This document shows, in pieces, positions 1-28,453 of a stretch of DNA of 28,453 nt. A program made the position numbers and the translations under genes. Numbering within the stretch: position 1 is the stretch's first letter; each line of letters starts with the position of its first letter. The stretch comes from Rivularia sp. (in: cyanobacteria). Lineage in GTDB: Bacteria > Cyanobacteriota > Cyanobacteriia > Cyanobacteriales > Nostocaceae. The notes below the pieces were generated by a model, which saw nothing but the letters and a program-made list of their open reading frames with translations, had not been told where the DNA came from and made no database searches. Location of the stretch: assembly GCA_050042755.1 (NCBI GenBank), contig JBHJJJ010000149.1, positions 1 through 28,453 of the forward strand, written 5' to 3'.

Positions 1-199
1 GGGGGGGATGGGGAGAAATTTTAACTTTAAAGCTTAGTGTTATACGTGGGTGATAAATTATTTTATTTTAATATTTTTAATTATTATCAATAAATCACGA
101 TATAGATAAATTCCTTTTTTGATGATTTATTATAACGAAAAAATTTTATATTTTACTCTGTATAATTCTGGTATCAAGCTAGTCAGAAATTAGATTGAT

Positions 200-234
200 C
201 TAAAATCCAAAATCCAAAATCTAAAATCCAAAAT
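200..234. repeat. Heptanucleotide tandem repeat, 5 units (CTAAAAT/CCAAAAT), STRR-like
   Basis: Direct reading: ctaaaat ccaaaat ccaaaat ctaaaat ccaaaat, flanked by gattga on both sides. It ends 13 nt before the ATG at 248. Confidence 0.9.
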
Positions 235-247
235 CGATTGACGACTT

Positions 248-1294
248 ATGCAACAAGAAATTCTCAGCTTACAAAAGATAACTAAATTATTTGCAGAAAG
301 TGAAATTCCTGCGGTGAATAATGTCTCCTTGACATTACAAGAAGGAGATATACTAGCTTTATTAGGTCCTTCCGGTTGCGGTAAAACTACTTTGTTGCGA
401 ATAGTTGGCGGTTTTGAATATCCACAAACCGGAGAAGTTATAATTGGTAAACAGAAAGTTTGCTCTCCTGTTACTTGGATGCCACCGGAAAAACGCGATG
501 TTGGCATTGTGTTTCAAGATTATGCACTTTACCCCCATCTAACGGTAGCTCAAAACGTTGCTTTCGGCTTAAAAAATCCGGACAAACATCAGGTACAAAA
601 AAGAGTTTCCGAAGTTTTAAACTTGGTAAGACTTGAAAATTTAGAAAACCGTTATCCTTACGAACTTTCTGGAGGGCAACAGCAACGAGTCGCCTTAGCT
701 CGTGCTTTAGCACCCAAACCAAAATTGATGCTCTTAGACGAACCATTGTCTAATCTTGATATCCAAGTTAGATTACAATTGCGAGAAGAAATCCGAGATA
801 TTCTGAAACTAGCTGGTACTTCCGCAATTTTTATCACTCACGATCAAGAAGAAGCCCTAGCAATTGCAGATGTAGTAGGGGTGATGCGTTTGGGGCATTT
901 AGAACAAATTGGCACGCCAGAAGAAATTTACACTCATCCTGCATCGCGGTTTGTAGCAGAGTTTGTTACCCAAGCCAACTTCTTACCTGCTCGTCGTCAA
1001 GGTAATGTTTGGCAAACAGAAATTGGTGATTTTGAAATTAAGGGGAATCATGCCCAAGATACAGGGGAAATAATGATTCGTCAAGAAGACTTAATTTTAG
1101 AAGTTGATCAAGATGCTGATGCTCAGTGCAAGATTACCAAACGCCACTTTTTAGGGAGAGAGTATCGTTATTGTTTGGAAACTCCTTCTGGTATAGAAAT
1201 TCATGCTAGAACAATGGCAGATATAATACTACCTGAAGGAACATCTGTAAAAGTATCGATCGCGGATGATGCTGTGAGAGTTTTTCCGGAGTGA
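248..1294 (+). CDS. ABC transporter ATP-binding protein, FbpC/PotA/CysA-type importer ATPase with C-terminal regulatory (TOBE-like) extension
   Basis: Walker A GPSGCGKTT, ABC signature LSGGQQQRVALARAL, Walker B LMLLDEP, H-loop FITHDQ. The 348-aa length is typical of Fe(III)/polyamine/sulfate importer ATPases. Confidence 0.9.
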   Translation: MQQEILSLQKITKLFAESEIPAVNNVSLTLQEGDILALLGPSGCGKTTLLRIVGGFEYPQTGEVIIGKQKVCSPVTWMPPEKRDVGIVFQDYALYPHLTVAQNVAFGLKNPDKHQVQKRVSEVLNLVRLENLENRYPYELSGGQQQRVALARALAPKPKLMLLDEPLSNLDIQVRLQLREEIRDILKLAGTSAIFITHDQEEALAIADVVGVMRLGHLEQIGTPEEIYTHPASRFVAEFVTQANFLPARRQGNVWQTEIGDFEIKGNHAQDTGEIMIRQEDLILEVDQDADAQCKITKRHFLGREYRYCLETPSGIEIHARTMADIILPEGTSVKVSIADDAVRVFPE

Positions 1295-1503
1295 TTAAGT
1301 ATAAATAATTATAGCTGATTTGATTGGAATTAATTGGACGGGCATCCTTGCCCGTAGCACAAGAGTTATTATACGAGTCCACATAAAGCTTTATTCTTTA
1401 ACAATTGATACATTTCTTTGTATAAGCATGAACATTCTTCCCAAAGAGGCAGAACTTCCTCTGGAAACAGAACTTCTGCAATTTTAGTTTATTTGTAATT
1501 TTA

Positions 1504-2289
1504 TTAACTAGAAGCATCCTCGACAATTAAACGATATTGATACATCTCTTCATAAAATGGTTGGCACTCTTCTACCAAAGCCTTAAATTCCGAGGGTAAA
1601 TTTACCTGTTTTTCTTCATAAGGAATAAATCCGCTAGAATTCATAACTGTGGAATACCAAGTTGGGGCAAAAGAGGACAAGGCAGCTGTAAATAATAGTT
1701 GAGAGTTTTTTAGTCCTGGTTGCCAAGAGAGCATTTTTTCAGAAAACTCTAGCCCTAAATGAGAACATAAGATATTGAGAACTTTTTTGGGATTTTTTAC
1801 AAAGTCCGTTGAATCGATAACCAAAGGCTTAGTGCCAGTCAATGCCTCAATTTCTTTGAACATCTTATAATTTTCCACCATGCCTAAATCATGCTTTGTG
1901 ACTTTTCCATAAACCTTGTGCCAAGATACAGCAATTTCTTTGGGATTTCTAATTAAAAAAAAGTTATGAAGACTTTTTAGCCAGTTTTGACCAAATTCTG
2001 GTAGTGCGTGTTTGGATATATGCTTTTGGAAGGAAAAAGATCCACCATTAGGTAAATCCCCAGTAATTTTTTGAATTACCTTTTGGTAATTACTTTCGCA
2101 ATAATCCATCATCTCTTGTCGGTGGGGGTGGTCAAAACCGTGTGTTAACAGATAAGCTCCATATAAAGGCTCATCAAAAACAATGCAGCCATCTAACTGC
2201 TCAAAAGCTCTGGTTATTAATGTAGAACGACTTCTGGGACATGTCCACAGAGCAATATGTTTATTTTTTGTCAAAGTATCTGTTGTCAT
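1504..2289 (-). CDS. PAPS-dependent sulfotransferase family protein
   Basis: 261-aa ORF. 5'-PSB-like loop WTCPRSRSTLI near the N-terminus and 3'-PB-like block FFLIRNPKEIAVSW, matching bacterial PRSGST / RNPxDxxxS sulfotransferase motifs. Confidence 0.7.
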   Translation of the reverse strand: MTTDTLTKNKHIALWTCPRSRSTLITRAFEQLDGCIVFDEPLYGAYLLTHGFDHPHRQEMMDYCESNYQKVIQKITGDLPNGGSFSFQKHISKHALPEFGQNWLKSLHNFFLIRNPKEIAVSWHKVYGKVTKHDLGMVENYKMFKEIEALTGTKPLVIDSTDFVKNPKKVLNILCSHLGLEFSEKMLSWQPGLKNSQLLFTAALSSFAPTWYSTVMNSSGFIPYEEKQVNLPSEFKALVEECQPFYEEMYQYRLIVEDASS

Positions 2290-2499
2290 ATAGAGATTTT
2301 TAAATGACTTGTTACTACTTGAAGAATTACAATCCTTCTCAAGGATGCCATGGCGCTGTTCGCTAGAAATCTAGGTAGAGTACTGGTGCAAAAAGAAAAT
2401 ATCAATCTAAAATGCGGTTCTCGCAAAATATGACCACTCAGTACTTTATTTTACATTCATTCCTTAATCTTAAGGAGAGATTATCTGCTTTAGCTTGGA

Positions 2500-3324
2500 T
2501 TACACCAATAAAACCTCTTCTGAAACAGGCTCAATCCCTCGATAATCTCGGCTCGCTAAAAATTCCGGACGTGGGTTTTCCACAGCAACCGGAAGATTTT
2601 CAACACTATTATAGTTAATCACGACAATGGCGCGATCGTAGGGAGACATATTAGAAGCCGAACCGTGAACACAATTCGGATGGAAAAATAGCACTGAACC
2701 TGCAGGTCCCTTGGGGGCTACAATAGAGCCATACTGGTTCACCAACCTTGCTAAGGTATCTTTATCGATCATGTACTTGAGGCTAGTAGTCATAGCTACT
2801 ATCCAGTCGGGACTATCCTGATAAGCAGAATCTTGTTGCGCTTCGGTCGTAATACTAATTACGCCCTCTTTGTGGGAACCCGGAATTAACATCAGCGGTC
2901 CGTTAAATTCATTCACCTCATCCAAGAAAATCACCGCATTTGCTATCCGGGGTGTGGGTAAACCATCTTCCTGCCATAAATAAACGTAATCCTGATGCCA
3001 TTGCCAAACTTCACCATCAAATGCTTTTTTAGCATTAATTTTAAATTGATGAACATAAATTGAACTGTTCAGAATCTGCATTATTGGTGCAACAAGCTTT
3101 GAATGTTCGGACAAAAGTCTAAAAACTTCTTTTTCTTTATGAACGCCGTGAACCATCCGCACAGTTGTGCCATCTTGCTCTAGTACTTTTCCTGGCAGTT
3201 CCTTGCCATATATATCTGGCACCTCAGATTTCATTCTCTTTACTTCCTCTGGGGAAAAACAATTGGGAAAGAAGAGATAACCAAGGTCATGGTAACTTTT
3301 CAATTGTTCTGTTGTTAGTTCCAT
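2500..3324 (-). CDS. Fe(II)/2-oxoglutarate dioxygenase, PhyH superfamily, ectoine hydroxylase (EctD)-like
   Basis: Collinear with EctD as I recall it: LTTEQLKSYHDLGYLFF, IYVHQFKINAK, WQWHQDYVYLWQEDGLP (HxD iron ligands, codons 2995-2997 and 2989-2991), GPLMLIPGSH, GPAGSVLFFHPNCVHGSASN, YNSVEN. Start placed at the ATG of MELTTEQL (3324); the ORF track extends to 3354. Confidence 0.8.
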   Translation of the reverse strand: MELTTEQLKSYHDLGYLFFPNCFSPEEVKRMKSEVPDIYGKELPGKVLEQDGTTVRMVHGVHKEKEVFRLLSEHSKLVAPIMQILNSSIYVHQFKINAKKAFDGEVWQWHQDYVYLWQEDGLPTPRIANAVIFLDEVNEFNGPLMLIPGSHKEGVISITTEAQQDSAYQDSPDWIVAMTTSLKYMIDKDTLARLVNQYGSIVAPKGPAGSVLFFHPNCVHGSASNMSPYDRAIVVINYNSVENLPVAVENPRPEFLASRDYRGIEPVSEEVLLV

Positions 3325-3363
3325 AAAAAATATAAATCTCAATTTTTTTAACAATCTCAGGAC

Positions 3364-3475
3364 TTACGTAAGTGTCACAAAAGTCGGGTGGTGCCGTACA
3401 CTCCGCAGCCTCATTCCCTCGGTTCTTCATCAGTTAAAGTGACACGTGCCCCTACAAGAAAAATATGCCAGTTGC
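3364..3475 (+). mobile_element. MITE-like small dispersed repeat, copy A (about 112 bp)
   Basis: Aligns over its full length with the reverse complement of 24875-24982, e.g. ttacgtaagtgtcac.../...cccctacaagaaaaatatgccagttgc. Internal inverted heptamers gtgtcac/gtgacac. No coding capacity. Confidence 0.75.
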
Positions 3476-3518
3476 TCCCGTCCTAAATCTACCGCAAATG
3501 AGGGTATATGGTGATTAT

Positions 3519-4601
3519 TTAACTAAAAGATGCGATTTGTTCTCTATCTGCTTCTCGTGGTAAAGTACTACAAATGAAATCATATGGATTTTGTGAGTCT
3601 GTGGGACAGTACTCTAGTTCAATGCGCTCGCCGAGTCCCTCTGACTCTACTAATTTTAGCATAATCTCCAATGCTAAATGGTCTTCTAATGCCATACCCG
3701 TTGAGTCAAATACAGTTCGGCGCTGCTGCCAGGACTTAAATTCTGGCACTCTTCGCACCACTTCGAGTAAGTCAGGTCCGATTTCCGACTTTTCTAACTG
3801 CTGGCATTCCCCTTCAACCACTGCTTGTTCGGGAAAGTCTGGACAGACCAAGCTTGTCTTAAGTACAGATAAGGGCAATTCGATTTTTCCGGGAAGATCG
3901 GCACCAACAGCATTAATATGAACGTGGGGTTTGAGAGCTTCGCCACGGATAACCGGACCTGCACCAGGCTCAACCGTTGTAGCCGTGCAAAGAATATCGG
4001 CTTCCCGTTCCACTTCCTCTAAAGAACATATCCGGATCGGCAGTCCCAAGAAATCTGTTCGCAACGGTAACGAGCGAGATGCATCTGGATCGATATCGTA
4101 AACCAATACCTGCTCAAGGGCAAACACTCTACTCAAAGCGTGTAATTGAGTTACAGCCTGCGCCCCGGCTCCCACCAACCCCAAAGTACTACTCTCTGGA
4201 TGAGCCAGAATATTACTGGCAACTGCAGACGCAGCCCCAGTCCGTATAGCAGTCAAAATATTACCATCGGATATCGCCAATAAGAGACCGGTGGTGTAAT
4301 CGTAAAGGCTAATGTTAGCAACAATAGTTGGCAACCCAATTGCTTCACTATTCTTTGGTTGATAAGCGACTACTTTAATTGCAACAGACTGGTCTGTCTG
4401 TCTTTTATAGGGCATCCATTCAAGGACAGAAGGTGGCTGTATAGTTTGGAAACCTGCACGGGGTGGGTGTTCATTTAGCCCTCCAGCAGCAACCTTGAAA
4501 GCTTCTGTCAAACCAGCTATCATCTTATCCATGAGAGCATCATGCCCTATTCGCTTGATGACTGTAGAAATATCTTGAGGTCGGATTAAAAGTGTTTCCA
4601 C
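3519..4601 (-). CDS. Ornithine cyclodeaminase / mu-crystallin family NAD-dependent enzyme (ornithine or lysine cyclodeaminase-like)
   Basis: 360-aa ORF with a GTG start. Rossmann motif LGLVGAGAQAVTQL, with N- and C-terminal blocks collinear with OCD-family proteins (INAVGADLPGKIEL, VFDSTGMALED). Confidence 0.85.
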   Translation of the reverse strand: METLLIRPQDISTVIKRIGHDALMDKMIAGLTEAFKVAAGGLNEHPPRAGFQTIQPPSVLEWMPYKRQTDQSVAIKVVAYQPKNSEAIGLPTIVANISLYDYTTGLLLAISDGNILTAIRTGAASAVASNILAHPESSTLGLVGAGAQAVTQLHALSRVFALEQVLVYDIDPDASRSLPLRTDFLGLPIRICSLEEVEREADILCTATTVEPGAGPVIRGEALKPHVHINAVGADLPGKIELPLSVLKTSLVCPDFPEQAVVEGECQQLEKSEIGPDLLEVVRRVPEFKSWQQRRTVFDSTGMALEDHLALEIMLKLVESEGLGERIELEYCPTDSQNPYDFICSTLPREADREQIASFS

Positions 4602-5091
4602 GATCTTAAATAGACTAGTAAACTCTCACCAAATTTTATACAAGACTTTTAAGGAAAAGTAAAGCAAGAATTGTGTTCTTCAACCCCCTATTTGCTGAGA
4701 TGCTTGTACTTTTTTATATTATACAATTTATGATTATACGTAGAACAACCAATTTCAAAAATAATAATTAAGAATCAACTATCAATCAATAAACTAAGAC
4801 TATGCATCTGGATAAAATATACACTGCTCATTCAGCATAAGTAAGTTCGTAAGTAAAACGCAGCTCATTACCTTGAGGTTATACCGAATGTATTTGGTTT
4901 AAGGAAGGGCAATCCGAACTTCAGATTGAGAAATACTTGATGTTGATTGAATCACAAGATTGATATCTCAGAGGACAGTACCGCACGTCTTCTTTTACAA
5001 ATTTACTGCGTATTGCACCGGAGTAGGAGCATTGCGGAGACTACCCTCAACAGAAAGACACTATATTCCGTCTGTAGGATTTCTTCTGACA

Positions 5092-6078
5092 TCAACCTCC
5101 AATTTGTGACATGGTGCGATGATAAACACCATTTGTTCCCCTATCTCGCTCTTTAAAATTAATCTCTTCTTTGAGAAACAATAATTTTCTAACTTGTTCT
5201 TTTAATTGATAAGAATCAACCCCATTACGTAAAGCATCTTTTAAATTAATTTGACCAGTTTCATTTAGCAAACAAGGGCGTAACCAACCATCGGCAGATA
5301 AACGGATGCGATTACATTTGTCACAAAAACATTCTGACATTTGCGAAATAAATCCTAAAGTACCTAGAGCACCAGGAATTTTAAACACATCTGCGGGACC
5401 ATTTCCTTTTATATTAGACTCAATTAAACCAAATTTATGCAAAATAAGATCGCGTAGTTCTGCGGAAGGAATCCAAGCAGTTTCATCAAATAAATTATTA
5501 TTACCAATAGGCATAAATTCAATAAAACGAACGTGCCAATTACGCTCAATTGTTAAAGCTGCTAAATCGAGAATTTCCGCATCATTTACACCCCGAATAA
5601 CTACTACATTTAGCTTTAAAGGATTGAAACCAACTTCATAAGCTGTTTGAATACCTTGCCAAGTCTGCTGCCAGCGTGATTTTCCCCCATTACCAATCAT
5701 CTTGTCAAAAATATCTGGATTAAGGGAATCAAGACTTATATTTATACGTCGCAAACCTGCATCAAAAAGTGGTTTTGCCTACTACCCTAATAAAATACCA
5801 TTAGATGTTATGGCTATATCGACACAGTGAGGAAGAGAAGCAACTTCTCCAACAAAATCAACTATCCCTGGACGTAATAATGGTTCGCCTCCGGTAAGAC
5901 GAAATTTAGTAAATCCTAATGGAATAAAAACTTCTTTAAGTAAAGTTAATAACTCTTGATAACTCAGTAATTCTTGTTGTAAAAGATAATCAAGCTTCGC
6001 ACCTTCTGGTACACAATAATGACAGCGAAAGTTGCAGCGGTCAATTAAGCTAATACGTAGATAATCTACTTTATTCAT
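5092..6078 (-). pseudogene. moaA: GTP 3',8-cyclase MoaA (radical SAM, molybdenum cofactor biosynthesis) interrupted by two tandem in-frame TAG codons
   Basis: ORFs 5782..6078 (CNFRCHYC radical-SAM cluster motif, GGEPLL) and 5092..5754 ([11 protein letters not shown]-terminal [13 protein letters not shown] cluster motif) share one frame. The minus-strand junction reads [24 protein letters not shown], with the stops at 5782-5784 and 5779-5781. Confidence 0.85.
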
Positions 6079-6390
6079 ATATTTTTATCTATAATTAATT
6101 ATCAAATTGCTTCAAGATTATAGGTAAAAGCTTTTGATGTCAAATAGATGATTGAATAAACTGATTTATTGTTGATTAATATGCAAGTAATCCATCGGTT
6201 GCTTGTCTTTTTTTTTACGCTTATATCGAAGTACACAACGGTAATCAACCCGAAGTTAATCTACACCGCCCCCTACAAGAAAAAATCTGGCTTCTAATTA
6301 CTAACCCGGAAAGCTGCTTAATAGATATAAAAAAGTTACAATTTTTACAAAATACAATATACTACGATGTACTATTTCATGAGAATTAAT

Positions 6391-6429
6391 TGCAACTGCT
6401 TTCTGTGAAAAACAGTTGCAGTATTTTTT
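6391..6429 (+). terminator. Orphan rho-independent terminator-like hairpin plus T-tract in ORF-free region
   Basis: tgcaactg(c)tttc-tgt-gaaa(aa)cagttgca followed by gtatttttt. There is no + strand ORF upstream. Confidence 0.45.
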
Positions 6430-7088
6430 GTCTCGGAATATAAATAACCATTAATTAAAAAATATTAAAAGTAGGAAAAGTAGGAAAAGTAATAGATTTC
6501 GATGAAAAAATTTAAAGCTGATGTTTTGGAGTCAATTTCTGCATAAAAATTAACACTTTTAGTTACAATAGCTGTAGCTTAGATAAAGCGTTTGTAGTCC
6601 CAAGTTTGTAGCTTGCTAAAACTCCTATAACTTAAAATGCCAACATTCAAAGATACAAAAAGAAGGTTGATTAATAGTTACTTGTTTGCTATAAATGAAA
6701 TCACAACATCAAAATTGTCTTCTATGCTACAATTTACTAGGAAAAGTTGAAGATTCAAGTGTGTGGTTTAAACCCAAGGTTGGATAGTTGAATCTGAACA
6801 GCGATTATATGGCAAGAACATGGGTTTTGTCACCTATCTGATTAAATAACAGCAAATCAGACTGTACAGTAGAGCTCGGGGGCACTATCAAAGCAAAATT
6901 GGGAAAACAGAATTGCCCAGAACGTTGATTAGCCTAGGCGTTGGGATTATGGTTTAAGGGTTAGCTGGTTAAAGATTGAGAGTAGAGATTACTTTCGTGA
7001 GATATTAAAGCTTGGTTGATAGATTGAGAATTCCCATCCTTGAGGGAGAGGGGGTAAAGTTAGTTGTAGTCTATTCGAGATTATTAAA

Positions 7089-9662
7089 ATGAAAGATCTA
7101 TCAGTTTTATTGACTGTAATCACTGAATATCTTGGAGAAACGACTAAAAATCAAGAAGTGCTCAGGGAGAAAGATAACAAGCACTATAATGAAGCAAAGT
7201 TTACTGTTGATAAGACGGGAGAAACTAGAGGCTTTTCGATTCAAAGCAATGCGCCCTTTGAGAAAAAACTTGATGGCAATCAACTTCAAAGTTATCAAAA
7301 GTATTTAGTAAATCCACGGCAAATTAAAGAGTCAAAAGAAGGATCAAAAAAATATCCTACCCTAGAGAGTAATCATATTTGGTTTGATGCGCTTTATGCC
7401 CTAGCCATGGAAGAAGTTCGTCAATGTTCGGTGTCTGAGATTAAAGATGGTGCCTATAATAATGGAAATTCTATCTCGGCACCTGATGGGGGATATTTTG
7501 AGACAGGTTTATTCTGGACTTATGTTTGGACAAGGGATACTTCCTATTCTGTGGATCTGAGTTTAGCTGTTATTGACCCAATTAGGTCATTAAATTCTTT
7601 AAATTTTAAGCTCTCTGAACGCCGTGAAGGAGGCAATCTTCAAATCATACAAGACACAGGCACGGGGGGTAGTTATCCCATTTCAAGCGATCGCGTTAGT
7701 TTCAGTTTTGGTTGTCGTGCTTTGTTGCGACAACTCCAAGGTAAGACGAGGGATGATTTTGCAAGTCATTCCTATGAAGCTCTCAAAAATACTATTGAAC
7801 ACGATCGTCAAGTAATCTTTGATCCCCGACATGGGCTTTACCGAGGAGAACAGTCATTCTTAGATTGGCGGGAGCAAAGTAATCCTAAATGGACTGCTGA
7901 AGATCCGGTGCAAATTGGCATGTGTAAAGCACTTTCTACTAATTGTTGTCATTTTAACGCGCTACAGTTAGCTGCTTCTTTGGCAAGGGAATTAGGTGAG
8001 CCAGAGTCAGAAAATAAGTATAAAAAATGGGCCCAGGAGTTACGTGAAGCGATCCGCACTCATCTGTATTTACCAGAAGAAAAACTCTACTCTACCTTTA
8101 TTACTACAACTTTTGCTCCAGGGGCAGCCCATCAATACGATCTATTGGGCAATGCCTTGGTTATTTTGGTTGGTATTGCTGACGAGGAACAAGCCAGTGA
8201 AATAGTTTCTAACTACCCTCATTTACCGAAAGGAGCTTCTGTAATTTGGCCTCAACAAAGGGATACCCCCATTTACCATAATCAAGCAATTTGGCCCTTT
8301 GTTACGGCTTATTGGCTCAGAGCGGCGAAAAAAGTCAAAAACGATCGAGTAGTCACCCTTGGATTAAGTTCCTTAGTTAGAGGTGCTGCCTTAAGTTTAT
8401 CGAATATGGAAAATTTCGATGCAGATACTGGGCTTGTTGAAATAGACTCGCAAGAAAAACAACCTGTAGTAAATTCTCCACGTCAGTTATGGTCGGTGGC
8501 AGGTTATTTATCGGCGATTCATGAGCTTATTTTTGGAATCAGTTGGACGGATTCAGGAATTCTCATCGATCCTTATATTACCCGTGAATTTCGTAATTGT
8601 CTTTTACCCAAGTCAAATCAATTGGTCTTAAATGGCTTGCTTTATAAGGAGCATCAACTGGATATTACAATTAATTTGCCTCCTACTACTAAAGAAATGG
8701 CAGGAGCTTATGCAGTTGGAGAAATTCGTCTTAATGGACAACAGATAAAGATCGGCTCAGAGATTATTGAATCAATGCTTGACGATCGCAATACCCTTGA
8801 GGTTAAATTAGTTGAGGGTAGTACAGAAACTTCTTCGATTAATCTTGTTACCAATCTGAAAGATTATCGATACAGATTTGCGCCTAGACCACCTATAGTT
8901 GATTCTATAATTGCAATAGATCATCAATTAGAAATAAAGTTTCATCTTGATGGTGAAAATCCTTCGGAAGTTACAATTAATGTTTATCGAGATGGAGATT
9001 TAGTTGCCCAAGGATTATCTGGACATAGTACTAGTTGGCGCGATCCAAACAGTCAGGGGACTCAATCACCTAGCTACTGTTACAACTTAGAAGCAGTTTA
9101 CATCAGTGGCGGTACGACTTCCCAACGTTCTAAACCTTTCTGTTATTGGGGAGATAATAGCGATCGCATTTATTTTGTAGATGCCGATCAATTTTCCGTA
9201 ACCGGGGGCGATCGTCCTATTTCTTCTAGACATGGTAAAAACCATTATGAAAATTGGGGTAAACCTGATGATAGTATCACAGTTAAGATAAAACCTAAGT
9301 TTGATGGTCCTCATGCTATTCAGGTAGTGGCAGCAAATGGTGCAGGCCCCATCGATACGGGAATTACTTGTGCTGTAAAACACTTGCAAATGAAAGATTC
9401 ACAAGATCAAATAGTTGCAGATGGTTATTTAGTAATGCCTCATCTTGGTAAGTGGGATCGCTGGTTAGAGTCTTCGGTTATTTATACCGAAGTGGACTTA
9501 ATCAAAAATCGAGAATACGAAATCAGTATTTTTGGTGACGAAGGAGCCATAAATATGTCAACTTTTAAACACAATGAAGAATATACAGGTGGCAAAGGAG
9601 GAACCGGAGGAGCTTACAATTATGTAAATATTGCTCAAGTAAAGTTGAATGCTTTAAGCTAA
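7089..9662 (+). CDS. Putative (alpha/alpha)6-barrel glycoside hydrolase (GH15 / glycogen-debranching-like catalytic domain) with about 270-aa C-terminal beta-sandwich/CBM-like region
   Basis: 857-aa ORF. The WxRD block FWTYVWTRDTSYS, YRGEQSFLDWRE, IWPFVTAYWL and PRQLWSVAGYL resemble (alpha/alpha)6 glycosidase signatures. No signal peptide. Family assignment is tentative. Confidence 0.55.
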   Translation: MKDLSVLLTVITEYLGETTKNQEVLREKDNKHYNEAKFTVDKTGETRGFSIQSNAPFEKKLDGNQLQSYQKYLVNPRQIKESKEGSKKYPTLESNHIWFDALYALAMEEVRQCSVSEIKDGAYNNGNSISAPDGGYFETGLFWTYVWTRDTSYSVDLSLAVIDPIRSLNSLNFKLSERREGGNLQIIQDTGTGGSYPISSDRVSFSFGCRALLRQLQGKTRDDFASHSYEALKNTIEHDRQVIFDPRHGLYRGEQSFLDWREQSNPKWTAEDPVQIGMCKALSTNCCHFNALQLAASLARELGEPESENKYKKWAQELREAIRTHLYLPEEKLYSTFITTTFAPGAAHQYDLLGNALVILVGIADEEQASEIVSNYPHLPKGASVIWPQQRDTPIYHNQAIWPFVTAYWLRAAKKVKNDRVVTLGLSSLVRGAALSLSNMENFDADTGLVEIDSQEKQPVVNSPRQLWSVAGYLSAIHELIFGISWTDSGILIDPYITREFRNCLLPKSNQLVLNGLLYKEHQLDITINLPPTTKEMAGAYAVGEIRLNGQQIKIGSEIIESMLDDRNTLEVKLVEGSTETSSINLVTNLKDYRYRFAPRPPIVDSIIAIDHQLEIKFHLDGENPSEVTINVYRDGDLVAQGLSGHSTSWRDPNSQGTQSPSYCYNLEAVYISGGTTSQRSKPFCYWGDNSDRIYFVDADQFSVTGGDRPISSRHGKNHYENWGKPDDSITVKIKPKFDGPHAIQVVAANGAGPIDTGITCAVKHLQMKDSQDQIVADGYLVMPHLGKWDRWLESSVIYTEVDLIKNREYEISIFGDEGAINMSTFKHNEEYTGGKGGTGGAYNYVNIAQVKLNALS

Positions 9663-9767
9663 AGTTTTTTGTCTGTTGGCTTTACACTGTTAGGGCTTCT
9701 GAGAAACTAAAAATCAAGCTATATAAGGCGTTATAAGTTATAAACAATATCTTTGAAGGAGTAAAAT

Positions 9768-11645
9768 ATGGGTGAAATTAAGGTAAAACCGAGAGTGATT
9801 GATTGCGAGACTGCCTCTAATAAAGAATACGATGTTGTGATCGTGGGAGCAGGAGTAGCCGGAGCAATAGTCGCCAAACAATTAAGCGAACAGGGAAAGA
9901 CTGTTTTAATAGTTGAGGCAGGATCTGGAAAGGATTTAACCCTTGAAGGCTATCAAAGTTACGTCGATCATTTTCATTCTGCTTTAGGAAAGGATAACAA
10001 TGCCCCTTATCCTAGAAATCCCAATGCTCCAAGTCCTAGGAGTCCTGATGTCAGCAAATTGATTCCAGGGCAGATTGATGCAAGTGCATATTTAGTACAG
10101 CGAGGACCTTTAGCCCTTGACAGTACCAATACCAGGGCTACTGGCGGGACAACTATGCATTGGGAGGGGAAAACCCCACGCATGTTACCAGGGGATTTCA
10201 AATTACGCAGTACATATGGACAAGGACTAGATTGGCCCTTTGACTATGACCATCTGATGCCCTACTTCAGGATTGCCGAGAGGGAGCTAGGGGTTTCAGG
10301 TAATGTAGAAGATCAAATAAAGCTAGGGGGGGTATATAAAGAAGACTATGTCTTCCCGATGAAAGAGATGCCTCCCTCTTACTTAGATAAGACAATTAAG
10401 GAAAAAATTGATAATAGCACAGTAGAATTGGATGGTGAAACTTATACATTAGATGTGCTGACTTTTCCCCAGGCTAGAAATGGTATACCCAATCCCGATT
10501 ACTACAAAGGTGTTGACGATTACCGCGAGGGCGATCGCTTCGATCCTGATGGACTGACTAGCGTACATCCTGTTGAATATGGTGAACGTTGCCAAGGTAA
10601 CGCCAACTGCGTGCCTATTTGTCCCGTTCAAGCGAAGTATGATGCCCGCAAAACTTTAGGTAAAGCATTTAATACCGAACGAGTGGATATACTTCCTCAG
10701 GCTGTGGCATCCAAGATTGAAATTAACCCTGAAAACAATCGAGTTACTGCCGTTCACTTTAAGTGCTATCAGGATAAGAACTCTCCGAAGCATGAAACCG
10801 GAATAGCGAAAGGTAAACTGTTTGTACTAGCAGCCAATGCAGTAGAGAATGCTCGATTGCTTCTGTCTTCAAATCTTCCAACAACCAAAAGCAGCGAATT
10901 GATTGGCAGACATCTGATGGATCACCCTTATGTACTCTGCTGGGGATTGATGCCTGAAGTGACTGGCACTATGCGAGGGCCTTTGTGTACATCAGGAATC
11001 GTAGCATTTCGTAAAGGTGATTTTCGTCACAAGCAAGGTGCATTTGCGATCGATATCCATAATGATGGTTGGGGCTGGGCAACTGGTTCTCCCGACACTG
11101 ATGTTCTTGATATTATTGATAACAAAAACAAGTACGGTAAGGGACTGCGCGAAGAACTGGTAAGTAAAATCTCGCGACAGTTATTGCTTGCTTGTATGTG
11201 TGAGTTACCTGCCGATCCCAGTAACCGAGTGACAATAGATCCCAATTATACAGATCCTTTAGGTAATTATCGCCCTGTGATATCCTTTAACATATCTGAC
11301 TACTGTAAGAGGACACTTGCTTATGCAAGATATATCTGTAGTCTGGTCTTCCAGCGCTTGGGAGCAGAGGAATATACACACTACGATCCATCTGACTACG
11401 GATATTTTACTTATGAAGGTGAGGGCTATGTCTTCCGGGGTGGTAACCACTATGCAGGCACTCATGTAATGGGTACTAGCCCAGATAATTCTGTTGTTGA
11501 CAAGCATCAGCGTTCTTGGGATCATAAAAATCTTTATTTAGTAGGCGCTGGTAGCATGCCAACCATTGGTAGTTCTAACACAACTGTCACACTTTCAGCT
11601 ATGACTTTTTACAGTACAGAGCAAATGCTCAAAGACTTAAATTAA
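9768..11645 (+). CDS. GMC-family FAD-dependent sugar/polyol dehydrogenase catalytic subunit with Cys-rich 3Fe-4S-type motif
   Basis: Strong RBS aaggag. FAD fold DVVIVGAGVAGAIVAKQL...VEAG. C-terminal GMC block HYAGTHVMGT...NLYLVGAGSMPT. Motif C-QGNAN-C-VPI-C-PVQAKY at 10590-10640. Confidence 0.85.
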   Translation: MGEIKVKPRVIDCETASNKEYDVVIVGAGVAGAIVAKQLSEQGKTVLIVEAGSGKDLTLEGYQSYVDHFHSALGKDNNAPYPRNPNAPSPRSPDVSKLIPGQIDASAYLVQRGPLALDSTNTRATGGTTMHWEGKTPRMLPGDFKLRSTYGQGLDWPFDYDHLMPYFRIAERELGVSGNVEDQIKLGGVYKEDYVFPMKEMPPSYLDKTIKEKIDNSTVELDGETYTLDVLTFPQARNGIPNPDYYKGVDDYREGDRFDPDGLTSVHPVEYGERCQGNANCVPICPVQAKYDARKTLGKAFNTERVDILPQAVASKIEINPENNRVTAVHFKCYQDKNSPKHETGIAKGKLFVLAANAVENARLLLSSNLPTTKSSELIGRHLMDHPYVLCWGLMPEVTGTMRGPLCTSGIVAFRKGDFRHKQGAFAIDIHNDGWGWATGSPDTDVLDIIDNKNKYGKGLREELVSKISRQLLLACMCELPADPSNRVTIDPNYTDPLGNYRPVISFNISDYCKRTLAYARYICSLVFQRLGAEEYTHYDPSDYGYFTYEGEGYVFRGGNHYAGTHVMGTSPDNSVVDKHQRSWDHKNLYLVGAGSMPTIGSSNTTVTLSAMTFYSTEQMLKDLN

Positions 11646-11741
11646 TCGATATCTATTAGGTTTAAGAGTCTTGTATCTTAAGCAAAAAAGTGGGAAAAAG
11701 TTCAACCTTATATTACAGAATCGGAAATTGCCAGGGGAGAT

Positions 11742-12947
11742 ATGGTAAGCACAAACAAGGATAATTATGCCATTTCAAGTATTGAGAACTTGCGCGAGTA
11801 TCTGTATTGGGCAATGAGTATTGAACATTCAACGATTCCGCCTTACATCATGGCACTCTACTCGATTAAGCCCGGTACAAATCTACAAGCATTCCAAATA
11901 CTTCGCTCTGTTGCCGTAGAAGAAATGCTGCACCTAACTCTAGCAGCCAATGTCTTTAATGCTGTTGGAGGAAAGATCGAAAATACTTTGAGTGGTTCTG
12001 ACTTTATCCCAGAATATCCAACCACCATAGCAACGGGAGAAGACGACTTTGAAGTTTCCCTAGAGAAATTTTCTAGGCAAAGTGTAGAAACTTTCCTCAA
12101 CATTGAACGTTCAAAACATGTGCCTGAAGATAAACCATTAGTGGGAAAAAGAGATCCCAAAAAAAGGTGGTTGACACGTGTTCCTAAGACTGGAAAGGAG
12201 GAAGGTTTTAGTTTCTATAGCATTGGGCTGTTCTATGCAGAGATTATCCGTGGTTTGAATGCCTTGTATAGAGAGCATCGTGACGATCTGTTTTGTGGCG
12301 ATCCTCAGCGGCAAATTACACCTGATTATTACTTTGATGGTGGAGGGGAAATTATCCCAGTTAAGAATCTACGCTCTGCAATACGTGCTTTGAAGATGAT
12401 TCAAGATCAAGGAGAGGGTTCGAGACAAGGAAGTATCTATGATGCAGAAAGAGAGCTTTCCCATTATTGTCGTTTTGAACAATTGTTGATCTTGGATACA
12501 AAGTATAGATCGGACTTGAAGAAAAACTTGCAAGATGAATTGGGTGATGGCTGGAAAGATGTATTGGGTGAAGACTGGAAAGAAGATGTGGGTGGAGACG
12601 GCTGGGGGCAATATTACCGGATAGATAGAGATAATCCAGAGAAATCCGATAAGCCATTTCATCCTACTGGTGAAAAATTTAAAGTTGATTGGGACGCTGT
12701 TTATCCCGTTAAGGACAATGCTAAGCTAAGTGATTACCCAGAAGGATCTGAGTTGCATACTGCAGCGAAGGAATTCCAGTCCAGCTACAAAGATTTCCTT
12801 GGTAAGATTGAGTACTCCTTTGATGGGCATCCCGATCGTTTAATTCCCGCAATCGGTGGCATGTTCAAGCTTAAGTATGGGGCTGAGCGGATAATGAAAA
12901 ATCCGATTCCAGGAGAGGAAGGAGTTAATGGCGCACCAATCTTCTGA
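11742..12947 (+). CDS. Ferritin-like (putative diiron) domain protein
   Basis: 401-aa ORF. N-terminal SIEHSTIPPYIMALYSI block typical of ferritin-like domain proteins. Two ExxH motifs: EMLH (codons 11922-11933) and ELSH (12453-12464). RBS ggggag. Confidence 0.65.
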   Translation: MVSTNKDNYAISSIENLREYLYWAMSIEHSTIPPYIMALYSIKPGTNLQAFQILRSVAVEEMLHLTLAANVFNAVGGKIENTLSGSDFIPEYPTTIATGEDDFEVSLEKFSRQSVETFLNIERSKHVPEDKPLVGKRDPKKRWLTRVPKTGKEEGFSFYSIGLFYAEIIRGLNALYREHRDDLFCGDPQRQITPDYYFDGGGEIIPVKNLRSAIRALKMIQDQGEGSRQGSIYDAERELSHYCRFEQLLILDTKYRSDLKKNLQDELGDGWKDVLGEDWKEDVGGDGWGQYYRIDRDNPEKSDKPFHPTGEKFKVDWDAVYPVKDNAKLSDYPEGSELHTAAKEFQSSYKDFLGKIEYSFDGHPDRLIPAIGGMFKLKYGAERIMKNPIPGEEGVNGAPIF

Positions 12948-12952
12948 TTAGA

Positions 12953-13097
12953 CTAGGGCGTATTTTCAAACCCTAACCGCTCTCAGGCTAAAGCCTGGAG
13001 CTATACAAAAGGTGCCCTTAAAGGGCTAAAAACCCTAATTTTTCTAGCCCGCTGCCACGGCGAATTTAGTGACGGCGAATTTGAAAACACGCCCTAG
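12953..13097. mobile_element. MITE-like element (145 bp) with 18-bp terminal inverted repeats
   Basis: Left TIR ctagggcgtattttcaaa (12953-12970) against right TIR tttgaaaacacgccctag (13080-13097), 17/18 complementary. Internal direct repeat acggcgaattt x2. Non-coding. Begins 6 bp after the stop at 12945-12947. Confidence 0.75.
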
Positions 13098-13134
13098 CCT
13101 TTAGACATAAACGCCGTTCAAAAATTTGACTGTG

Positions 13135-13162
13135 CAATCTCCGTATTCAAAAACGGAGATTG
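13135..13162. other. Perfect 10-bp stem / 8-nt loop hairpin in the leader of the small-subunit gene
   Basis: caatctccgt-attcaaaa-acggagattg. No T-tract on either side, so its function is unclear. Confidence 0.6.
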
Positions 13163-13218
13163 TTAAAGGCTGTCAAAACTGTGAGAGGAACTGAAATTTT
13201 TGTAGAGGAGAACAACCA

Positions 13219-13830
13219 ATGGGCACTAATAAAACTAAGACTGAGTTGATAGAGTATTTTCTAGATTTCTCAGCAGTGATAACTGGCTTTTATAAGTTTT
13301 ACTTACGAGGAACAGGTCAAGTTGACTCATACTACGACACCGTTAATAATATTATTGGCACGGAAATGTTTGAGGGATTGTTAATAACATTCCATAATCT
13401 TGATCTGAAAGCGAAAGCTGAGGGTGATAACTCAGTTTTGAATGAAGGGATTCTCCGTGATATCCTGGGTTCTGAAAAATTCGGTGCGATCTCTCGCAAC
13501 ATCATCAAACTCTGGTATCTAGGTACCTGGTATGAACTGCCTACATCATGGCGGGAAAAATTTGGTAATAAGGAGAAAGATATAAACTTTGTTGTAAGTC
13601 CACAAGCTTATAATGAAGGACTTTTGTGGCCTACCCTTAGCGTTAATCCTCGTGCTGCAAAAGCACCGGGATATGGCACCTGGGCTGAGGCTCCTTATGA
13701 ACCCCCTAAAATATACGATATTAAGGATACTAACTCACTCGAAGATGTGAAAAGCGTAGATTCTGACATTTTGAAGTCGAAACCAGTTGACATTGGCACC
13801 AAAGTATTAAACAAAACAAAATCTAACTGA
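13219..13830 (+). CDS. Small (gamma-like, 'hitch-hiker') subunit of FAD-dependent sugar dehydrogenase complexes (sorbitol-DH small-subunit family), lacking a Tat signal
   Basis: FLDFSAVITG, IIKLWYLGTW and VVSPQAYNEGLLWPTL...APGYGTWAEAP are collinear with the Burkholderia FAD-GDH gamma subunit as I recall it. RBS gaggag. No RR signal at the N-terminus. Confidence 0.6.
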   Translation: MGTNKTKTELIEYFLDFSAVITGFYKFYLRGTGQVDSYYDTVNNIIGTEMFEGLLITFHNLDLKAKAEGDNSVLNEGILRDILGSEKFGAISRNIIKLWYLGTWYELPTSWREKFGNKEKDINFVVSPQAYNEGLLWPTLSVNPRAAKAPGYGTWAEAPYEPPKIYDIKDTNSLEDVKSVDSDILKSKPVDIGTKVLNKTKSN

Positions 13831-13853
13831 AAAATCAAACGTAAAAAACAAGT

Positions 13854-14543
13854 ATGAACATTCAACCTTGGTTTCGTAAACTTTCTACTATTGCCCTGAT
13901 AATTATCGTTAGTTTAACGATATTTACTGCACCATCTTATGCTTTTGTCCCTAGCGATAAAGTACAGATCAATGTAAATCACTTGAAGAAGACAAATGAA
14001 TGTAATCAATGCGATCTATCAGGGGCAAATTTGTCTGGAGCCGATTTATATGGCAGTGCGCTGCTTGAAGCCAATCTATCGGGAGCAGATCTATCTGATG
14101 CCTTACTGAATGATGCCAAGCTAAAAGGAGCGAATTTATCGGGAGCGAATTTATCTAATGCCCTGCTCATGGGCATAACCTTGTCGGAAGCCAATCTAAC
14201 AAACGCTAATTTATCCAGTGCAGATTTGTACAATGCTCTTATGGAGAGTACAACATTGTCAGGAGCAGATTTAACAGGTGCCGATCTAACCTCGGCTATT
14301 TTATCTGAAACGGATTTGTCTAATGTTGATGGTGAAAATGTCAATTTAGATCAAGCAATTTTAAATAAAGCTAATCTATCGGGAGCAAATTTTACCCACG
14401 CTAAAATGAGAAATGCTAGGTTAGCCGAAGCCATACTTGAAGGAACCAAGCTGTTTGAGGCCGATCTATATCGTGCTGTTATGCCTGACACTACTATCTA
14501 TAAGGGAAAGGGAGATGTGTCAAAATTCGGTGCTTATCAGTAG
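13854..14543 (+). CDS. Pentapeptide-repeat protein with N-terminal signal peptide
   Basis: Hydrophobic N-terminus ending PSYA|F, followed by about 30 consecutive A(N/D)LSx pentapeptides (ANLSGADLYGSALLEANLSGADLSDA...). Confidence 0.9.
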   Translation: MNIQPWFRKLSTIALIIIVSLTIFTAPSYAFVPSDKVQINVNHLKKTNECNQCDLSGANLSGADLYGSALLEANLSGADLSDALLNDAKLKGANLSGANLSNALLMGITLSEANLTNANLSSADLYNALMESTTLSGADLTGADLTSAILSETDLSNVDGENVNLDQAILNKANLSGANFTHAKMRNARLAEAILEGTKLFEADLYRAVMPDTTIYKGKGDVSKFGAYQ

Positions 14544-14572
14544 CAGTCGATTATTCAATTAAAGATTTTTAG

Positions 14573-14701
14573 GCGTTGCTGAATGTGGCGGATGAAGTGA
14601 TAATTTCTTATTGTTCTCAGACGTTGCAATGCGGAAGTCTCTACAAAGTTTTCGTTACAAAATGTAGATAAATATAATGCTTCTGCTAAATTCAGCAACG
14701 C
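14573..14701. repeat. 129-bp unit bounded by a perfect 12-bp inverted repeat (MITE-like, or a structured leader)
   Basis: gcgttgctgaat (14573-14584) and attcagcaacgc (14690-14701), followed by tgatttttt. Lies 52 bp upstream of the ATG at 14754. Confidence 0.5.
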
Positions 14702-14753
14702 TGATTTTTTGTTCTCCTCAAACAACTTTTTAGTCTCATAACAGGATGCACCG

Positions 14754-15854
14754 ATGTTAAAACAAATTAGACGATTGTTGATTTCTGTTGTTATTTTGAT
14801 GTTATTCGGGATTTCAACTCCACTGCCAGCCAAAGCTGTGACAATCGATCCTCTGACGGGTGAGGATAAGTTGCCTTTGAAGATTTGCCGAGTCGGAGAA
14901 GCCCCTAAACCCCCCATTTTTGAACGCAAAAAAGTTCATTTGGGCATTACTCCCACAGGTTGGAGCAATAGTGACGATCGTAGTATCGATTTGGTTCCTC
15001 CTATCCCTTACCAGCAGATTCTAAGTGAAATGGAACTGGCTGGCTTCAAAGGCTCGCAAGTATCTCCAAAATATCCTGCAGACATCGATATTTTGCATGA
15101 CGAGTTAGAATTGCGTAAGTTAAAGATTTCTGAACCTTGGGTAGGAACTAAGTTCACTACCAATAGGAGCGAAGTTAGCAAGGAAATCTTCCATCAACAG
15201 ATGGACTATATGAAGAGCCTGGGTGATAGGGCTAGCAAGATCATTGTGGTGGCTGAACTAGGTGGTGCTGTCCATCAACAACCTGTTGAACCCTTAAACA
15301 ACAGACCTATTTATAGCGATGAACAATGGGATAAATTGACTGCAGGATTAAATGAGATAGGAAAAGAAGCACATGAAGCAGGGATGCGCTTAGTTTACCA
15401 TCCCCATGTGGGAACAGGAGTGGAAACGAGAAAGGATATCGATCGGTTAATGAACAACACCGATCCTAAATATGTCAAATTACTCCTTGATACTGGTCAT
15501 CTTTACTACGCAGGAGTCGATCCTCTTAAAGTTACCGAAGATTACGCCTATCGCATCGGGCACGTTCACTTAAAAAACATTCGTAAGGACAAGTTAGATG
15601 ACTCTCAAAACAAAAAGCTAAGCTTTATAGAGTCTATCAAAAATGGCGTATTTACCGTTCCTGGTGATTGCAGTGGGGTGATTGAGTTTGAGCCAATTTT
15701 CAAAGCACTTGCCAATTTCAAAGATAAAAAAGGAGAAGATAAAACATATAAAGGATGGTTAGTAGTTGAAGCCGAACAAGATCCAAACAAAGCCGAACCT
15801 TTGCTATACGCCCAAACAGCTCGTAAGTATCTACATCAAGTTACTGGTTTGTAA
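14754..15854 (+). CDS. Inosose dehydratase (IolE)-like xylose-isomerase-fold TIM-barrel enzyme with N-terminal signal peptide
   Basis: From HLGITPTGWSNSDD onward it is collinear with B. subtilis IolE as I recall it (VYHPHVGTGVET, DRLMNNTDPK, LLLDTGH, GVFTVPGDC, YKGWLVVEAEQDPNKAEPL). A 58-aa N-terminal extension begins MLKQIRRLLISVVILMLFGISTPLPAKA|V. Confidence 0.85.
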   Translation: MLKQIRRLLISVVILMLFGISTPLPAKAVTIDPLTGEDKLPLKICRVGEAPKPPIFERKKVHLGITPTGWSNSDDRSIDLVPPIPYQQILSEMELAGFKGSQVSPKYPADIDILHDELELRKLKISEPWVGTKFTTNRSEVSKEIFHQQMDYMKSLGDRASKIIVVAELGGAVHQQPVEPLNNRPIYSDEQWDKLTAGLNEIGKEAHEAGMRLVYHPHVGTGVETRKDIDRLMNNTDPKYVKLLLDTGHLYYAGVDPLKVTEDYAYRIGHVHLKNIRKDKLDDSQNKKLSFIESIKNGVFTVPGDCSGVIEFEPIFKALANFKDKKGEDKTYKGWLVVEAEQDPNKAEPLLYAQTARKYLHQVTGL

Positions 15855-15907
15855 TCCAAGACTGGTTGATTAATATAGCGTTTTTCATTTGAGTTAAATA
15901 CTTCTGT

Positions 15908-15962
15908 TGTGGTACAGGCATTTTTGCCTGTTGCCAAGCAATTTCAGGACTCCTGTACCACA
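15908..15962 (+). terminator. Inverted-repeat structure after the IolE-like gene: 11-bp outer stem with a competing inner hairpin
   Basis: tgtggtacagg (15908-15918) pairs with cctgtaccaca (15952-15962). The inner hairpin acaggc-attttt-gcctgt (15914-15931) overlaps the left arm. Confidence 0.45.
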
Positions 15963-16114
15963 ATATCCCAGTGTATTGCACTCAAACGAAAAGTAATATA
16001 ATTTTTCACACAAGGGTAGTGTACAAAAACCGAACTCTATCTCAAGTTTGTGTTTATTGCTCCGAATCGAGTTACTTTAAATCCTTAAAAAACCTTCAAA
16101 AGGAGAGAAATATA

Positions 16115-16507
16115 ATGTCCGATCGTGATGGTGAAGAAATTAAAAGAGTGTTTGAGCGAGTGTATGTTGATAATGTAAGACATAAAAAGGTTGAAGATTA
16201 CGGTAAAATGTACACAGAAGAGGCGCGCTGGATGCCTCCTGATGCAAAAGATCGCTGCGGTAAGGACGATATTATTGAAGGGTTTGCACAATCTGTCGCT
16301 CACCAAGATATTGAACCTTTTTTCAAGGCTGATGAAATTAATATCAACAATGATTTTGCTTATGTAATAGGTACCTCAGTGGCAAATATTTATCCTAATG
16401 ATGGAAGCCCACCCAAAGAAGTCAAATTTCGAGCTTTGTGGTTGATGAAAAAAGTGAACGGAGAGTGGAAAATTGACCGTCAAATTTGGAATAAGAAACC
16501 ACTGTAA
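16115..16507 (+). CDS. NTF2-like (SnoaL/DUF4440-type) small protein
   Basis: 130 aa counted from the ATG preceded by the RBS aaaaggagag. Size and pattern (EARWMPPD...EWKIDRQIWN) are typical of the NTF2-like fold. The ORF-track start at 15971 (GTG) has no RBS. Confidence 0.5.
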   Translation: MSDRDGEEIKRVFERVYVDNVRHKKVEDYGKMYTEEARWMPPDAKDRCGKDDIIEGFAQSVAHQDIEPFFKADEININNDFAYVIGTSVANIYPNDGSPPKEVKFRALWLMKKVNGEWKIDRQIWNKKPL

Positions 16508-16583
16508 TCTTGTATTTTGTGCATCGACTACTAGTAAGTAGTGCGCTTGATTTGATTTGACTGGCTCGTTTTTCCACAACCGT

Positions 16584-16611
16584 GTAGAGACGTAAAAATT
16601 TTCGTCTCTAC
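16584..16611. repeat. Hairpin of the gtagagacg/cgtctctac type (common Nostocales small repeat)
   Basis: gtagagacg-taaaaatttt-cgtctctac, a 9-bp perfect stem, 77 bp after the NTF2-like stop. Confidence 0.55.
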
Positions 16612-16799
16612 AAACTCCCTATCTTCAACTGGACAAATTATAAAATAGCAGCCGTTTAATTTAATTAGGACTTAATCAACCGTCAAACTCCGATAAATTC
16701 TCCACACAAAAATAAAACTTGTAATGTTACGCAGCAAGCAAGTATTGCGATCGTTGTAAGCCCTATCAATAAAAAACTATTATTCACAAAGGAGAACGA

Positions 16800-17816
16800 A
16801 TGAGTAACCCTTCATCTTTGCCCGATATTTACCTCAGCTTTTTCATGTTTACTACAGATATGCAACCCGACGATCCAAAATATCGGGAAATCGTCGTTAA
16901 GCATATTAAAGAGCTACAAACATACGGTTATAAAGGGTTTGAGTTTCCCATTGCCCCCAAGTTTCCCCTAGATAGTATCAATGATGTAGAAAGCTATACT
17001 CGCTTGCGCGATTATTTAGATGAGCAAGGATTATCAGATGTTGCAATTGCGACTAACGTCATGGCAACGCGAACCTACGATCCAAGTTCTCCTTATCAGA
17101 AACAACGCCACGAAGCTTTAGAATATCTGAAATCAAGAGTTGATATTACTCACACAATGAGGGGAGAAATTATGATGGGTCCCATTGTGATTCCCTATGG
17201 TGATTTTCCTACCACAGATTTTAACGATCCTATTTGGAGCGATGAGTTACAGGATGAGTTAGCCCAACGTTATAAAAATGCTCATCATACTCTTAATCAA
17301 CTAGGTGAATATGCAGAGAAGAGAAACGTTAAATTAGCGATCGAACCGATCACCCATTGGGAAACTCCTGGGCCTAACAAATTGTCTCAATTAATTGACT
17401 TTCTTGAAGGGGTGAAGAGTAAACATGTGGGTGTTGTGATCGATAGCGCCCACGAAATTCTTGATGGAGATGGACCAGAAAAGTTTAAAGAGCATGTTGC
17501 CTATTTAGCTAAAGAGGGACGGCTTCATTATATCCAAGTTTCTCCTCCCGATCGCGGAGCCGTTGACACCAGTTGGATACCTTGGCAATCTTTCTTAAAA
17601 CCGGTTTTACAAGTTTATCAAGGACCGATTGCCGTAGAAATCTTTAATGCCATTCCTGCCTTTCTCAACGGCTTGCGTCTGACGCGACGCAAGTTTTGGA
17701 TACCAGGCGAGGATAAGGAAAATAAACCCTATCCCAGTGCTTATGAAACGGCTAACAACGCTATCCAAGCCACTCAAAGAGAACTGACGAAAATTCTCGA
17801 AAATTCTAACTGTTAA
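16800..17816 (+). CDS. Xylose-isomerase-like TIM-barrel protein (sugar phosphate isomerase / ketose 3-epimerase-like)
   Basis: RBS aaaggag. E-D-H-E metal-ligand pattern in the blocks KLAIEPITHWE, VVIDSAHE, HYIQVSPPDRG and IAVEIFN. Confidence 0.7.
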   Translation: MSNPSSLPDIYLSFFMFTTDMQPDDPKYREIVVKHIKELQTYGYKGFEFPIAPKFPLDSINDVESYTRLRDYLDEQGLSDVAIATNVMATRTYDPSSPYQKQRHEALEYLKSRVDITHTMRGEIMMGPIVIPYGDFPTTDFNDPIWSDELQDELAQRYKNAHHTLNQLGEYAEKRNVKLAIEPITHWETPGPNKLSQLIDFLEGVKSKHVGVVIDSAHEILDGDGPEKFKEHVAYLAKEGRLHYIQVSPPDRGAVDTSWIPWQSFLKPVLQVYQGPIAVEIFNAIPAFLNGLRLTRRKFWIPGEDKENKPYPSAYETANNAIQATQRELTKILENSNC

Positions 17817-17864
17817 ATCAAGATTCCCAATTCCAGTTCTGATTTCAGATTTGAAAAGATACTT

Positions 17865-19919
17865 ATGATCGTAGCTAGAAGATTAACTCAACGAATACGG
17901 ATTATCCCATTTTTTCTCACCATTGTTCTCGCCTTAAGCCTAGTTTTGAGCGGGTGGGAAGAAGCGATCGCCGATACTGCGATCGGTAGTAAAGAAACAA
18001 TGGGAGCCTGGGAAACTATTCCCATGCCACCCCAGAAGGATCGTATGCAATCTGTCCATACCATTCTCTTGCCCAATGGCAAAATTTTAATGGTTAGTGG
18101 TAGCAGTTTTCGCAGCCGCTACTATATTGATGAGAATGGTAAAGAGCATTTTAAAGAGGGTGTAGATCCTAATAACCAGGAGTTTTTTAATAATTCTGGC
18201 TTATTCGATCCAGAAACAGGAACATTTGAACACATTCCCTCGCCTCCTTCACTGTTATTCGATGAAGAACTAAAAGCTAATACAGGCAACGATCTGTTTT
18301 GTTCTGGTCACGTGCAGTTATCTAATGGTAATGTGTTATTTGTGGGGGGAACAGCACGTTATTACCCTGGAGGGGCTTTTAGCGGATCGAAGTGGTTGCA
18401 GCTTTACAACTGGCGCACGGGAGAATGGTCAAAACTCGACCAGATGAAAGATGGGCGTTGGTATCCCAGTCAAATCACTCTCCACGATGGTAAGGTAGCA
18501 ATTTTTTCCGGTTTAACATTTGGCACACCAAACGAAGTTAATCCCAGTTTAGAAATTTACGATCCCGAAACCCAAAAACTTCAGTACATCGATCTCACAC
18601 GAGTGAGAAATAGTCCCTTTAACACTAAAGTGGAAAATGAATATGACCAGGATCTTTACGATAGCATTGACCTTTATCCTCGCATCTTTTCTTTAGCCGA
18701 TGGAAGGCTTTTGATTAGCGGAGATGATGCAGGTATTGCCGGGGTATTGGTGCCTCATTTCAGTAAAAAAAGCTATCTAATGACTATTAATGATACTGGT
18801 TCGGGGGAAGTGTCTGTTAGTTTTGAAGTGGGGCCCGACAGAATAGAAACAACTAAAGCCTACGGAACTGGACTACAAATTCCCGATTCTGAAGACGTAT
18901 TGTTATTTGGTGGAATTATCGGCACCAATAGCATTAGTTATGGACGGCGTGGCAATACTAAAAACTTTCCTAAAGGCAGTCGAGTATCTACCAGTTTACA
19001 ACATTGGATTTCCCCAGAAAATAGTGGAGAGAAGAACGGTAAATGGGAAATAGTTGATAATTTCCTGGATAAACCGAGAGCTAATTTACAGGCTGTGATC
19101 TTACCCACCAAAGAAATTTTAGTAATCAATGGAGGTGAATTTCCCGAATACAAACCCGTCTATGAACCCTTGTTGTTGACTCCCGATAAAGATAAAGATA
19201 AAGAATCGGGCTATAAAAAACGATCGCTTAATAAGGCTCATCTTCCCAGACTCTACCATAATGGAGCAGTTTTATTGCCAGACGGGCGGGTATTTATTGT
19301 GGGAGGAAATGCCAACCGAGCTGGAATTGAAGAAAACGGAACGGTTCATGTGGATGTTTTGGGCGATCCTAAGACTTTTTTCACTACCGCGAAGTTAACA
19401 AATAAATCAGGCGAGGAAGAGAAATTTGACATCGATACTTTCTACCAAGATCCACAACATTATTACGTTGAGAGCGATGCGGGGCATTGCGACAAAGAAC
19501 TTTGCGATAAGGAACCTTTTGTTCCCGCAGAAATTTGGCAACCAGAGATTTTTAGTCCTCCCTATTTACAAAACCCAGGAGAGCGTCCTGAAATTATCAG
19601 CGCACCTGATACCCTCAAATATAATCAATCTAGCACGATTGAAGTTGACGATAAGATCAACAAAAATGGTTCTCTGGTTCTGGTGAAACTAGGATCTGTT
19701 ACCCATTCATTTGATTATGGACAACGGTTAGTTGATTTACATGCAAACCGGTTAGTTGATTACCCAGCAGGTGATTATGAGAACCTTAAATATCGAAGTA
19801 CAGTAAACTTTAAAACGCCCAGCAACGCCCATCTATATCCGCCAGGATACTACATGATGTTTTATATCAATGACTCTGGCGTACCTACCATCGCCAAAAT
19901 TATCCAACTTGAAGCGTAA
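17865..19919 (+). CDS. Copper-radical oxidase (galactose oxidase / glyoxal oxidase family, Kelch beta-propeller + C-terminal DUF1929-like domain), exported or membrane-anchored
   Basis: Cross-link Cys in DLFCSGH (18300-18302), Tyr in GRWYPSQ (18462-18464), Tyr-His in RLYHNGAVLLPDGRVFIVGGN (19254-19259), His in VTHSFDYGQR (19704-19706). Hydrophobic N-terminus IIPFFLTIVLALSLVLSGW. Confidence 0.85.
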   Translation: MIVARRLTQRIRIIPFFLTIVLALSLVLSGWEEAIADTAIGSKETMGAWETIPMPPQKDRMQSVHTILLPNGKILMVSGSSFRSRYYIDENGKEHFKEGVDPNNQEFFNNSGLFDPETGTFEHIPSPPSLLFDEELKANTGNDLFCSGHVQLSNGNVLFVGGTARYYPGGAFSGSKWLQLYNWRTGEWSKLDQMKDGRWYPSQITLHDGKVAIFSGLTFGTPNEVNPSLEIYDPETQKLQYIDLTRVRNSPFNTKVENEYDQDLYDSIDLYPRIFSLADGRLLISGDDAGIAGVLVPHFSKKSYLMTINDTGSGEVSVSFEVGPDRIETTKAYGTGLQIPDSEDVLLFGGIIGTNSISYGRRGNTKNFPKGSRVSTSLQHWISPENSGEKNGKWEIVDNFLDKPRANLQAVILPTKEILVINGGEFPEYKPVYEPLLLTPDKDKDKESGYKKRSLNKAHLPRLYHNGAVLLPDGRVFIVGGNANRAGIEENGTVHVDVLGDPKTFFTTAKLTNKSGEEEKFDIDTFYQDPQHYYVESDAGHCDKELCDKEPFVPAEIWQPEIFSPPYLQNPGERPEIISAPDTLKYNQSSTIEVDDKINKNGSLVLVKLGSVTHSFDYGQRLVDLHANRLVDYPAGDYENLKYRSTVNFKTPSNAHLYPPGYYMMFYINDSGVPTIAKIIQLEA

Positions 19920-19994
19920 TTCTTCATTTAACAAAGTTATCTGTCAAAGACAAGCAGAAGAAGCTCCTTGTATGGGTTAAAGCAACTATAGTAT

Positions 19995-20035
19995 AGACAA
20001 GGTAATTTAGCTTGCTCCCGATACTTACCTTGTCT
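19995..20035. other. Perfect 11-bp inverted repeat with 19-nt spacer between the oxidase and peroxidase genes
   Basis: agacaaggtaa (19995-20005) and ttaccttgtct (20025-20035), 40 bp upstream of the ATG at 20075. Confidence 0.6.
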
Positions 20036-20074
20036 CCAAGAGGTAGCAAAATTAAATCAAAAGGTTACAAACAT

Positions 20075-21574
20075 ATGGCACTCACAGAAGCAGATTTAAA
20101 AAATCTTCCTAAAGACGGAATCGATGCAGAAGATCCGGGTAAGTATGAAACATTACTTAAAGATTTACAGGGAAATATTTTGAAATCACATGGAAGAGAG
20201 CACAGCGTGCATCTGTTTTTAAAATGGAAATCCGATCGAGTTTATCATGCGAAAAAATGGATAAAAGACTTTGCAACAGATCCAGATCCCGAAGATAAAC
20301 AAGCCGAAGATAAAAATAAGGATAAATATAAAATATATGTAACATCAGCTTATAGGCAAGCACAAGAAGCGGCACATTTTAGAGTAACTAAAACAGAAGG
20401 GGAGATATTCGCCAATGTTTTCTTCAGTCGTAAAGGCTATGAAGCATTAGGATTCGATCCCTTTGATGTTCCTAAAGATCAGCCCTTTACTATGGGGATG
20501 AAGAATACTCGAGTTAAAGAAATGTTAAAAGATCCGGAGGTTGAAGAATGGGAAAAAGGGTATCAAAGTGATATCGATGCCTTAATTTTAATCGCCGATG
20601 ACGATCTAAACATATTATTGCAAGCTGTCAACCGAATTACTCCAGGGTTGCGTGAAGTTGCCGAAATTGTTCACCGAGAAGATGGCTTCGTGCTTAGAAA
20701 CGAAAATAATCAAGTCAGAGAACATTTTGGCTTCGCGGATGGGGTAAGTCAACCCTTATTTCTCAAACGAGACATTGTTAAAGCTCGAACCAACGATTGT
20801 AATTTTAGTCAATGGGATCCTAGAGCTTCCTTAGATATTATTCTGGTTAAAGATTACAATGGCAAAACAGAAGATAGTTATGGCAGCTTTTTGGTATATC
20901 GTAAATACGAGCAAGCTGTTCAAACTTGGGTTAAGTATGTACTGGAACTGACCAAAAAGTTGGGTAAAAATCCGAACAATATGGCGGATGCTCTCTACGC
21001 CGGTGCTTTAGTAATGGGACGTTTCCATGACGGAACTCCAGTTACTAAGTCTGATATCCCGACTCATGCTGCTGCCCCAACTAATAACTTTAATTATGAT
21101 GCTGATATTAAGGGGATGAAATGTCCATTTCAAGCTCATACACGGAAAACTAATCCTAGAGGAGATACAGGGAGAGTAGAGTCTTCTCAAAATTACGATG
21201 TAGATTTTGCGATCGAGAAAAGCCGTCGTATTGCTCGTCGAGCCATTAGTTATGGCCAGAGTAAAGACATCATGAACACTCCAGATACAGGCTCGGGATT
21301 ACTCTTCCTTTGTTTTCAAGCTGATATTGCCAAGCAATTTAATTTTTTACAGGATAGATGGGCAAATCCCGATCGCTTCGTGAAAGTTGGTGTAGGTACC
21401 GATCCGGTAATTGGGCAACCCGGTTGCAACCAGGATTCACCTGTACAACATAAATGGCCTCAAAAATGGGGTGAAGCCGATACCGTAGATTATCCTTTTC
21501 AGAAATCGATTACGATGAAAGGTGGAGAATATTTCTTTGCTCCGAGCATCAGTTTTCTCCAAAGTTTAGTTTAG
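20075..21574 (+). CDS. DyP-type haem peroxidase
   Basis: LQGNILKSHGR N-terminal block. GxxDG motif FGFADGVSQPLF (Asp codon 20738-20740). Proximal-His block FQAHTRKTNPRG (His codon 21137-21139). LLFLCFQADI near the C-terminus. Start set at ATG 20075 rather than the TTG at 20012. Confidence 0.85.
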   Translation: MALTEADLKNLPKDGIDAEDPGKYETLLKDLQGNILKSHGREHSVHLFLKWKSDRVYHAKKWIKDFATDPDPEDKQAEDKNKDKYKIYVTSAYRQAQEAAHFRVTKTEGEIFANVFFSRKGYEALGFDPFDVPKDQPFTMGMKNTRVKEMLKDPEVEEWEKGYQSDIDALILIADDDLNILLQAVNRITPGLREVAEIVHREDGFVLRNENNQVREHFGFADGVSQPLFLKRDIVKARTNDCNFSQWDPRASLDIILVKDYNGKTEDSYGSFLVYRKYEQAVQTWVKYVLELTKKLGKNPNNMADALYAGALVMGRFHDGTPVTKSDIPTHAAAPTNNFNYDADIKGMKCPFQAHTRKTNPRGDTGRVESSQNYDVDFAIEKSRRIARRAISYGQSKDIMNTPDTGSGLLFLCFQADIAKQFNFLQDRWANPDRFVKVGVGTDPVIGQPGCNQDSPVQHKWPQKWGEADTVDYPFQKSITMKGGEYFFAPSISFLQSLV

Positions 21575-21613
21575 GTTTTTTTTCACCAAAATATTTAATC
21601 CGAGAAGAACAAC

Positions 21614-24600
21614 ATGACACAGATTGAACAAACCCAAGAAGGAAAAAGAATCGTAGAGAATCGTCAGAAAACCAACGATTGGAAAAAGTGGGGCCCTTAT
21701 GTGAGCGATCGCCAATGGGGAACTGTACGAGAAGATTATAGCCCTGATGGCAGTGCATGGGACTTTTTCCCCCACGATCAAGCCCGCTCCCGTGCCTATC
21801 GTTGGGGTGAAGATGGCATTGCGGGAATTTGCGATAACTACCAACAGTTATGTTTTGCCATTGCGCTTTGGAATGGTGCAGATCCAATTTTAAAGGAAAG
21901 GCTGTTTGGCTTAACCGGTGGTAAAACCGATACAGGTAATCATGGAGAAGATGTTAAGGAATATTACTTTTATCTTGACAATACCCCTACTCACTCATAT
22001 ATGAAGTGCCTTTATAAATATCCTCAAGCTGAGTATCCATATGGGGACTTAGTTTCTGTAAATGGGCGAAACGGCAAACAAAGCCCAGAATACGAACTTC
22101 TGGACACAAAGGTATTTGAAGAGAATCGCTATTTTGATGTTTTCATAGAGTACGCTAAAAATACTCCCGAAGATATTCTGATTAAAATCAGTGTTACTAA
22201 TCAAGGCCCAGATCAAAAAACCCTAGATCTTCTCCCTACCCTCTGGTTCCGTAATACTTGGTCTTGGGGATTGTTCAATGTCGATTCTAAATTTCAGACT
22301 GATTTAGATCGCAGTCATTTTTCAGAAGAGCTAAAACAAGAATTTCAAAGCAACGGAATAAATTGCTCCGGGGTTGAAGTCAAGATTCAAAGCCAAGGAA
22401 ATGAATGGCTGATAACCGATAAAGAAAACCAACAAACCTATACGGTGAAGACAAGCCATCAACAACTCACTGTTTATCCTGAAAAACCATCTGTTCGTGA
22501 AACTAAATCTACTTCCGAATTCAGTGTAGTAGAAGCATATACTCCAGGAATACCCGGCTCTGAATCTGGGTTCAAAAAATGGCTGTATTGTCAACAGCCG
22601 CAAGAAATGCTTTATACAGAAAATGAAACAAATAAAGCTAGATTTGGCTGGGGTTCTAATACTTCTCCTTATGTTAAAGACGGCATAAATAATTATGTTG
22701 TTCGTAAGCAGAAGAATGCAGTTAATCCCAATAAAGAAGGAACAAAAGTTTCAGCCAGCTATGAATTGAATATTGCTCCCCGACAAACCAAGACAGTTTA
22801 TTTGCGACTGTGCGATTCAGAAAACTTGACAGCACCTTTCGATCAGTTTGAAACAATCTTTCAAAACCGCAAAAATGAAGCAGATGAATTTTATCAAGCT
22901 GTCAATCCTCATAAAATATCTGATGAAATACGTGATGTACAGCGTCAGGCATTTGCAGGAATGTTGTGGAGCAAGCAATTTTATTACTACGTAGTTCACC
23001 AGTGGTTGAACGGAGATCCAGCAGGCCCCACACCGCCGGAATCACGTAAAAGGTGGAAAAAGGACGAAAACGGCGAAAAGGGCAGAAATGTAGAGTGGAC
23101 TCATCTGTATAGCGAAGATATTATCTCCATGCCCGACAAATGGGAGTATCCTTGGTTTGCTGCTTGGGATTTAGCTTTCCATACTATTAGCTTCTCTTTA
23201 ATAGATCCAGATTTTGCGAAAAATCAACTTCGTCTTTTGATGCGGGAATGGTATTTGCATCCTAACGGTCAAATTCCAGCCTATGAGTGGAATTTTGGGG
23301 ATGTAAACCCACCTGTTCATGCATGGGCTACCTGGCGAGTGTATGAAATTGACGAGAAAATGAAAGGCGAAGGCGATGTGGATTTTCTCGAAGAAGTTTT
23401 TCAAAAATTAAATCTTTACTTCACTTGGTGGACTAATCGTAAAGATGTAGATGATAAGAACATTTTTTCTGGTGGGTTTTTAGGTTTAGATAATATTGGT
23501 CCAATTGATAGAAGCCATCTCAAACCTGGTGAAACCATCGAGCAAGCCGACGGCACTGCTTGGATGGGAATGTACTGTCTCAAAATGCTCAGAATAGCTG
23601 CAGAATTAGCCAGAAAAACTAAGAAGCCTGTTTATGAAACGATGGTATCAAACTATTTTCTGCATTTTCTGTTGATTGCTGATGCCATGAATAAAATTGG
23701 AGGAAATGATGTAAACCTCTGGAATGAACAAGAAGGTTTTTATGAAGACGTATTGATGACAAGCAACCAAGCTATTCAGGTAAAAGCACGTTCGATGGTA
23801 GGTTTAATTCCCTTATTTGCCGTTGAAACCCTGGATGAAACGATACTGGATGAATTCTGCTCCGAGGAGTTCAAAGAGCGTTTTGAGTGGTTTATGAAAA
23901 ATCGTTCAGACCTCACACAGCATGGTAACATTAGTATAATAAGGCAGAAAATTGAAAAATCACTAGACACACAGCAAGATTCAAAAATACTTCTGTCACT
24001 TGTTAGCCCACAGAGGCTTCAGAGAATCCTCACGAAAATGTTAGATGAAAGTGAGTTTTTGAGTCCTCATGGTATCCGTTCTGTTTCAAAGTACCACAAG
24101 CAACATCCCTTCGTTATAAATTTTGATGGACAAAATGGAAGTGTAGATTACGAACCAGCAGAATCTAGAATTAACTTATTTGGAGGTAATTCTAATTGGC
24201 GCGGCCCAATTTGGATGCCGGTAAATTTCTTGCTTGTTGAGTCACTGCAAATTTTCGATTACTTTTTGGGTGAACAATTCACAGTGGAATATCCCACCCG
24301 AAGCGGCGATCAAAAGAGTCTGTGGGACGTTAGCACAGATTTATCTTATAGGCTGATCGAAATTTTCCTCAAAAATAGTGACGGCGATCGCCCTGTTTAC
24401 GGAGGAAGCCAAACAATGTTTGGTGCAACCAATAAACTTCAAACCGATGAAAATTGGAAAAATTATATCTTGTTCTTTGAGTATTTTCACGGTGATAATG
24501 GTGCCGGACTTGGAGCTAGTCATCAAACAGGGTGGACGGGTTTAGTAGCTAAACTGATTCAGCAGTACGGAGAATATTCTGTTCAAGGTAATTCAACTGA

Positions 24601-24661
24601 TACTCTTCAAAATCAATTGAAAAATTACTCTCTTGCCGGTAGAACATCTCCTATAAAGTAA
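21614..24661 (+). CDS. GH63-like (MGH1-type) (alpha/alpha)6 glucosidase family protein
   Basis: 1015-aa ORF. N-terminal WGPYVSDRQWGTVREDYS...FPHDQARSRAYRWGEDG, then DKWEYPWFAAWDLAFH and NWRGPIWMPVNFL, which are typical of bacterial GH63-like 'glucosidase' proteins. Confidence 0.7.
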   Translation: MTQIEQTQEGKRIVENRQKTNDWKKWGPYVSDRQWGTVREDYSPDGSAWDFFPHDQARSRAYRWGEDGIAGICDNYQQLCFAIALWNGADPILKERLFGLTGGKTDTGNHGEDVKEYYFYLDNTPTHSYMKCLYKYPQAEYPYGDLVSVNGRNGKQSPEYELLDTKVFEENRYFDVFIEYAKNTPEDILIKISVTNQGPDQKTLDLLPTLWFRNTWSWGLFNVDSKFQTDLDRSHFSEELKQEFQSNGINCSGVEVKIQSQGNEWLITDKENQQTYTVKTSHQQLTVYPEKPSVRETKSTSEFSVVEAYTPGIPGSESGFKKWLYCQQPQEMLYTENETNKARFGWGSNTSPYVKDGINNYVVRKQKNAVNPNKEGTKVSASYELNIAPRQTKTVYLRLCDSENLTAPFDQFETIFQNRKNEADEFYQAVNPHKISDEIRDVQRQAFAGMLWSKQFYYYVVHQWLNGDPAGPTPPESRKRWKKDENGEKGRNVEWTHLYSEDIISMPDKWEYPWFAAWDLAFHTISFSLIDPDFAKNQLRLLMREWYLHPNGQIPAYEWNFGDVNPPVHAWATWRVYEIDEKMKGEGDVDFLEEVFQKLNLYFTWWTNRKDVDDKNIFSGGFLGLDNIGPIDRSHLKPGETIEQADGTAWMGMYCLKMLRIAAELARKTKKPVYETMVSNYFLHFLLIADAMNKIGGNDVNLWNEQEGFYEDVLMTSNQAIQVKARSMVGLIPLFAVETLDETILDEFCSEEFKERFEWFMKNRSDLTQHGNISIIRQKIEKSLDTQQDSKILLSLVSPQRLQRILTKMLDESEFLSPHGIRSVSKYHKQHPFVINFDGQNGSVDYEPAESRINLFGGNSNWRGPIWMPVNFLLVESLQIFDYFLGEQFTVEYPTRSGDQKSLWDVSTDLSYRLIEIFLKNSDGDRPVYGGSQTMFGATNKLQTDENWKNYILFFEYFHGDNGAGLGASHQTGWTGLVAKLIQQYGEYSVQGNSTDTLQNQLKNYSLAGRTSPIK

Positions 24662-24744
24662 GTTGGGTTGTTCGCGAAGCGTTGCGAAGCAATACGATTC
24701 GTGTTACCCAACACCAGCGTTAGGTAGTGCCGTTCAGCTTTGCT

Positions 24745-24771
24745 GCGGGGGTGGAGATTCTCCACCCCCGC
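24745..24771 (+). terminator. Rho-independent terminator of the GH63-like gene
   Basis: GC-rich perfect stem gcgggggtgga-(gattc)-tccacccccgc followed by an A/T-rich tail atattattgatatatttta, 84 bp after the stop. Confidence 0.7.
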
Positions 24772-24874
24772 ATATTATTGATATATTTTATTAAACGAAG
24801 GTAGTTAGAAGTTATAAGAAGGAAGCTCGTTAATATTATTTGTTCGTATTAATCCTTTTCTATTAGGAATGGCC

Positions 24875-24982
24875 GCAACTGGCATATTTTCCTTGTAGGG
24901 TGCTCGTACACTCACTAGTTTTTAACGAAATAATGAGGTTTTCGTGTCACGCACCATCCGGGGTTGTGTGACAATTGCGTAA
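24875..24982 (-). mobile_element. MITE-like small dispersed repeat, copy B (inverted relative to copy A at 3364-3475)
   Basis: The reverse complement reads ttacgcaattgtcacac...caccctacaaggaaaatatgccagttgc, collinear with copy A apart from substitutions and small indels. Confidence 0.75.
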
Positions 24983-25419
24983 TATCAAATCCGTCTGCAT
25001 CGGAATTATATATTTTTTAACGCAAAGTTACGCCAAGGTAAACGCGGAGGGACACAGAGTTTTTTTCACACATACTTTTTATCATTCCGACGTAAACGGA
25101 AAAGATATAAGTCCTGTCTATGACAGTAGTTGACCATATCTAAAATACTAGGGTGATAGTAGTGCAATTGCTTCACTTTAGGCAAGCAAAAGTCTATCTG
25201 GAGGAAACTTACTTGGGTATGGATTGTAAGTAAAGAGATACTGCTCCAAGCAAAAGTAAAATTTTTCAGTAAACTAAGATATTAGTAGCTTGATTATCAC
25301 ATACTGATACAAGTTCTTGATAAACTATTTTTTGTAAGTCCCTTATTGAAAAAAATGTAAAAAGTTATAAAATTAACATTTTTAGATGATGGGTTCATAA
25401 ATGCCCTTAAGTCGTACTA

Positions 25420-25767
25420 ATGGAAGACGAATACGATTCAAAACAAAGTGATAGTTTGCCTTTTGCTCCAATGTGCCAAGGGTTGAAGTTATTTTGTGGC
25501 GAACAATCTCTACAATTAAATCTGAATTTTGCAAATCATGCTCTTATTCCATTATCTCAAGGAGAGGTTGGGGATGTTGTATGTATTATAGAAATTCAGA
25601 CCGTAAACTGCATCGACTATTTATTAAATATGGGATTGGTAGCTGGAACTGAATTGCAAATTATTAGTACAACTGCAACTGGTGATGTAGTTGTGAACTT
25701 TGATGATAAATGCCTGGGCTTGGGTGCAGATATGGCTAACGGCATTTTTGTCAGAAGATTTTCATAA
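25420..25767 (+). CDS. feoA: FeoA-domain protein (stand-alone, with N-terminal extension)
   Basis: C-terminal about 75 aa fit the FeoA SH3-like pattern: PLSQGEVGDVVCI...LLNMGLVAGTELQIIS...VVVNFDDKCLGLGADMANGIFV. Confidence 0.7.
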   Translation: MEDEYDSKQSDSLPFAPMCQGLKLFCGEQSLQLNLNFANHALIPLSQGEVGDVVCIIEIQTVNCIDYLLNMGLVAGTELQIISTTATGDVVVNFDDKCLGLGADMANGIFVRRFS

Positions 25768-26002
25768 TTACTTTTTAGTGATATCAATATTTTTGCTATA
25801 AGTTAGATAAATCCAACCCTCTTGCCCCCAAGCCCAGGGTGAATCATTTATATATATTTTTTTTAGAGCAATATTTATAATTGGTATTCCAATTCGCACA
25901 AATTGAGAATTATTAGTGATAAGTTAGTAAAACAAGTATTTATTACGATTGCAATCGTGACTTGAATAATTATTAAGATTTTTATTAATAAGGAGGAGTG
26001 TA

Positions 26003-26374
26003 ATGAGGGGTGATGATGATTTAGATAAAAGCCCCGAAAAATCACAATCTCAGGAATGGCAAGGATTTAAATTCTTTTGCAAAGACTCTGGTGAGGAGTT
26101 ATATGAGATTTCAAATTTTTCAGAATCTAATGACATTATTCCTCTATCCCAAGCAAGGGCGGGAGATATTGTCTTGATTGTAAAACTCATAAACATAGGC
26201 TGCGTTAAAGATTTGCGAAATATGGGGTTCCTTCCTCAAAAGGAGATTCAGGTTATCAGCCGTACTACCACTGAAACCGTCGTCGTTGTTTTAGAAAATC
26301 AACGTATAGGTTTAGGTAAAGACATGGCTAAGAGTATTTTAGTGAGAAAAGTAATAAAGGTAGAAGTACAATAG
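26003..26374 (+). CDS. feoA: FeoA-domain protein (second paralogue, with N-terminal extension)
   Basis: Strong RBS aaggagg. PLSQARAGDIVLI...LRNMGFLPQKEIQVIS...VVVVLENQRIGLGKDMAKSILV. Confidence 0.7.
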   Translation: MRGDDDLDKSPEKSQSQEWQGFKFFCKDSGEELYEISNFSESNDIIPLSQARAGDIVLIVKLINIGCVKDLRNMGFLPQKEIQVISRTTTETVVVVLENQRIGLGKDMAKSILVRKVIKVEVQ

Positions 26375-26480
26375 GCTGTCCCAAATTCAAAGATGATTGG
26401 GATAGATGAAATTTAGGGGATGTTTATCTAATAAGTCTCTCATAATCGACAATACAAAACCCTGCTCGTGGGAATAACCT

Positions 26481-26762
26481 ATGTTAACTATATGTTTTGC
26501 GTGCTTATGGATTTCGATGATGTTGATGTTTCTGATTAGTGCCCTACAAGCCTTGAAACATGGAATAACTCATCTAAAAAGACTGCATCAAGTCCCTTGC
26601 TCCAAATGTGATTTTTTTACTAATGACTATCGCCTGAAATGCACGGTGCATCCGATAAAATCATGTACCGAACAAGCAATTAATTGTGTTGACTTTGAAC
26701 CGAAAACTAAAGCTATTAATATTAAACAGCGTTCTTGGTGGAAGTTACGAAAATTTATTTAA
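26481..26762 (+). CDS. Small membrane protein with Cys-rich soluble domain (unknown function)
   Basis: One N-terminal TM helix (ICFACLWISMMLMFLISAL) followed by PCSKCDFF...KCTVHP...SC...NC, i.e. CxxC plus three further Cys. No family recognised. Confidence 0.45.
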   Translation: MLTICFACLWISMMLMFLISALQALKHGITHLKRLHQVPCSKCDFFTNDYRLKCTVHPIKSCTEQAINCVDFEPKTKAINIKQRSWWKLRKFI

Positions 26763-26783
26763 GGCGACAGAAAACTGCCGCCT
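26762..26783. terminator. Hairpin between convergent genes (possible bidirectional terminator)
   Basis: aggcgacag-aaaa-ctgccgcct, a 9-bp stem with one mismatch, located between the stop at 26760-26762 and the isiA stop at 26795-26797. Confidence 0.45.
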
Positions 26784-26794
26784 ATGGCTAAAAG

Positions 26795-27850
26795 CTAACT
26801 GAGAATACTTGTAGGGTTAACCATATCGTCGTTTTTAAAGTCAAACCCTGCTTCCGTTAAACGGGCACGGCTAGCATGCCATATATGTCCGCAAAGAAAT
26901 AGGCTTGCTAGAACAATATGAAAACTCACTAACCATCCTCTAGAAGATACTAAATCTGGAGAGGATTCTATCATCTTAGCCGCACCGTAAAATACTTCGG
27001 GATAAACGGTGTCATTGAAAAAGGCAAAAGTAGCAGCTAGAAAGCCCATGTATGCTAATGCGCCTAAACTATAAGATAAATAAGCCTCTCCAGACCAAAT
27101 TAATACTTTTTCTGCCCAGGCAAATGGCTTACTTTTGATGTGCCAAAAACCACCAGCAATGCATATTAAACCAACCCAAATATGACCGCCAACTACATCT
27201 TCTAAGTTATCGACAGCCGCCATACCAGTAGCGCCATGAACCGGAAATAAGTAGCTAAAAATTCTCAATGGGTTAAGTGTTGGATTAGTAATGACTCGCA
27301 CATCACCACCTGCTCCGACACTAGGATCAAATAATCAACCAACAAGCATTGCTTTTGCTACTAATAACCAGGCTCCGACACCTAAAAGGGTAAGATGAAT
27401 TCCTAAAATACTTGTCATCTTATCTTTGTCTTTCCAGTCGTAGCCAAAAAAGCCCCCAAAACTAGAGTTTTCTGGCAATACACTGGGTCCTCGCAATGAG
27501 TGGAACATACCACCTGCGCCTAAAACAGCTGAGGAAATTAAATGCAATACGCCAATTATGTAATAGGGTTGAATGTCAACTACTGTACCTCCAGCACCAA
27601 CACCCAAACCGAGGGTTGCTAAATGTGGTAGTAAAATTAACCCTTGTTCGTACATTGGTAATTCCGGGTTGAAGTTCGACAATTCAAACAATGTCATCGC
27701 ACCAGCCCAGAAGACTATCAAACCCGCATGAGCGACATGAGCACCCAGTAGTTTACCGGATAAGTTGAGCAAACGAGCATTACCACGATACCAGTCAACA
27801 TCCGTAAAGCTATATGTTTGACTTTGATTAGAAATGGAAGTTGCAGTCAT
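26795..27850 (-). pseudogene. isiA: Iron-stress-induced chlorophyll-binding protein IsiA (CP43') with a single in-frame TGA
   Basis: ORFs 27335..27850 and 26795..27301 share one frame. The minus-strand junction reads AKAMLVG-TGA-LFDPSVGAGGDVRVITNPTLNP. CP43-family helices are present but the large lumenal loop E of PsbC is absent (total about 351 codons). Adjacent to flavodoxin. Confidence 0.85.
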
Positions 27851-27946
27851 GAAATTTCTTCAGTCAATATTAGTTTTTACCGGAGTTACTCCGTTAAATT
27901 CATTGCCACGCTTTTGTGTCAGAAGAAGAAAACACTACTCAACTTA

Positions 27947-28453
27947 TCATCCGAAAGCTGATTTAACTTGAGCAGTCCAAGCTTTGATTCGTTCCTCGCT
28001 TAAATCGGATTGATTATCGTCATCAAGGGCAAGCCCACAAAATTTACCATCCCTCAACGCTTTAGATTCACTAAAATCATATCCATCGGTTGCCGTATAA
28101 CCGATAGTTTTTCCGCCTTTTTCGGAAATCTTTTCTTCTAATATTCCCATGGCATCTTGGAAGTTATCTCCGTAACCAATTTGGTCGCCGGTTCCGAAGT
28201 AAGCAACTGTTTTACCACTAAAATCAACCTCGTCGAGATCTTCAAAAAATCCTTCCCAATCGCTCTGAAGTTCCCCGATATTCCAAGTCGGACAGCCAAT
28301 AATCAGACATTCATAGTCATCAAAATCACTAGTTTCTGCATCCGCGATATCATGCATAGTGACACCATCACCAAAAGCATCCCGAATCATTTCTGCCGCA
28401 GATTCGGTTTTACCAGTTGTAGTACCGTAAAAAAGACCAATTTTTTTTGACAT
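27947..28453 (-). CDS. isiB: Long-chain flavodoxin
   Basis: MSKKIGLFYGTTTGKTES (FMN phosphate loop), IIGCPTWNIGELQSDWEG, YFGTGDQIGYGDNFQDA. 168 aa. Closely resembles Anabaena flavodoxin. The start codon sits at the window edge. Confidence 0.95.
   Translation of the reverse strand: MSKKIGLFYGTTTGKTESAAEMIRDAFGDGVTMHDIADAETSDFDDYECLIIGCPTWNIGELQSDWEGFFEDLDEVDFSGKTVAYFGTGDQIGYGDNFQDAMGILEEKISEKGGKTIGYTATDGYDFSESKALRDGKFCGLALDDDNQSDLSEERIKAWTAQVKSAFG

Follow-up and report, generated by a model that had tools for sequence, protein, structure and literature searches.

Gene content of the locus

The stretch of DNA analysed here (the window) comprises 28,453 nucleotides from Rivularia sp. Close to its beginning there are three consecutive minus-strand open reading frames, placed where the original prediction had put an OCD/mu-crystallin enzyme, an EctD-like dioxygenase and a sulfotransferase, and all three of its family assignments hold in Pfam (PF02423, PF05721 and PF19798, respectively). 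The features of the locus are as follows.

248-1294, plus strand: ABC-transporter ATPase gene, adjoining the sulfotransferase gene and convergent with it
1405-1476, minus strand: ST relic, the last 24 codons of a second PF19798 gene (EVLFPEEVLPLWEECSCLYKEMYQ), with homology to ST 3' ends
1504-2289, minus strand: sulfotransferase (ST), 261 aa, PF19798 (Sulfotransfer_5)
2290-2499: HYD-ST spacer, 210 bp, single-copy within the window
2500-3324, minus strand: hydroxylase (HYD), 274 aa from ATG, PF05721 (PhyH), Fe(II)/2-oxoglutarate (2OG) type
3325-3518: LCD-HYD spacer, 194 bp, holding a short dispersed repeat at 3450-3488
3519-4601, minus strand: probable lysine cyclodeaminase (LCD), 360 aa, GTG start, PF02423 (OCD/mu-crystallin)
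4602-5091, minus strand: AT-rich region upstream of LCD, 490 bp, with promoter-like hexamer pairs at 4730-4789

There are no ect genes and no NRPS or PKS within the 28-kb window or the 30-kb contig L001; within the window we also found no cysC or other PAPS-supply gene. The statement that no transporter is adjacent has to be qualified, as the ABC ATPase gene adjoins ST, although it is probably unconnected with the LCD-HYD-ST trio. In relatives, genes for a permease, an iron-type binding protein and a ferric reductase come after it, even where LCD and ST are missing. Between the ATPase gene and ST lies the ST relic, which at the nucleotide level matches the ST genes of L113, L116, L099 and L098 at their 3' ends, with 78-84% identity, and whose translation has 67% identity to residues 231-254 of P0162 (262 residues in total). 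It is a mark of gene turnover at this site.

Spacers and transcription signals

Both spacer lengths given originally were correct, 210 bp for HYD-ST and 164 bp for LCD-HYD if HYD is read from a TTG start (194 bp otherwise). In contrast, the complete MITE that had been proposed at 3364-3475 is unsupported, and only 3450-3488 repeats within the window, matching 24862-24900 (39 nt, 82% identity, with a core of 26 nt at 96%). A 46-nt piece also matches the related locus L015. Neither spacer is predicted to fold into more structured RNA than its shuffled versions (z = +0.8 for LCD-HYD and +0.6 for HYD-ST).

Consensus scans of the minus strand found no terminator-like sites in either spacer and no promoter-like sites in the HYD-ST spacer. 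Upstream of LCD they found three sigma-70-like sites, the sole non-coding minus-strand hexamer pairs being those at 4730-4789; the total of promoter-like sites in these consensus scans was no higher than in shuffled sequences. This weak evidence is no more than compatible with a single promoter upstream of LCD. No Rfam riboswitch was found in 4602-5091.

Cyclodeaminase

LCD matched PF02423 with 217 bits (cutoff 24). Its best sequence matches in the PDB were the lysine cyclodeaminases 5gzi and 5yu0 (E 1e-88), so that the placement among OCD, LCD and their relatives called for by the original prediction puts LCD ahead of the Pseudomonas putida OCD 1u7h (1.6e-41), AlaDH (3e-38) and Pyr2C reductase (8.5e-37). 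The lead over OCD amounts to 47 orders of magnitude in E-value. Among the NCBIfam models the top match was OCD with 192 bits, about half the curated cutoff, and no equivalog cutoff was reached. The ligand residues described for SpLCD of Streptomyces pristinaespiralis (R49, E63, K77, V79, R121, A235-D236, K240 and S301-T302; PMC5935100) are all kept in the window LCD, as aligned to the PDB match. These contacts are largely common to OCD too, and thus support catalysis but not lysine specificity; SpLCD itself tolerates several diamino acids and turns over ornithine as well (PMC5935100).

The window LCD is 53% identical to a homologue from Streptomyces hygroscopicus, and homologues at 50-57% identity are found in Streptomyces, Actinoplanes and myxobacteria, a few of them named L-lysine cyclodeaminase in their source records. 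One Nostoc homologue lies inside an NRPS/PKS cluster. From these comparisons, the enzyme is probably of the L-lysine cyclodeaminase type, in which case the ring formed would be pipecolate rather than proline. Of the rings that had been put forward, pipecolate is the one favoured by the PDB matches, while proline- and ectoine-type products are disfavoured.

Hydroxylase

The ORF finder placed the start of HYD at a TTG (3354); the ATG at 3324 (MELTTEQ...) fits the N-termini of the homologues and is likely the true start. The protein matched PF05721 with 120 bits, and its PDB sequence matches were the trans-3/4-proline hydroxylase H11 (4e-66), GriE (1e-61) and EctD (8e-40). The AF2 model (pLDDT 89.4) gave Foldseek TM scores of 0.89 to H11 and 0.77-0.81 to EctD. 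The iron ligands H110, D112 and H220, together with R252 and R231 (presumably the 2OG-binding arginine, by homology), are invariant across all sequences compared in the family alignment (A1), and every sequence used in the comparison at position 116 (below) has them as well.

The signature string WHQDYVYLWQEDGLP is present in HYD and keeps the Fe ligands, as had been noted. Compared with the EctD signature, which we take to be WHSDFETWHxEDG(M/L)P, it retains only W, H, D, EDG and LP and is broken at 6 of the 15 positions. The EctD equivalog TIGR02408 is the best NCBIfam match, with 170 bits against a cutoff of 336.5, about half. We have rejected EctD as the identity of HYD on the score below this cutoff, the broken signature and the lack of ectABC in the window or L001. 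The description “EctD-like” is thus appropriate at the level of the superfamily, the two proteins being collinear, but HYD fails both the EctD equivalog and the signature and groups with H11 and GriE. These are its closest solved relatives, and both sequence and model suggest that it belongs to the clade of free amino/imino-acid hydroxylases.

A single position may be informative about the substrate. Residue 116 is Leu in HYD and Trp in H11, GriE and EctD. It is a residue other than Trp (Leu, Tyr or Phe) in all six distinct HYDs adjacent to an LCD and Trp in 73 of 80 context-free HYD homologues, a comparison between phylogenetically non-independent sequences in which the context-linked HYD clade has a neighbor-joining bootstrap of 33/100. 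The loss of Trp116 may make room for a six-membered ring and, together with the adjacency to LCD, is indirect evidence that the substrate may be pipecolate supplied by that enzyme. The closest HYD from outside Rivularia (78% identical) sits between NRPS genes in an NRPS cluster.

Sulfotransferase

ST matched PF19798 with 103.8 bits (cutoff 23.2). Its AF2 model has a pLDDT of 90.7, and the PDB fold matches ranked 1 to 34 were all PAPS sulfotransferases (CurM ST, TPST2, OLS ST), with TM scores of just 0.34-0.48. The PF19798 family around ST keeps the motif PRSRST (R19, S22, T23) and R114...S122. Along 95% of its length, ST shares 33% identity with the sulfotransferase encoded in a cyr-type cluster on a Dolichospermum plasmid, a putative CyrJ that scores 74.1 bits in PF19798 and whose name derives from its neighbours, the record itself saying only “sulfotransferase”. 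By sequence, ST and CyrJ, the probable sulfotransferase of the cylindrospermopsin pathway, are members of one family, and CyrJ has been proposed on genetic grounds to make a stable sulfate ester (PMC2885083). The searchable literature yielded no PF19798 protein with a biochemical characterisation.

Recurrence of the genes in other loci

Parts of the gene set are also present in other filamentous cyanobacteria, most of them marine. The order LCD-HYD-ST is found in the window, L001 and L002, and also in L095, where HYD has 68-69% identity and its gene overlaps that of ST by 4 nt. A 4,897-bp Logan contig with P0001, P0123 and P0126 is probably a second further source. The lack of synteny in other genomes that would have counted against the original prediction is not what we see; besides the trio in L095, HYD-ST and LCD-HYD pairs occur in more than 10 further loci.

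HYD-ST pairs were found in five of these, L096 (with a 1-nt overlap), L098 (as HYD-HYD-ST), L030 (EamA next to HYD-ST), L180 and L181/L182. The neighbours of such pairs include EamA, a second hydroxylase, and either a glycosyltransferase or a methyltransferase in other cases, and outside the window the HYD-ST junction is a 1-4 nt overlap or a gap of <60 nt, compared with 210 bp in the window. The spacing in the window (194 and 210 bp) is therefore looser than the coupling in other loci. Several of the HYD-ST pairs have no LCD within 8-10 kb, so their sulfotransferases need not act on pipecolate. In L015 a member of the HYD clade is paired with another sulfotransferase family (PF00685), and further cyanobacterial ST homologues adjoin Rieske oxygenases. 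An oxygenase beside ST is a recurring pairing.

The other combination, LCD-HYD-EamA, is present in six loci (L084, L086, L087, L176, L006 and L177, the last being counted with only HYD-EamA visible, as the contig ends just upstream of HYD), with no NRPS nearby. Genome J06592_8 has both an LCD-HYD-EamA and a HYD-ST module, ca. 30 kb apart on one contig.

On the other hand, L089-L093, from several samples, have the same flanking genes in the arrangement MoaA-HYD-ABC, without LCD or ST. Their HYD is 91% identical and under purifying selection (dN/dS 0.21), indicating that the hydroxylase can stand alone. Moreover, ST is 78% identical to the ST of L096, whereas the HYD of L096 is just 61% identical; with different nearest relatives for ST and HYD, the cassette is a mosaic. 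The gene set is modular, not a fixed or obligate trio.

Proposed pathway and alternatives

Considering the gene content, the family placement, the conserved catalytic residues and the recurrent linkage that we observed, the logic put forward originally, i.e., ring formation, then hydroxylation, then O-sulfation, appears to be the best-supported reading. By homology, which is strong in this case, an LCD-type enzyme with tightly bound NAD+ would cyclodeaminate L-lysine to L-pipecolate. HYD would then hydroxylate the ring of free pipecolate, with C5 as the best guess for the site because trans-proline-4-hydroxylase (transP4H) accepts L-pipecolate and yields trans-5-hydroxy-L-pipecolate (PMC6958525). 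Finally, the CyrJ-like ST would move sulfate from PAPS onto the new hydroxyl, and the product would be O-sulfo-hydroxypipecolate (C6H11NO6S). We consider it reasonably probable, by a modest balance, that the trio is such a small cassette leading from lysine through pipecolate and hydroxypipecolate to the O-sulfate, a free sulfated hydroxy-imino acid. EamA and the other partners in the sister loci indicate that the products are most likely free small molecules, accumulated or exported (as osmolyte, signal or allelochemical), rather than solely building blocks of peptides. We found sulfated hydroxypipecolate or hydroxyproline reported nowhere in the searchable literature, nor any published description of this product or pathway.

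There are several other explanations. One would be that the three genes are neighbours without a shared pathway, HYD acting alone on a common amino acid such as proline or leucine, as it has to in the relative without LCD and ST, while LCD and ST serve unrelated processes. The intact and selected HYD that L089-L093 retain alone at the same site, the long spacers of the window and the frequent gene turnover that the relic next door and the mosaic ancestry of ST and HYD reveal all point in this direction. We nevertheless regard it as unlikely, since LCD beside HYD, and HYD beside ST, are each found in many unrelated settings, the genes often overlapping or nearly abutting, and the loss of Trp116 tracks the adjacency to LCD. 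It is also conceivable, but quite unlikely, that the cassette feeds hydroxypipecolate to a non-ribosomal peptide or polyketide encoded elsewhere, with ST modifying the final product or another metabolite. Neither the 28-kb window nor L001 contains an NRPS or PKS, and in six loci LCD-HYD is joined by an EamA transporter gene with no NRPS in the vicinity, even if the best-known members of the LCD clade come from actinomycete and myxobacterial producers, the Nostoc homologue lies in an NRPS/PKS cluster and NRPS genes flank the 78%-identical HYD. GriE, a close relative of HYD, hydroxylates an acyclic amino acid, and the tolerance of SpLCD for several diamino acids (PMC5935100) would allow the reverse order, in which HYD acts on free L-lysine and the resulting hydroxylysine is afterwards closed to hydroxypipecolate by the cyclodeaminase. 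This seems improbable to us, as the nearest solved relative of HYD acts on a cyclic imino acid, proline hydroxylases accept pipecolate, HYD-ST pairs exist without LCD, and the gene order puts LCD first.

A different possibility concerns the fate of the sulfate, which could be a leaving group on a C5 (or C3) hydroxyl and not a final decoration. Elimination would then yield a dehydropipecolate of the baikiain type, and attack by the ring nitrogen an aziridine-fused 1-azabicyclo[3.1.0]hexane-2-carboxylate. The best fold matches of ST, CurM and OLS, are indeed sulfotransferases that activate a hydroxyl for elimination, and a C5 hydroxyl, as produced by transP4H on pipecolate, is beta to the ring nitrogen. 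However, the fold likeness to the CurM ST is weak (TM 0.45), there is no adjacent partner enzyme for elimination or ring closure, and the named protein closest to ST, CyrJ, has been proposed to yield a stable sulfate ester, all of which makes this very improbable. If true, the three genes alone would give a reactive imino acid, and the EamA transporters of the sister loci could export a toxin or allelochemical of benthic cyanobacteria. Least probable of all, with hardly any chance in our estimation, is that HYD hydroxylates ectoine or proline and that the cyclodeaminase is an OCD making proline, as the original prediction had also allowed. The best NCBIfam matches are the EctD model for HYD (170 bits) and the OCD model for the cyclodeaminase (192 bits), and SpLCD turns over ornithine too; yet each score reaches only about half of its curated cutoff, 6 of the 15 EctD signature positions are not retained, ectABC genes are missing, and LCD structures are ahead of OCD by those 47 orders of magnitude.

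Comparison with known systems

The Streptomyces lysine cyclodeaminases (SpLCD, 5yu0; 5gzi; RapL-type) resemble the window LCD over their full length (ca. 50-53% identity) and share with it the NAD-binding GxGxxA motif and all ligand-contacting residues, although His175 of SpLCD, an NAD-phosphate contact, is not conserved. The context is different. The Streptomyces enzymes feed pipecolate to NRPS/PKS, whereas the window LCD has no assembly line nearby and is instead partnered with a hydroxylase and a sulfotransferase (an exporter in relatives).

H11 and GriE both act on free amino acids, GriE being a leucine 5-hydroxylase. H11 (7dzz, 7e0x, 8h7x) and GriE (5nch) have the same PhyH-type fold as HYD (TM 0.85-0.89, 36-42% identity when structurally aligned), with the 2-His-1-Asp triad, Gln93, Arg231 and Arg252. 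They differ just after the HxD motif, which is followed by YVYLWQ in HYD, YTFWHH in H11 and FIVWRD in GriE, so that HYD has Leu at the place of the conserved Trp. EctD has in common with HYD the superfamily, the collinear sequence and the iron ligands, but it is only 27-32% identical, the HYD signature is altered at S, F, E, T, W and H, and ectABC are absent.

The cyr set (CyrJ, CyrI, CyrN) offers a parallel in a cyanobacterium, where a small nitrogen heterocycle is O-sulfated by a system that also has a 2OG hydroxylase (PMC2885083), as is predicted for the trio in the window. The putative CyrJ is, like ST, a PF19798 member. CyrI, unlike HYD, matches 2OG-oxygenase families other than PhyH, WelO5 being the best, and the window has no PKS/NRPS, amidinotransferase or dedicated APS kinase (CyrN being an APS kinase). 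The LCD-HYD-EamA cassettes of marine filamentous cyanobacteria (Dapis, Okeania and other MAGs), themselves uncharacterised, have orthologous LCD at 63-64% and HYD at 57-61% identity in the same order and orientation as in the window, but their last gene encodes a DMT/EamA transporter, in the place taken by the sulfotransferase in Rivularia.

The three genes and their surroundings

The window comes from a metagenome-assembled genome (MAG) of Rivularia sp. The three adjacent genes considered here (NCBI MGD1911489-91) are labelled by NCBI only as "hypothetical", "phytanoyl-CoA dioxygenase family" and "ornithine cyclodeaminase family". All three open reading frames are present as the original prediction described them, each in its Pfam family, and we refer to them as ST, HYD and LCD.

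Features of the locus
1405-1476, minus strand: relic, the last 24 codons of a second PF19798 sulfotransferase gene, between the intact ST and the ABC-transporter gene
1504-2289, minus strand: sulfotransferase (ST), PF19798 Sulfotransfer_5, Pfam match far above threshold
2500-3324, minus strand: hydroxylase (HYD), PF05721 PhyH, Pfam match far above threshold, ATG start agreeing with the N-termini of homologues
3519-4601, minus strand: cyclodeaminase (LCD), PF02423 OCD/mu-crystallin, Pfam match far above threshold

An ORF finder gave an alternative HYD start (TTG at 3354). The signature string of the hydroxylase had been read correctly, as had the spacers, of 194 or 164 bp (LCD-HYD) and 210 bp (HYD-ST); the full-length MITE placed in the LCD-HYD spacer turned out to be just a 26-39-nt repeat. 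Neither spacer folded better than its shuffles, and an Rfam scan of 1200-7200 gave no credible riboswitch or other element, a lysine riboswitch included. In a consensus scan whose site counts were no higher than in shuffles, promoter-like sites appeared upstream of LCD only and terminator-like sites in neither spacer. The GC3 of the trio (0.31-0.38) exceeds that of the immediate flanks (0.20-0.27), yet stays inside the range of the window.

Beside LCD, codons 99 and 100 of the molybdenum-cofactor gene moaA (5092-6078, minus strand) are both in-frame TAG stops and split the gene. All eight nucleotide differences from the sister assembly L001 fall within codons 84-100, changing the amino acid in seven affected codons, and the remainder of the gene is identical, a pattern resembling an artefact of local assembly or polishing, or else a patch of mutations. 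A single in-frame stop (…AMLVG*LFDP…) interrupts an IsiA/CP43-like chlorophyll-binding gene (PF00421; 26795-27850, minus strand), and another PSII-family ORF (27947-28453, minus strand) runs past the window end. The stops in moaA and the IsiA/CP43-like gene suggest scattered nonsense errors in this MAG. From 7089 to 24661 a series of plus-strand genes encodes two large GH-like proteins (rhamnosidase/MGH1-like), a GMC oxidoreductase, a ferritin-like protein, two TIM barrels of xylose-isomerase type, a Kelch protein resembling galactose oxidase and a DyP peroxidase. These genes hint at an island for oxidising or processing sugars, with no apparent relation to the trio.

A cyclodeaminase probably of the lysine type

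Among all PDB sequences the best matches of LCD were the lysine cyclodeaminases 5gzi and 5yu0 (E 1e-88, full length), against 1.6e-41 for the Pseudomonas ornithine cyclodeaminase and lower scores for alanine dehydrogenase and ketimine reductase relatives, which disfavours an ornithine cyclodeaminase. Homologues at 50-57% identity were found in Streptomyces (53% to a S. hygroscopicus protein), Actinoplanes, Micromonospora and myxobacteria, classic pipecolate-incorporating producers. The pipecolate- and NAD-contacting residues of the S. pristinaespiralis lysine cyclodeaminase (R49, E63, K77, V79, R121, A235-D236, K240 and S301-T302; PMC5935100) are all kept in the alignment with the window LCD. 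None of the NCBIfam equivalog cutoffs is reached, and we therefore infer a divergent member of the lysine type, whose specificity for lysine is predicted.

In Nostoc sp. (L178/L179) a 67%-identical LCD homologue lies beside an IS (DDE_Tnp_1) and an SbnA/SbnB-like pair of PALP and OCD genes, in an NRPS/PKS cluster with MbtH, and appears to serve an assembly line.

A hydroxylase close to proline hydroxylases

The hydroxylase had been taken as EctD-like (EctD being ectoine hydroxylase). This gives way to a proline-hydroxylase-like enzyme: HYD scores 170 bits with the EctD equivalog model, whose cutoff is 336.5, so that EctD itself is rejected, and its closest solved relatives by sequence are H11 (E 4e-66), a free-proline trans-3/4-hydroxylase according to PDB entry titles, and the leucine 5-hydroxylase GriE (1e-61), with EctD behind at 8e-40. 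H11 and GriE are also the top relatives by predicted fold (AF2 model, pLDDT 89), with TM up to 0.89 against H11 and 0.77-0.81 against EctD. The iron triad (H110, D112, H220) is invariant in the family alignment together with Arg231 and Arg252, which by homology are predicted to hold 2-oxoglutarate and the carboxylate of the substrate. Six-membered rings are known substrates of proline hydroxylases; a transP4H turns L-pipecolate into trans-5-hydroxy-L-pipecolate (PMC6958525).

One position in the segment after the HxD motif is Trp in H11, GriE, EctD and 73 of the 80 homologues without nearby LCD, ST or EamA (a transporter family), and Leu, Tyr or Phe in all six distinct LCD-adjacent hydroxylases (residue L116 in the window). 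Loss of this Trp might enlarge the pocket for a six-membered ring; we offer this as a hypothesis because the sequences are kin and an exclusive clade of context-linked hydroxylases is weak (NJ bootstrap 33/100).

A putative CyrJ-like sulfotransferase

A search of PDB sequences with ST returned no relative. Its AF2 model (pLDDT 91) matched PAPS-dependent sulfotransferases at all of ranks 1-34 (CurM ST, TPST2, OLS ST), although these are distant (TM 0.34-0.48), and the PRSRST loop and the R114...S122 pair are kept in the family (31 homologues). An exhaustive search gave 2,293 clusters (50% identity) at E ≤ 1e-3, just 70 of them at ≤ 1e-30, and no biochemically characterised PF19798 member was found in the searchable literature. 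Searched against plasmids by tblastn, ST matched a 33%-identical PF19798 protein (95% query coverage) on plasmid CP070234 of Dolichospermum sp. DET69, the only other matches being distant ones in Streptomyces. The neighbours of this protein (two amidohydrolases, a 2OG oxygenase, a MATE exporter and an adenylyl-sulfate kinase) match the genes published for the cylindrospermopsin cluster, in which sulfation of C12 has been proposed for CyrJ (PMC2885083). On this basis we regard the window ST as CyrJ-like, the identity of the plasmid protein being read from its neighbours in a record without gene name.

The plasmid is conjugative, and its cylindrospermopsin-type tailoring region (117989-132771) includes cysC; the sulfotransferase there has generic annotation only. 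In 32 loci, within the metagenome loci L121-L175 (e.g., L147 8547-9455), the gene of a distant ST homologue (35-40% identity) begins 8-12 nt downstream of one for a class IV (PF01063) aminotransferase, a conserved pair for which we know of no function. Some representatives have 555-588 aa and may be fusions.

Recurrence of the modules and mosaic structure

We surveyed 80 genome loci from the hydroxylase side and 80 metagenome loci from the ST side, plus look-ups. The order LCD-HYD-ST is found in the sister assemblies of the window and in L095, where HYD is 68-69% identical, its gene shares 4 nt with that of ST and LCD has one in-frame stop that may be a read error. A 4,897-bp contig with 90%-cluster mates of all three proteins probably carries it too. 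An EamA/DMT transporter follows LCD-HYD in Dapis, in Okeania and in several MAGs (L084, L086, L087, L176, L177; LCD-HYD-HYD-EamA in L006); the L177 contig stops immediately upstream of HYD and shows HYD-EamA. Other loci have HYD-ST pairs.

Loci with a HYD-ST pair
L096: genes overlapping by 1 nt
L098: order HYD-HYD-ST
L030: divergent EamA, then HYD-ST
L180: GT-HYD-ST, about 30 kb from the LCD-HYD-EamA of its own genome
L181/L182: HYD-ST-O-methyltransferase adjoining a carbamoyltransferase

In L181 (4118-9786) and L182 the carbamoyltransferase is divergent, with SxtJ- and SxtK-like (DUF5989) genes and GDSL lipases nearby, a gene set that hints at a small metabolite bearing carbamoyl, sulfate and methyl groups. 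A clade-member hydroxylase accompanies a glycosyltransferase and a Sulfotransfer_1 enzyme in L015, and further cyanobacterial ST homologues adjoin Rieske oxygenases. The LCD, HYD, ST and EamA modules occur mostly in marine filamentous cyanobacteria (Okeania, Dapis, many MAGs), with ST homologues in Moorena and Symploca too; annotation seems to be lacking for the recurring LCD-HYD-EamA/ST modules. The picture drawn from these sequences is that of a modular toolkit in which LCD would form the ring, one or two PhyH hydroxylases would oxidise it, and ST and/or an EamA transporter would complete the set.

Against a fixed operon, five assemblies of one relative (L089-L093) have MoaA-HYD-ABC without LCD or ST, and the homology blocks stop exactly at the HYD borders. 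A 78%-identical HYD of another cyanobacterium is flanked by NRPS genes, which likewise speaks against a fixed operon. Their HYD is under purifying selection (dN/dS 0.21); synonymous divergence between the window and L089 is lower in HYD (dS 0.21) than in ABC (0.51), figures from which we claim no transfer. The cassette originally predicted recurs, but as a modular set in which HYD may stand alone. The window ST has its nearest relative in L096 (78% aa), where identity of the HYD falls to 61%, and the relic at 1405-1476 is 78-84% nucleotide-identical to ST genes of a different sub-lineage (L113, L116, L099, L098). The HYD-only relative, these mixed kinships and the relic point to a mosaic locus prone to recombination, and its long spacers agree with a recent assembly. 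A link to iron uptake through the adjoining Fut-like ABC genes was rejected because the same genes flank the HYD-only locus.

Proposed pathway and alternatives

With moderate confidence, we propose that LCD would convert L-Lys into L-pipecolate with NAD+, HYD would produce hydroxy-L-pipecolate (C5 is our best guess), and ST would form its O-sulfate ester with PAPS, the end product being a free metabolite. The predicted succession of ring formation, hydroxylation and sulfation is kept, and the ring would be pipecolate given the lysine-type PDB matches of LCD.

That the genes have independent functions, HYD acting alone, is suggested by the selected HYD of the HYD-only relative and opposed by the recurrent LCD-HYD and HYD-ST adjacencies, and we think it unlikely. 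A role in precursor supply for a peptide is somewhat more doubtful; the HYD flanked by NRPS genes would favour it, and six loci that couple LCD-HYD to EamA, with no NRPS nearby, speak against it. Slightly less credible again is hydroxylation of lysine before cyclisation, for which the kinship with GriE could speak, H11 being the closer relative. We consider it improbable that the sulfate is a leaving group; the CurM ST and OLS ST fold matches would favour this, and CyrJ, proposed to make a stable sulfate ester, speaks against it. Ectoine or proline chemistry deserves hardly any weight beside the EctD score and the lysine cyclodeaminase matches.

Our literature search gave nothing on sulfated hydroxypipecolate or hydroxyproline, on LCD together with a sulfotransferase or on PF19798 function, and no pathway or natural product matching a bacterial sulfated hydroxypipecolate was found described in the searchable literature. 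A trans-4-hydroxypipecolic acid sulfate may occur in plants. If the sulfated hydroxypipecolate pathway is true, it would provide a small sulfated amino-acid metabolite not described before, the first substrate assigned to a non-toxin member of the CyrJ-type family PF19798, and a new type of pipecolate hydroxylase, of trans-proline-hydroxylase lineage, for biocatalysis, where hydroxypipecolates are sought-after chiral drug intermediates. Given where most of the modules occur, in filamentous cyanobacteria of the sea, the products could then represent osmolytes or exported signals of sulfate-rich habitats that have been overlooked as a class. The prediction is directly testable, with three small soluble enzymes and a predictable mass. 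The three enzyme families are already known, and hydroxylation followed by sulfation is precedented in cylindrospermopsin tailoring.

What the first reader, a model, noticed from the sequence alone, without database searches (positions are those of the whole stretch)
7089..24661. Eleven same-strand genes form an uncharacterised oxidative carbohydrate-processing island
Every supported CDS from 7089 to 24661 is on the + strand with short gaps. In order they are:
- (alpha/alpha)6 glycosidase-like protein (857 aa)
- GMC/FAD dehydrogenase
- diiron ferritin-like protein
- dehydrogenase small subunit
- exported pentapeptide-repeat protein
- exported IolE-like dehydratase
- NTF2-like protein
- ketose-epimerase-like TIM barrel
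- galactose-oxidase-type Cu-radical oxidase
- DyP peroxidase
- GH63-like glucosidase (1015 aa)

There is no transporter, regulator or kinase, and no canonical iol, glycogen, sucrose or trehalose pathway is reconstituted. A sugar C-H-oxidising flavoenzyme combined with xylose-isomerase-fold enzymes follows the logic of oxidative (3-keto) glycoside cleavage routes (glucoside 3-dehydrogenase, levoglucosan Lgd, C-glycoside Car/Dgp systems). An oxidase paired with a peroxidase follows the logic of extracellular glycan or phenolic remodelling. I know of no characterised cyanobacterial locus with this composition.

Candidate roles are remodelling of sheath or exopolysaccharide, or catabolism of a glycosidic compatible solute or cyclitol glycoside. 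Six perfect HIP1 octamers lie inside the island, so it looks long resident rather than recently acquired.
Basis: partly seen in the sequence, partly recalled or inferred. Interest (0 to 1): 0.8.

Follow-up and report, generated by a model that had tools for sequence, protein, structure and literature searches.

The report
Conserved oxidative sugar-processing gene cluster
The eleven genes are real and belong to a gene cluster conserved across cyanobacteria, built around a widespread and apparently undescribed bacterial sugar dehydrogenase that seems to use a ferritin-like metal protein where its known relatives use a cytochrome.

Summary
Eleven + strand ORFs lie at the stated coordinates, Pfam/NCBIfam/PDB support all family calls, and all six HIP1 sites of the window fall inside the island.

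Nine genes (GMC to DyP) keep the same content in 11 of 12 well-flanked cyanobacterial loci, mostly in the same order. The two large (alpha/alpha)6 glycosidases are facultative: absent from the five closest relatives, present beside the cluster in Microcystis, a Leptolyngbyaceae MAG and others.

Inside the nine sits a deeper module, GMC / ferritin-like / small protein / IolE-type TIM barrel (plus a second TIM barrel or a GH63-like enzyme). It occurs in Actinomycetota, Rhizobium, Vibrio, Bacteroidota and Planctomycetota, with a GH15, GH63-like or GDE glycosidase nearby in 39 of 44 loci.

The GMC belongs to the 3Fe-4S FAD glucose/fructose dehydrogenase family and keeps the three cluster cysteines. 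There is no cytochrome c and no Tat signal. Ferritin-like and small proteins occur as natural fusions.

Best reading: a soluble three-part sugar dehydrogenase with the ferritin-like protein as redox partner, feeding keto-sugar enzymes. The substrate is unknown. The DyP is the orthologue of AnaPX. No description was found in the searchable literature.

The parts
7089..9662 (+). GHa: 857-aa divergent (alpha/alpha)6-barrel glycoside-hydrolase-like protein. Facultative partner of the cluster.
   Evidence: Pfam Bac_rhamnosid6H 5.6e-8, GDE_C 2.8e-6, MGH1-like 8.5e-6. Only weak PDB similarity, to GH94 chitobiose phosphorylase. 100% identical to a Rivularia sp. MAG protein. Directly precedes GMC in Microcystis L093 as well and lies in the L019 cluster. 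Absent from the closest relatives and unlinked in Calothrix and Coleofasciculus.
9768..11645 (+). GMC-family FAD dehydrogenase catalytic subunit with a predicted 3Fe-4S cluster and no signal peptide.
   Evidence: PDB 6a2u_B (B. cepacia FAD-GDH alpha) 5e-75 and 7w2j_A (fructose dehydrogenase large subunit) 1e-64. C275-Q-G-N-x-N-C281-x-P-x-C285 aligns to Cys212/218/222, the 3Fe-4S ligands (PMC6719666). The motif is present in 77 of 78 orthologues. GxGxxG and N560-H561 are invariant.
11742..12947 (+). Ferritin-like (PF12902) protein, the predicted di-metal redox partner of the dehydrogenase.
   Evidence: PF12902 5e-64. AF2 model pLDDT 83, pTM 0.85. The only significant fold match is 3hl1, labelled only 'ferritin like protein' (CC_0557) in the PDB. 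E28, H29, E60, E61, H64, E122, E225 and H241 are >=97% conserved in 82 cross-phylum sequences. Adjacent to GMC and the small protein in 54 of 56 well-flanked loci.
13219..13830 (+). Small helical protein (203 aa here, about 140-190 aa elsewhere): probable Tat-less counterpart of the gamma / small subunit of FAD-dehydrogenase complexes.
   Evidence: No significant Pfam or NCBIfam hit. Collinear sub-threshold PF12318 FAD-SLDH hits in four distant members (E 0.012-0.11). Profile hit to 7w2j_B, the fructose dehydrogenase small subunit, at E = 1.6. No Tat signal in any of 75 orthologues. Occurs fused to the C-terminus of the ferritin-like protein in P0217, P0218, P0033 and P0086. 883 cluster representatives in the profile search.
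13854..14543 (+). Exported pentapeptide-repeat protein. Cyanobacteria-specific and always follows the small protein.
   Evidence: Pentapeptide 1.5e-39. Signal peptide ending A-x-A in all 23 orthologues. 23-bp gap to the upstream gene. Present in 12 of 12 well-flanked cyanobacterial loci and 0 of 44 others.
14754..15854 (+). TIM1: IolE-type (myo-inosose-2 dehydratase family) xylose-isomerase-fold enzyme. Carries a signal peptide in cyanobacteria only.
   Evidence: TIGR04379 318.6 bits (cutoff 290). PDB IolE 3cny 3.7e-60 and 9zmu 2.2e-60. The N-terminal signal plus linker is present in all cyanobacterial orthologues and absent from non-cyanobacterial ones. Present in 41 of 44 non-cyanobacterial loci.
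16115..16507 (+). DUF4440 / NTF2-like protein (about 130 aa, start revised). Cyanobacteria-specific member.
   Evidence: PF14534 4.6e-15. Orthologues are 128-138 aa and start at MS.RD.EEI.
16800..17816 (+). TIM2: xylose-isomerase-fold protein, orthologue of PDB entry 2qw5, distantly ketose-3-epimerase / IolO-like.
   Evidence: 2qw5_A 9.3e-159; the next hits are epimerases at about 1e-6. NCBIfam IolO 3.3e-11, far below cutoff. In non-cyanobacterial loci it is nearly mutually exclusive with GH63-like (30 / 9 / 4 / 1 table).
17865..19919 (+). Exported copper-radical oxidase of the GlxA / glyoxal-oxidase type.
   Evidence: GO-like_E_set 1e-22 and Glyoxal_oxid_N. NCBIfam GlxA 1.2e-51, below cutoff. 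Best PDB hit is GlxA 4unm at 1.4e-26. C146, Y200, Y464-H465 and H614 are invariant in 16 orthologues. N-terminal signal or anchor in all orthologues.
20075..21574 (+). DyP-type haem peroxidase, orthologue of Alr1585 (AnaPX). No signal peptide.
   Evidence: PDB 5c2i (Alr1585) 7e-183 and DyP2 4g2c 9.5e-71. 5c2i is 93.6% identical to the DyP inside the Nostoc parmelioides cluster L009. GxxDG D222, H355 and R388/R389 are invariant.
21614..24661 (+). GHb: 1015-aa GH63-like / MGH1-like (alpha/alpha)6 glycosidase. Recurrent facultative partner.
   Evidence: MGH1-like_GH 2.9e-23 and GH63 C-terminal 5e-7. No PDB sequence relative. Next to the module in cyanobacterial loci L010, L013, L014, L015, L017, L019 and L024 and in about 11 non-cyanobacterial loci.
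24744..24772 (+). Terminator-like G+C-rich hairpin 83 bp after the GHb stop codon. Likely 3' end of the + strand gene array.
   Evidence: 13-bp stem with 10 G-C pairs, the top-ranked terminator-like site in 6100-25400. This is a consensus match only.

Best explanation
The island is a conserved cyanobacterial nine-gene cluster (9768-21574) plus two facultative glycosidases, built around a cross-phylum oxidative sugar-processing module.

Shown:
- The GMC protein is a member of the 3Fe-4S-containing FAD glucose / fructose / sorbitol dehydrogenase catalytic-subunit family.
- It is almost always followed by a PF12902 ferritin-like protein and a small helical protein.
- Those two occur as natural fusions.
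- No cytochrome c and no Tat signal is present.
- An IolE-type TIM barrel follows in nearly all phyla.
- An alpha-glucosidase-type (alpha/alpha)6 hydrolase (GH15, GH63-like, GDE or GHa) is nearly always nearby.

Inferred:
- The three proteins form a soluble cytoplasmic complex.
- A sugar (most likely glucose or an alpha-glucoside released by the neighbouring hydrolase), or possibly a cyclitol, is oxidised at the FAD.
- Electrons pass through the 3Fe-4S cluster to a carboxylate/His-ligated di-metal centre in the ferritin-like subunit. That subunit takes the place of the multihaem cytochrome c of known complexes and passes the electrons to O2, or uses them for an oxygenation.
- The resulting keto-sugar or lactone is then dehydrated or beta-eliminated and isomerised by the IolE-type and 2qw5-type TIM barrels.

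Cyanobacteria added four genes (pentapeptide protein, DUF4440, GlxA-type Cu-radical oxidase, AnaPX-type DyP) and put signal peptides on the IolE-type enzyme, the oxidase and the pentapeptide protein. So part of the chemistry there happens in the periplasm or thylakoid lumen. The cytoplasmic DyP probably consumes peroxide, or oxidises a product, made by the cytoplasmic half. The physiological substrate and end product are not known.
For: Cluster conservation:
- Same nine genes in the same order in L001, L002, L007-L010, L012, L015, L017, L021, L024, L087, L089 and L091/L092.
- Permuted or split but complete in Gloeothece PCC 7822, Pleurocapsales, Leptolyngbyaceae and Microcystis.
- 11 of 12 well-flanked cyanobacterial loci are complete.

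Cross-phylum module:
- GMC + ferritin-like + small in 42 of 44 non-cyanobacterial loci, TIM1 in 41, TIM2 in 31, any (alpha/alpha)6 GH in 39.
- At least 579 GTDB species representatives encode a relative of the ferritin-like protein; gene neighbourhoods were examined only for the best 80.

Dehydrogenase type:
-. The 3Fe-4S ligand cysteines are identified in PMC6719666 and conserved in 77 of 78 orthologues.
- The Cys that makes the disulfide to the gamma subunit is Gln, and the small protein has no Cys.
- No CxxCH motif in any island protein.

Small protein:
- Collinear weak PF12318 and 7w2j_B similarity.
- The C-terminal PGYGxWAxPP motif resembles the gamma-subunit loop P156-G-F-W-A..P163 that covers the cluster.

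Physical link: four ferritin-like + small fusion representatives.

Metal site: Glu/His set invariant across phyla, ferritin-superfamily fold.

Downstream chemistry:
- IolE equivalog score above cutoff.
- TIM-barrel beta-eliminases acting on 3-keto-glycosides are established chemistry (PMC10628242).

Compartments: signal peptides.
Against: - No enzyme assay, complex or cofactor has been shown for any member except AnaPX and the unannotated 2qw5 structure.
- The ferritin-like protein could equally be an oxygenase acting on the substrate, or a haem-binding protein. Sources name some homologues 'iminophenyl-pyruvate dimer synthase' after the VioB domain.
- In cyanobacteria the IolE-type enzyme is predicted to be exported while the dehydrogenase is not, so the two cannot simply act in sequence on a cytoplasmic intermediate.
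- No transporter, kinase or regulator is linked, which is unusual for a catabolic pathway.
- 5 of 12 cyanobacterial and 5 of 44 other loci have no glycosidase within 10 kb.
- The position of oxidation (C1, C2, C3 or a cyclitol carbon) cannot be read from sequence.
Confidence: 0.45

Rival explanations
1. Extracellular glycan, sheath or exopolysaccharide remodelling. The exported Cu-radical oxidase oxidises a cell-surface glycan as GlxA does in Streptomyces, the DyP matures or partners it, and the other enzymes trim or modify the polymer.
For: The Cu oxidase is closest to GlxA, which acts with a DyP (DtpA) in hyphal-tip glycan deposition (PMC8197335). The oxidase, the IolE-type enzyme and the pentapeptide protein carry signal peptides in all cyanobacteria examined. 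Glycosidases are linked.
Against: The DyP is the AnaPX type with no signal peptide in any orthologue, whereas DtpA is described as a Tat substrate. No glycan synthase or glycosyltransferase lies in the window or in related loci. The core GMC / ferritin-like / small / TIM module is cytoplasmic and occurs in Rhizobium, Streptomyces, Vibrio and others without the oxidase. A DyP joins the module without a Cu oxidase in Anaerolineae.
Confidence: 0.15
2. A cyclitol (inositol-type) catabolic route. The FAD dehydrogenase replaces NAD-dependent IolG to make an inosose, the IolE orthologue dehydrates it, and the remaining enzymes open and process the ring.
For: TIM1 scores above the curated cutoff of the IolE equivalog model and is annotated iolE by PGAP in Gloeothece, Rhizobium and Sinorhizobium. 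TIM2 is weakly similar to IolO. The module is common on rhizobial plasmids.
Against: No IolG, IolB, IolC, IolD or IolA lies beside it in any locus seen. The linked ThDP enzyme is indolepyruvate / phenylpyruvate-decarboxylase-like, not IolD. The consistent partners are alpha-glucosidase-type hydrolases, namely GH15 (some with a trehalase-like N-terminus), GH63-like and GDE. The closest characterised GMC relatives oxidise glucose and fructose.
Confidence: 0.15
3. Biosynthesis of a sugar-derived small molecule or pigment rather than catabolism. Oxidation plus dehydration of a hexose gives a reactive dicarbonyl or pyrone, and the ferritin-like protein (as an oxygenase), the Cu oxidase, the DyP and the occasional MRJP/Yellow-like protein oxidise or couple it further.
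For: No transporter, kinase or regulator is linked. PF12902 is the domain for which sources name homologues 'iminophenyl-pyruvate dimer synthase'. Accessory genes in some cyanobacteria handle reactive carbonyls or quinones: DJ-1/PfpI and VOC in Gloeothece, and MRJP/Yellow-like in Microcystis, Nostoc and Leptolyngbyaceae. The oxidase has a glyoxal-oxidase N-terminal domain.
Against: No core biosynthetic enzyme, tailoring transferase or exporter is present. The non-cyanobacterial versions, with GH15, an MBL-fold hydrolase and a keto-acid decarboxylase, look degradative. No product is known.
Confidence: 0.15
4. The genes are unrelated neighbours that merely share a strand.
For: Three internal gaps of 210-292 bp with hairpins. 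Terminator-like sites are not above chance, at 20 found against 15.7 +/- 3.8 expected. The two flanking glycosidases are absent from the closest relatives.
Against: The nine-gene content is conserved at 51-65% protein identity across cyanobacterial orders, even when the order is permuted or split into two divergent blocks.
Confidence: 0.03

Closest known systems
Heterotrimeric FAD-dependent sugar dehydrogenase complexes (Burkholderia cepacia FAD-GDH, PDB 6a2u/8grj; Gluconobacter japonicus fructose dehydrogenase, PDB 7w2j; the sorbitol, 2-ketogluconate and glucoside-3-dehydrogenase relatives are from my own knowledge)
   Same: The GMC catalytic subunit is clearly homologous (E = 5e-75 and 1e-64) with the same C-x5-C-x3-C 3Fe-4S ligand pattern. 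A small accessory protein is encoded alongside, with weak collinear similarity to PF12318 and 7w2j_B and a similar C-terminal P-G-aromatic-x-W-A motif. There are three genes for one enzyme.
   Different: There is no multihaem cytochrome c subunit (no CxxCH anywhere); a PF12902 ferritin-like protein occupies that place. There is no Tat signal on the small protein, so the enzyme is predicted soluble and cytoplasmic rather than periplasmic and membrane-bound. The inter-subunit disulfide Cys is replaced (Gln in the GMC, no Cys in the small protein). The ferritin-like and small proteins are sometimes fused.
Oxidative keto-intermediate glycoside and anhydrosugar cleavage routes (3-keto-glycoside beta-eliminases such as AtOGE and C-glycoside deglycosidases, PMC10628242; the levoglucosan Lgd pathway from my own knowledge)
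   Same: The logic is the same: oxidise a sugar hydroxyl to a ketone, then use metal-dependent xylose-isomerase-fold TIM barrels for beta-elimination or hydration.
   Different: The oxidoreductase here is a 3Fe-4S GMC dehydrogenase with a ferritin-like partner, not a Gfo/Idh/MocA enzyme or a POx/CarA-type oxidase. TIM1 and TIM2 show no detectable sequence similarity to solved OGE, CGD or Lgd proteins; they hit only IolE, 2qw5 and ketose epimerases. No aglycone-related genes are present.
myo-Inositol catabolism, IolE step (myo-inosose-2 dehydratase; PDB 3cny, 9zmu)
   Same: TIM1 passes the curated IolE equivalog threshold and is about 2e-60 to 4e-60 to solved IolE structures.
   Different: The rest of the iol pathway is absent. 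The cyanobacterial protein has a signal peptide, unlike the non-cyanobacterial orthologues examined here, which lack it. The genomic partners are alpha-glucosidase-type hydrolases.
Streptomyces GlxA - DtpA (Cu-radical oxidase plus DyP) morphogenetic system
   Same: A GlxA-like Cu-radical oxidase with Cys-Tyr, Tyr-His and His residues conserved, encoded next to a DyP peroxidase. The oxidase is exported.
   Different: The DyP is an AnaPX-type enzyme (closest to 5c2i and to Amycolatopsis DyP2) without any signal peptide, whereas DtpA is described as a class I Tat substrate. There is no cslA-like glycan synthase. The pair is embedded in a sugar-dehydrogenase cluster.
AnaPX (Alr1585) of Anabaena sp. 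PCC 7120, PDB 5c2i
   Same: The island's DyP is its orthologue (E = 7e-183). 5c2i is 93.6% identical to the DyP inside the same cluster in Nostoc parmelioides.
   Different: From my own knowledge, AnaPX was characterised as an isolated dye-decolourising enzyme. I found no discussion of its genomic context (the original paper could not be read here), and its physiological role is undefined.

Membership tests
FAD-dependent dehydrogenase complex (FAD-GDH / FDH / SLDH type) | GMC-fold catalytic subunit homologous to the FAD-GDH alpha subunit or FDH large subunit | tested here: met
   6a2u_B 5.1e-75 and 7w2j_A 1.1e-64 over both halves of the protein.
FAD-dependent dehydrogenase complex (FAD-GDH / FDH / SLDH type) | Three cysteines ligating a 3Fe-4S cluster (Cys212, Cys218, Cys222 in BcGDH) | tested here: met
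   C275, C281 and C285 align to them (residues defined in PMC6719666). The motif is in 77 of 78 orthologues. The cluster itself cannot be shown from sequence.
FAD-dependent dehydrogenase complex (FAD-GDH / FDH / SLDH type) | Small 'hitch-hiker' subunit carrying a Tat signal | tested here: not met
   A small protein is encoded, but no twin-arginine signal is seen in 75 orthologues. Homology to PF12318 and 7w2j_B is only sub-threshold, and Foldseek found nothing.
FAD-dependent dehydrogenase complex (FAD-GDH / FDH / SLDH type) | Multihaem cytochrome c electron-transfer subunit | tested here: not met
   No CxxCH in any of the eleven proteins and no cytochrome domain in the Pfam scans. The invariant third gene is PF12902 ferritin-like.
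iol (myo-inositol catabolism) pathway | IolE (myo-inosose-2 dehydratase) | tested here: met
   TIGR04379 318.6 bits against a cutoff of 290. 3cny and 9zmu at about 2e-60 to 4e-60.
iol (myo-inositol catabolism) pathway | IolG, IolD, IolB, IolC and IolA encoded with it | tested here: not met
   None in the window or in related loci. The linked ThDP enzyme is decarboxylase-like, not IolD.
3-keto-glycoside beta-eliminase systems (OGE / CGD / Lgd) | TIM-barrel lyase homologous to OGE, CarB/DgpC or LgdB1 | tested here: not met
   PDB sequence searches with TIM1 and TIM2 return only IolE, 2qw5 and ketose 3-epimerases. Fold-level similarity (xylose-isomerase TIM barrel, PF01261) is shared.
3-keto-glycoside beta-eliminase systems (OGE / CGD / Lgd) | Regiospecific C3 oxidation of a glycoside by the partner oxidoreductase | not testable with these tools
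   Regiochemistry cannot be inferred from sequence. The closest characterised relatives are named glucose and fructose dehydrogenases; from my own knowledge they oxidise glucose at C1 and fructose at C5.
Copper-radical oxidase (AA5; galactose oxidase / glyoxal oxidase / GlxA) | Cys-Tyr cross-link residues, axial Tyr and two His copper ligands on a Kelch propeller with a C-terminal E-set domain | tested here: met
   Domains. C146 and Y200 align to the DLFC-GH and RWYP motifs of GlxA. C146, Y200, Y464-H465 and H614 are invariant in 16 orthologues. Assigning these residues to specific ligand roles rests on my knowledge of GlxA and galactose oxidase.
GlxA-DtpA-CslA system of Streptomyces | Tat-exported class I DyP and an adjacent cellulose-synthase-like gene | tested here: not met
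   The DyP has no signal peptide and is AnaPX / DyP2-like. No glycosyltransferase is in the window.
DyP-type peroxidase (AnaPX orthologue group) | DyP fold with GxxDG distal Asp, distal Arg and proximal His | tested here: met
   TIGR01413 125 bits against a cutoff of 100.5. 5c2i at 7e-183. D222, H355 and R388/R389 are invariant.
Ferritin-like superfamily, PF12902 | Match to PF12902 and a four-helix-bundle core with conserved carboxylate/His ligands | tested here: met
   PF12902 216.6 bits. Model and fold match to 3hl1. Invariant E28/H29, E60/E61/H64, E122, E225 and H241. Metal identity and nuclearity were not tested.

The most novel reading that the evidence does not exclude
The GMC / ferritin-like / small-protein trio is a previously unrecognised class of soluble sugar dehydrogenase. 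In it a ferritin-fold di-metal protein, rather than a cytochrome c, is the built-in electron acceptor. That would make it either a sugar:O2 oxidoreductase producing water or a sugar-driven oxygenase. The ferritin-like family has relatives in at least 579 species representatives across more than six phyla. In cyanobacteria the trio has been wired to an exported GlxA-type copper-radical oxidase and the AnaPX peroxidase, which would define the long-missing physiological context of AnaPX.
Probability: 0.35. Interest if true: 0.8.

Novelty: new variant of a known kind. Interest (0 to 1): 0.68.

Why it matters
1. It would add a new electron-transfer design to a dehydrogenase family that, from my own knowledge, is used for direct-electron-transfer glucose and fructose biosensors: a soluble version whose redox partner is a ferritin-like metalloprotein.

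2. It would assign a first function to a large PF12902 subfamily and to an unnamed small-protein family (883 cluster representatives) that is currently annotated as hypothetical.

3. It gives genomic context to two orphan structures, 2qw5 and 5c2i (AnaPX). [quoted passage not shown]

4. The cluster is present in Microcystis and in a close Nostoc relative of Anabaena PCC 7120, and on rhizobial plasmids. From my own knowledge several of these organisms are genetically tractable, so the hypotheses should be directly testable.

Tried and rejected
- Exact look-up of the GMC protein found no record.
- A genome scan with the single IolE-like protein found no confirmed relative. It was repeated successfully with a ferritin-like alignment.
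- A DNA search of the plasmid collection failed on length and was replaced by a protein search.
- I tested whether the non-cyanobacterial ThDP enzyme is IolD, which would have made this an inositol pathway. It is not; it is decarboxylase-like.
- I looked for riboswitches or known RNAs in the long gaps and the 1-kb upstream region. There are none in the island.
- Promoter and terminator scans are not above shuffled expectation, so operon boundaries cannot be set.
- Literature searches on ferritin-like + GMC + xylose-isomerase-like, PF12902 / CC_0557, 2QW5 and alr1577-alr1585 returned nothing relevant. The original AnaPX paper is not held.
- I considered that the iron-stress genes downstream (FeoA x2, isiA-like, isiB) might be functionally linked. 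I rejected this because the closest relatives have DUF4231/SLATT and CHAD genes there instead.
- One plasmid hit (Streptomyces H21) had no annotation.

Full report
**Observation.** The window holds eleven + strand ORFs at exactly the coordinates given. One protein is 100% identical to a protein of a Rivularia sp. MAG. Pfam, NCBIfam and PDB-sequence searches confirm every family label except one.
- The labels confirmed are: (alpha/alpha)6 GH-like, GMC, PF12902 ferritin-like, pentapeptide, IolE-type TIM barrel (TIGR04379 at 318.6 bits, cutoff 290), DUF4440, a second xylose-isomerase-fold protein, a Cu-radical oxidase, DyP, and a GH63/MGH1-like protein.
- The exception is the 203-aa 'dehydrogenase small subunit', which has no significant hit.
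- Inter-gene gaps run from 23 to 292 bp. The long ones hold MITE-like inverted repeats and hairpins.
- Two starts should be revised: DUF4440 to 16115 and DyP to 20075.
- All six HIP1 octamers of the window lie inside the island, against 0.15 expected.
- There is no transporter, regulator or kinase in the island.

**What the unit really is.** I collected neighbourhoods in three ways: homologues of the ferritin-like protein, a scan of GTDB species genomes (at least 579 relatives, best 80 loci kept), and annotated plasmids. I then mapped all eleven window proteins onto them.
- Nine genes form a cyanobacterial cluster: GMC, ferritin-like, small, pentapeptide, TIM1, DUF4440, TIM2, Cu oxidase, DyP. 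It is complete in 11 of 12 loci with enough flanking sequence, at protein identities down to 51-65%.
- Order is usually identical to the window.
- In Pleurocapsales the cluster is split into two divergent blocks: GMC / ferritin-like / small / pentapeptide on one strand, and TIM1 / DUF4440 / (DUF4904) / TIM2 / oxidase / DyP on the other.
- In Gloeothece PCC 7822 (on a plasmid), Microcystis and a Leptolyngbyaceae MAG the two blocks are swapped.
- The five closest relatives of the window (70-89% identity) have exactly these nine genes and neither large glycosidase. L087 has the same ABC-ATPase and an intact MoaA directly upstream of GMC.
- The glycosidases are nonetheless recurrent. GHb follows the DyP in L010 and lies beside the cluster in six more cyanobacterial loci.
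- GHa directly precedes GMC in Microcystis and is in the Leptolyngbyaceae cluster. It is unlinked in Calothrix and Coleofasciculus.

**A deeper, cross-phylum module.** Outside cyanobacteria I examined 44 well-flanked loci from Actinomycetota, Alpha- and Gammaproteobacteria, Bacteroidota, Planctomycetota and Chloroflexota.

| Feature | Loci (of 44) |
|---|---|
| GMC + ferritin-like + small | 42 |
| TIM1 | 41 |
| TIM2 | 31 |
| Any (alpha/alpha)6 hydrolase | 39 |
| GH15 (some with a trehalase-like N-terminus) | 31 |
| GH63-like | 10 |
| GDE_N/GDE_C | 10 |
| ThDP keto-acid-decarboxylase-like enzyme | 22 |
| MBL-fold hydrolase | 22 |

- TIM2 and GH63-like are almost mutually exclusive there (30 / 9 / 4 / 1).
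- Pentapeptide and Cu oxidase never occur outside cyanobacteria.
- DyP occurs outside them rarely, but does so without an oxidase (Anaerolineae L041).

**Nature of the dehydrogenase.** The GMC protein is closest to the catalytic subunits of B. cepacia FAD glucose dehydrogenase and Gluconobacter fructose dehydrogenase.
- In BcGDH a 3Fe-4S cluster is held by Cys212, Cys218 and Cys222, and Cys213 makes a disulfide to the gamma subunit (PMC6719666).
- The island protein has C-Q-G-N-A-N-C-V-P-I-C at that position, so the three ligands are kept and the disulfide Cys is Gln. That pattern is in 77 of 78 orthologues.
- The small protein has no Cys at all, and no island protein has a CxxCH haem c motif.
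- The small protein family (883 cluster representatives) has no Tat signal.
- It gives collinear but sub-threshold matches to PF12318 (the FAD-sorbitol dehydrogenase small subunit) and to the fructose dehydrogenase small subunit 7w2j_B.
- Its conserved C-terminal PGYGxWAxPP resembles the gamma-subunit loop that covers the cluster.
- Four representatives (P0217, P0218, P0033, P0086) are fusions of a complete ferritin-like domain with the small protein.
- The ferritin-like protein models well (pLDDT 83) and matches only 3hl1, which the PDB labels simply 'ferritin like protein'.
- A Glu/His set (E28/H29, E60/E61/H64, E122, E225, H241) is invariant across 82 sequences from all phyla.

I conclude that the three proteins most likely form a soluble complex, in which the ferritin-like subunit takes the electron-accepting role that a cytochrome c plays in the known enzymes. 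That last step is an inference.

**Other members.**
- TIM2 is the orthologue of PDB entry 2qw5.
- The DyP is the orthologue of Alr1585 (AnaPX, 5c2i). That chain is 93.6% identical to the DyP within the Nostoc parmelioides cluster.
- The oxidase is GlxA-like and keeps its Cys, Tyr, Tyr-His and His residues.
- In every cyanobacterial orthologue inspected, TIM1, the oxidase and the pentapeptide protein have Sec-type signal peptides. GMC, ferritin-like, small, DUF4440, TIM2 and DyP do not. Non-cyanobacterial TIM1 lacks the signal. The cyanobacterial version therefore spans two compartments.

**Interpretation.** The best-supported reading is an oxidative, keto-intermediate sugar-processing module fed by an alpha-glucosidase-type hydrolase, with a new soluble variant of the 3Fe-4S FAD dehydrogenase complex at its core.
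- TIM-barrel enzymes acting on keto-sugars are established chemistry (PMC10628242).
- Substrate, regiochemistry and end product are unknown.
- Rivals that remain open are a cyclitol route (the IolE equivalog), a sugar-derived metabolite or pigment pathway (PF12902 shared with VioB-type enzymes; MRJP, DJ-1 and VOC accessories), and envelope glycan remodelling (the GlxA precedent).
- Chance juxtaposition is excluded for the nine-gene core.

**Novelty.** Full-text searches for the module, for PF12902 / CC_0557, for 2QW5 and for alr1577-1585 found no description. Subscription-only literature could not be searched. I rate this a new variant of a known kind. It is of real interest because it assigns context to orphan structures and to AnaPX, and because it proposes a testable new electron-transfer design.

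Noticed in passing
window 5092-6078 (- strand); stops at 5779-5784: The MoaA (radical SAM / Mob_synth_C) gene is interrupted by two consecutive in-frame TAG codons (GGG TAG TAG GCA) and otherwise reads through as one frame. The orthologue in L087 is intact at 328 aa. It could be a pseudogene, an assembly error or something else.
   Followed up: partly
window 26795-27850 (- strand), stop at 27335-27337; IsrR at 27250-27436 (+): The isiA-like CP43' gene carries a single in-frame TGA, which splits it into two ORFs. The stop lies inside a strong match (130 bits, E = 2e-26) to the IsrR antisense RNA that regulates isiA. Flavodoxin isiB follows at 27947-28453.
   Followed up: partly
window 25420-25767 and 26003-26374 (+): Two tandem FeoA-domain genes lie downstream of the island, with no FeoB in the window. 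Together with isiA and isiB they form an iron-stress neighbourhood. It is not conserved next to the cluster in relatives.
   Followed up: partly
window 1504-4601 (- strand): There are three - strand genes upstream: a sulfotransferase (PF19798), a PhyH / ectoine-hydroxylase-like dioxygenase and an ornithine-cyclodeaminase-like protein. They could be a small amino-acid-derived metabolite cassette. L087 has a 1048-aa protein without Pfam hits at this position instead.
   Followed up: no
window 12950-13100, 13135-13162, 14573-14701, 15907-15963, 16583-16612: The long intergenic gaps inside the island contain inverted repeats with 20-21-nt arms about 90-110 nt apart, which look MITE-like, and tight hairpins such as TGTAGAGACG...CGTCTCTACA. 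They probably explain the unusually long gaps.
   Followed up: partly
window 1-7088 and 24662-28453: All six HIP1 octamers of the window are inside the island and none is in the 10.9 kb of flanks. At the island's density about 3.7 would be expected there.
   Followed up: no
L001 and L010 compared with window 9768-24661: The identity pattern is mosaic. GMC / ferritin-like / small are 70-86% identical to L001 but only 52-65% to L010. Pentapeptide through DyP are about equally close to both (69-83%), and L010 also has GHb at 77%. This suggests recombination between cluster variants.
   Followed up: partly
P0217, P0218, P0033, P0086 (database proteins): These are natural fusions of the PF12902 ferritin-like domain with the small-protein domain. 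P0273 and P0299 carry the small-protein domain behind a different N-terminal region of about 300 aa that looks helical and repetitive.
   Followed up: partly
L093 (Microcystis), L009, L012, L017, L019; L006, L011, L023; L083 (Gloeothece plasmid): Extra genes sit inside some cyanobacterial versions of the cluster: DUF4904 between DUF4440 and TIM2, an MRJP/Yellow-like protein next to the oxidase or DyP, and DJ-1/PfpI plus VOC proteins in Gloeothece. They hint at reactive carbonyl or quinone chemistry.
   Followed up: partly
window 13219-13830, residues ~160-203: The small protein of this clade has a C-terminal extension of about 30-45 residues (191-203 aa against about 160 aa elsewhere). The extension is low-complexity and poorly modelled.
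   Followed up: no
L001, L087, L089, L091, L092 downstream of DyP: In all the closest relatives the gene after the DyP is a DUF4231 / SLATT_3 protein, and PqqD-like genes flank several of these loci. GHb occupies that position in the window.
   Followed up: no

Follow-up and report, generated by a model that had tools for sequence, protein, structure and literature searches.

The window, the whole 28,453-nt stretch of Rivularia sp. DNA analysed here, carries three consecutive core genes, for an alpha-like flavoprotein, a ferritin-like protein and a small gamma-like protein, together with genes for glycoside hydrolases and TIM-barrel enzymes. The three core ORFs were confirmed at the coordinates listed. 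The features relevant to the analysis are the following (BcGDH, FAD-glucose dehydrogenase of Burkholderia cepacia).

7089..9662, +: (alpha/alpha)6-type glycoside hydrolase, directly upstream of the alpha gene (weak Pfam matches to Bac_rhamnosid6H, GDE_C and MGH1-like)
9768..11645, +: catalytic (alpha-like) subunit, 625 aa, GMC flavoprotein with 3Fe-4S Cys triad (Pfam, PDB matches)
10158..10160, +: His131, aligned with the covalent-FAD His105 of BcGDH; invariant
10482..10568, +: clade-specific ~27-aa insertion immediately ahead of the Fe-S loop, aa 239-267 (alignments)
10590..10640, +: Cys block CQGNANCVPICPVQAKY, with C275, C281 and C285 as predicted 3Fe-4S ligands (translation, alignment)
11445..11450, +: Asn560-His561, the His aligned with catalytic His476 of BcGDH; invariant
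11577-11579, +: Asn604, aligned with Asn519 of BcGDH; invariant
11742..12947, +: ferritin-like protein, 401 aa (PF12902, Pfam E 5e-64), proposed electron-accepting subunit
11823..11828, +: Glu28-His29 in helix A, candidate metal ligand; invariant in 81/81 sequences from many phyla
11919..11933, +: E60-E61-M-L-H64 in helix B, first ExxH; invariant in 81/81
12240..12242, +: Glu167 in helix C, candidate ligand; Glu in 57/81 sequences (70%)
12453..12464, +: E238-L-S-H241, second ExxH; His241 in 81/81, Glu238 in 69/81 (85%)
12486..12599, +: ~38-aa insertion in the ferritin-like protein, acidic and rich in Trp, confined to the window's subclade
12948..13218, no strand: unusually long spacer of 271 nt between the ferritin-like and small genes, with inverted repeats and a hairpin
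13219..13830, +: small (gamma-like) subunit, 203 aa, divergent member of the PF12318 superfamily by profiles, without Tat signal
13854..14543, +: pentapeptide-repeat protein (Pfam) with N-terminal signal or anchor (hydrophobic N-terminus)
14754..15854, +: IolE-like TIM-barrel enzyme of keto-sugar or inosose dehydratase type (TIGR04379, PDB), with Sec signal peptide
16800..17816, +: second xylose-isomerase-like TIM barrel (PDB 2qw5, E 9e-159), present in 41/64 loci
21614..24661, +: GH63/MGH1-like glycoside hydrolase at the distal cluster end (Pfam MGH1-like_GH, E 3e-23), with relatives in 20/64 loci

The GMC FAD fold ascribed to the alpha-like protein in the initial annotation is borne out by matches to the Pfam models GMC_oxred_N and GMC_oxred_C and to FAD Rossmann models, and the best PDB relatives are the catalytic subunits of Burkholderia FAD-glucose dehydrogenase (6a2u_B, E 5e-75) and Gluconobacter fructose dehydrogenase (7w2j_A, E 1e-64). 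The Cys-rich block, proposed earlier as a 3Fe-4S site, pairs gap-free with CCGNNNCMPICPIGAMY of BcGDH alpha, and its three cysteines fall in the columns of Cys212, Cys218 and Cys222, which hold the 3Fe-4S cluster of that enzyme; His105 is the residue carrying its covalent FAD (PMC6719666). Among 75 orthologues, H131, C275, C281, C285, N560, H561 and N604 are 100% conserved, and the Cys triad and covalent-FAD histidine are kept also in nine more divergent paralogues linked to small subunits. From this invariance, covalent FAD and a 3Fe-4S cluster are the predicted cofactors of alpha, and electron exit via the cluster would therefore appear to be under selection despite the absent cytochrome. 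The insertion at aa 239-267, missing from both 6a2u_B and 7w2j_A, has its motif PQxRNGxPNxxY and downstream positions kept across the 75 orthologues, and might possibly serve as a docking surface.

The ferritin-like protein contains the two ExxH motifs described previously, EMLH at 11922-11933 and ELSH further on. Its AF2 model (pLDDT 84.7, pTM 0.86) has a sole significant fold match in Foldseek, 3hl1 (E 2e-7, TM 0.69 on target), in which alignment finds an identical E-M-L-H; matches to Dps, ferritin and Mn-catalase are weak and below significance. The residues E28, H29, E60, E61, H64, E122, E225 and H241 are invariant among the 81 sequences and spread across successive helices of the model, in an order that follows that of a di-metal carboxylate site. 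A di-iron or Mn/Fe centre is what these residues most likely bind. Against such a site, Glu238 and Glu167 fall short of invariance; sequences with Ala at position 167 carry a carboxylate at 163 (Gln in one case) and often have a second one at 170. PF12902 domains occur also in VioB-type proteins, judged by source names; since that type comprises haem enzymes, something other than a di-metal site could be the cofactor. The acidic Trp-rich insertion is gapped in >95% of the 81 sequences and found only in the closest relatives (P0094, P0098).

As a single sequence, the small protein has no match in Pfam, NCBIfam or PDB, and the resemblance to a hitch-hiker small subunit claimed for it is therefore invisible at that level. 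It emerges from profiles: 35 of the 118 profile-detected relatives match PF12318 FAD-SLDH (best E 6e-8), and the top PDB match of the family profile is the small subunit of fructose dehydrogenase, 7w2j_B (E 0.025). In hhalign against 7w2j_B (88% probability, E 3e-6), FLDFSAVITG aligns with FMQLSAFATG and IIKLWYLGT with IIRAWYSGV. In the AF2 model, residues 7-139 are helical and confidence is low from 142 onward, with aa 160-203 as a disordered tail. No start codon is possible between the preceding stop and position 13219, and the N-terminus shows neither an RR motif nor a hydrophobic segment, in agreement with the earlier statement that a twin-arginine signal is missing. In the spacer upstream lie two 21-nt inverted repeats (12950-12970 / 13080-13100) and a hairpin (13135-13162); in 31 other scored loci the corresponding spacer measures -59 to 126 nt.

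That the window lacks a multihaem cytochrome c gene was confirmed by a six-frame scan of all stop-to-stop segments of at least 50 aa, in which no CxxCH motif was present. Multi-CxxCH ORFs are rare in the wider family as well: of 80 related loci, just one has such an ORF within 10 kb. These loci represent at least eight phyla and nearly always show the order GMC, ferritin-like, small protein, its range spanning Cyanobacteriota, Actinomycetota, Alpha- and Gammaproteobacteria, Bacteroidota, Planctomycetota, Acidobacteriota, Chloroflexota and Myxococcota. In 72/73 loci with enough upstream flank, the ferritin-like gene is immediately preceded by the GMC gene, so the pairing with such dehydrogenases extends beyond the window, and in 73/74 it is immediately followed by the small gene. 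The ferritin-like stop codon overlaps the small-gene start by 4 nt in 10/31 scored loci, and the two proteins are cleanly joined in the natural fusions P0217, P0218 and P0125, two of which neighbour intact GMC genes; these fusions argue for physical association. The three core proteins co-evolve: their pairwise distance matrices correlate with r 0.81-0.87 and, once IolE is controlled for, still give partial correlations of 0.70-0.73, against 0.21 for the ferritin-like protein with IolE when GMC is controlled for. In locus L018, flanking genes are 77-83% identical to those of the window and the three core genes only 52-65%, a contrast consistent with exchange of the three as a unit. The ferritin-like subfamily is encoded on at least 586 scanned genome stretches. 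Hundreds of other bacteria thus encode a conserved ferritin-like protein together with a type of sugar-oxidising flavoenzyme that is normally cytochrome-coupled.

The surrounding genes point clearly to a catabolic setting. The IolE-like enzyme (TIGR04379, 318.6 bits against a cut-off of 290; PDB 9zmu, E 2e-60) is present in 58/64 loci, usually after the trio, and GH15-, GDE- or GH63-like genes lie near the module in other loci. The pentapeptide-repeat protein is a companion specific to cyanobacterial loci, fused to the small protein in L036. Concerning the compartment, none of the three core proteins has a signal peptide, consistent with the "probably cytoplasmic" location assigned to them initially. 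However, the co-clustered IolE-like enzyme bears a Sec-type signal peptide in all cyanobacterial loci, as do the galactose-oxidase-like and pentapeptide-repeat proteins of the window; in cyanobacteria, exported proteins beside a signal-less core are a misfit with a single-compartment pathway, and this part of the proposal carries an unexplained complication. Its architectural part, an alpha/ferritin-like/gamma set replacing gamma-alpha-beta, is upheld by the Cys alignment, the synteny, the rarity of multi-CxxCH ORFs and the natural fusions.

Gene content, homology, residue conservation, synteny, fusions and co-evolution are the observations from which we infer the complex, its metal site, the electron path, O2 use and the substrate. 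The locus most likely encodes a three-subunit dehydrogenase devoid of export signals, with the ferritin-like protein standing in for the cytochrome c subunit as the acceptor of electrons; to the full explanation, from complex formation through electron path and O2 use to keto-sugar processing, we give an even chance. The three gene products would form one enzyme complex, whose alpha-like subunit would oxidise a sugar or sugar derivative, probably a glucoside-derived sugar, at covalently bound FAD and pass the electrons singly to the 3Fe-4S cluster at its surface. The small subunit, its Tat-export role lost, may act as a structural adaptor docking on alpha beside the cluster. This is where gamma sits in BcGDH (PMC6719666), and a gamma-fused protein would therefore lie near the electron exit. 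Held at this site, and covalently fused to the small subunit in some organisms, the ferritin-like protein would accept the electrons in place of a multihaem cytochrome c, and its di-iron or Mn/Fe centre would use them to reduce O2, whether as an oxidase or to oxidise the sugar further. The keto-sugar formed could then pass to the IolE-like and second TIM-barrel enzymes, both conserved with the module, while substrate would be supplied by the (alpha/alpha)6 glycoside hydrolases of the cluster. Against this reading, a tightly bound partner without redox function would also be expected to show operon-level linkage, fusion to gamma and co-evolution. In the literature searched, we found no description of a GMC dehydrogenase with a ferritin-like protein in the cytochrome's place.

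Unlikely is the alternative that the ferritin-like protein is a separate pathway enzyme, an O2-dependent oxygenase or hydrolase acting on the keto-sugar or aglycone and maybe loosely associated, with alpha and the small subunit delivering electrons to a general acceptor (quinone, ferredoxin). Ferritin-like folds host many oxygenases, the cluster is evidently a catabolic unit of several enzymes (glycoside hydrolases, two TIM barrels, and in 18/80 loci a TPP enzyme and MBL-fold hydrolase), and the electron destination is fixed by none of the evidence. However, a separate enzyme accords poorly with co-evolution with alpha and small protein far above that with the adjacent IolE-like enzyme, with fusion to a subunit that itself has no catalytic role, with a gene position always between those of both subunits, and with the lack of any conserved alternative acceptor gene in the related loci.

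We regard as rather improbable a protective or maturation role, in which the ferritin-like protein scavenges H2O2 or superoxide like a Mn/Fe catalase or rubrerythrin, or serves as iron donor or chaperone for the exposed 3Fe-4S cluster. The weak fold matches to Mn-catalase and Dps favour it, and the DyP peroxidase and galactose-oxidase-like genes of cyanobacterial clusters suggest peroxide chemistry; yet most loci outside the cyanobacteria lack these two genes while the ferritin-like gene is found almost throughout, and the kept 3Fe-4S triad marks alpha as an acceptor-needing dehydrogenase, not an oxidase. The functional pairing of a GMC alcohol oxidase with a ferritin-like catalase in Nesocodon nectar is a precedent in favour of such a role, but the nectar protein is of a different ferritin-like family, the desiccation-related protein type (PMC8812537). 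Incidental juxtaposition, with a cytochrome c or other partner of alpha encoded elsewhere in a genome of which the window covers only 28 kb, is effectively refuted by the adjacency across phyla, the fusions and the overlapping stop and start codons, and the known route to a periplasmic cytochrome c is closed to a complex whose small subunit lacks a Tat signal.

The proposed complex can be compared with known systems. With the gamma-alpha-beta complex of BcGDH (PDB 6a2u, 8hdd) it shares a homologous catalytic subunit having the covalent-FAD His, the His/Asn catalytic pair and three cysteines in the same 3Fe-4S loop, as well as a small accessory subunit of the same superfamily. Unlike BcGDH, the window has a small subunit without Tat signal, encodes no multihaem cytochrome c and places a ferritin-like gene between those for alpha and gamma, so that the genes run alpha-ferritin-gamma in place of gamma-alpha-beta; a conserved insertion stands ahead of the Fe-S loop, and Gln occupies the position equivalent to Cys213, which forms the gamma-alpha disulfide. 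The large subunit is likewise homologous to that of Gluconobacter japonicus fructose dehydrogenase FdhSCL (PDB 7w2j), with whose small subunit the two N-terminal motifs align; the differences from FdhSCL and other membrane FAD-dehydrogenase complexes with PF12318 small subunits are as for BcGDH, and the small protein of the window, unlike those subunits, is itself below every Pfam threshold. The PF12902 protein CC_0557 of Caulobacter (PDB 3hl1) has the same fold and first ExxH as the ferritin-like protein; it is a structural-genomics entry of unknown function, with 17% identity and Leu in place of His29. Alternative oxidase/PTOX, rubrerythrin, acyl-ACP desaturase, aldehyde-deformylating oxygenase and soluble di-iron monooxygenases are Fe-S-fed di-iron carboxylate enzymes. 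The proposed logic, single electrons moving from Fe-S to a carboxylate-bridged di-metal site in a helical bundle and on to O2, would be theirs by analogy rather than by sequence membership, the ligand pattern being only partly canonical; the donor here would be the flavoprotein's own 3Fe-4S cluster, as opposed to ferredoxin, rubredoxin or quinol. Lastly, the IolE-family enzyme above the TIGR04379 cut-off and the second TIM barrel recall inositol catabolism (IolG/IolE) and 3-keto-glycoside elimination, and a dehydrogenase followed by these enzymes fits a chemistry of oxidation to the ketone and then elimination or dehydration. The oxidising step in the window would fall to a FAD/3Fe-4S enzyme, in contrast to the NAD-dependent Gfo/Idh/MocA dehydrogenase of the inositol and 3-keto-glycoside pathways.

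The best-supported reading of the locus, to which we would give about an even chance of being correct, is that the three core genes encode a dehydrogenase of three subunits, none with an export signal, whose ferritin-like member would take the place of cytochrome c, accepting electrons from the 3Fe-4S cluster, probably by way of a di-metal centre reacting with O2. The three open reading frames of the initial annotation are all present at the coordinates listed here, on the + strand, with lengths of 625, 401 and 203 aa. Two ENA metagenome contigs are identical to the window, whose gene content is typical of cyanobacteria.

Core genes and their family assignments
9768-11645, + strand: alpha-like GMC subunit, 625 aa; GMC_oxred_N/C and FAD Rossmann models matched
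11742-12947, + strand: ferritin-like protein, 401 aa; PF12902, whole model, E 5e-64
13219-13830, + strand: small protein, 203 aa; PF12318-superfamily relative, by profiles

The nearest solved relatives of the 625-aa GMC protein in a PDB search are 6a2u_B (E 5e-75), from the FAD-glucose dehydrogenase of Burkholderia cepacia (BcGDH), and 7w2j_A (E 1e-64), from Gluconobacter fructose dehydrogenase (FDH), with pyranose oxidases following at merely ~1e-9 to 1e-11. The Cys block of the gene, earlier proposed as an Fe-S site, aligns as such: CQGNANCVPICPVQAKY, the translation of nt 10590-10640, pairs gap-free with CCGNNNCMPICPIGAMY of the B. cepacia FAD-GDH alpha subunit. In the crystal structure of BcGDH, the 3Fe-4S cluster is held by the loop residues Cys212, Cys218 and Cys222, His105 forms the covalent link to FAD, and His476 and Asn519 serve in catalysis (PMC6719666). 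The cysteines are matched in the alignment by C275, C281 and C285, the predicted 3Fe-4S ligands, and the other three residues by H131, H561 and N604; all six are unchanged across 75 orthologues. Judged from its sequence, the alpha subunit has every hallmark of the FAD/3Fe-4S dehydrogenase family. An insertion of ~27 aa just ahead of the Fe-S loop is conserved in this alpha clade and missing from both 6a2u_B and 7w2j_A. Paralogous GMC proteins linked to a small subunit all keep the Cys triad in the alignment.

For the small protein, the proposed match to the hitch-hiker subunit, the Tat-exported PF12318 (FAD-SLDH) component of membrane FAD-dehydrogenase complexes, failed at the level of the single sequence, which has no match in Pfam, NCBIfam or PDB, and was recovered with family profiles. 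None of its 92 close homologues is annotated, and wherever an organism is named it is a cyanobacterium; when 1.84 billion representative proteins were searched by profile, 858 related clusters emerged. Among 118 relatives scanned, 35 match PF12318 (best E 6e-8, Pfam) and 3 carry PF12902. The top PDB match of the 118-sequence family profile is the small subunit of fructose dehydrogenase (E 0.025), and direct comparison of the small family with that subunit by hhalign gave 88% probability and E 3e-6, with two N-terminal motifs paired. Only this broader profile recovered the PF12318/FDH relationship; a 30-sequence cyanobacterial profile missed the PDB small subunits and gave 2 weak PF12318 matches. 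A Foldseek search of PDB, gamma and FdhS chains included, with the isolated AF2 model (pLDDT 71.7) returned no match; we give this no weight, as the protein modelled alone may not have the shape that it takes up when bound. From the PF12318 matches and the FDH alignment, the small protein is understood as a divergent relative of the hitch-hiker subunits, belonging by profile to the PF12318 superfamily and lying itself below the member threshold. As previously noted, it lacks a Tat signal: there is neither an RR motif nor a hydrophobic region, and no start codon is possible further upstream. A clear Tat-like N-terminus occurs in just 2 of the 148 small-protein relatives listed.

At 271 nt, the gap that separates the ferritin-like gene from the small gene (12948-13218) is unusually long, since none of the other scored loci exceeds 126 nt. 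Within it are a 21-nt inverted-repeat pair (12950-12970 and 13080-13100), resembling a small MITE-like insertion, and a hairpin with a perfect 10-bp stem at 13135-13162.

The ferritin-like protein matches PF12902 with 216.6 bits (gathering cut-off 22.3) along 219 of the 221 positions in the profile, and has no NCBIfam equivalog. Its AF2 model (pLDDT 84.7, pTM 0.86) is mostly helical, with long helices at 14-41, 48-74, 161-183 and 210-224, and finds its sole significant fold neighbour in the uncharacterised Caulobacter protein 3hl1; Dps, ferritin and Mn-catalase came up with non-significant scores only. Conservation, scored on an alignment of 81 sequences from many phyla, is absolute at E28, H29, E60, E61, H64, E122, Q223, E225 and H241. 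E238, the Glu of the second ExxH motif in the initial annotation, is kept in 69 of the 81 (85%), and position 167 is Glu in 57 (70%); sequences with Ala at 167 place a carboxylate (Gln once) one turn off at 163, and often another at 170. The resulting order, Glu on helix A, ExxH on helix B, Glu on helix C and a further ExxH, resembles that of a di-metal carboxylate site, with these residues as candidate metal ligands. The window's protein and its closest relatives also share an acidic, Trp-rich insertion of ~38 aa (12486-12599; DTKYRSDLKKNLQDELGDGWKDVLGEDWKEDVGGDGW), helical by prediction and missing from more than 95% of the family.

A scan with the ferritin-like alignment, covering a single genome for each species, gave at least 586 stretches that encode a relative, and the best 80 of these were fetched with flanks (L-numbers below denote such loci, P-numbers homologous proteins), counts being limited to loci with enough flank. 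The 80 span Cyanobacteriota, Actinomycetota, Alpha- and Gammaproteobacteria (Rhizobium, Vibrio, Pseudoalteromonas, Catenovulum and Methylovulum), Bacteroidota (Aquimarina), Planctomycetota, Acidobacteriota, Chloroflexota and Myxococcota. Co-occurrence of the ferritin-like gene with the dehydrogenase extends well beyond the window, a GMC gene lying immediately upstream in 72 of 73 loci; all 72 GMC proteins have the three cysteines, 71 in the strict pattern and one (L024) as the variant CQGNANCVSIC. The small gene lies immediately downstream in 73 of 74 loci, an IolE-like gene is found in 58 of 64, and a second TIM barrel in 41 of 64. Independent look-ups returned the same gene order in Nostoc sp. 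C117 and a further complete cyanobacterial genome, and on one plasmid each from Gloeothece and Rhizobium; in these the genes are annotated merely as 'GMC family oxidoreductase / ferritin-like protein / hypothetical protein / myo-inosose-2 dehydratase / TIM barrel protein'. The reported lack of a multihaem cytochrome c gene in the window was also confirmed, CxxCH being absent from all stop-to-stop segments of at least 50 aa, and an ORF with multiple CxxCH motifs occurs in 1 of the 80 related loci.

Several loci depart from the simple arrangement. Several actinobacterial ones (L044, L049, L053 and L060, at ~4.5-8 kb in each) have a second, more divergent set of ~35% identity, arranged as small, GMC and ferritin-like, immediately ahead of the main set; L040, L054 and L055 have the extra small/GMC pair with no second ferritin-like gene. 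These GMC proteins all keep the Cys triad. At L008 (8493-12479), the gene of the most distant small homologue (P0092) comes ahead of its GMC gene, as is canonical; a BBE/FAD_binding_4 oxidase lies after the pair, and before it an exported protein of 495 aa that has a single CxxCH, at its C-terminus, and matches no Pfam domain. This 495-aa protein is not ferritin-like, and may represent a further kind of partner for these enzymes.

Joint action of the core three is indicated by several lines of evidence. Clean fusions of the ferritin-like and small proteins are found in P0217 (534 aa), P0218 (543 aa) and P0125 (522 aa), the latter two adjoining intact GMC genes. A 4-nt overlap links the stop codon of the ferritin-like gene to the start of the small gene in 10 of the 31 loci scored, and the Rhizobium annotation has it too. 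Pairwise-distance matrices of the core three correlate at r 0.81-0.87, a figure drawn from phylogenetically related sequences and hence given no significance test; for the same kind of related sequences, partial correlations among the three are 0.70-0.73 with IolE controlled, and that of the ferritin-like protein with IolE is just 0.21 with GMC controlled. In the MAG 'Cyanobacteria bacterium P01_D01_bin.50' (L018), the genes from pentapeptide to GH63 are 70-83% identical to those of the window, most of them 77-83%, and identity for GMC, ferritin-like and small protein is 65%, 58% and 52%, which suggests that the core three were swapped as one cassette. In BcGDH the gamma subunit packs alongside the 3Fe-4S cluster (PMC6719666), so that a protein attached to gamma would be placed where the electrons leave. 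A fourth candidate fusion, P0178, was set aside because it comes from a contig full of split genes with probable frameshift errors; P0238, P0247, P0315 and P0328 appear frameshifted too.

Set beside the fusions and the partial correlations, the idea that the ferritin-like protein is a separate oxygenase of the pathway, merely associated with the complex, seems unlikely to us, albeit the strongest of the alternatives. A protective role, as a catalase-like or cluster-maturation partner, has a precedent in the pairing of a GMC oxidase with a ferritin-like catalase in Nesocodon nectar (PMC8812537); we regard this explanation as a little less probable again. That the ferritin-like and GMC genes adjoin incidentally is scarcely credible with an order so consistent across the loci. 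Returning to the ferritin-like protein as electron acceptor of the dehydrogenase, we tentatively suggest, at somewhat less than even confidence, a class of soluble three-component sugar oxidase/oxygenase not recognised before, in which electrons would pass from FAD through the 3Fe-4S cluster to the PF12902 di-metal centre and on to O2, yielding water or driving a second sugar oxidation.

In the best-supported reading, the associated glycoside hydrolases would also provide the substrate, and the IolE-like and second TIM-barrel enzymes would handle the keto product. The IolE-like protein (14754-15854) scores 318.6 bits in TIGR04379 against an equivalog cut-off of 290 and matches PDB IolE 9zmu at E 2e-60; it passes the cut-off of the IolE (myo-inosose-2 dehydratase) family, and may here act on inosose or a keto-sugar. 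Frequent neighbours of the loci are (alpha/alpha)6 glycoside hydrolases of GH15-, GDE- or GH63-like type; PDB searches with both large glycoside hydrolases of the window yielded no useful relative. The second TIM barrel (16800-17816) is a close homologue of PDB 2qw5 (E 9e-159), deposited merely as 'Xylose isomerase-like TIM barrel', and the conserved cluster supplies a genomic context for this orphan structure. In 18 of the 80 loci there is a TPP enzyme (decarboxylase-like, ~550 aa) together with an MBL-fold hydrolase, neither occurring without the other, and the Rhizobium plasmid locus L090 has both as well; at L093 the TPP enzyme alone is seen, at the locus edge (loci given for the observation: L046, L047, L051, L063-L077, L080, L087, L088, L090 and L093). 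The pair hints at an alpha-keto-acid step late in the pathway. Cyanobacterial clusters add a galactose/glyoxal-oxidase-like protein and a DyP peroxidase (17865-21574 in the window; L089), and the Gloeothece cluster DJ-1/PfpI and VOC-family proteins as well, which suggests that the chemistry surrounding the pathway involves peroxide and reactive carbonyls.

A Sec-type signal peptide is present on the IolE-like protein in all cyanobacterial loci and in Methylovulum (L009-L036, L062; for example ...LPAKA / V and ...LPANA / A), and in no other phylum. The window's pentapeptide-repeat (13854-14543) and galactose-oxidase-like (17865-19919) proteins have N-terminal signals too, whereas the GMC, ferritin-like and small proteins never carry them, and the compartments therefore do not match. 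One possibility is a cyanobacterial pathway that extends across two compartments; the other is that the core complex joins the signal-bearing proteins by an unfamiliar route. In one Cyanobacteriota MAG (L036, 11093-12142), the small protein is joined via a hydrophobic segment to a pentapeptide-repeat protein, which may reflect membrane tethering or a sequencing artefact; the small homologues P0044, P0090 and P0214 begin MNIxLWFRK..., like the N-terminus of the pentapeptide protein.

Elsewhere in the window, an iron-stress locus occupies 26795-28453 on the - strand, with a flavodoxin gene first (27947-28453) and then an isiA-like PSII-family gene in two ORFs (27335-27850 and 26795-27301); a strong Rfam match to the IsrR antisense RNA (130 bits; 27250-27436, +) lies across the isiA-like break. 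Two FeoA-domain ORFs are found at 25420-25767 and 26003-26374. Upstream of the core, a sulfotransferase, a PhyH-family dioxygenase and an ornithine cyclodeaminase-like gene (1504-4601, - strand) may represent an unrelated small-molecule modification set.

Lastly, FAD/3Fe-4S sugar dehydrogenase complexes underlie direct-electron-transfer glucose and fructose biosensors, and the proposed system, if correct, would mean that these enzymes have a natural electron outlet of a new kind, and would define a cytochrome-free branch of FAD-dehydrogenase complexes in hundreds of bacterial species. It would give PF12902 its first function and provide a first functional context for this uncharacterised family and for the structural-genomics entries 3hl1 and 2qw5. 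It would likewise imply an undescribed oxidative route of glucoside/sugar breakdown in cyanobacteria, rhizobia, actinomycetes and marine heterotrophs, and offer new soluble enzymes for biocatalysis or sugar sensing. A full-text literature search, with most subscription journals outside its scope, found no description of the GMC/ferritin-like/small-subunit module. The literature covered describes the known FAD/3Fe-4S complexes only from the periplasm, where the catalytic subunit is accompanied by a small subunit exported through Tat and by a multihaem cytochrome c. In contrast to the known FAD-GDH and FDH complexes, the window system has neither the Tat signal on its small subunit nor the multihaem cytochrome c subunit, and it adds a ferritin-like component, which is not reported with known FAD/3Fe-4S complexes in the literature searched. 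With Tat export and cytochrome both missing and the ferritin-like part added, the system is therefore best placed not as a canonical gamma-alpha-beta member but as a variant.

What the first reader, a model, noticed from the sequence alone, without database searches (positions are those of the whole stretch)
17865..21574. Adjacent copper-radical oxidase and DyP peroxidase: an H2O2 producer/consumer pair in a cyanobacterium
The 684-aa protein keeps every galactose/glyoxal-oxidase active-site residue: cross-link Cys (DLFCSGH), axial and equatorial Tyr (GRWYPSQ; RLYHNG) and both His (YH; VTHSFDYGQR). It also has an N-terminal signal or anchor.

The next gene, 155 bp downstream, has the DyP GxxDG motif (FGFADGVSQP) and the proximal-His block (AHTRKTNPRG). 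This pairing mirrors the fungal glyoxal-oxidase/peroxidase couple. It also mirrors the Streptomyces GlxA-DtpA pair, which acts on a secreted glycan during development.

Here the pair sits among glycosidase-like genes, which suggests oxidative modification or cross-linking of an extracellular glycan or phenolic (sheath-pigment-type) substrate. The DyP shows no obvious signal peptide, so the topology of the couple is unresolved.
Basis: partly seen in the sequence, partly recalled or inferred. Interest (0 to 1): 0.7.

Follow-up and report, generated by a model that had tools for sequence, protein, structure and literature searches.

The report
Conserved cyanobacterial copper-oxidase/DyP-peroxidase gene pair
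A secreted copper-radical oxidase gene and a haem DyP peroxidase gene sit side by side here and in nearly every related cyanobacterium, inside a conserved sugar-oxidation gene cluster of unknown function, which gives the well-studied peroxidase AnaPX a likely natural partner for the first time.

Summary
Window 17865-19919 (+) encodes a 684-aa copper-radical oxidase (CRO). It has all five active-site residues (C146, Y200, Y464, H465, H614) and a cleavable-looking signal peptide. A DyP gene starts 155 nt downstream (20075-21574). It is a class V DyP, 57% identical to AnaPX (Alr1585) of Anabaena PCC 7120.

The pairing is not chance:
- DyP follows CRO on the same strand in 73 of 80 genome loci (median gap 93 nt).
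- All 28 assessable metagenomic AnaPX-type DyPs have a CRO next door, against 1 of 20 more distant DyPs.
- The two proteins co-diverge (r = 0.81).
- An older duplicate exists as a CRO-DyP pair.

In more than 50 loci the pair ends a conserved operon-like cluster. Its order is Fe-S flavoprotein sugar dehydrogenase, ferritin-like protein, unknown protein, pentapeptide protein, IolE-like protein, DUF4440, TIM-barrel epimerase-like protein, CRO, DyP, with a variable alpha-glucosidase. In Anabaena this cluster is alr1576-alr1586, which is reported as co-induced.

The topology is conserved and split: CRO, the IolE-like protein and the pentapeptide protein carry signal peptides, and DyP never does.

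The H2O2 producer/consumer reading is plausible but biochemically untested. Direct DtpA-like or fungal-type activation of the oxidase is disfavoured. The sheath-pigment idea is not supported. I rate it a new variant of a known kind, of moderate to high interest.

The parts
17865..19919 (+). Copper-radical oxidase (CRO), 684 aa; orthologue of Alr1584 of Anabaena PCC 7120 (62% identity). Seven-bladed kelch propeller plus a C-terminal E-set domain.
   Evidence: ORF. Pfam. GlxA alignment. Invariant C146, W199-Y200, Y464-H465 and H614. AF2 model and Foldseek. Identity to Alr1584.
17865..17972 (+). Predicted Sec-type signal peptide of the CRO (residues 1-36). It has a basic n-region, a 19-residue hydrophobic core, and a conserved A-I-A signal-peptidase site.
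   Evidence: Sequence. A34, I35 and A36 are invariant or nearly so. A hydrophobic N-terminus is present in 78 of 81 orthologues. The AF2 model has a helix at 5-28 followed by a disordered linker. Cleavage itself is inferred.
19920..20074 (+). CRO-DyP spacer of 155 nt, with no strong terminator-like hairpin.
   Evidence: The median spacer across 73 loci is 93 nt.
20075..21574 (+). Class V (C-type) DyP peroxidase, 499 aa; orthologue of AnaPX/Alr1585 (57% identity). Distal Asp D222 (nt 20738-20740), proximal His H355 (nt 21137-21139), conserved R388/R389 block. No signal peptide.
9768..11645 (+). GMC-family FAD dehydrogenase. It is most like the catalytic subunits of FAD-glucose dehydrogenase and fructose dehydrogenase, and keeps the 3Fe-4S Cys motif (C275, C281, C285). 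Part of the conserved cluster.
   Evidence: Present in 53 of 80 loci.
11742..12947 (+). Ferritin-like protein (PF12902) with conserved ExxH-type motifs; function unknown. Cluster member.
   Evidence: Present in 52 of 80 loci.
13219..13830 (+). Conserved protein with no known domain. Cluster member.
   Evidence: Present in 51 of 80 loci.
13854..14543 (+). Pentapeptide-repeat protein with a signal peptide. Cluster member.
   Evidence: The signal is present in 44 of 51 orthologues.
14754..15854 (+). IolE-like (myo-inosose-2 dehydratase family) TIM-barrel protein with a signal peptide. Cluster member.
   Evidence: TIGR04379 scores 318.6 against a cut-off of 290. PDB 3cny/9zmu match at 1e-60. The signal is present in 50 of 55 orthologues.
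16115..16507 (+). DUF4440 (SnoaL-like) protein. The likely true start is M49 of ORF 15971-16507. Cluster member.
   Evidence: Orthologues are 129 aa. Present in 54 of 80 loci.
16800..17816 (+). Xylose-isomerase-like TIM barrel (sugar epimerase/isomerase type). It matches PDB 2qw5 at E 9e-159 and sits immediately upstream of the CRO with a 48-nt gap.
   Evidence: Present in 58 of 80 loci.
21614..24661 (+). GH63-like / MGH1-like (alpha/alpha)6 glycoside hydrolase, 39 nt after the DyP. This is the variable end of the cluster; other genomes have a GH15 here.
   Evidence: Present in 33 of 80 loci. GH15 alternatives.
24744..24772 (+). Strongest terminator-like hairpin in the region (13-bp stem, 10 G-C pairs). 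Likely 3' end of the transcription unit.
   Evidence: pattern match only.
7089..9662 (+). 857-aa six-hairpin glycoside hydrolase (GDE_C / rhamnosidase-6H / MGH1-like). An accessory cluster member in a few genomes.
   Evidence: Orthologues lie beside the cluster in L004, L048, L084, L086, L096 and L097.

Best explanation
The two genes form a co-inherited, co-transcribed oxidase/peroxidase module at the end of a conserved sugar-oxidising operon.

**Proposed mechanism**
1. The CRO is exported by the Sec pathway and its signal peptide is removed at A-I-A.
2. It acquires copper and forms its Cys146-Tyr200 radical cofactor outside the cytoplasm, in the periplasm or possibly the thylakoid lumen.
3. 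There it oxidises a primary alcohol or hydrated aldehyde on a sugar-derived substrate, reducing O2 to H2O2.
4. The DyP, an AnaPX orthologue, stays in the cytoplasm. It acts as the dedicated sink or user of the H2O2 that diffuses in, at the expense of a still unknown reductant that may be a pathway intermediate.

**Shown**
- The identity and catalytic residues of both enzymes.
- The signal peptide on the CRO and its absence on the DyP.
- Near-universal adjacency, co-divergence and co-duplication.
- Membership of a conserved cluster.
- The flavoprotein in the cluster is an Fe-S dehydrogenase type rather than an oxidase, so by inference from family the CRO is the only predicted H2O2 source.

**Inferred**
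- H2O2 formation and H2O2 transfer.
- The substrate class.
- The compartment.
For: **Enzyme identities.**

**Adjacency.**
- 73 of 80 genome loci have DyP on the same strand, 72 of them in CRO-then-DyP order.
- 67 loci have a gap of at most 300 nt; the median is 93 nt.
- The reverse test: 28 of 28 assessable metagenomic DyPs at 44% identity or more have a CRO beside them, against 1 of 20 at 37-43%.

**Co-divergence and duplication.**
- Pairwise distances of the two proteins correlate at r = 0.81 (Mantel 0 of 999).
- CROs split into a cluster-embedded group (52) and a paralogous pair-only group (20).
- Every DyP's nearest relative lies in the same group, 72 of 72.
- The adjacency survives in a gammaproteobacterial methanotroph (L047), with the gene order inverted.

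**Transcription.** No strong terminator lies between the genes and a strong hairpin follows the GH63-like gene. The alr1576-alr1586 cluster is co-induced 2.4- to 7.2-fold in an Anabaena septal mutant (PMC7797909).

**H2O2 source.** The GMC protein keeps the 3Fe-4S Cys motif of the FDH/FAD-GDH large subunits.

**Precedents.**
- Fungal AlcOx-peroxidase tandems are known (PMC9770985).
- AnaPX is a very active peroxidase, with kcat/Km about 1e7 M-1 s-1 on RB5 (PMC8197335).
Against: - No biochemical data exist for any member of this CRO clade. GlxA itself is a poor conventional oxidase (my recollection of the GlxA literature).
- The two proteins are predicted to be on opposite sides of the membrane in essentially all genomes. 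Coupling must therefore go through diffusing H2O2, which is a weaker rationale for strict adjacency than direct contact would be.
- A Prochlorococcaceae clade keeps the cluster and the CRO without a DyP within reach (L055, L058, L060), so the DyP is dispensable for CRO function there.
- The reducing substrate of the DyP is unknown.
- Localisation rests on sequence features only. Two Anabaena exoproteome supplements contained neither protein.
Confidence: 0.5

Rival explanations
1. Direct partner model. The DyP physically activates or matures the CRO. It would either oxidise the inactive Cu(II) form to the Cu(II)-tyrosyl radical form, as fungal tandem peroxidases and HRP do, or promote Cu loading and Cys-Tyr cross-link formation, as DtpA does for GlxA. 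Both proteins would have to be in the same compartment.
For: - Both known CRO-peroxidase systems work this way (PMC9770985; PMC4736821; PMC8197335).
- Strict adjacency, co-divergence and co-duplication are what one expects of proteins that touch each other.
- Some paralogous DyPs carry a C-terminal Laminin_G_3 lectin-like domain, which is typical of extracytoplasmic proteins.
Against: - The CRO has a conserved Sec-type signal peptide (78 of 81).
- The DyP has none at its conserved MALTE start in any of 75 orthologues, and there is no Tat motif.
- No protein in the cluster has a conserved twin-arginine signal that could carry a folded haem protein across.
- Related class V bacterial DyPs (SaDyP1, SaDyP2) were not secreted (PMC8395514).
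- Picocyanobacterial clusters keep the CRO without a DyP.
Confidence: 0.15
2. Same pathway, no H2O2 relay. CRO and DyP are consecutive or parallel steps acting on organic intermediates of the cluster's sugar or cyclitol pathway. The DyP might oxidise an enediol, hydroquinone or phenol-type intermediate, or act as an oxidase as reported for DyP2. H2O2 would come from general metabolism.
For: - The pair ends a conserved cluster of a sugar dehydrogenase, IolE-like dehydratase, epimerase-like TIM barrel, SnoaL-like protein and glycosidases.
- Accessory genes in some genomes (MRJP/yellow-like, DJ-1/PfpI) point to reactive carbonyl or quinone chemistry.
- The split topology fits separate steps.
- DyP2, the next-closest solved relative (1e-70), is listed with Mn-dependent oxidase activity (PMC8197335).
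Against: - Twenty paralogous CRO-DyP pairs occur without the rest of the cluster. The tightest dependency is therefore between these two proteins, not between the DyP and the other pathway enzymes.
- A peroxidase still needs a peroxide source, and the CRO is the only predicted one in the cluster.
Confidence: 0.25
3. One reading: the pair oxidatively cross-links or modifies a sheath pigment or phenolic compound, or an extracellular glycan of the sheath or EPS.
For: - The CRO is exported.
- GlxA acts with a glycan synthase (PMC4736821).
- The authors of PMC7797909 speculate about exopolysaccharide and sugar modification for alr1576-alr1586.
- In PCC 7120 the flanking GH15 has a signal peptide.
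Against: - No glycan synthase, cslA-like gene or pigment gene lies in the window or in the conserved cluster.
- The cluster occurs in Microcystis, Rippkaea, planktonic Nostocales, a Prochlorococcaceae clade and Methylovulum, which share no sheath pigment.
- The DyP is not exported.
Confidence: 0.07
4. The adjacency is fortuitous, or reflects only shared ancestry among close relatives.
For: None beyond the fact that function is untested.
Against: - The adjacency holds across Nostocales, Oscillatoriales, Pleurocapsales, Chroococcales, Pseudanabaena and Spirulina at 45-80% protein identity.
- It also holds in a paralogous copy and in a proteobacterium.
Confidence: 0.02

Closest known systems
AnaPX (Alr1585), class V/C-type DyP of Anabaena sp. 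PCC 7120 (PDB 5c2i)
   Same: It is the orthologue of the window's DyP: 57% identity over the full length, the same start, the same catalytic motifs, and the same genomic position directly after the CRO orthologue Alr1584.
   Different: The window protein has an 18-residue acidic/lysine-rich insertion (residues about 68-85) and a few short indels. AnaPX has been studied only as an isolated dye-decolourising enzyme. I found no paper that links it to Alr1584.
GlxA / DtpA of Streptomyces lividans (radical copper oxidase plus DyP)
   Same: GlxA is the closest solved relative of the CRO. It shares the same Cys, Trp-Tyr, Tyr-His and His active-site pattern and is also extracytoplasmic. It has a functional link to a DyP that uses GlxA-derived H2O2.
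   Different: - Overall structural identity is only about 19%, and the NCBIfam GlxA model scores 176 against a cut-off of 800.
- An insertion of about 125 residues in GlxA (4unm residues about 113-238) has no counterpart here.
- There is no cslA/cslZ neighbourhood.
- DtpA is class I and Tat-exported, and is encoded with sco/ecuC rather than beside glxA. This DyP is class V, has no signal peptide, and is adjacent.
Fungal tandem AlcOx-peroxidase pair (Colletotrichum, Magnaporthe; Bissaro et al. 2022, PMC9770985)
   Same: A CRO gene and a haem peroxidase gene are kept adjacent across many genomes and co-expressed. Adjacency was the clue to a functional couple.
   Different: - The fungal peroxidase is a class II peroxidase-catalase superfamily enzyme.
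- The fungal genes are head-to-head and both proteins are secreted.
- The fungal peroxidase activates the CRO by direct contact.
- Here the peroxidase is a DyP, the genes are in tandem on one strand in an operon-like cluster, and only the CRO is exported.
Fungal glyoxal oxidase with lignin/Mn peroxidases (white-rot fungi)
   Same: A CRO acts as an extracellular H2O2 supplier for haem peroxidases. This is established knowledge and was not tested here. The Glyoxal_oxid_N Pfam domain is detected below its cut-off.
   Different: The fungal genes are not an operon, both enzymes are extracellular, and the role is lignin degradation, which does not apply to cyanobacteria.
DyP2 of Amycolatopsis sp. 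75iv2 (PDB 4g2c)
   Same: It is the second-closest solved DyP (1e-70), in the same class V/C-type.
   Different: In the metagenome scan, DyPs at about 37-43% identity to the window protein almost never have a CRO neighbour (1 of 20). The CRO linkage is therefore specific to the AnaPX subfamily. DyP2's own neighbourhood was not examined.

Membership tests
Copper-radical oxidases (CAZy AA5-type: galactose/glyoxal/alcohol oxidase, GlxA) | Seven-bladed kelch beta-propeller followed by a C-terminal E-set (DUF1929) domain | tested here: met
   Pfam GO-like_E_set at 1e-22 plus Kelch motifs. The AF2 model hits GlxA and the fungal CROs at E 1e-29 to 1e-24, TM 0.56-0.65.
Copper-radical oxidases (CAZy AA5-type: galactose/glyoxal/alcohol oxidase, GlxA) | Cys and Tyr that form the thioether-linked redox cofactor (GlxA C121/Y289) | tested here: met
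   C146 and Y200 align with them and are invariant in 19 orthologues. Formation of the cross-link itself cannot be tested with these tools.
Copper-radical oxidases (CAZy AA5-type: galactose/glyoxal/alcohol oxidase, GlxA) | Axial Tyr plus two His copper ligands (GlxA Y501, H502, H589) | tested here: met
   Y464, H465 and H614 align and are invariant.
Copper-radical oxidases (CAZy AA5-type: galactose/glyoxal/alcohol oxidase, GlxA) | Cu-dependent two-electron oxidation of an alcohol or aldehyde with O2 reduced to H2O2 | not testable with these tools
   Needs enzyme assays.
GlxA proper (NCBIfam NF052501 equivalog; Streptomyces morphogenesis oxidase) | Score above the equivalog cut-off | tested here: not met
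   175.8 bits against a cut-off of 800.
GlxA proper (NCBIfam NF052501 equivalog; Streptomyces morphogenesis oxidase) | The extra inserted domain of GlxA, and synteny with cslA/cslZ glycan-synthesis genes | tested here: not met
   GlxA residues about 113-238 align to only 12 residues of the query. No glycosyltransferase lies in the window or the cluster.
DyP-type peroxidases | Family model above cut-off; two-domain ferredoxin-like fold | tested here: met
   TIGR01413 at 125.2 against 100.5; Pfam DyP_N and Dyp_perox_C. 5c2i at 9e-183.
DyP-type peroxidases | GxxDG distal Asp, proximal His, distal Arg | tested here: met
   D222 in FGFADG and H355 in AHTRKTNPR are invariant. The R388/R389 block aligns with the RRGIPYG block of D-type DyPs. 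Which of the two Arg residues is the distal one was not resolved.
DyP class V (former C/D types), AnaPX subfamily | Closest to AnaPX, DyP2 and the fungal D-type DyPs rather than to class I (A-type) or class P (B-type) | tested here: met
   PDB ranking is AnaPX, DyP2, ancestral D-type, then fungal DyPs. The class I EfeB model TIGR01412 scores only 42 against 428. Class labels are from PMC8197335.
DtpA-like DyP (class I, Tat-exported GlxA maturation factor) | Twin-arginine signal peptide and extracytoplasmic location | tested here: not met
   No hydrophobic or RR N-terminus at the conserved start in any of 75 orthologues.
Fungal-type tandem CRO-peroxidase couple | Conserved adjacency of a CRO gene and a haem peroxidase gene | tested here: met
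   73 of 80 genome loci and 28 of 28 assessable metagenome loci.
Fungal-type tandem CRO-peroxidase couple | Both proteins secreted to the same space, so the peroxidase can activate the CRO by contact | tested here: not met
   Only the CRO carries a signal peptide. This is a prediction from sequence; experimental localisation was not available.

The most novel reading that the evidence does not exclude
The cluster of about 10-12 genes (Anabaena alr1576-alr1586 and its orthologues) would encode an undescribed oxidative pathway for an alpha-glucoside-, sugar- or cyclitol-derived substrate in cyanobacteria, split between two compartments.

- **Cytoplasmic half:** an Fe-S flavoprotein dehydrogenase with a di-iron ferritin-like partner, epimerase-like and SnoaL-like enzymes, and a class V DyP.
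- **Exported half:** the copper-radical oxidase, an IolE-like dehydratase, a pentapeptide-repeat protein and sometimes a GH15.

The CRO-DyP module would be its H2O2-linked core. This would give AnaPX-type DyPs their first physiological role. It could also tie the pathway to envelope or periplasmic sugar handling and cell-cell communication in filamentous forms.
Probability: 0.3. Interest if true: 0.75.

Novelty: new variant of a known kind. Interest (0 to 1): 0.6.

Why it matters
**A partner and context for AnaPX-type DyPs.** Bacterial class V DyPs such as AnaPX have been characterised kinetically and structurally, but their physiological roles 'have not yet been established' (PMC8395514). A near-obligatory gene partner (a GlxA-like copper-radical oxidase) and a conserved pathway context make that question directly testable in a genetically tractable model, Anabaena PCC 7120 (alr1584 and alr1585).

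**A third kind of CRO-peroxidase partnership.** The known cases are the fungal class II peroxidase tandems and Streptomyces GlxA/DtpA. Here the partnership appears with a different peroxidase class, in a different phylum, and with a conserved split topology. That raises a mechanistic question: is the link an H2O2 relay across a membrane or direct activation?

**H2O2 in bloom-forming cyanobacteria.** The cluster is present in bloom formers such as Microcystis, Dolichospermum and Cylindrospermopsis, which I recall as notably H2O2-sensitive. An endogenous extracytoplasmic H2O2 source paired with a dedicated peroxidase could matter there.

Tried and rejected
**Literature.** Eight searches and several paper reads were made.
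- No paper describes a cyanobacterial CRO-DyP operon, or names alr1584 or alr1585 by locus tag.
- The only hit on the cluster is a transcriptome remark on alr1576-alr1586. Its supplement is not held.
- Ogola et al. 2009, the AnaPX paper, is not held.
- Two Anabaena exoproteome supplements contain none of the cluster proteins.
- One search was badly designed: genus names alone satisfied the threshold, so it was uninformative.

**Function of the other cluster proteins.**
- A profile search of the ferritin-like protein against the PDB found only the structural-genomics entry 3hl1.
- The unknown 203-aa protein has no Pfam, NCBIfam or PDB relative.

**Ideas rejected.**
- The GMC enzyme as a second H2O2 source of pyranose-oxidase type. 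Its best relatives are the Fe-S dehydrogenase subunits, and the 3Fe-4S Cys motif is kept.
- The CRO as a lipoprotein or Tat substrate. The Cys and the RR are not conserved among orthologues.
- A DyP signal peptide in two Pseudanabaena loci. The hydrophobic stretch lies in the open frame upstream of the conserved MALTE start.
- A DUF4904 remnant in the 292-nt gap before the TIM-barrel gene. There is no tblastn hit in the window.

**Scans.** The promoter scan gave fewer sites than shuffled sequence and was not used.

Full report
**1. Observation.** The window is a cyanobacterial contig. The CRO is 100% identical to a protein of a Rivularia sp. MAG, and isiA, isiB and feoA genes flank the region.
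- ORF 17865-19919 (+) encodes 684 aa, and the next ORF on the same strand ends at 21574.
- The alignment to the AnaPX structure starts at the Met encoded at 20075.

**2. The oxidase.**
- Pfam finds the galactose-oxidase E-set domain, Kelch repeats and, below threshold, Glyoxal_oxid_N.
- The best solved relatives are Streptomyces lividans GlxA (4unm, 1e-26) and then fungal galactose, alcohol and glyoxal oxidases.

| Window residue(s) | GlxA residue(s) |
|---|---|
| C146 | C121 |
| W199-Y200 | W288-Y289 |
| Y464-H465 | Y501-H502 |
| H614 | H589 |

- These residues are invariant in 19 orthologues at 53-80% identity.
- An AlphaFold2 model (pLDDT 75, pTM 0.81) gives a propeller plus a C-terminal beta-sandwich. 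It retrieves GlxA first and the fungal CROs next.
- The protein is not GlxA proper. The equivalog model scores 176 against 800. About 125 residues of GlxA have no counterpart. No cslA-type gene is nearby.
- The N-terminus is basic, then has 19 hydrophobic residues, then a conserved A-I-A. This looks like a Sec signal peptide with a signal-peptidase I site. The model shows a helix at 5-28 followed by a disordered linker.

**3. The peroxidase.**
- It passes the DyP family model.
- It matches the AnaPX chain in 5c2i at E 9e-183 and is 57% identical to genomic Alr1585. It is also related to DyP2 (1e-70).
- The distal Asp (D222, FGFADG), the proximal His (H355) and an RR block are conserved.
- It belongs to class V, C-type (labels from PMC8197335).
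- There is no signal peptide, and there is no room for one because the upstream frame is closed.

**4. Is the pairing meaningful?** Four lines of evidence bear on this.

*Genome loci.* A scan of one genome per species with a CRO profile returned 80 loci.
- tblastn with all window proteins showed a DyP on the same strand in 73 of them, 72 in CRO-then-DyP order.
- The median gap is 93 nt, and 67 loci have a gap of at most 300 nt. Three have an MRJP-like gene inserted.
- Of the seven loci without a DyP, two end at the CRO stop codon and one ends 297 nt after it.
- The remaining four belong to one Prochlorococcaceae-type clade (L055, L056, L058, L060). One of them, L056, has only 1.1 kb of downstream sequence.

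*Reverse test.* A metagenome scan used a DyP profile.
- All 28 assessable DyPs at 44% identity or more have a CRO beside them.
- Only 1 of 20 assessable DyPs at 37-43% identity does.
- The linkage is therefore a property of the AnaPX subfamily.

*Co-divergence.* This used 72 complete pairs.
- Pairwise distances correlate at r = 0.81 (Mantel 0 of 999).
- The CROs fall into a group of 52, in which 51 pairs lie inside the large cluster, and a group of 20 paralogous pairs that stand alone.
- Every DyP's nearest neighbour is in the same group as its CRO (72 of 72). The pair was therefore duplicated and inherited as a unit.
- Several genomes hold both copies, for example Spirulina sp. 06S082 (L018 and L054).

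*Model strains and a non-cyanobacterium.*
- The adjacency exists in Anabaena PCC 7120 (alr1584-alr1585), Rippkaea PCC 8801 and Microcystis PCC 9807.
- It also exists in the methanotroph Methylovulum psychrotolerans, with the order inverted (L047).

**5. Context.** In more than 50 of the 80 loci the pair closes a collinear cluster. The members, in order, are:
- A GMC flavoprotein. Its best relatives are the catalytic subunits of FAD-glucose dehydrogenase and fructose dehydrogenase (1e-75 and 1e-65). It keeps their 3Fe-4S cysteine motif, so it is a dehydrogenase rather than an H2O2-forming oxidase.
- A ferritin-like PF12902 protein with conserved ExxH motifs.
- A conserved protein with no known domain.
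- A pentapeptide-repeat protein.
- An IolE-family TIM barrel, above the TIGR04379 cut-off.
- A DUF4440/SnoaL-like protein.
- In many genomes, a DUF4904 protein.
- A sugar-epimerase-like TIM barrel that matches PDB 2qw5 at E 9e-159.
- The CRO.
- The DyP.

The cluster is flanked by a variable (alpha/alpha)6 glycosidase. Here and in 33 loci it is GH63-like. In PCC 7120, Microcystis and Rippkaea it is a GH15 glucoamylase type, and sometimes the 857-aa six-hairpin GH found here at 7089-9662. MRJP/yellow-like and DJ-1/PfpI genes join in some genomes.

In the window all these genes are on the + strand. The gaps around the pair are short (48, 155 and 39 nt). The only strong terminator-like hairpin follows the GH63-like gene at 24744-24772.

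In Anabaena the cluster alr1576-alr1586 is reported as co-induced 2.4- to 7.2-fold in a sepJ/fraC/fraD mutant (PMC7797909). This is the only literature mention I found.

**6. Topology.** A hydrophobicity scan of orthologue N-termini shows a conserved split:

| Protein | Orthologues with a signal-type N-terminus |
|---|---|
| CRO | 78 of 81 |
| IolE-like | 50 of 55 |
| Pentapeptide-repeat | 44 of 51 |
| DyP | 0 of 75 at the conserved start |
| Epimerase-like TIM barrel | 0 of 60 |
| Ferritin-like | 0 of 53 |
| Unknown protein | 0 of 53 |
| GH63-like | 0 of 24 |

- The GMC 'hits' in that scan are its FAD-binding GxGxxG motif.
- The GH15 of PCC 7120 also has a signal peptide.
- No conserved twin-arginine motif is present anywhere in the cluster.

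**7. Mechanism.**
- The most economical model is an oxidase/peroxidase module linked by H2O2.
  - The exported CRO oxidises an alcohol or aldehyde group on a sugar-derived substrate and releases H2O2.
  - The cytoplasmic DyP is the dedicated sink or user of that peroxide.
- I give the specific H2O2 relay a probability of about 0.5. Some functional coupling between the two proteins seems much more likely, about 0.85.
- The direct-contact models are disfavoured by the split topology and by the DyP-less picocyanobacterial clusters. These models are radical activation as in the fungal tandem (PMC9770985) and maturation as by DtpA (PMC4736821). They cannot be excluded without localisation data.
- A pathway-only link through an organic intermediate remains possible. 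It is weakened by the 20 stand-alone paralogous pairs.
- The sheath-pigment idea does not fit the taxonomic spread.

**8. Comparison and novelty.**
- CRO-peroxidase partnerships are known from white-rot GLOX with LiP/MnP, from GlxA/DtpA, and from the Colletotrichum and Magnaporthe AlcOx-peroxidase tandem.
- This case differs in four ways:
  - the peroxidase is a class V DyP;
  - the genes form a same-strand operon inside a sugar-oxidation cluster;
  - the phylum is different;
  - the compartments are conserved as split.
- AnaPX is a well-characterised enzyme without a known role (PMC8395514). I found no paper noting its CRO neighbour.
- I therefore classify the finding as a new variant of a known kind, with interest about 0.6.

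**9. Limits.**
- All functional statements are inferences from sequence and synteny.
- Signal peptides were judged by a simple hydrophobicity scan and motif conservation, not by SignalP.
- The genome scan keeps the best 80 of 101 loci and one genome per species.
- The substrate is unknown.

Noticed in passing
window 26795-27850 (-) and 5092-6078 (-): isiA carries an in-frame TGA at about 27337, where the L002 orthologue has GGA (Gly). moaA carries two consecutive in-frame TAG codons at 5779-5784. Both genes are otherwise intact. They are either recent pseudogenes or consensus errors in the MAG.
   Followed up: partly
L050-L054, L059, L061-L062, L064, L066-L068, L070-L072, L074-L076, L078-L079: A second, paralogous CRO-DyP pair (about 50% identity) occurs without the sugar cluster, often in genomes that also have the cluster copy. 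Several of these DyPs are fused to a C-terminal Laminin_G_3 (ConA-like lectin) domain and still have no N-terminal signal. Seven of these loci add an animal-haem-peroxidase-like gene, a cysteine-dioxygenase-like gene and a SAM methyltransferase.
   Followed up: partly
PDB 5c2i compared with L082:12003-13412: The deposited AnaPX chain reads FGFVHG where the genomic Alr1585 reads FGFVDG. The crystallised protein therefore appears to carry His in place of the distal catalytic Asp.
   Followed up: no
window 9768-11645 (+): The GMC protein keeps the C-x5-C-x3-C 3Fe-4S motif of the FAD-GDH/FDH large subunits. It has Gln instead of the second Cys of their CC pair. It is followed by a ferritin-like protein instead of a cytochrome c or Tat-signal small subunit. 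This may be an unusual electron-acceptor arrangement.
   Followed up: partly
window 14754-15854 (+) and 13854-14543 (+): An IolE-family dehydratase, normally cytoplasmic, and a HetL-like pentapeptide-repeat protein both carry conserved signal peptides.
   Followed up: partly
L047 (Methylovulum psychrotolerans) and L111 (metagenome): The whole cluster, without the pentapeptide gene, occurs with DyP upstream of CRO. L047 is from a gammaproteobacterial methanotroph and L111 is a metagenome contig of unknown origin. This suggests horizontal transfer of the cluster.
   Followed up: no
L055 (labelled Bradyrhizobium ivorense MAG): Its gene order and identities match the Prochlorococcaceae loci L056-L058, and its GC content is 65%. 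It may be a mis-binned contig. This clade has the cluster and the CRO but no DyP within 10 kb.
   Followed up: no
L128 (metagenome, GC 63%): A much more divergent CRO (37% identity) and DyP (42% identity) pair is also adjacent. The linkage may extend outside cyanobacteria beyond Methylovulum.
   Followed up: no
window 25420-25767 and 26003-26374 (+): Two tandem FeoA-domain genes lie next to isiA and isiB (flavodoxin). This iron-stress neighbourhood directly follows the cluster only in the closest relatives (L001-L003).
   Followed up: no
L083 (Rippkaea PCC 8801), L084 (Microcystis PCC 9807), L023, L086-L087, L095-L097: MRJP/yellow-like (PF03022) and DJ-1/PfpI genes are inserted between or directly after CRO and DyP in several genomes. 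This hints at reactive-carbonyl or quinone chemistry.
   Followed up: partly
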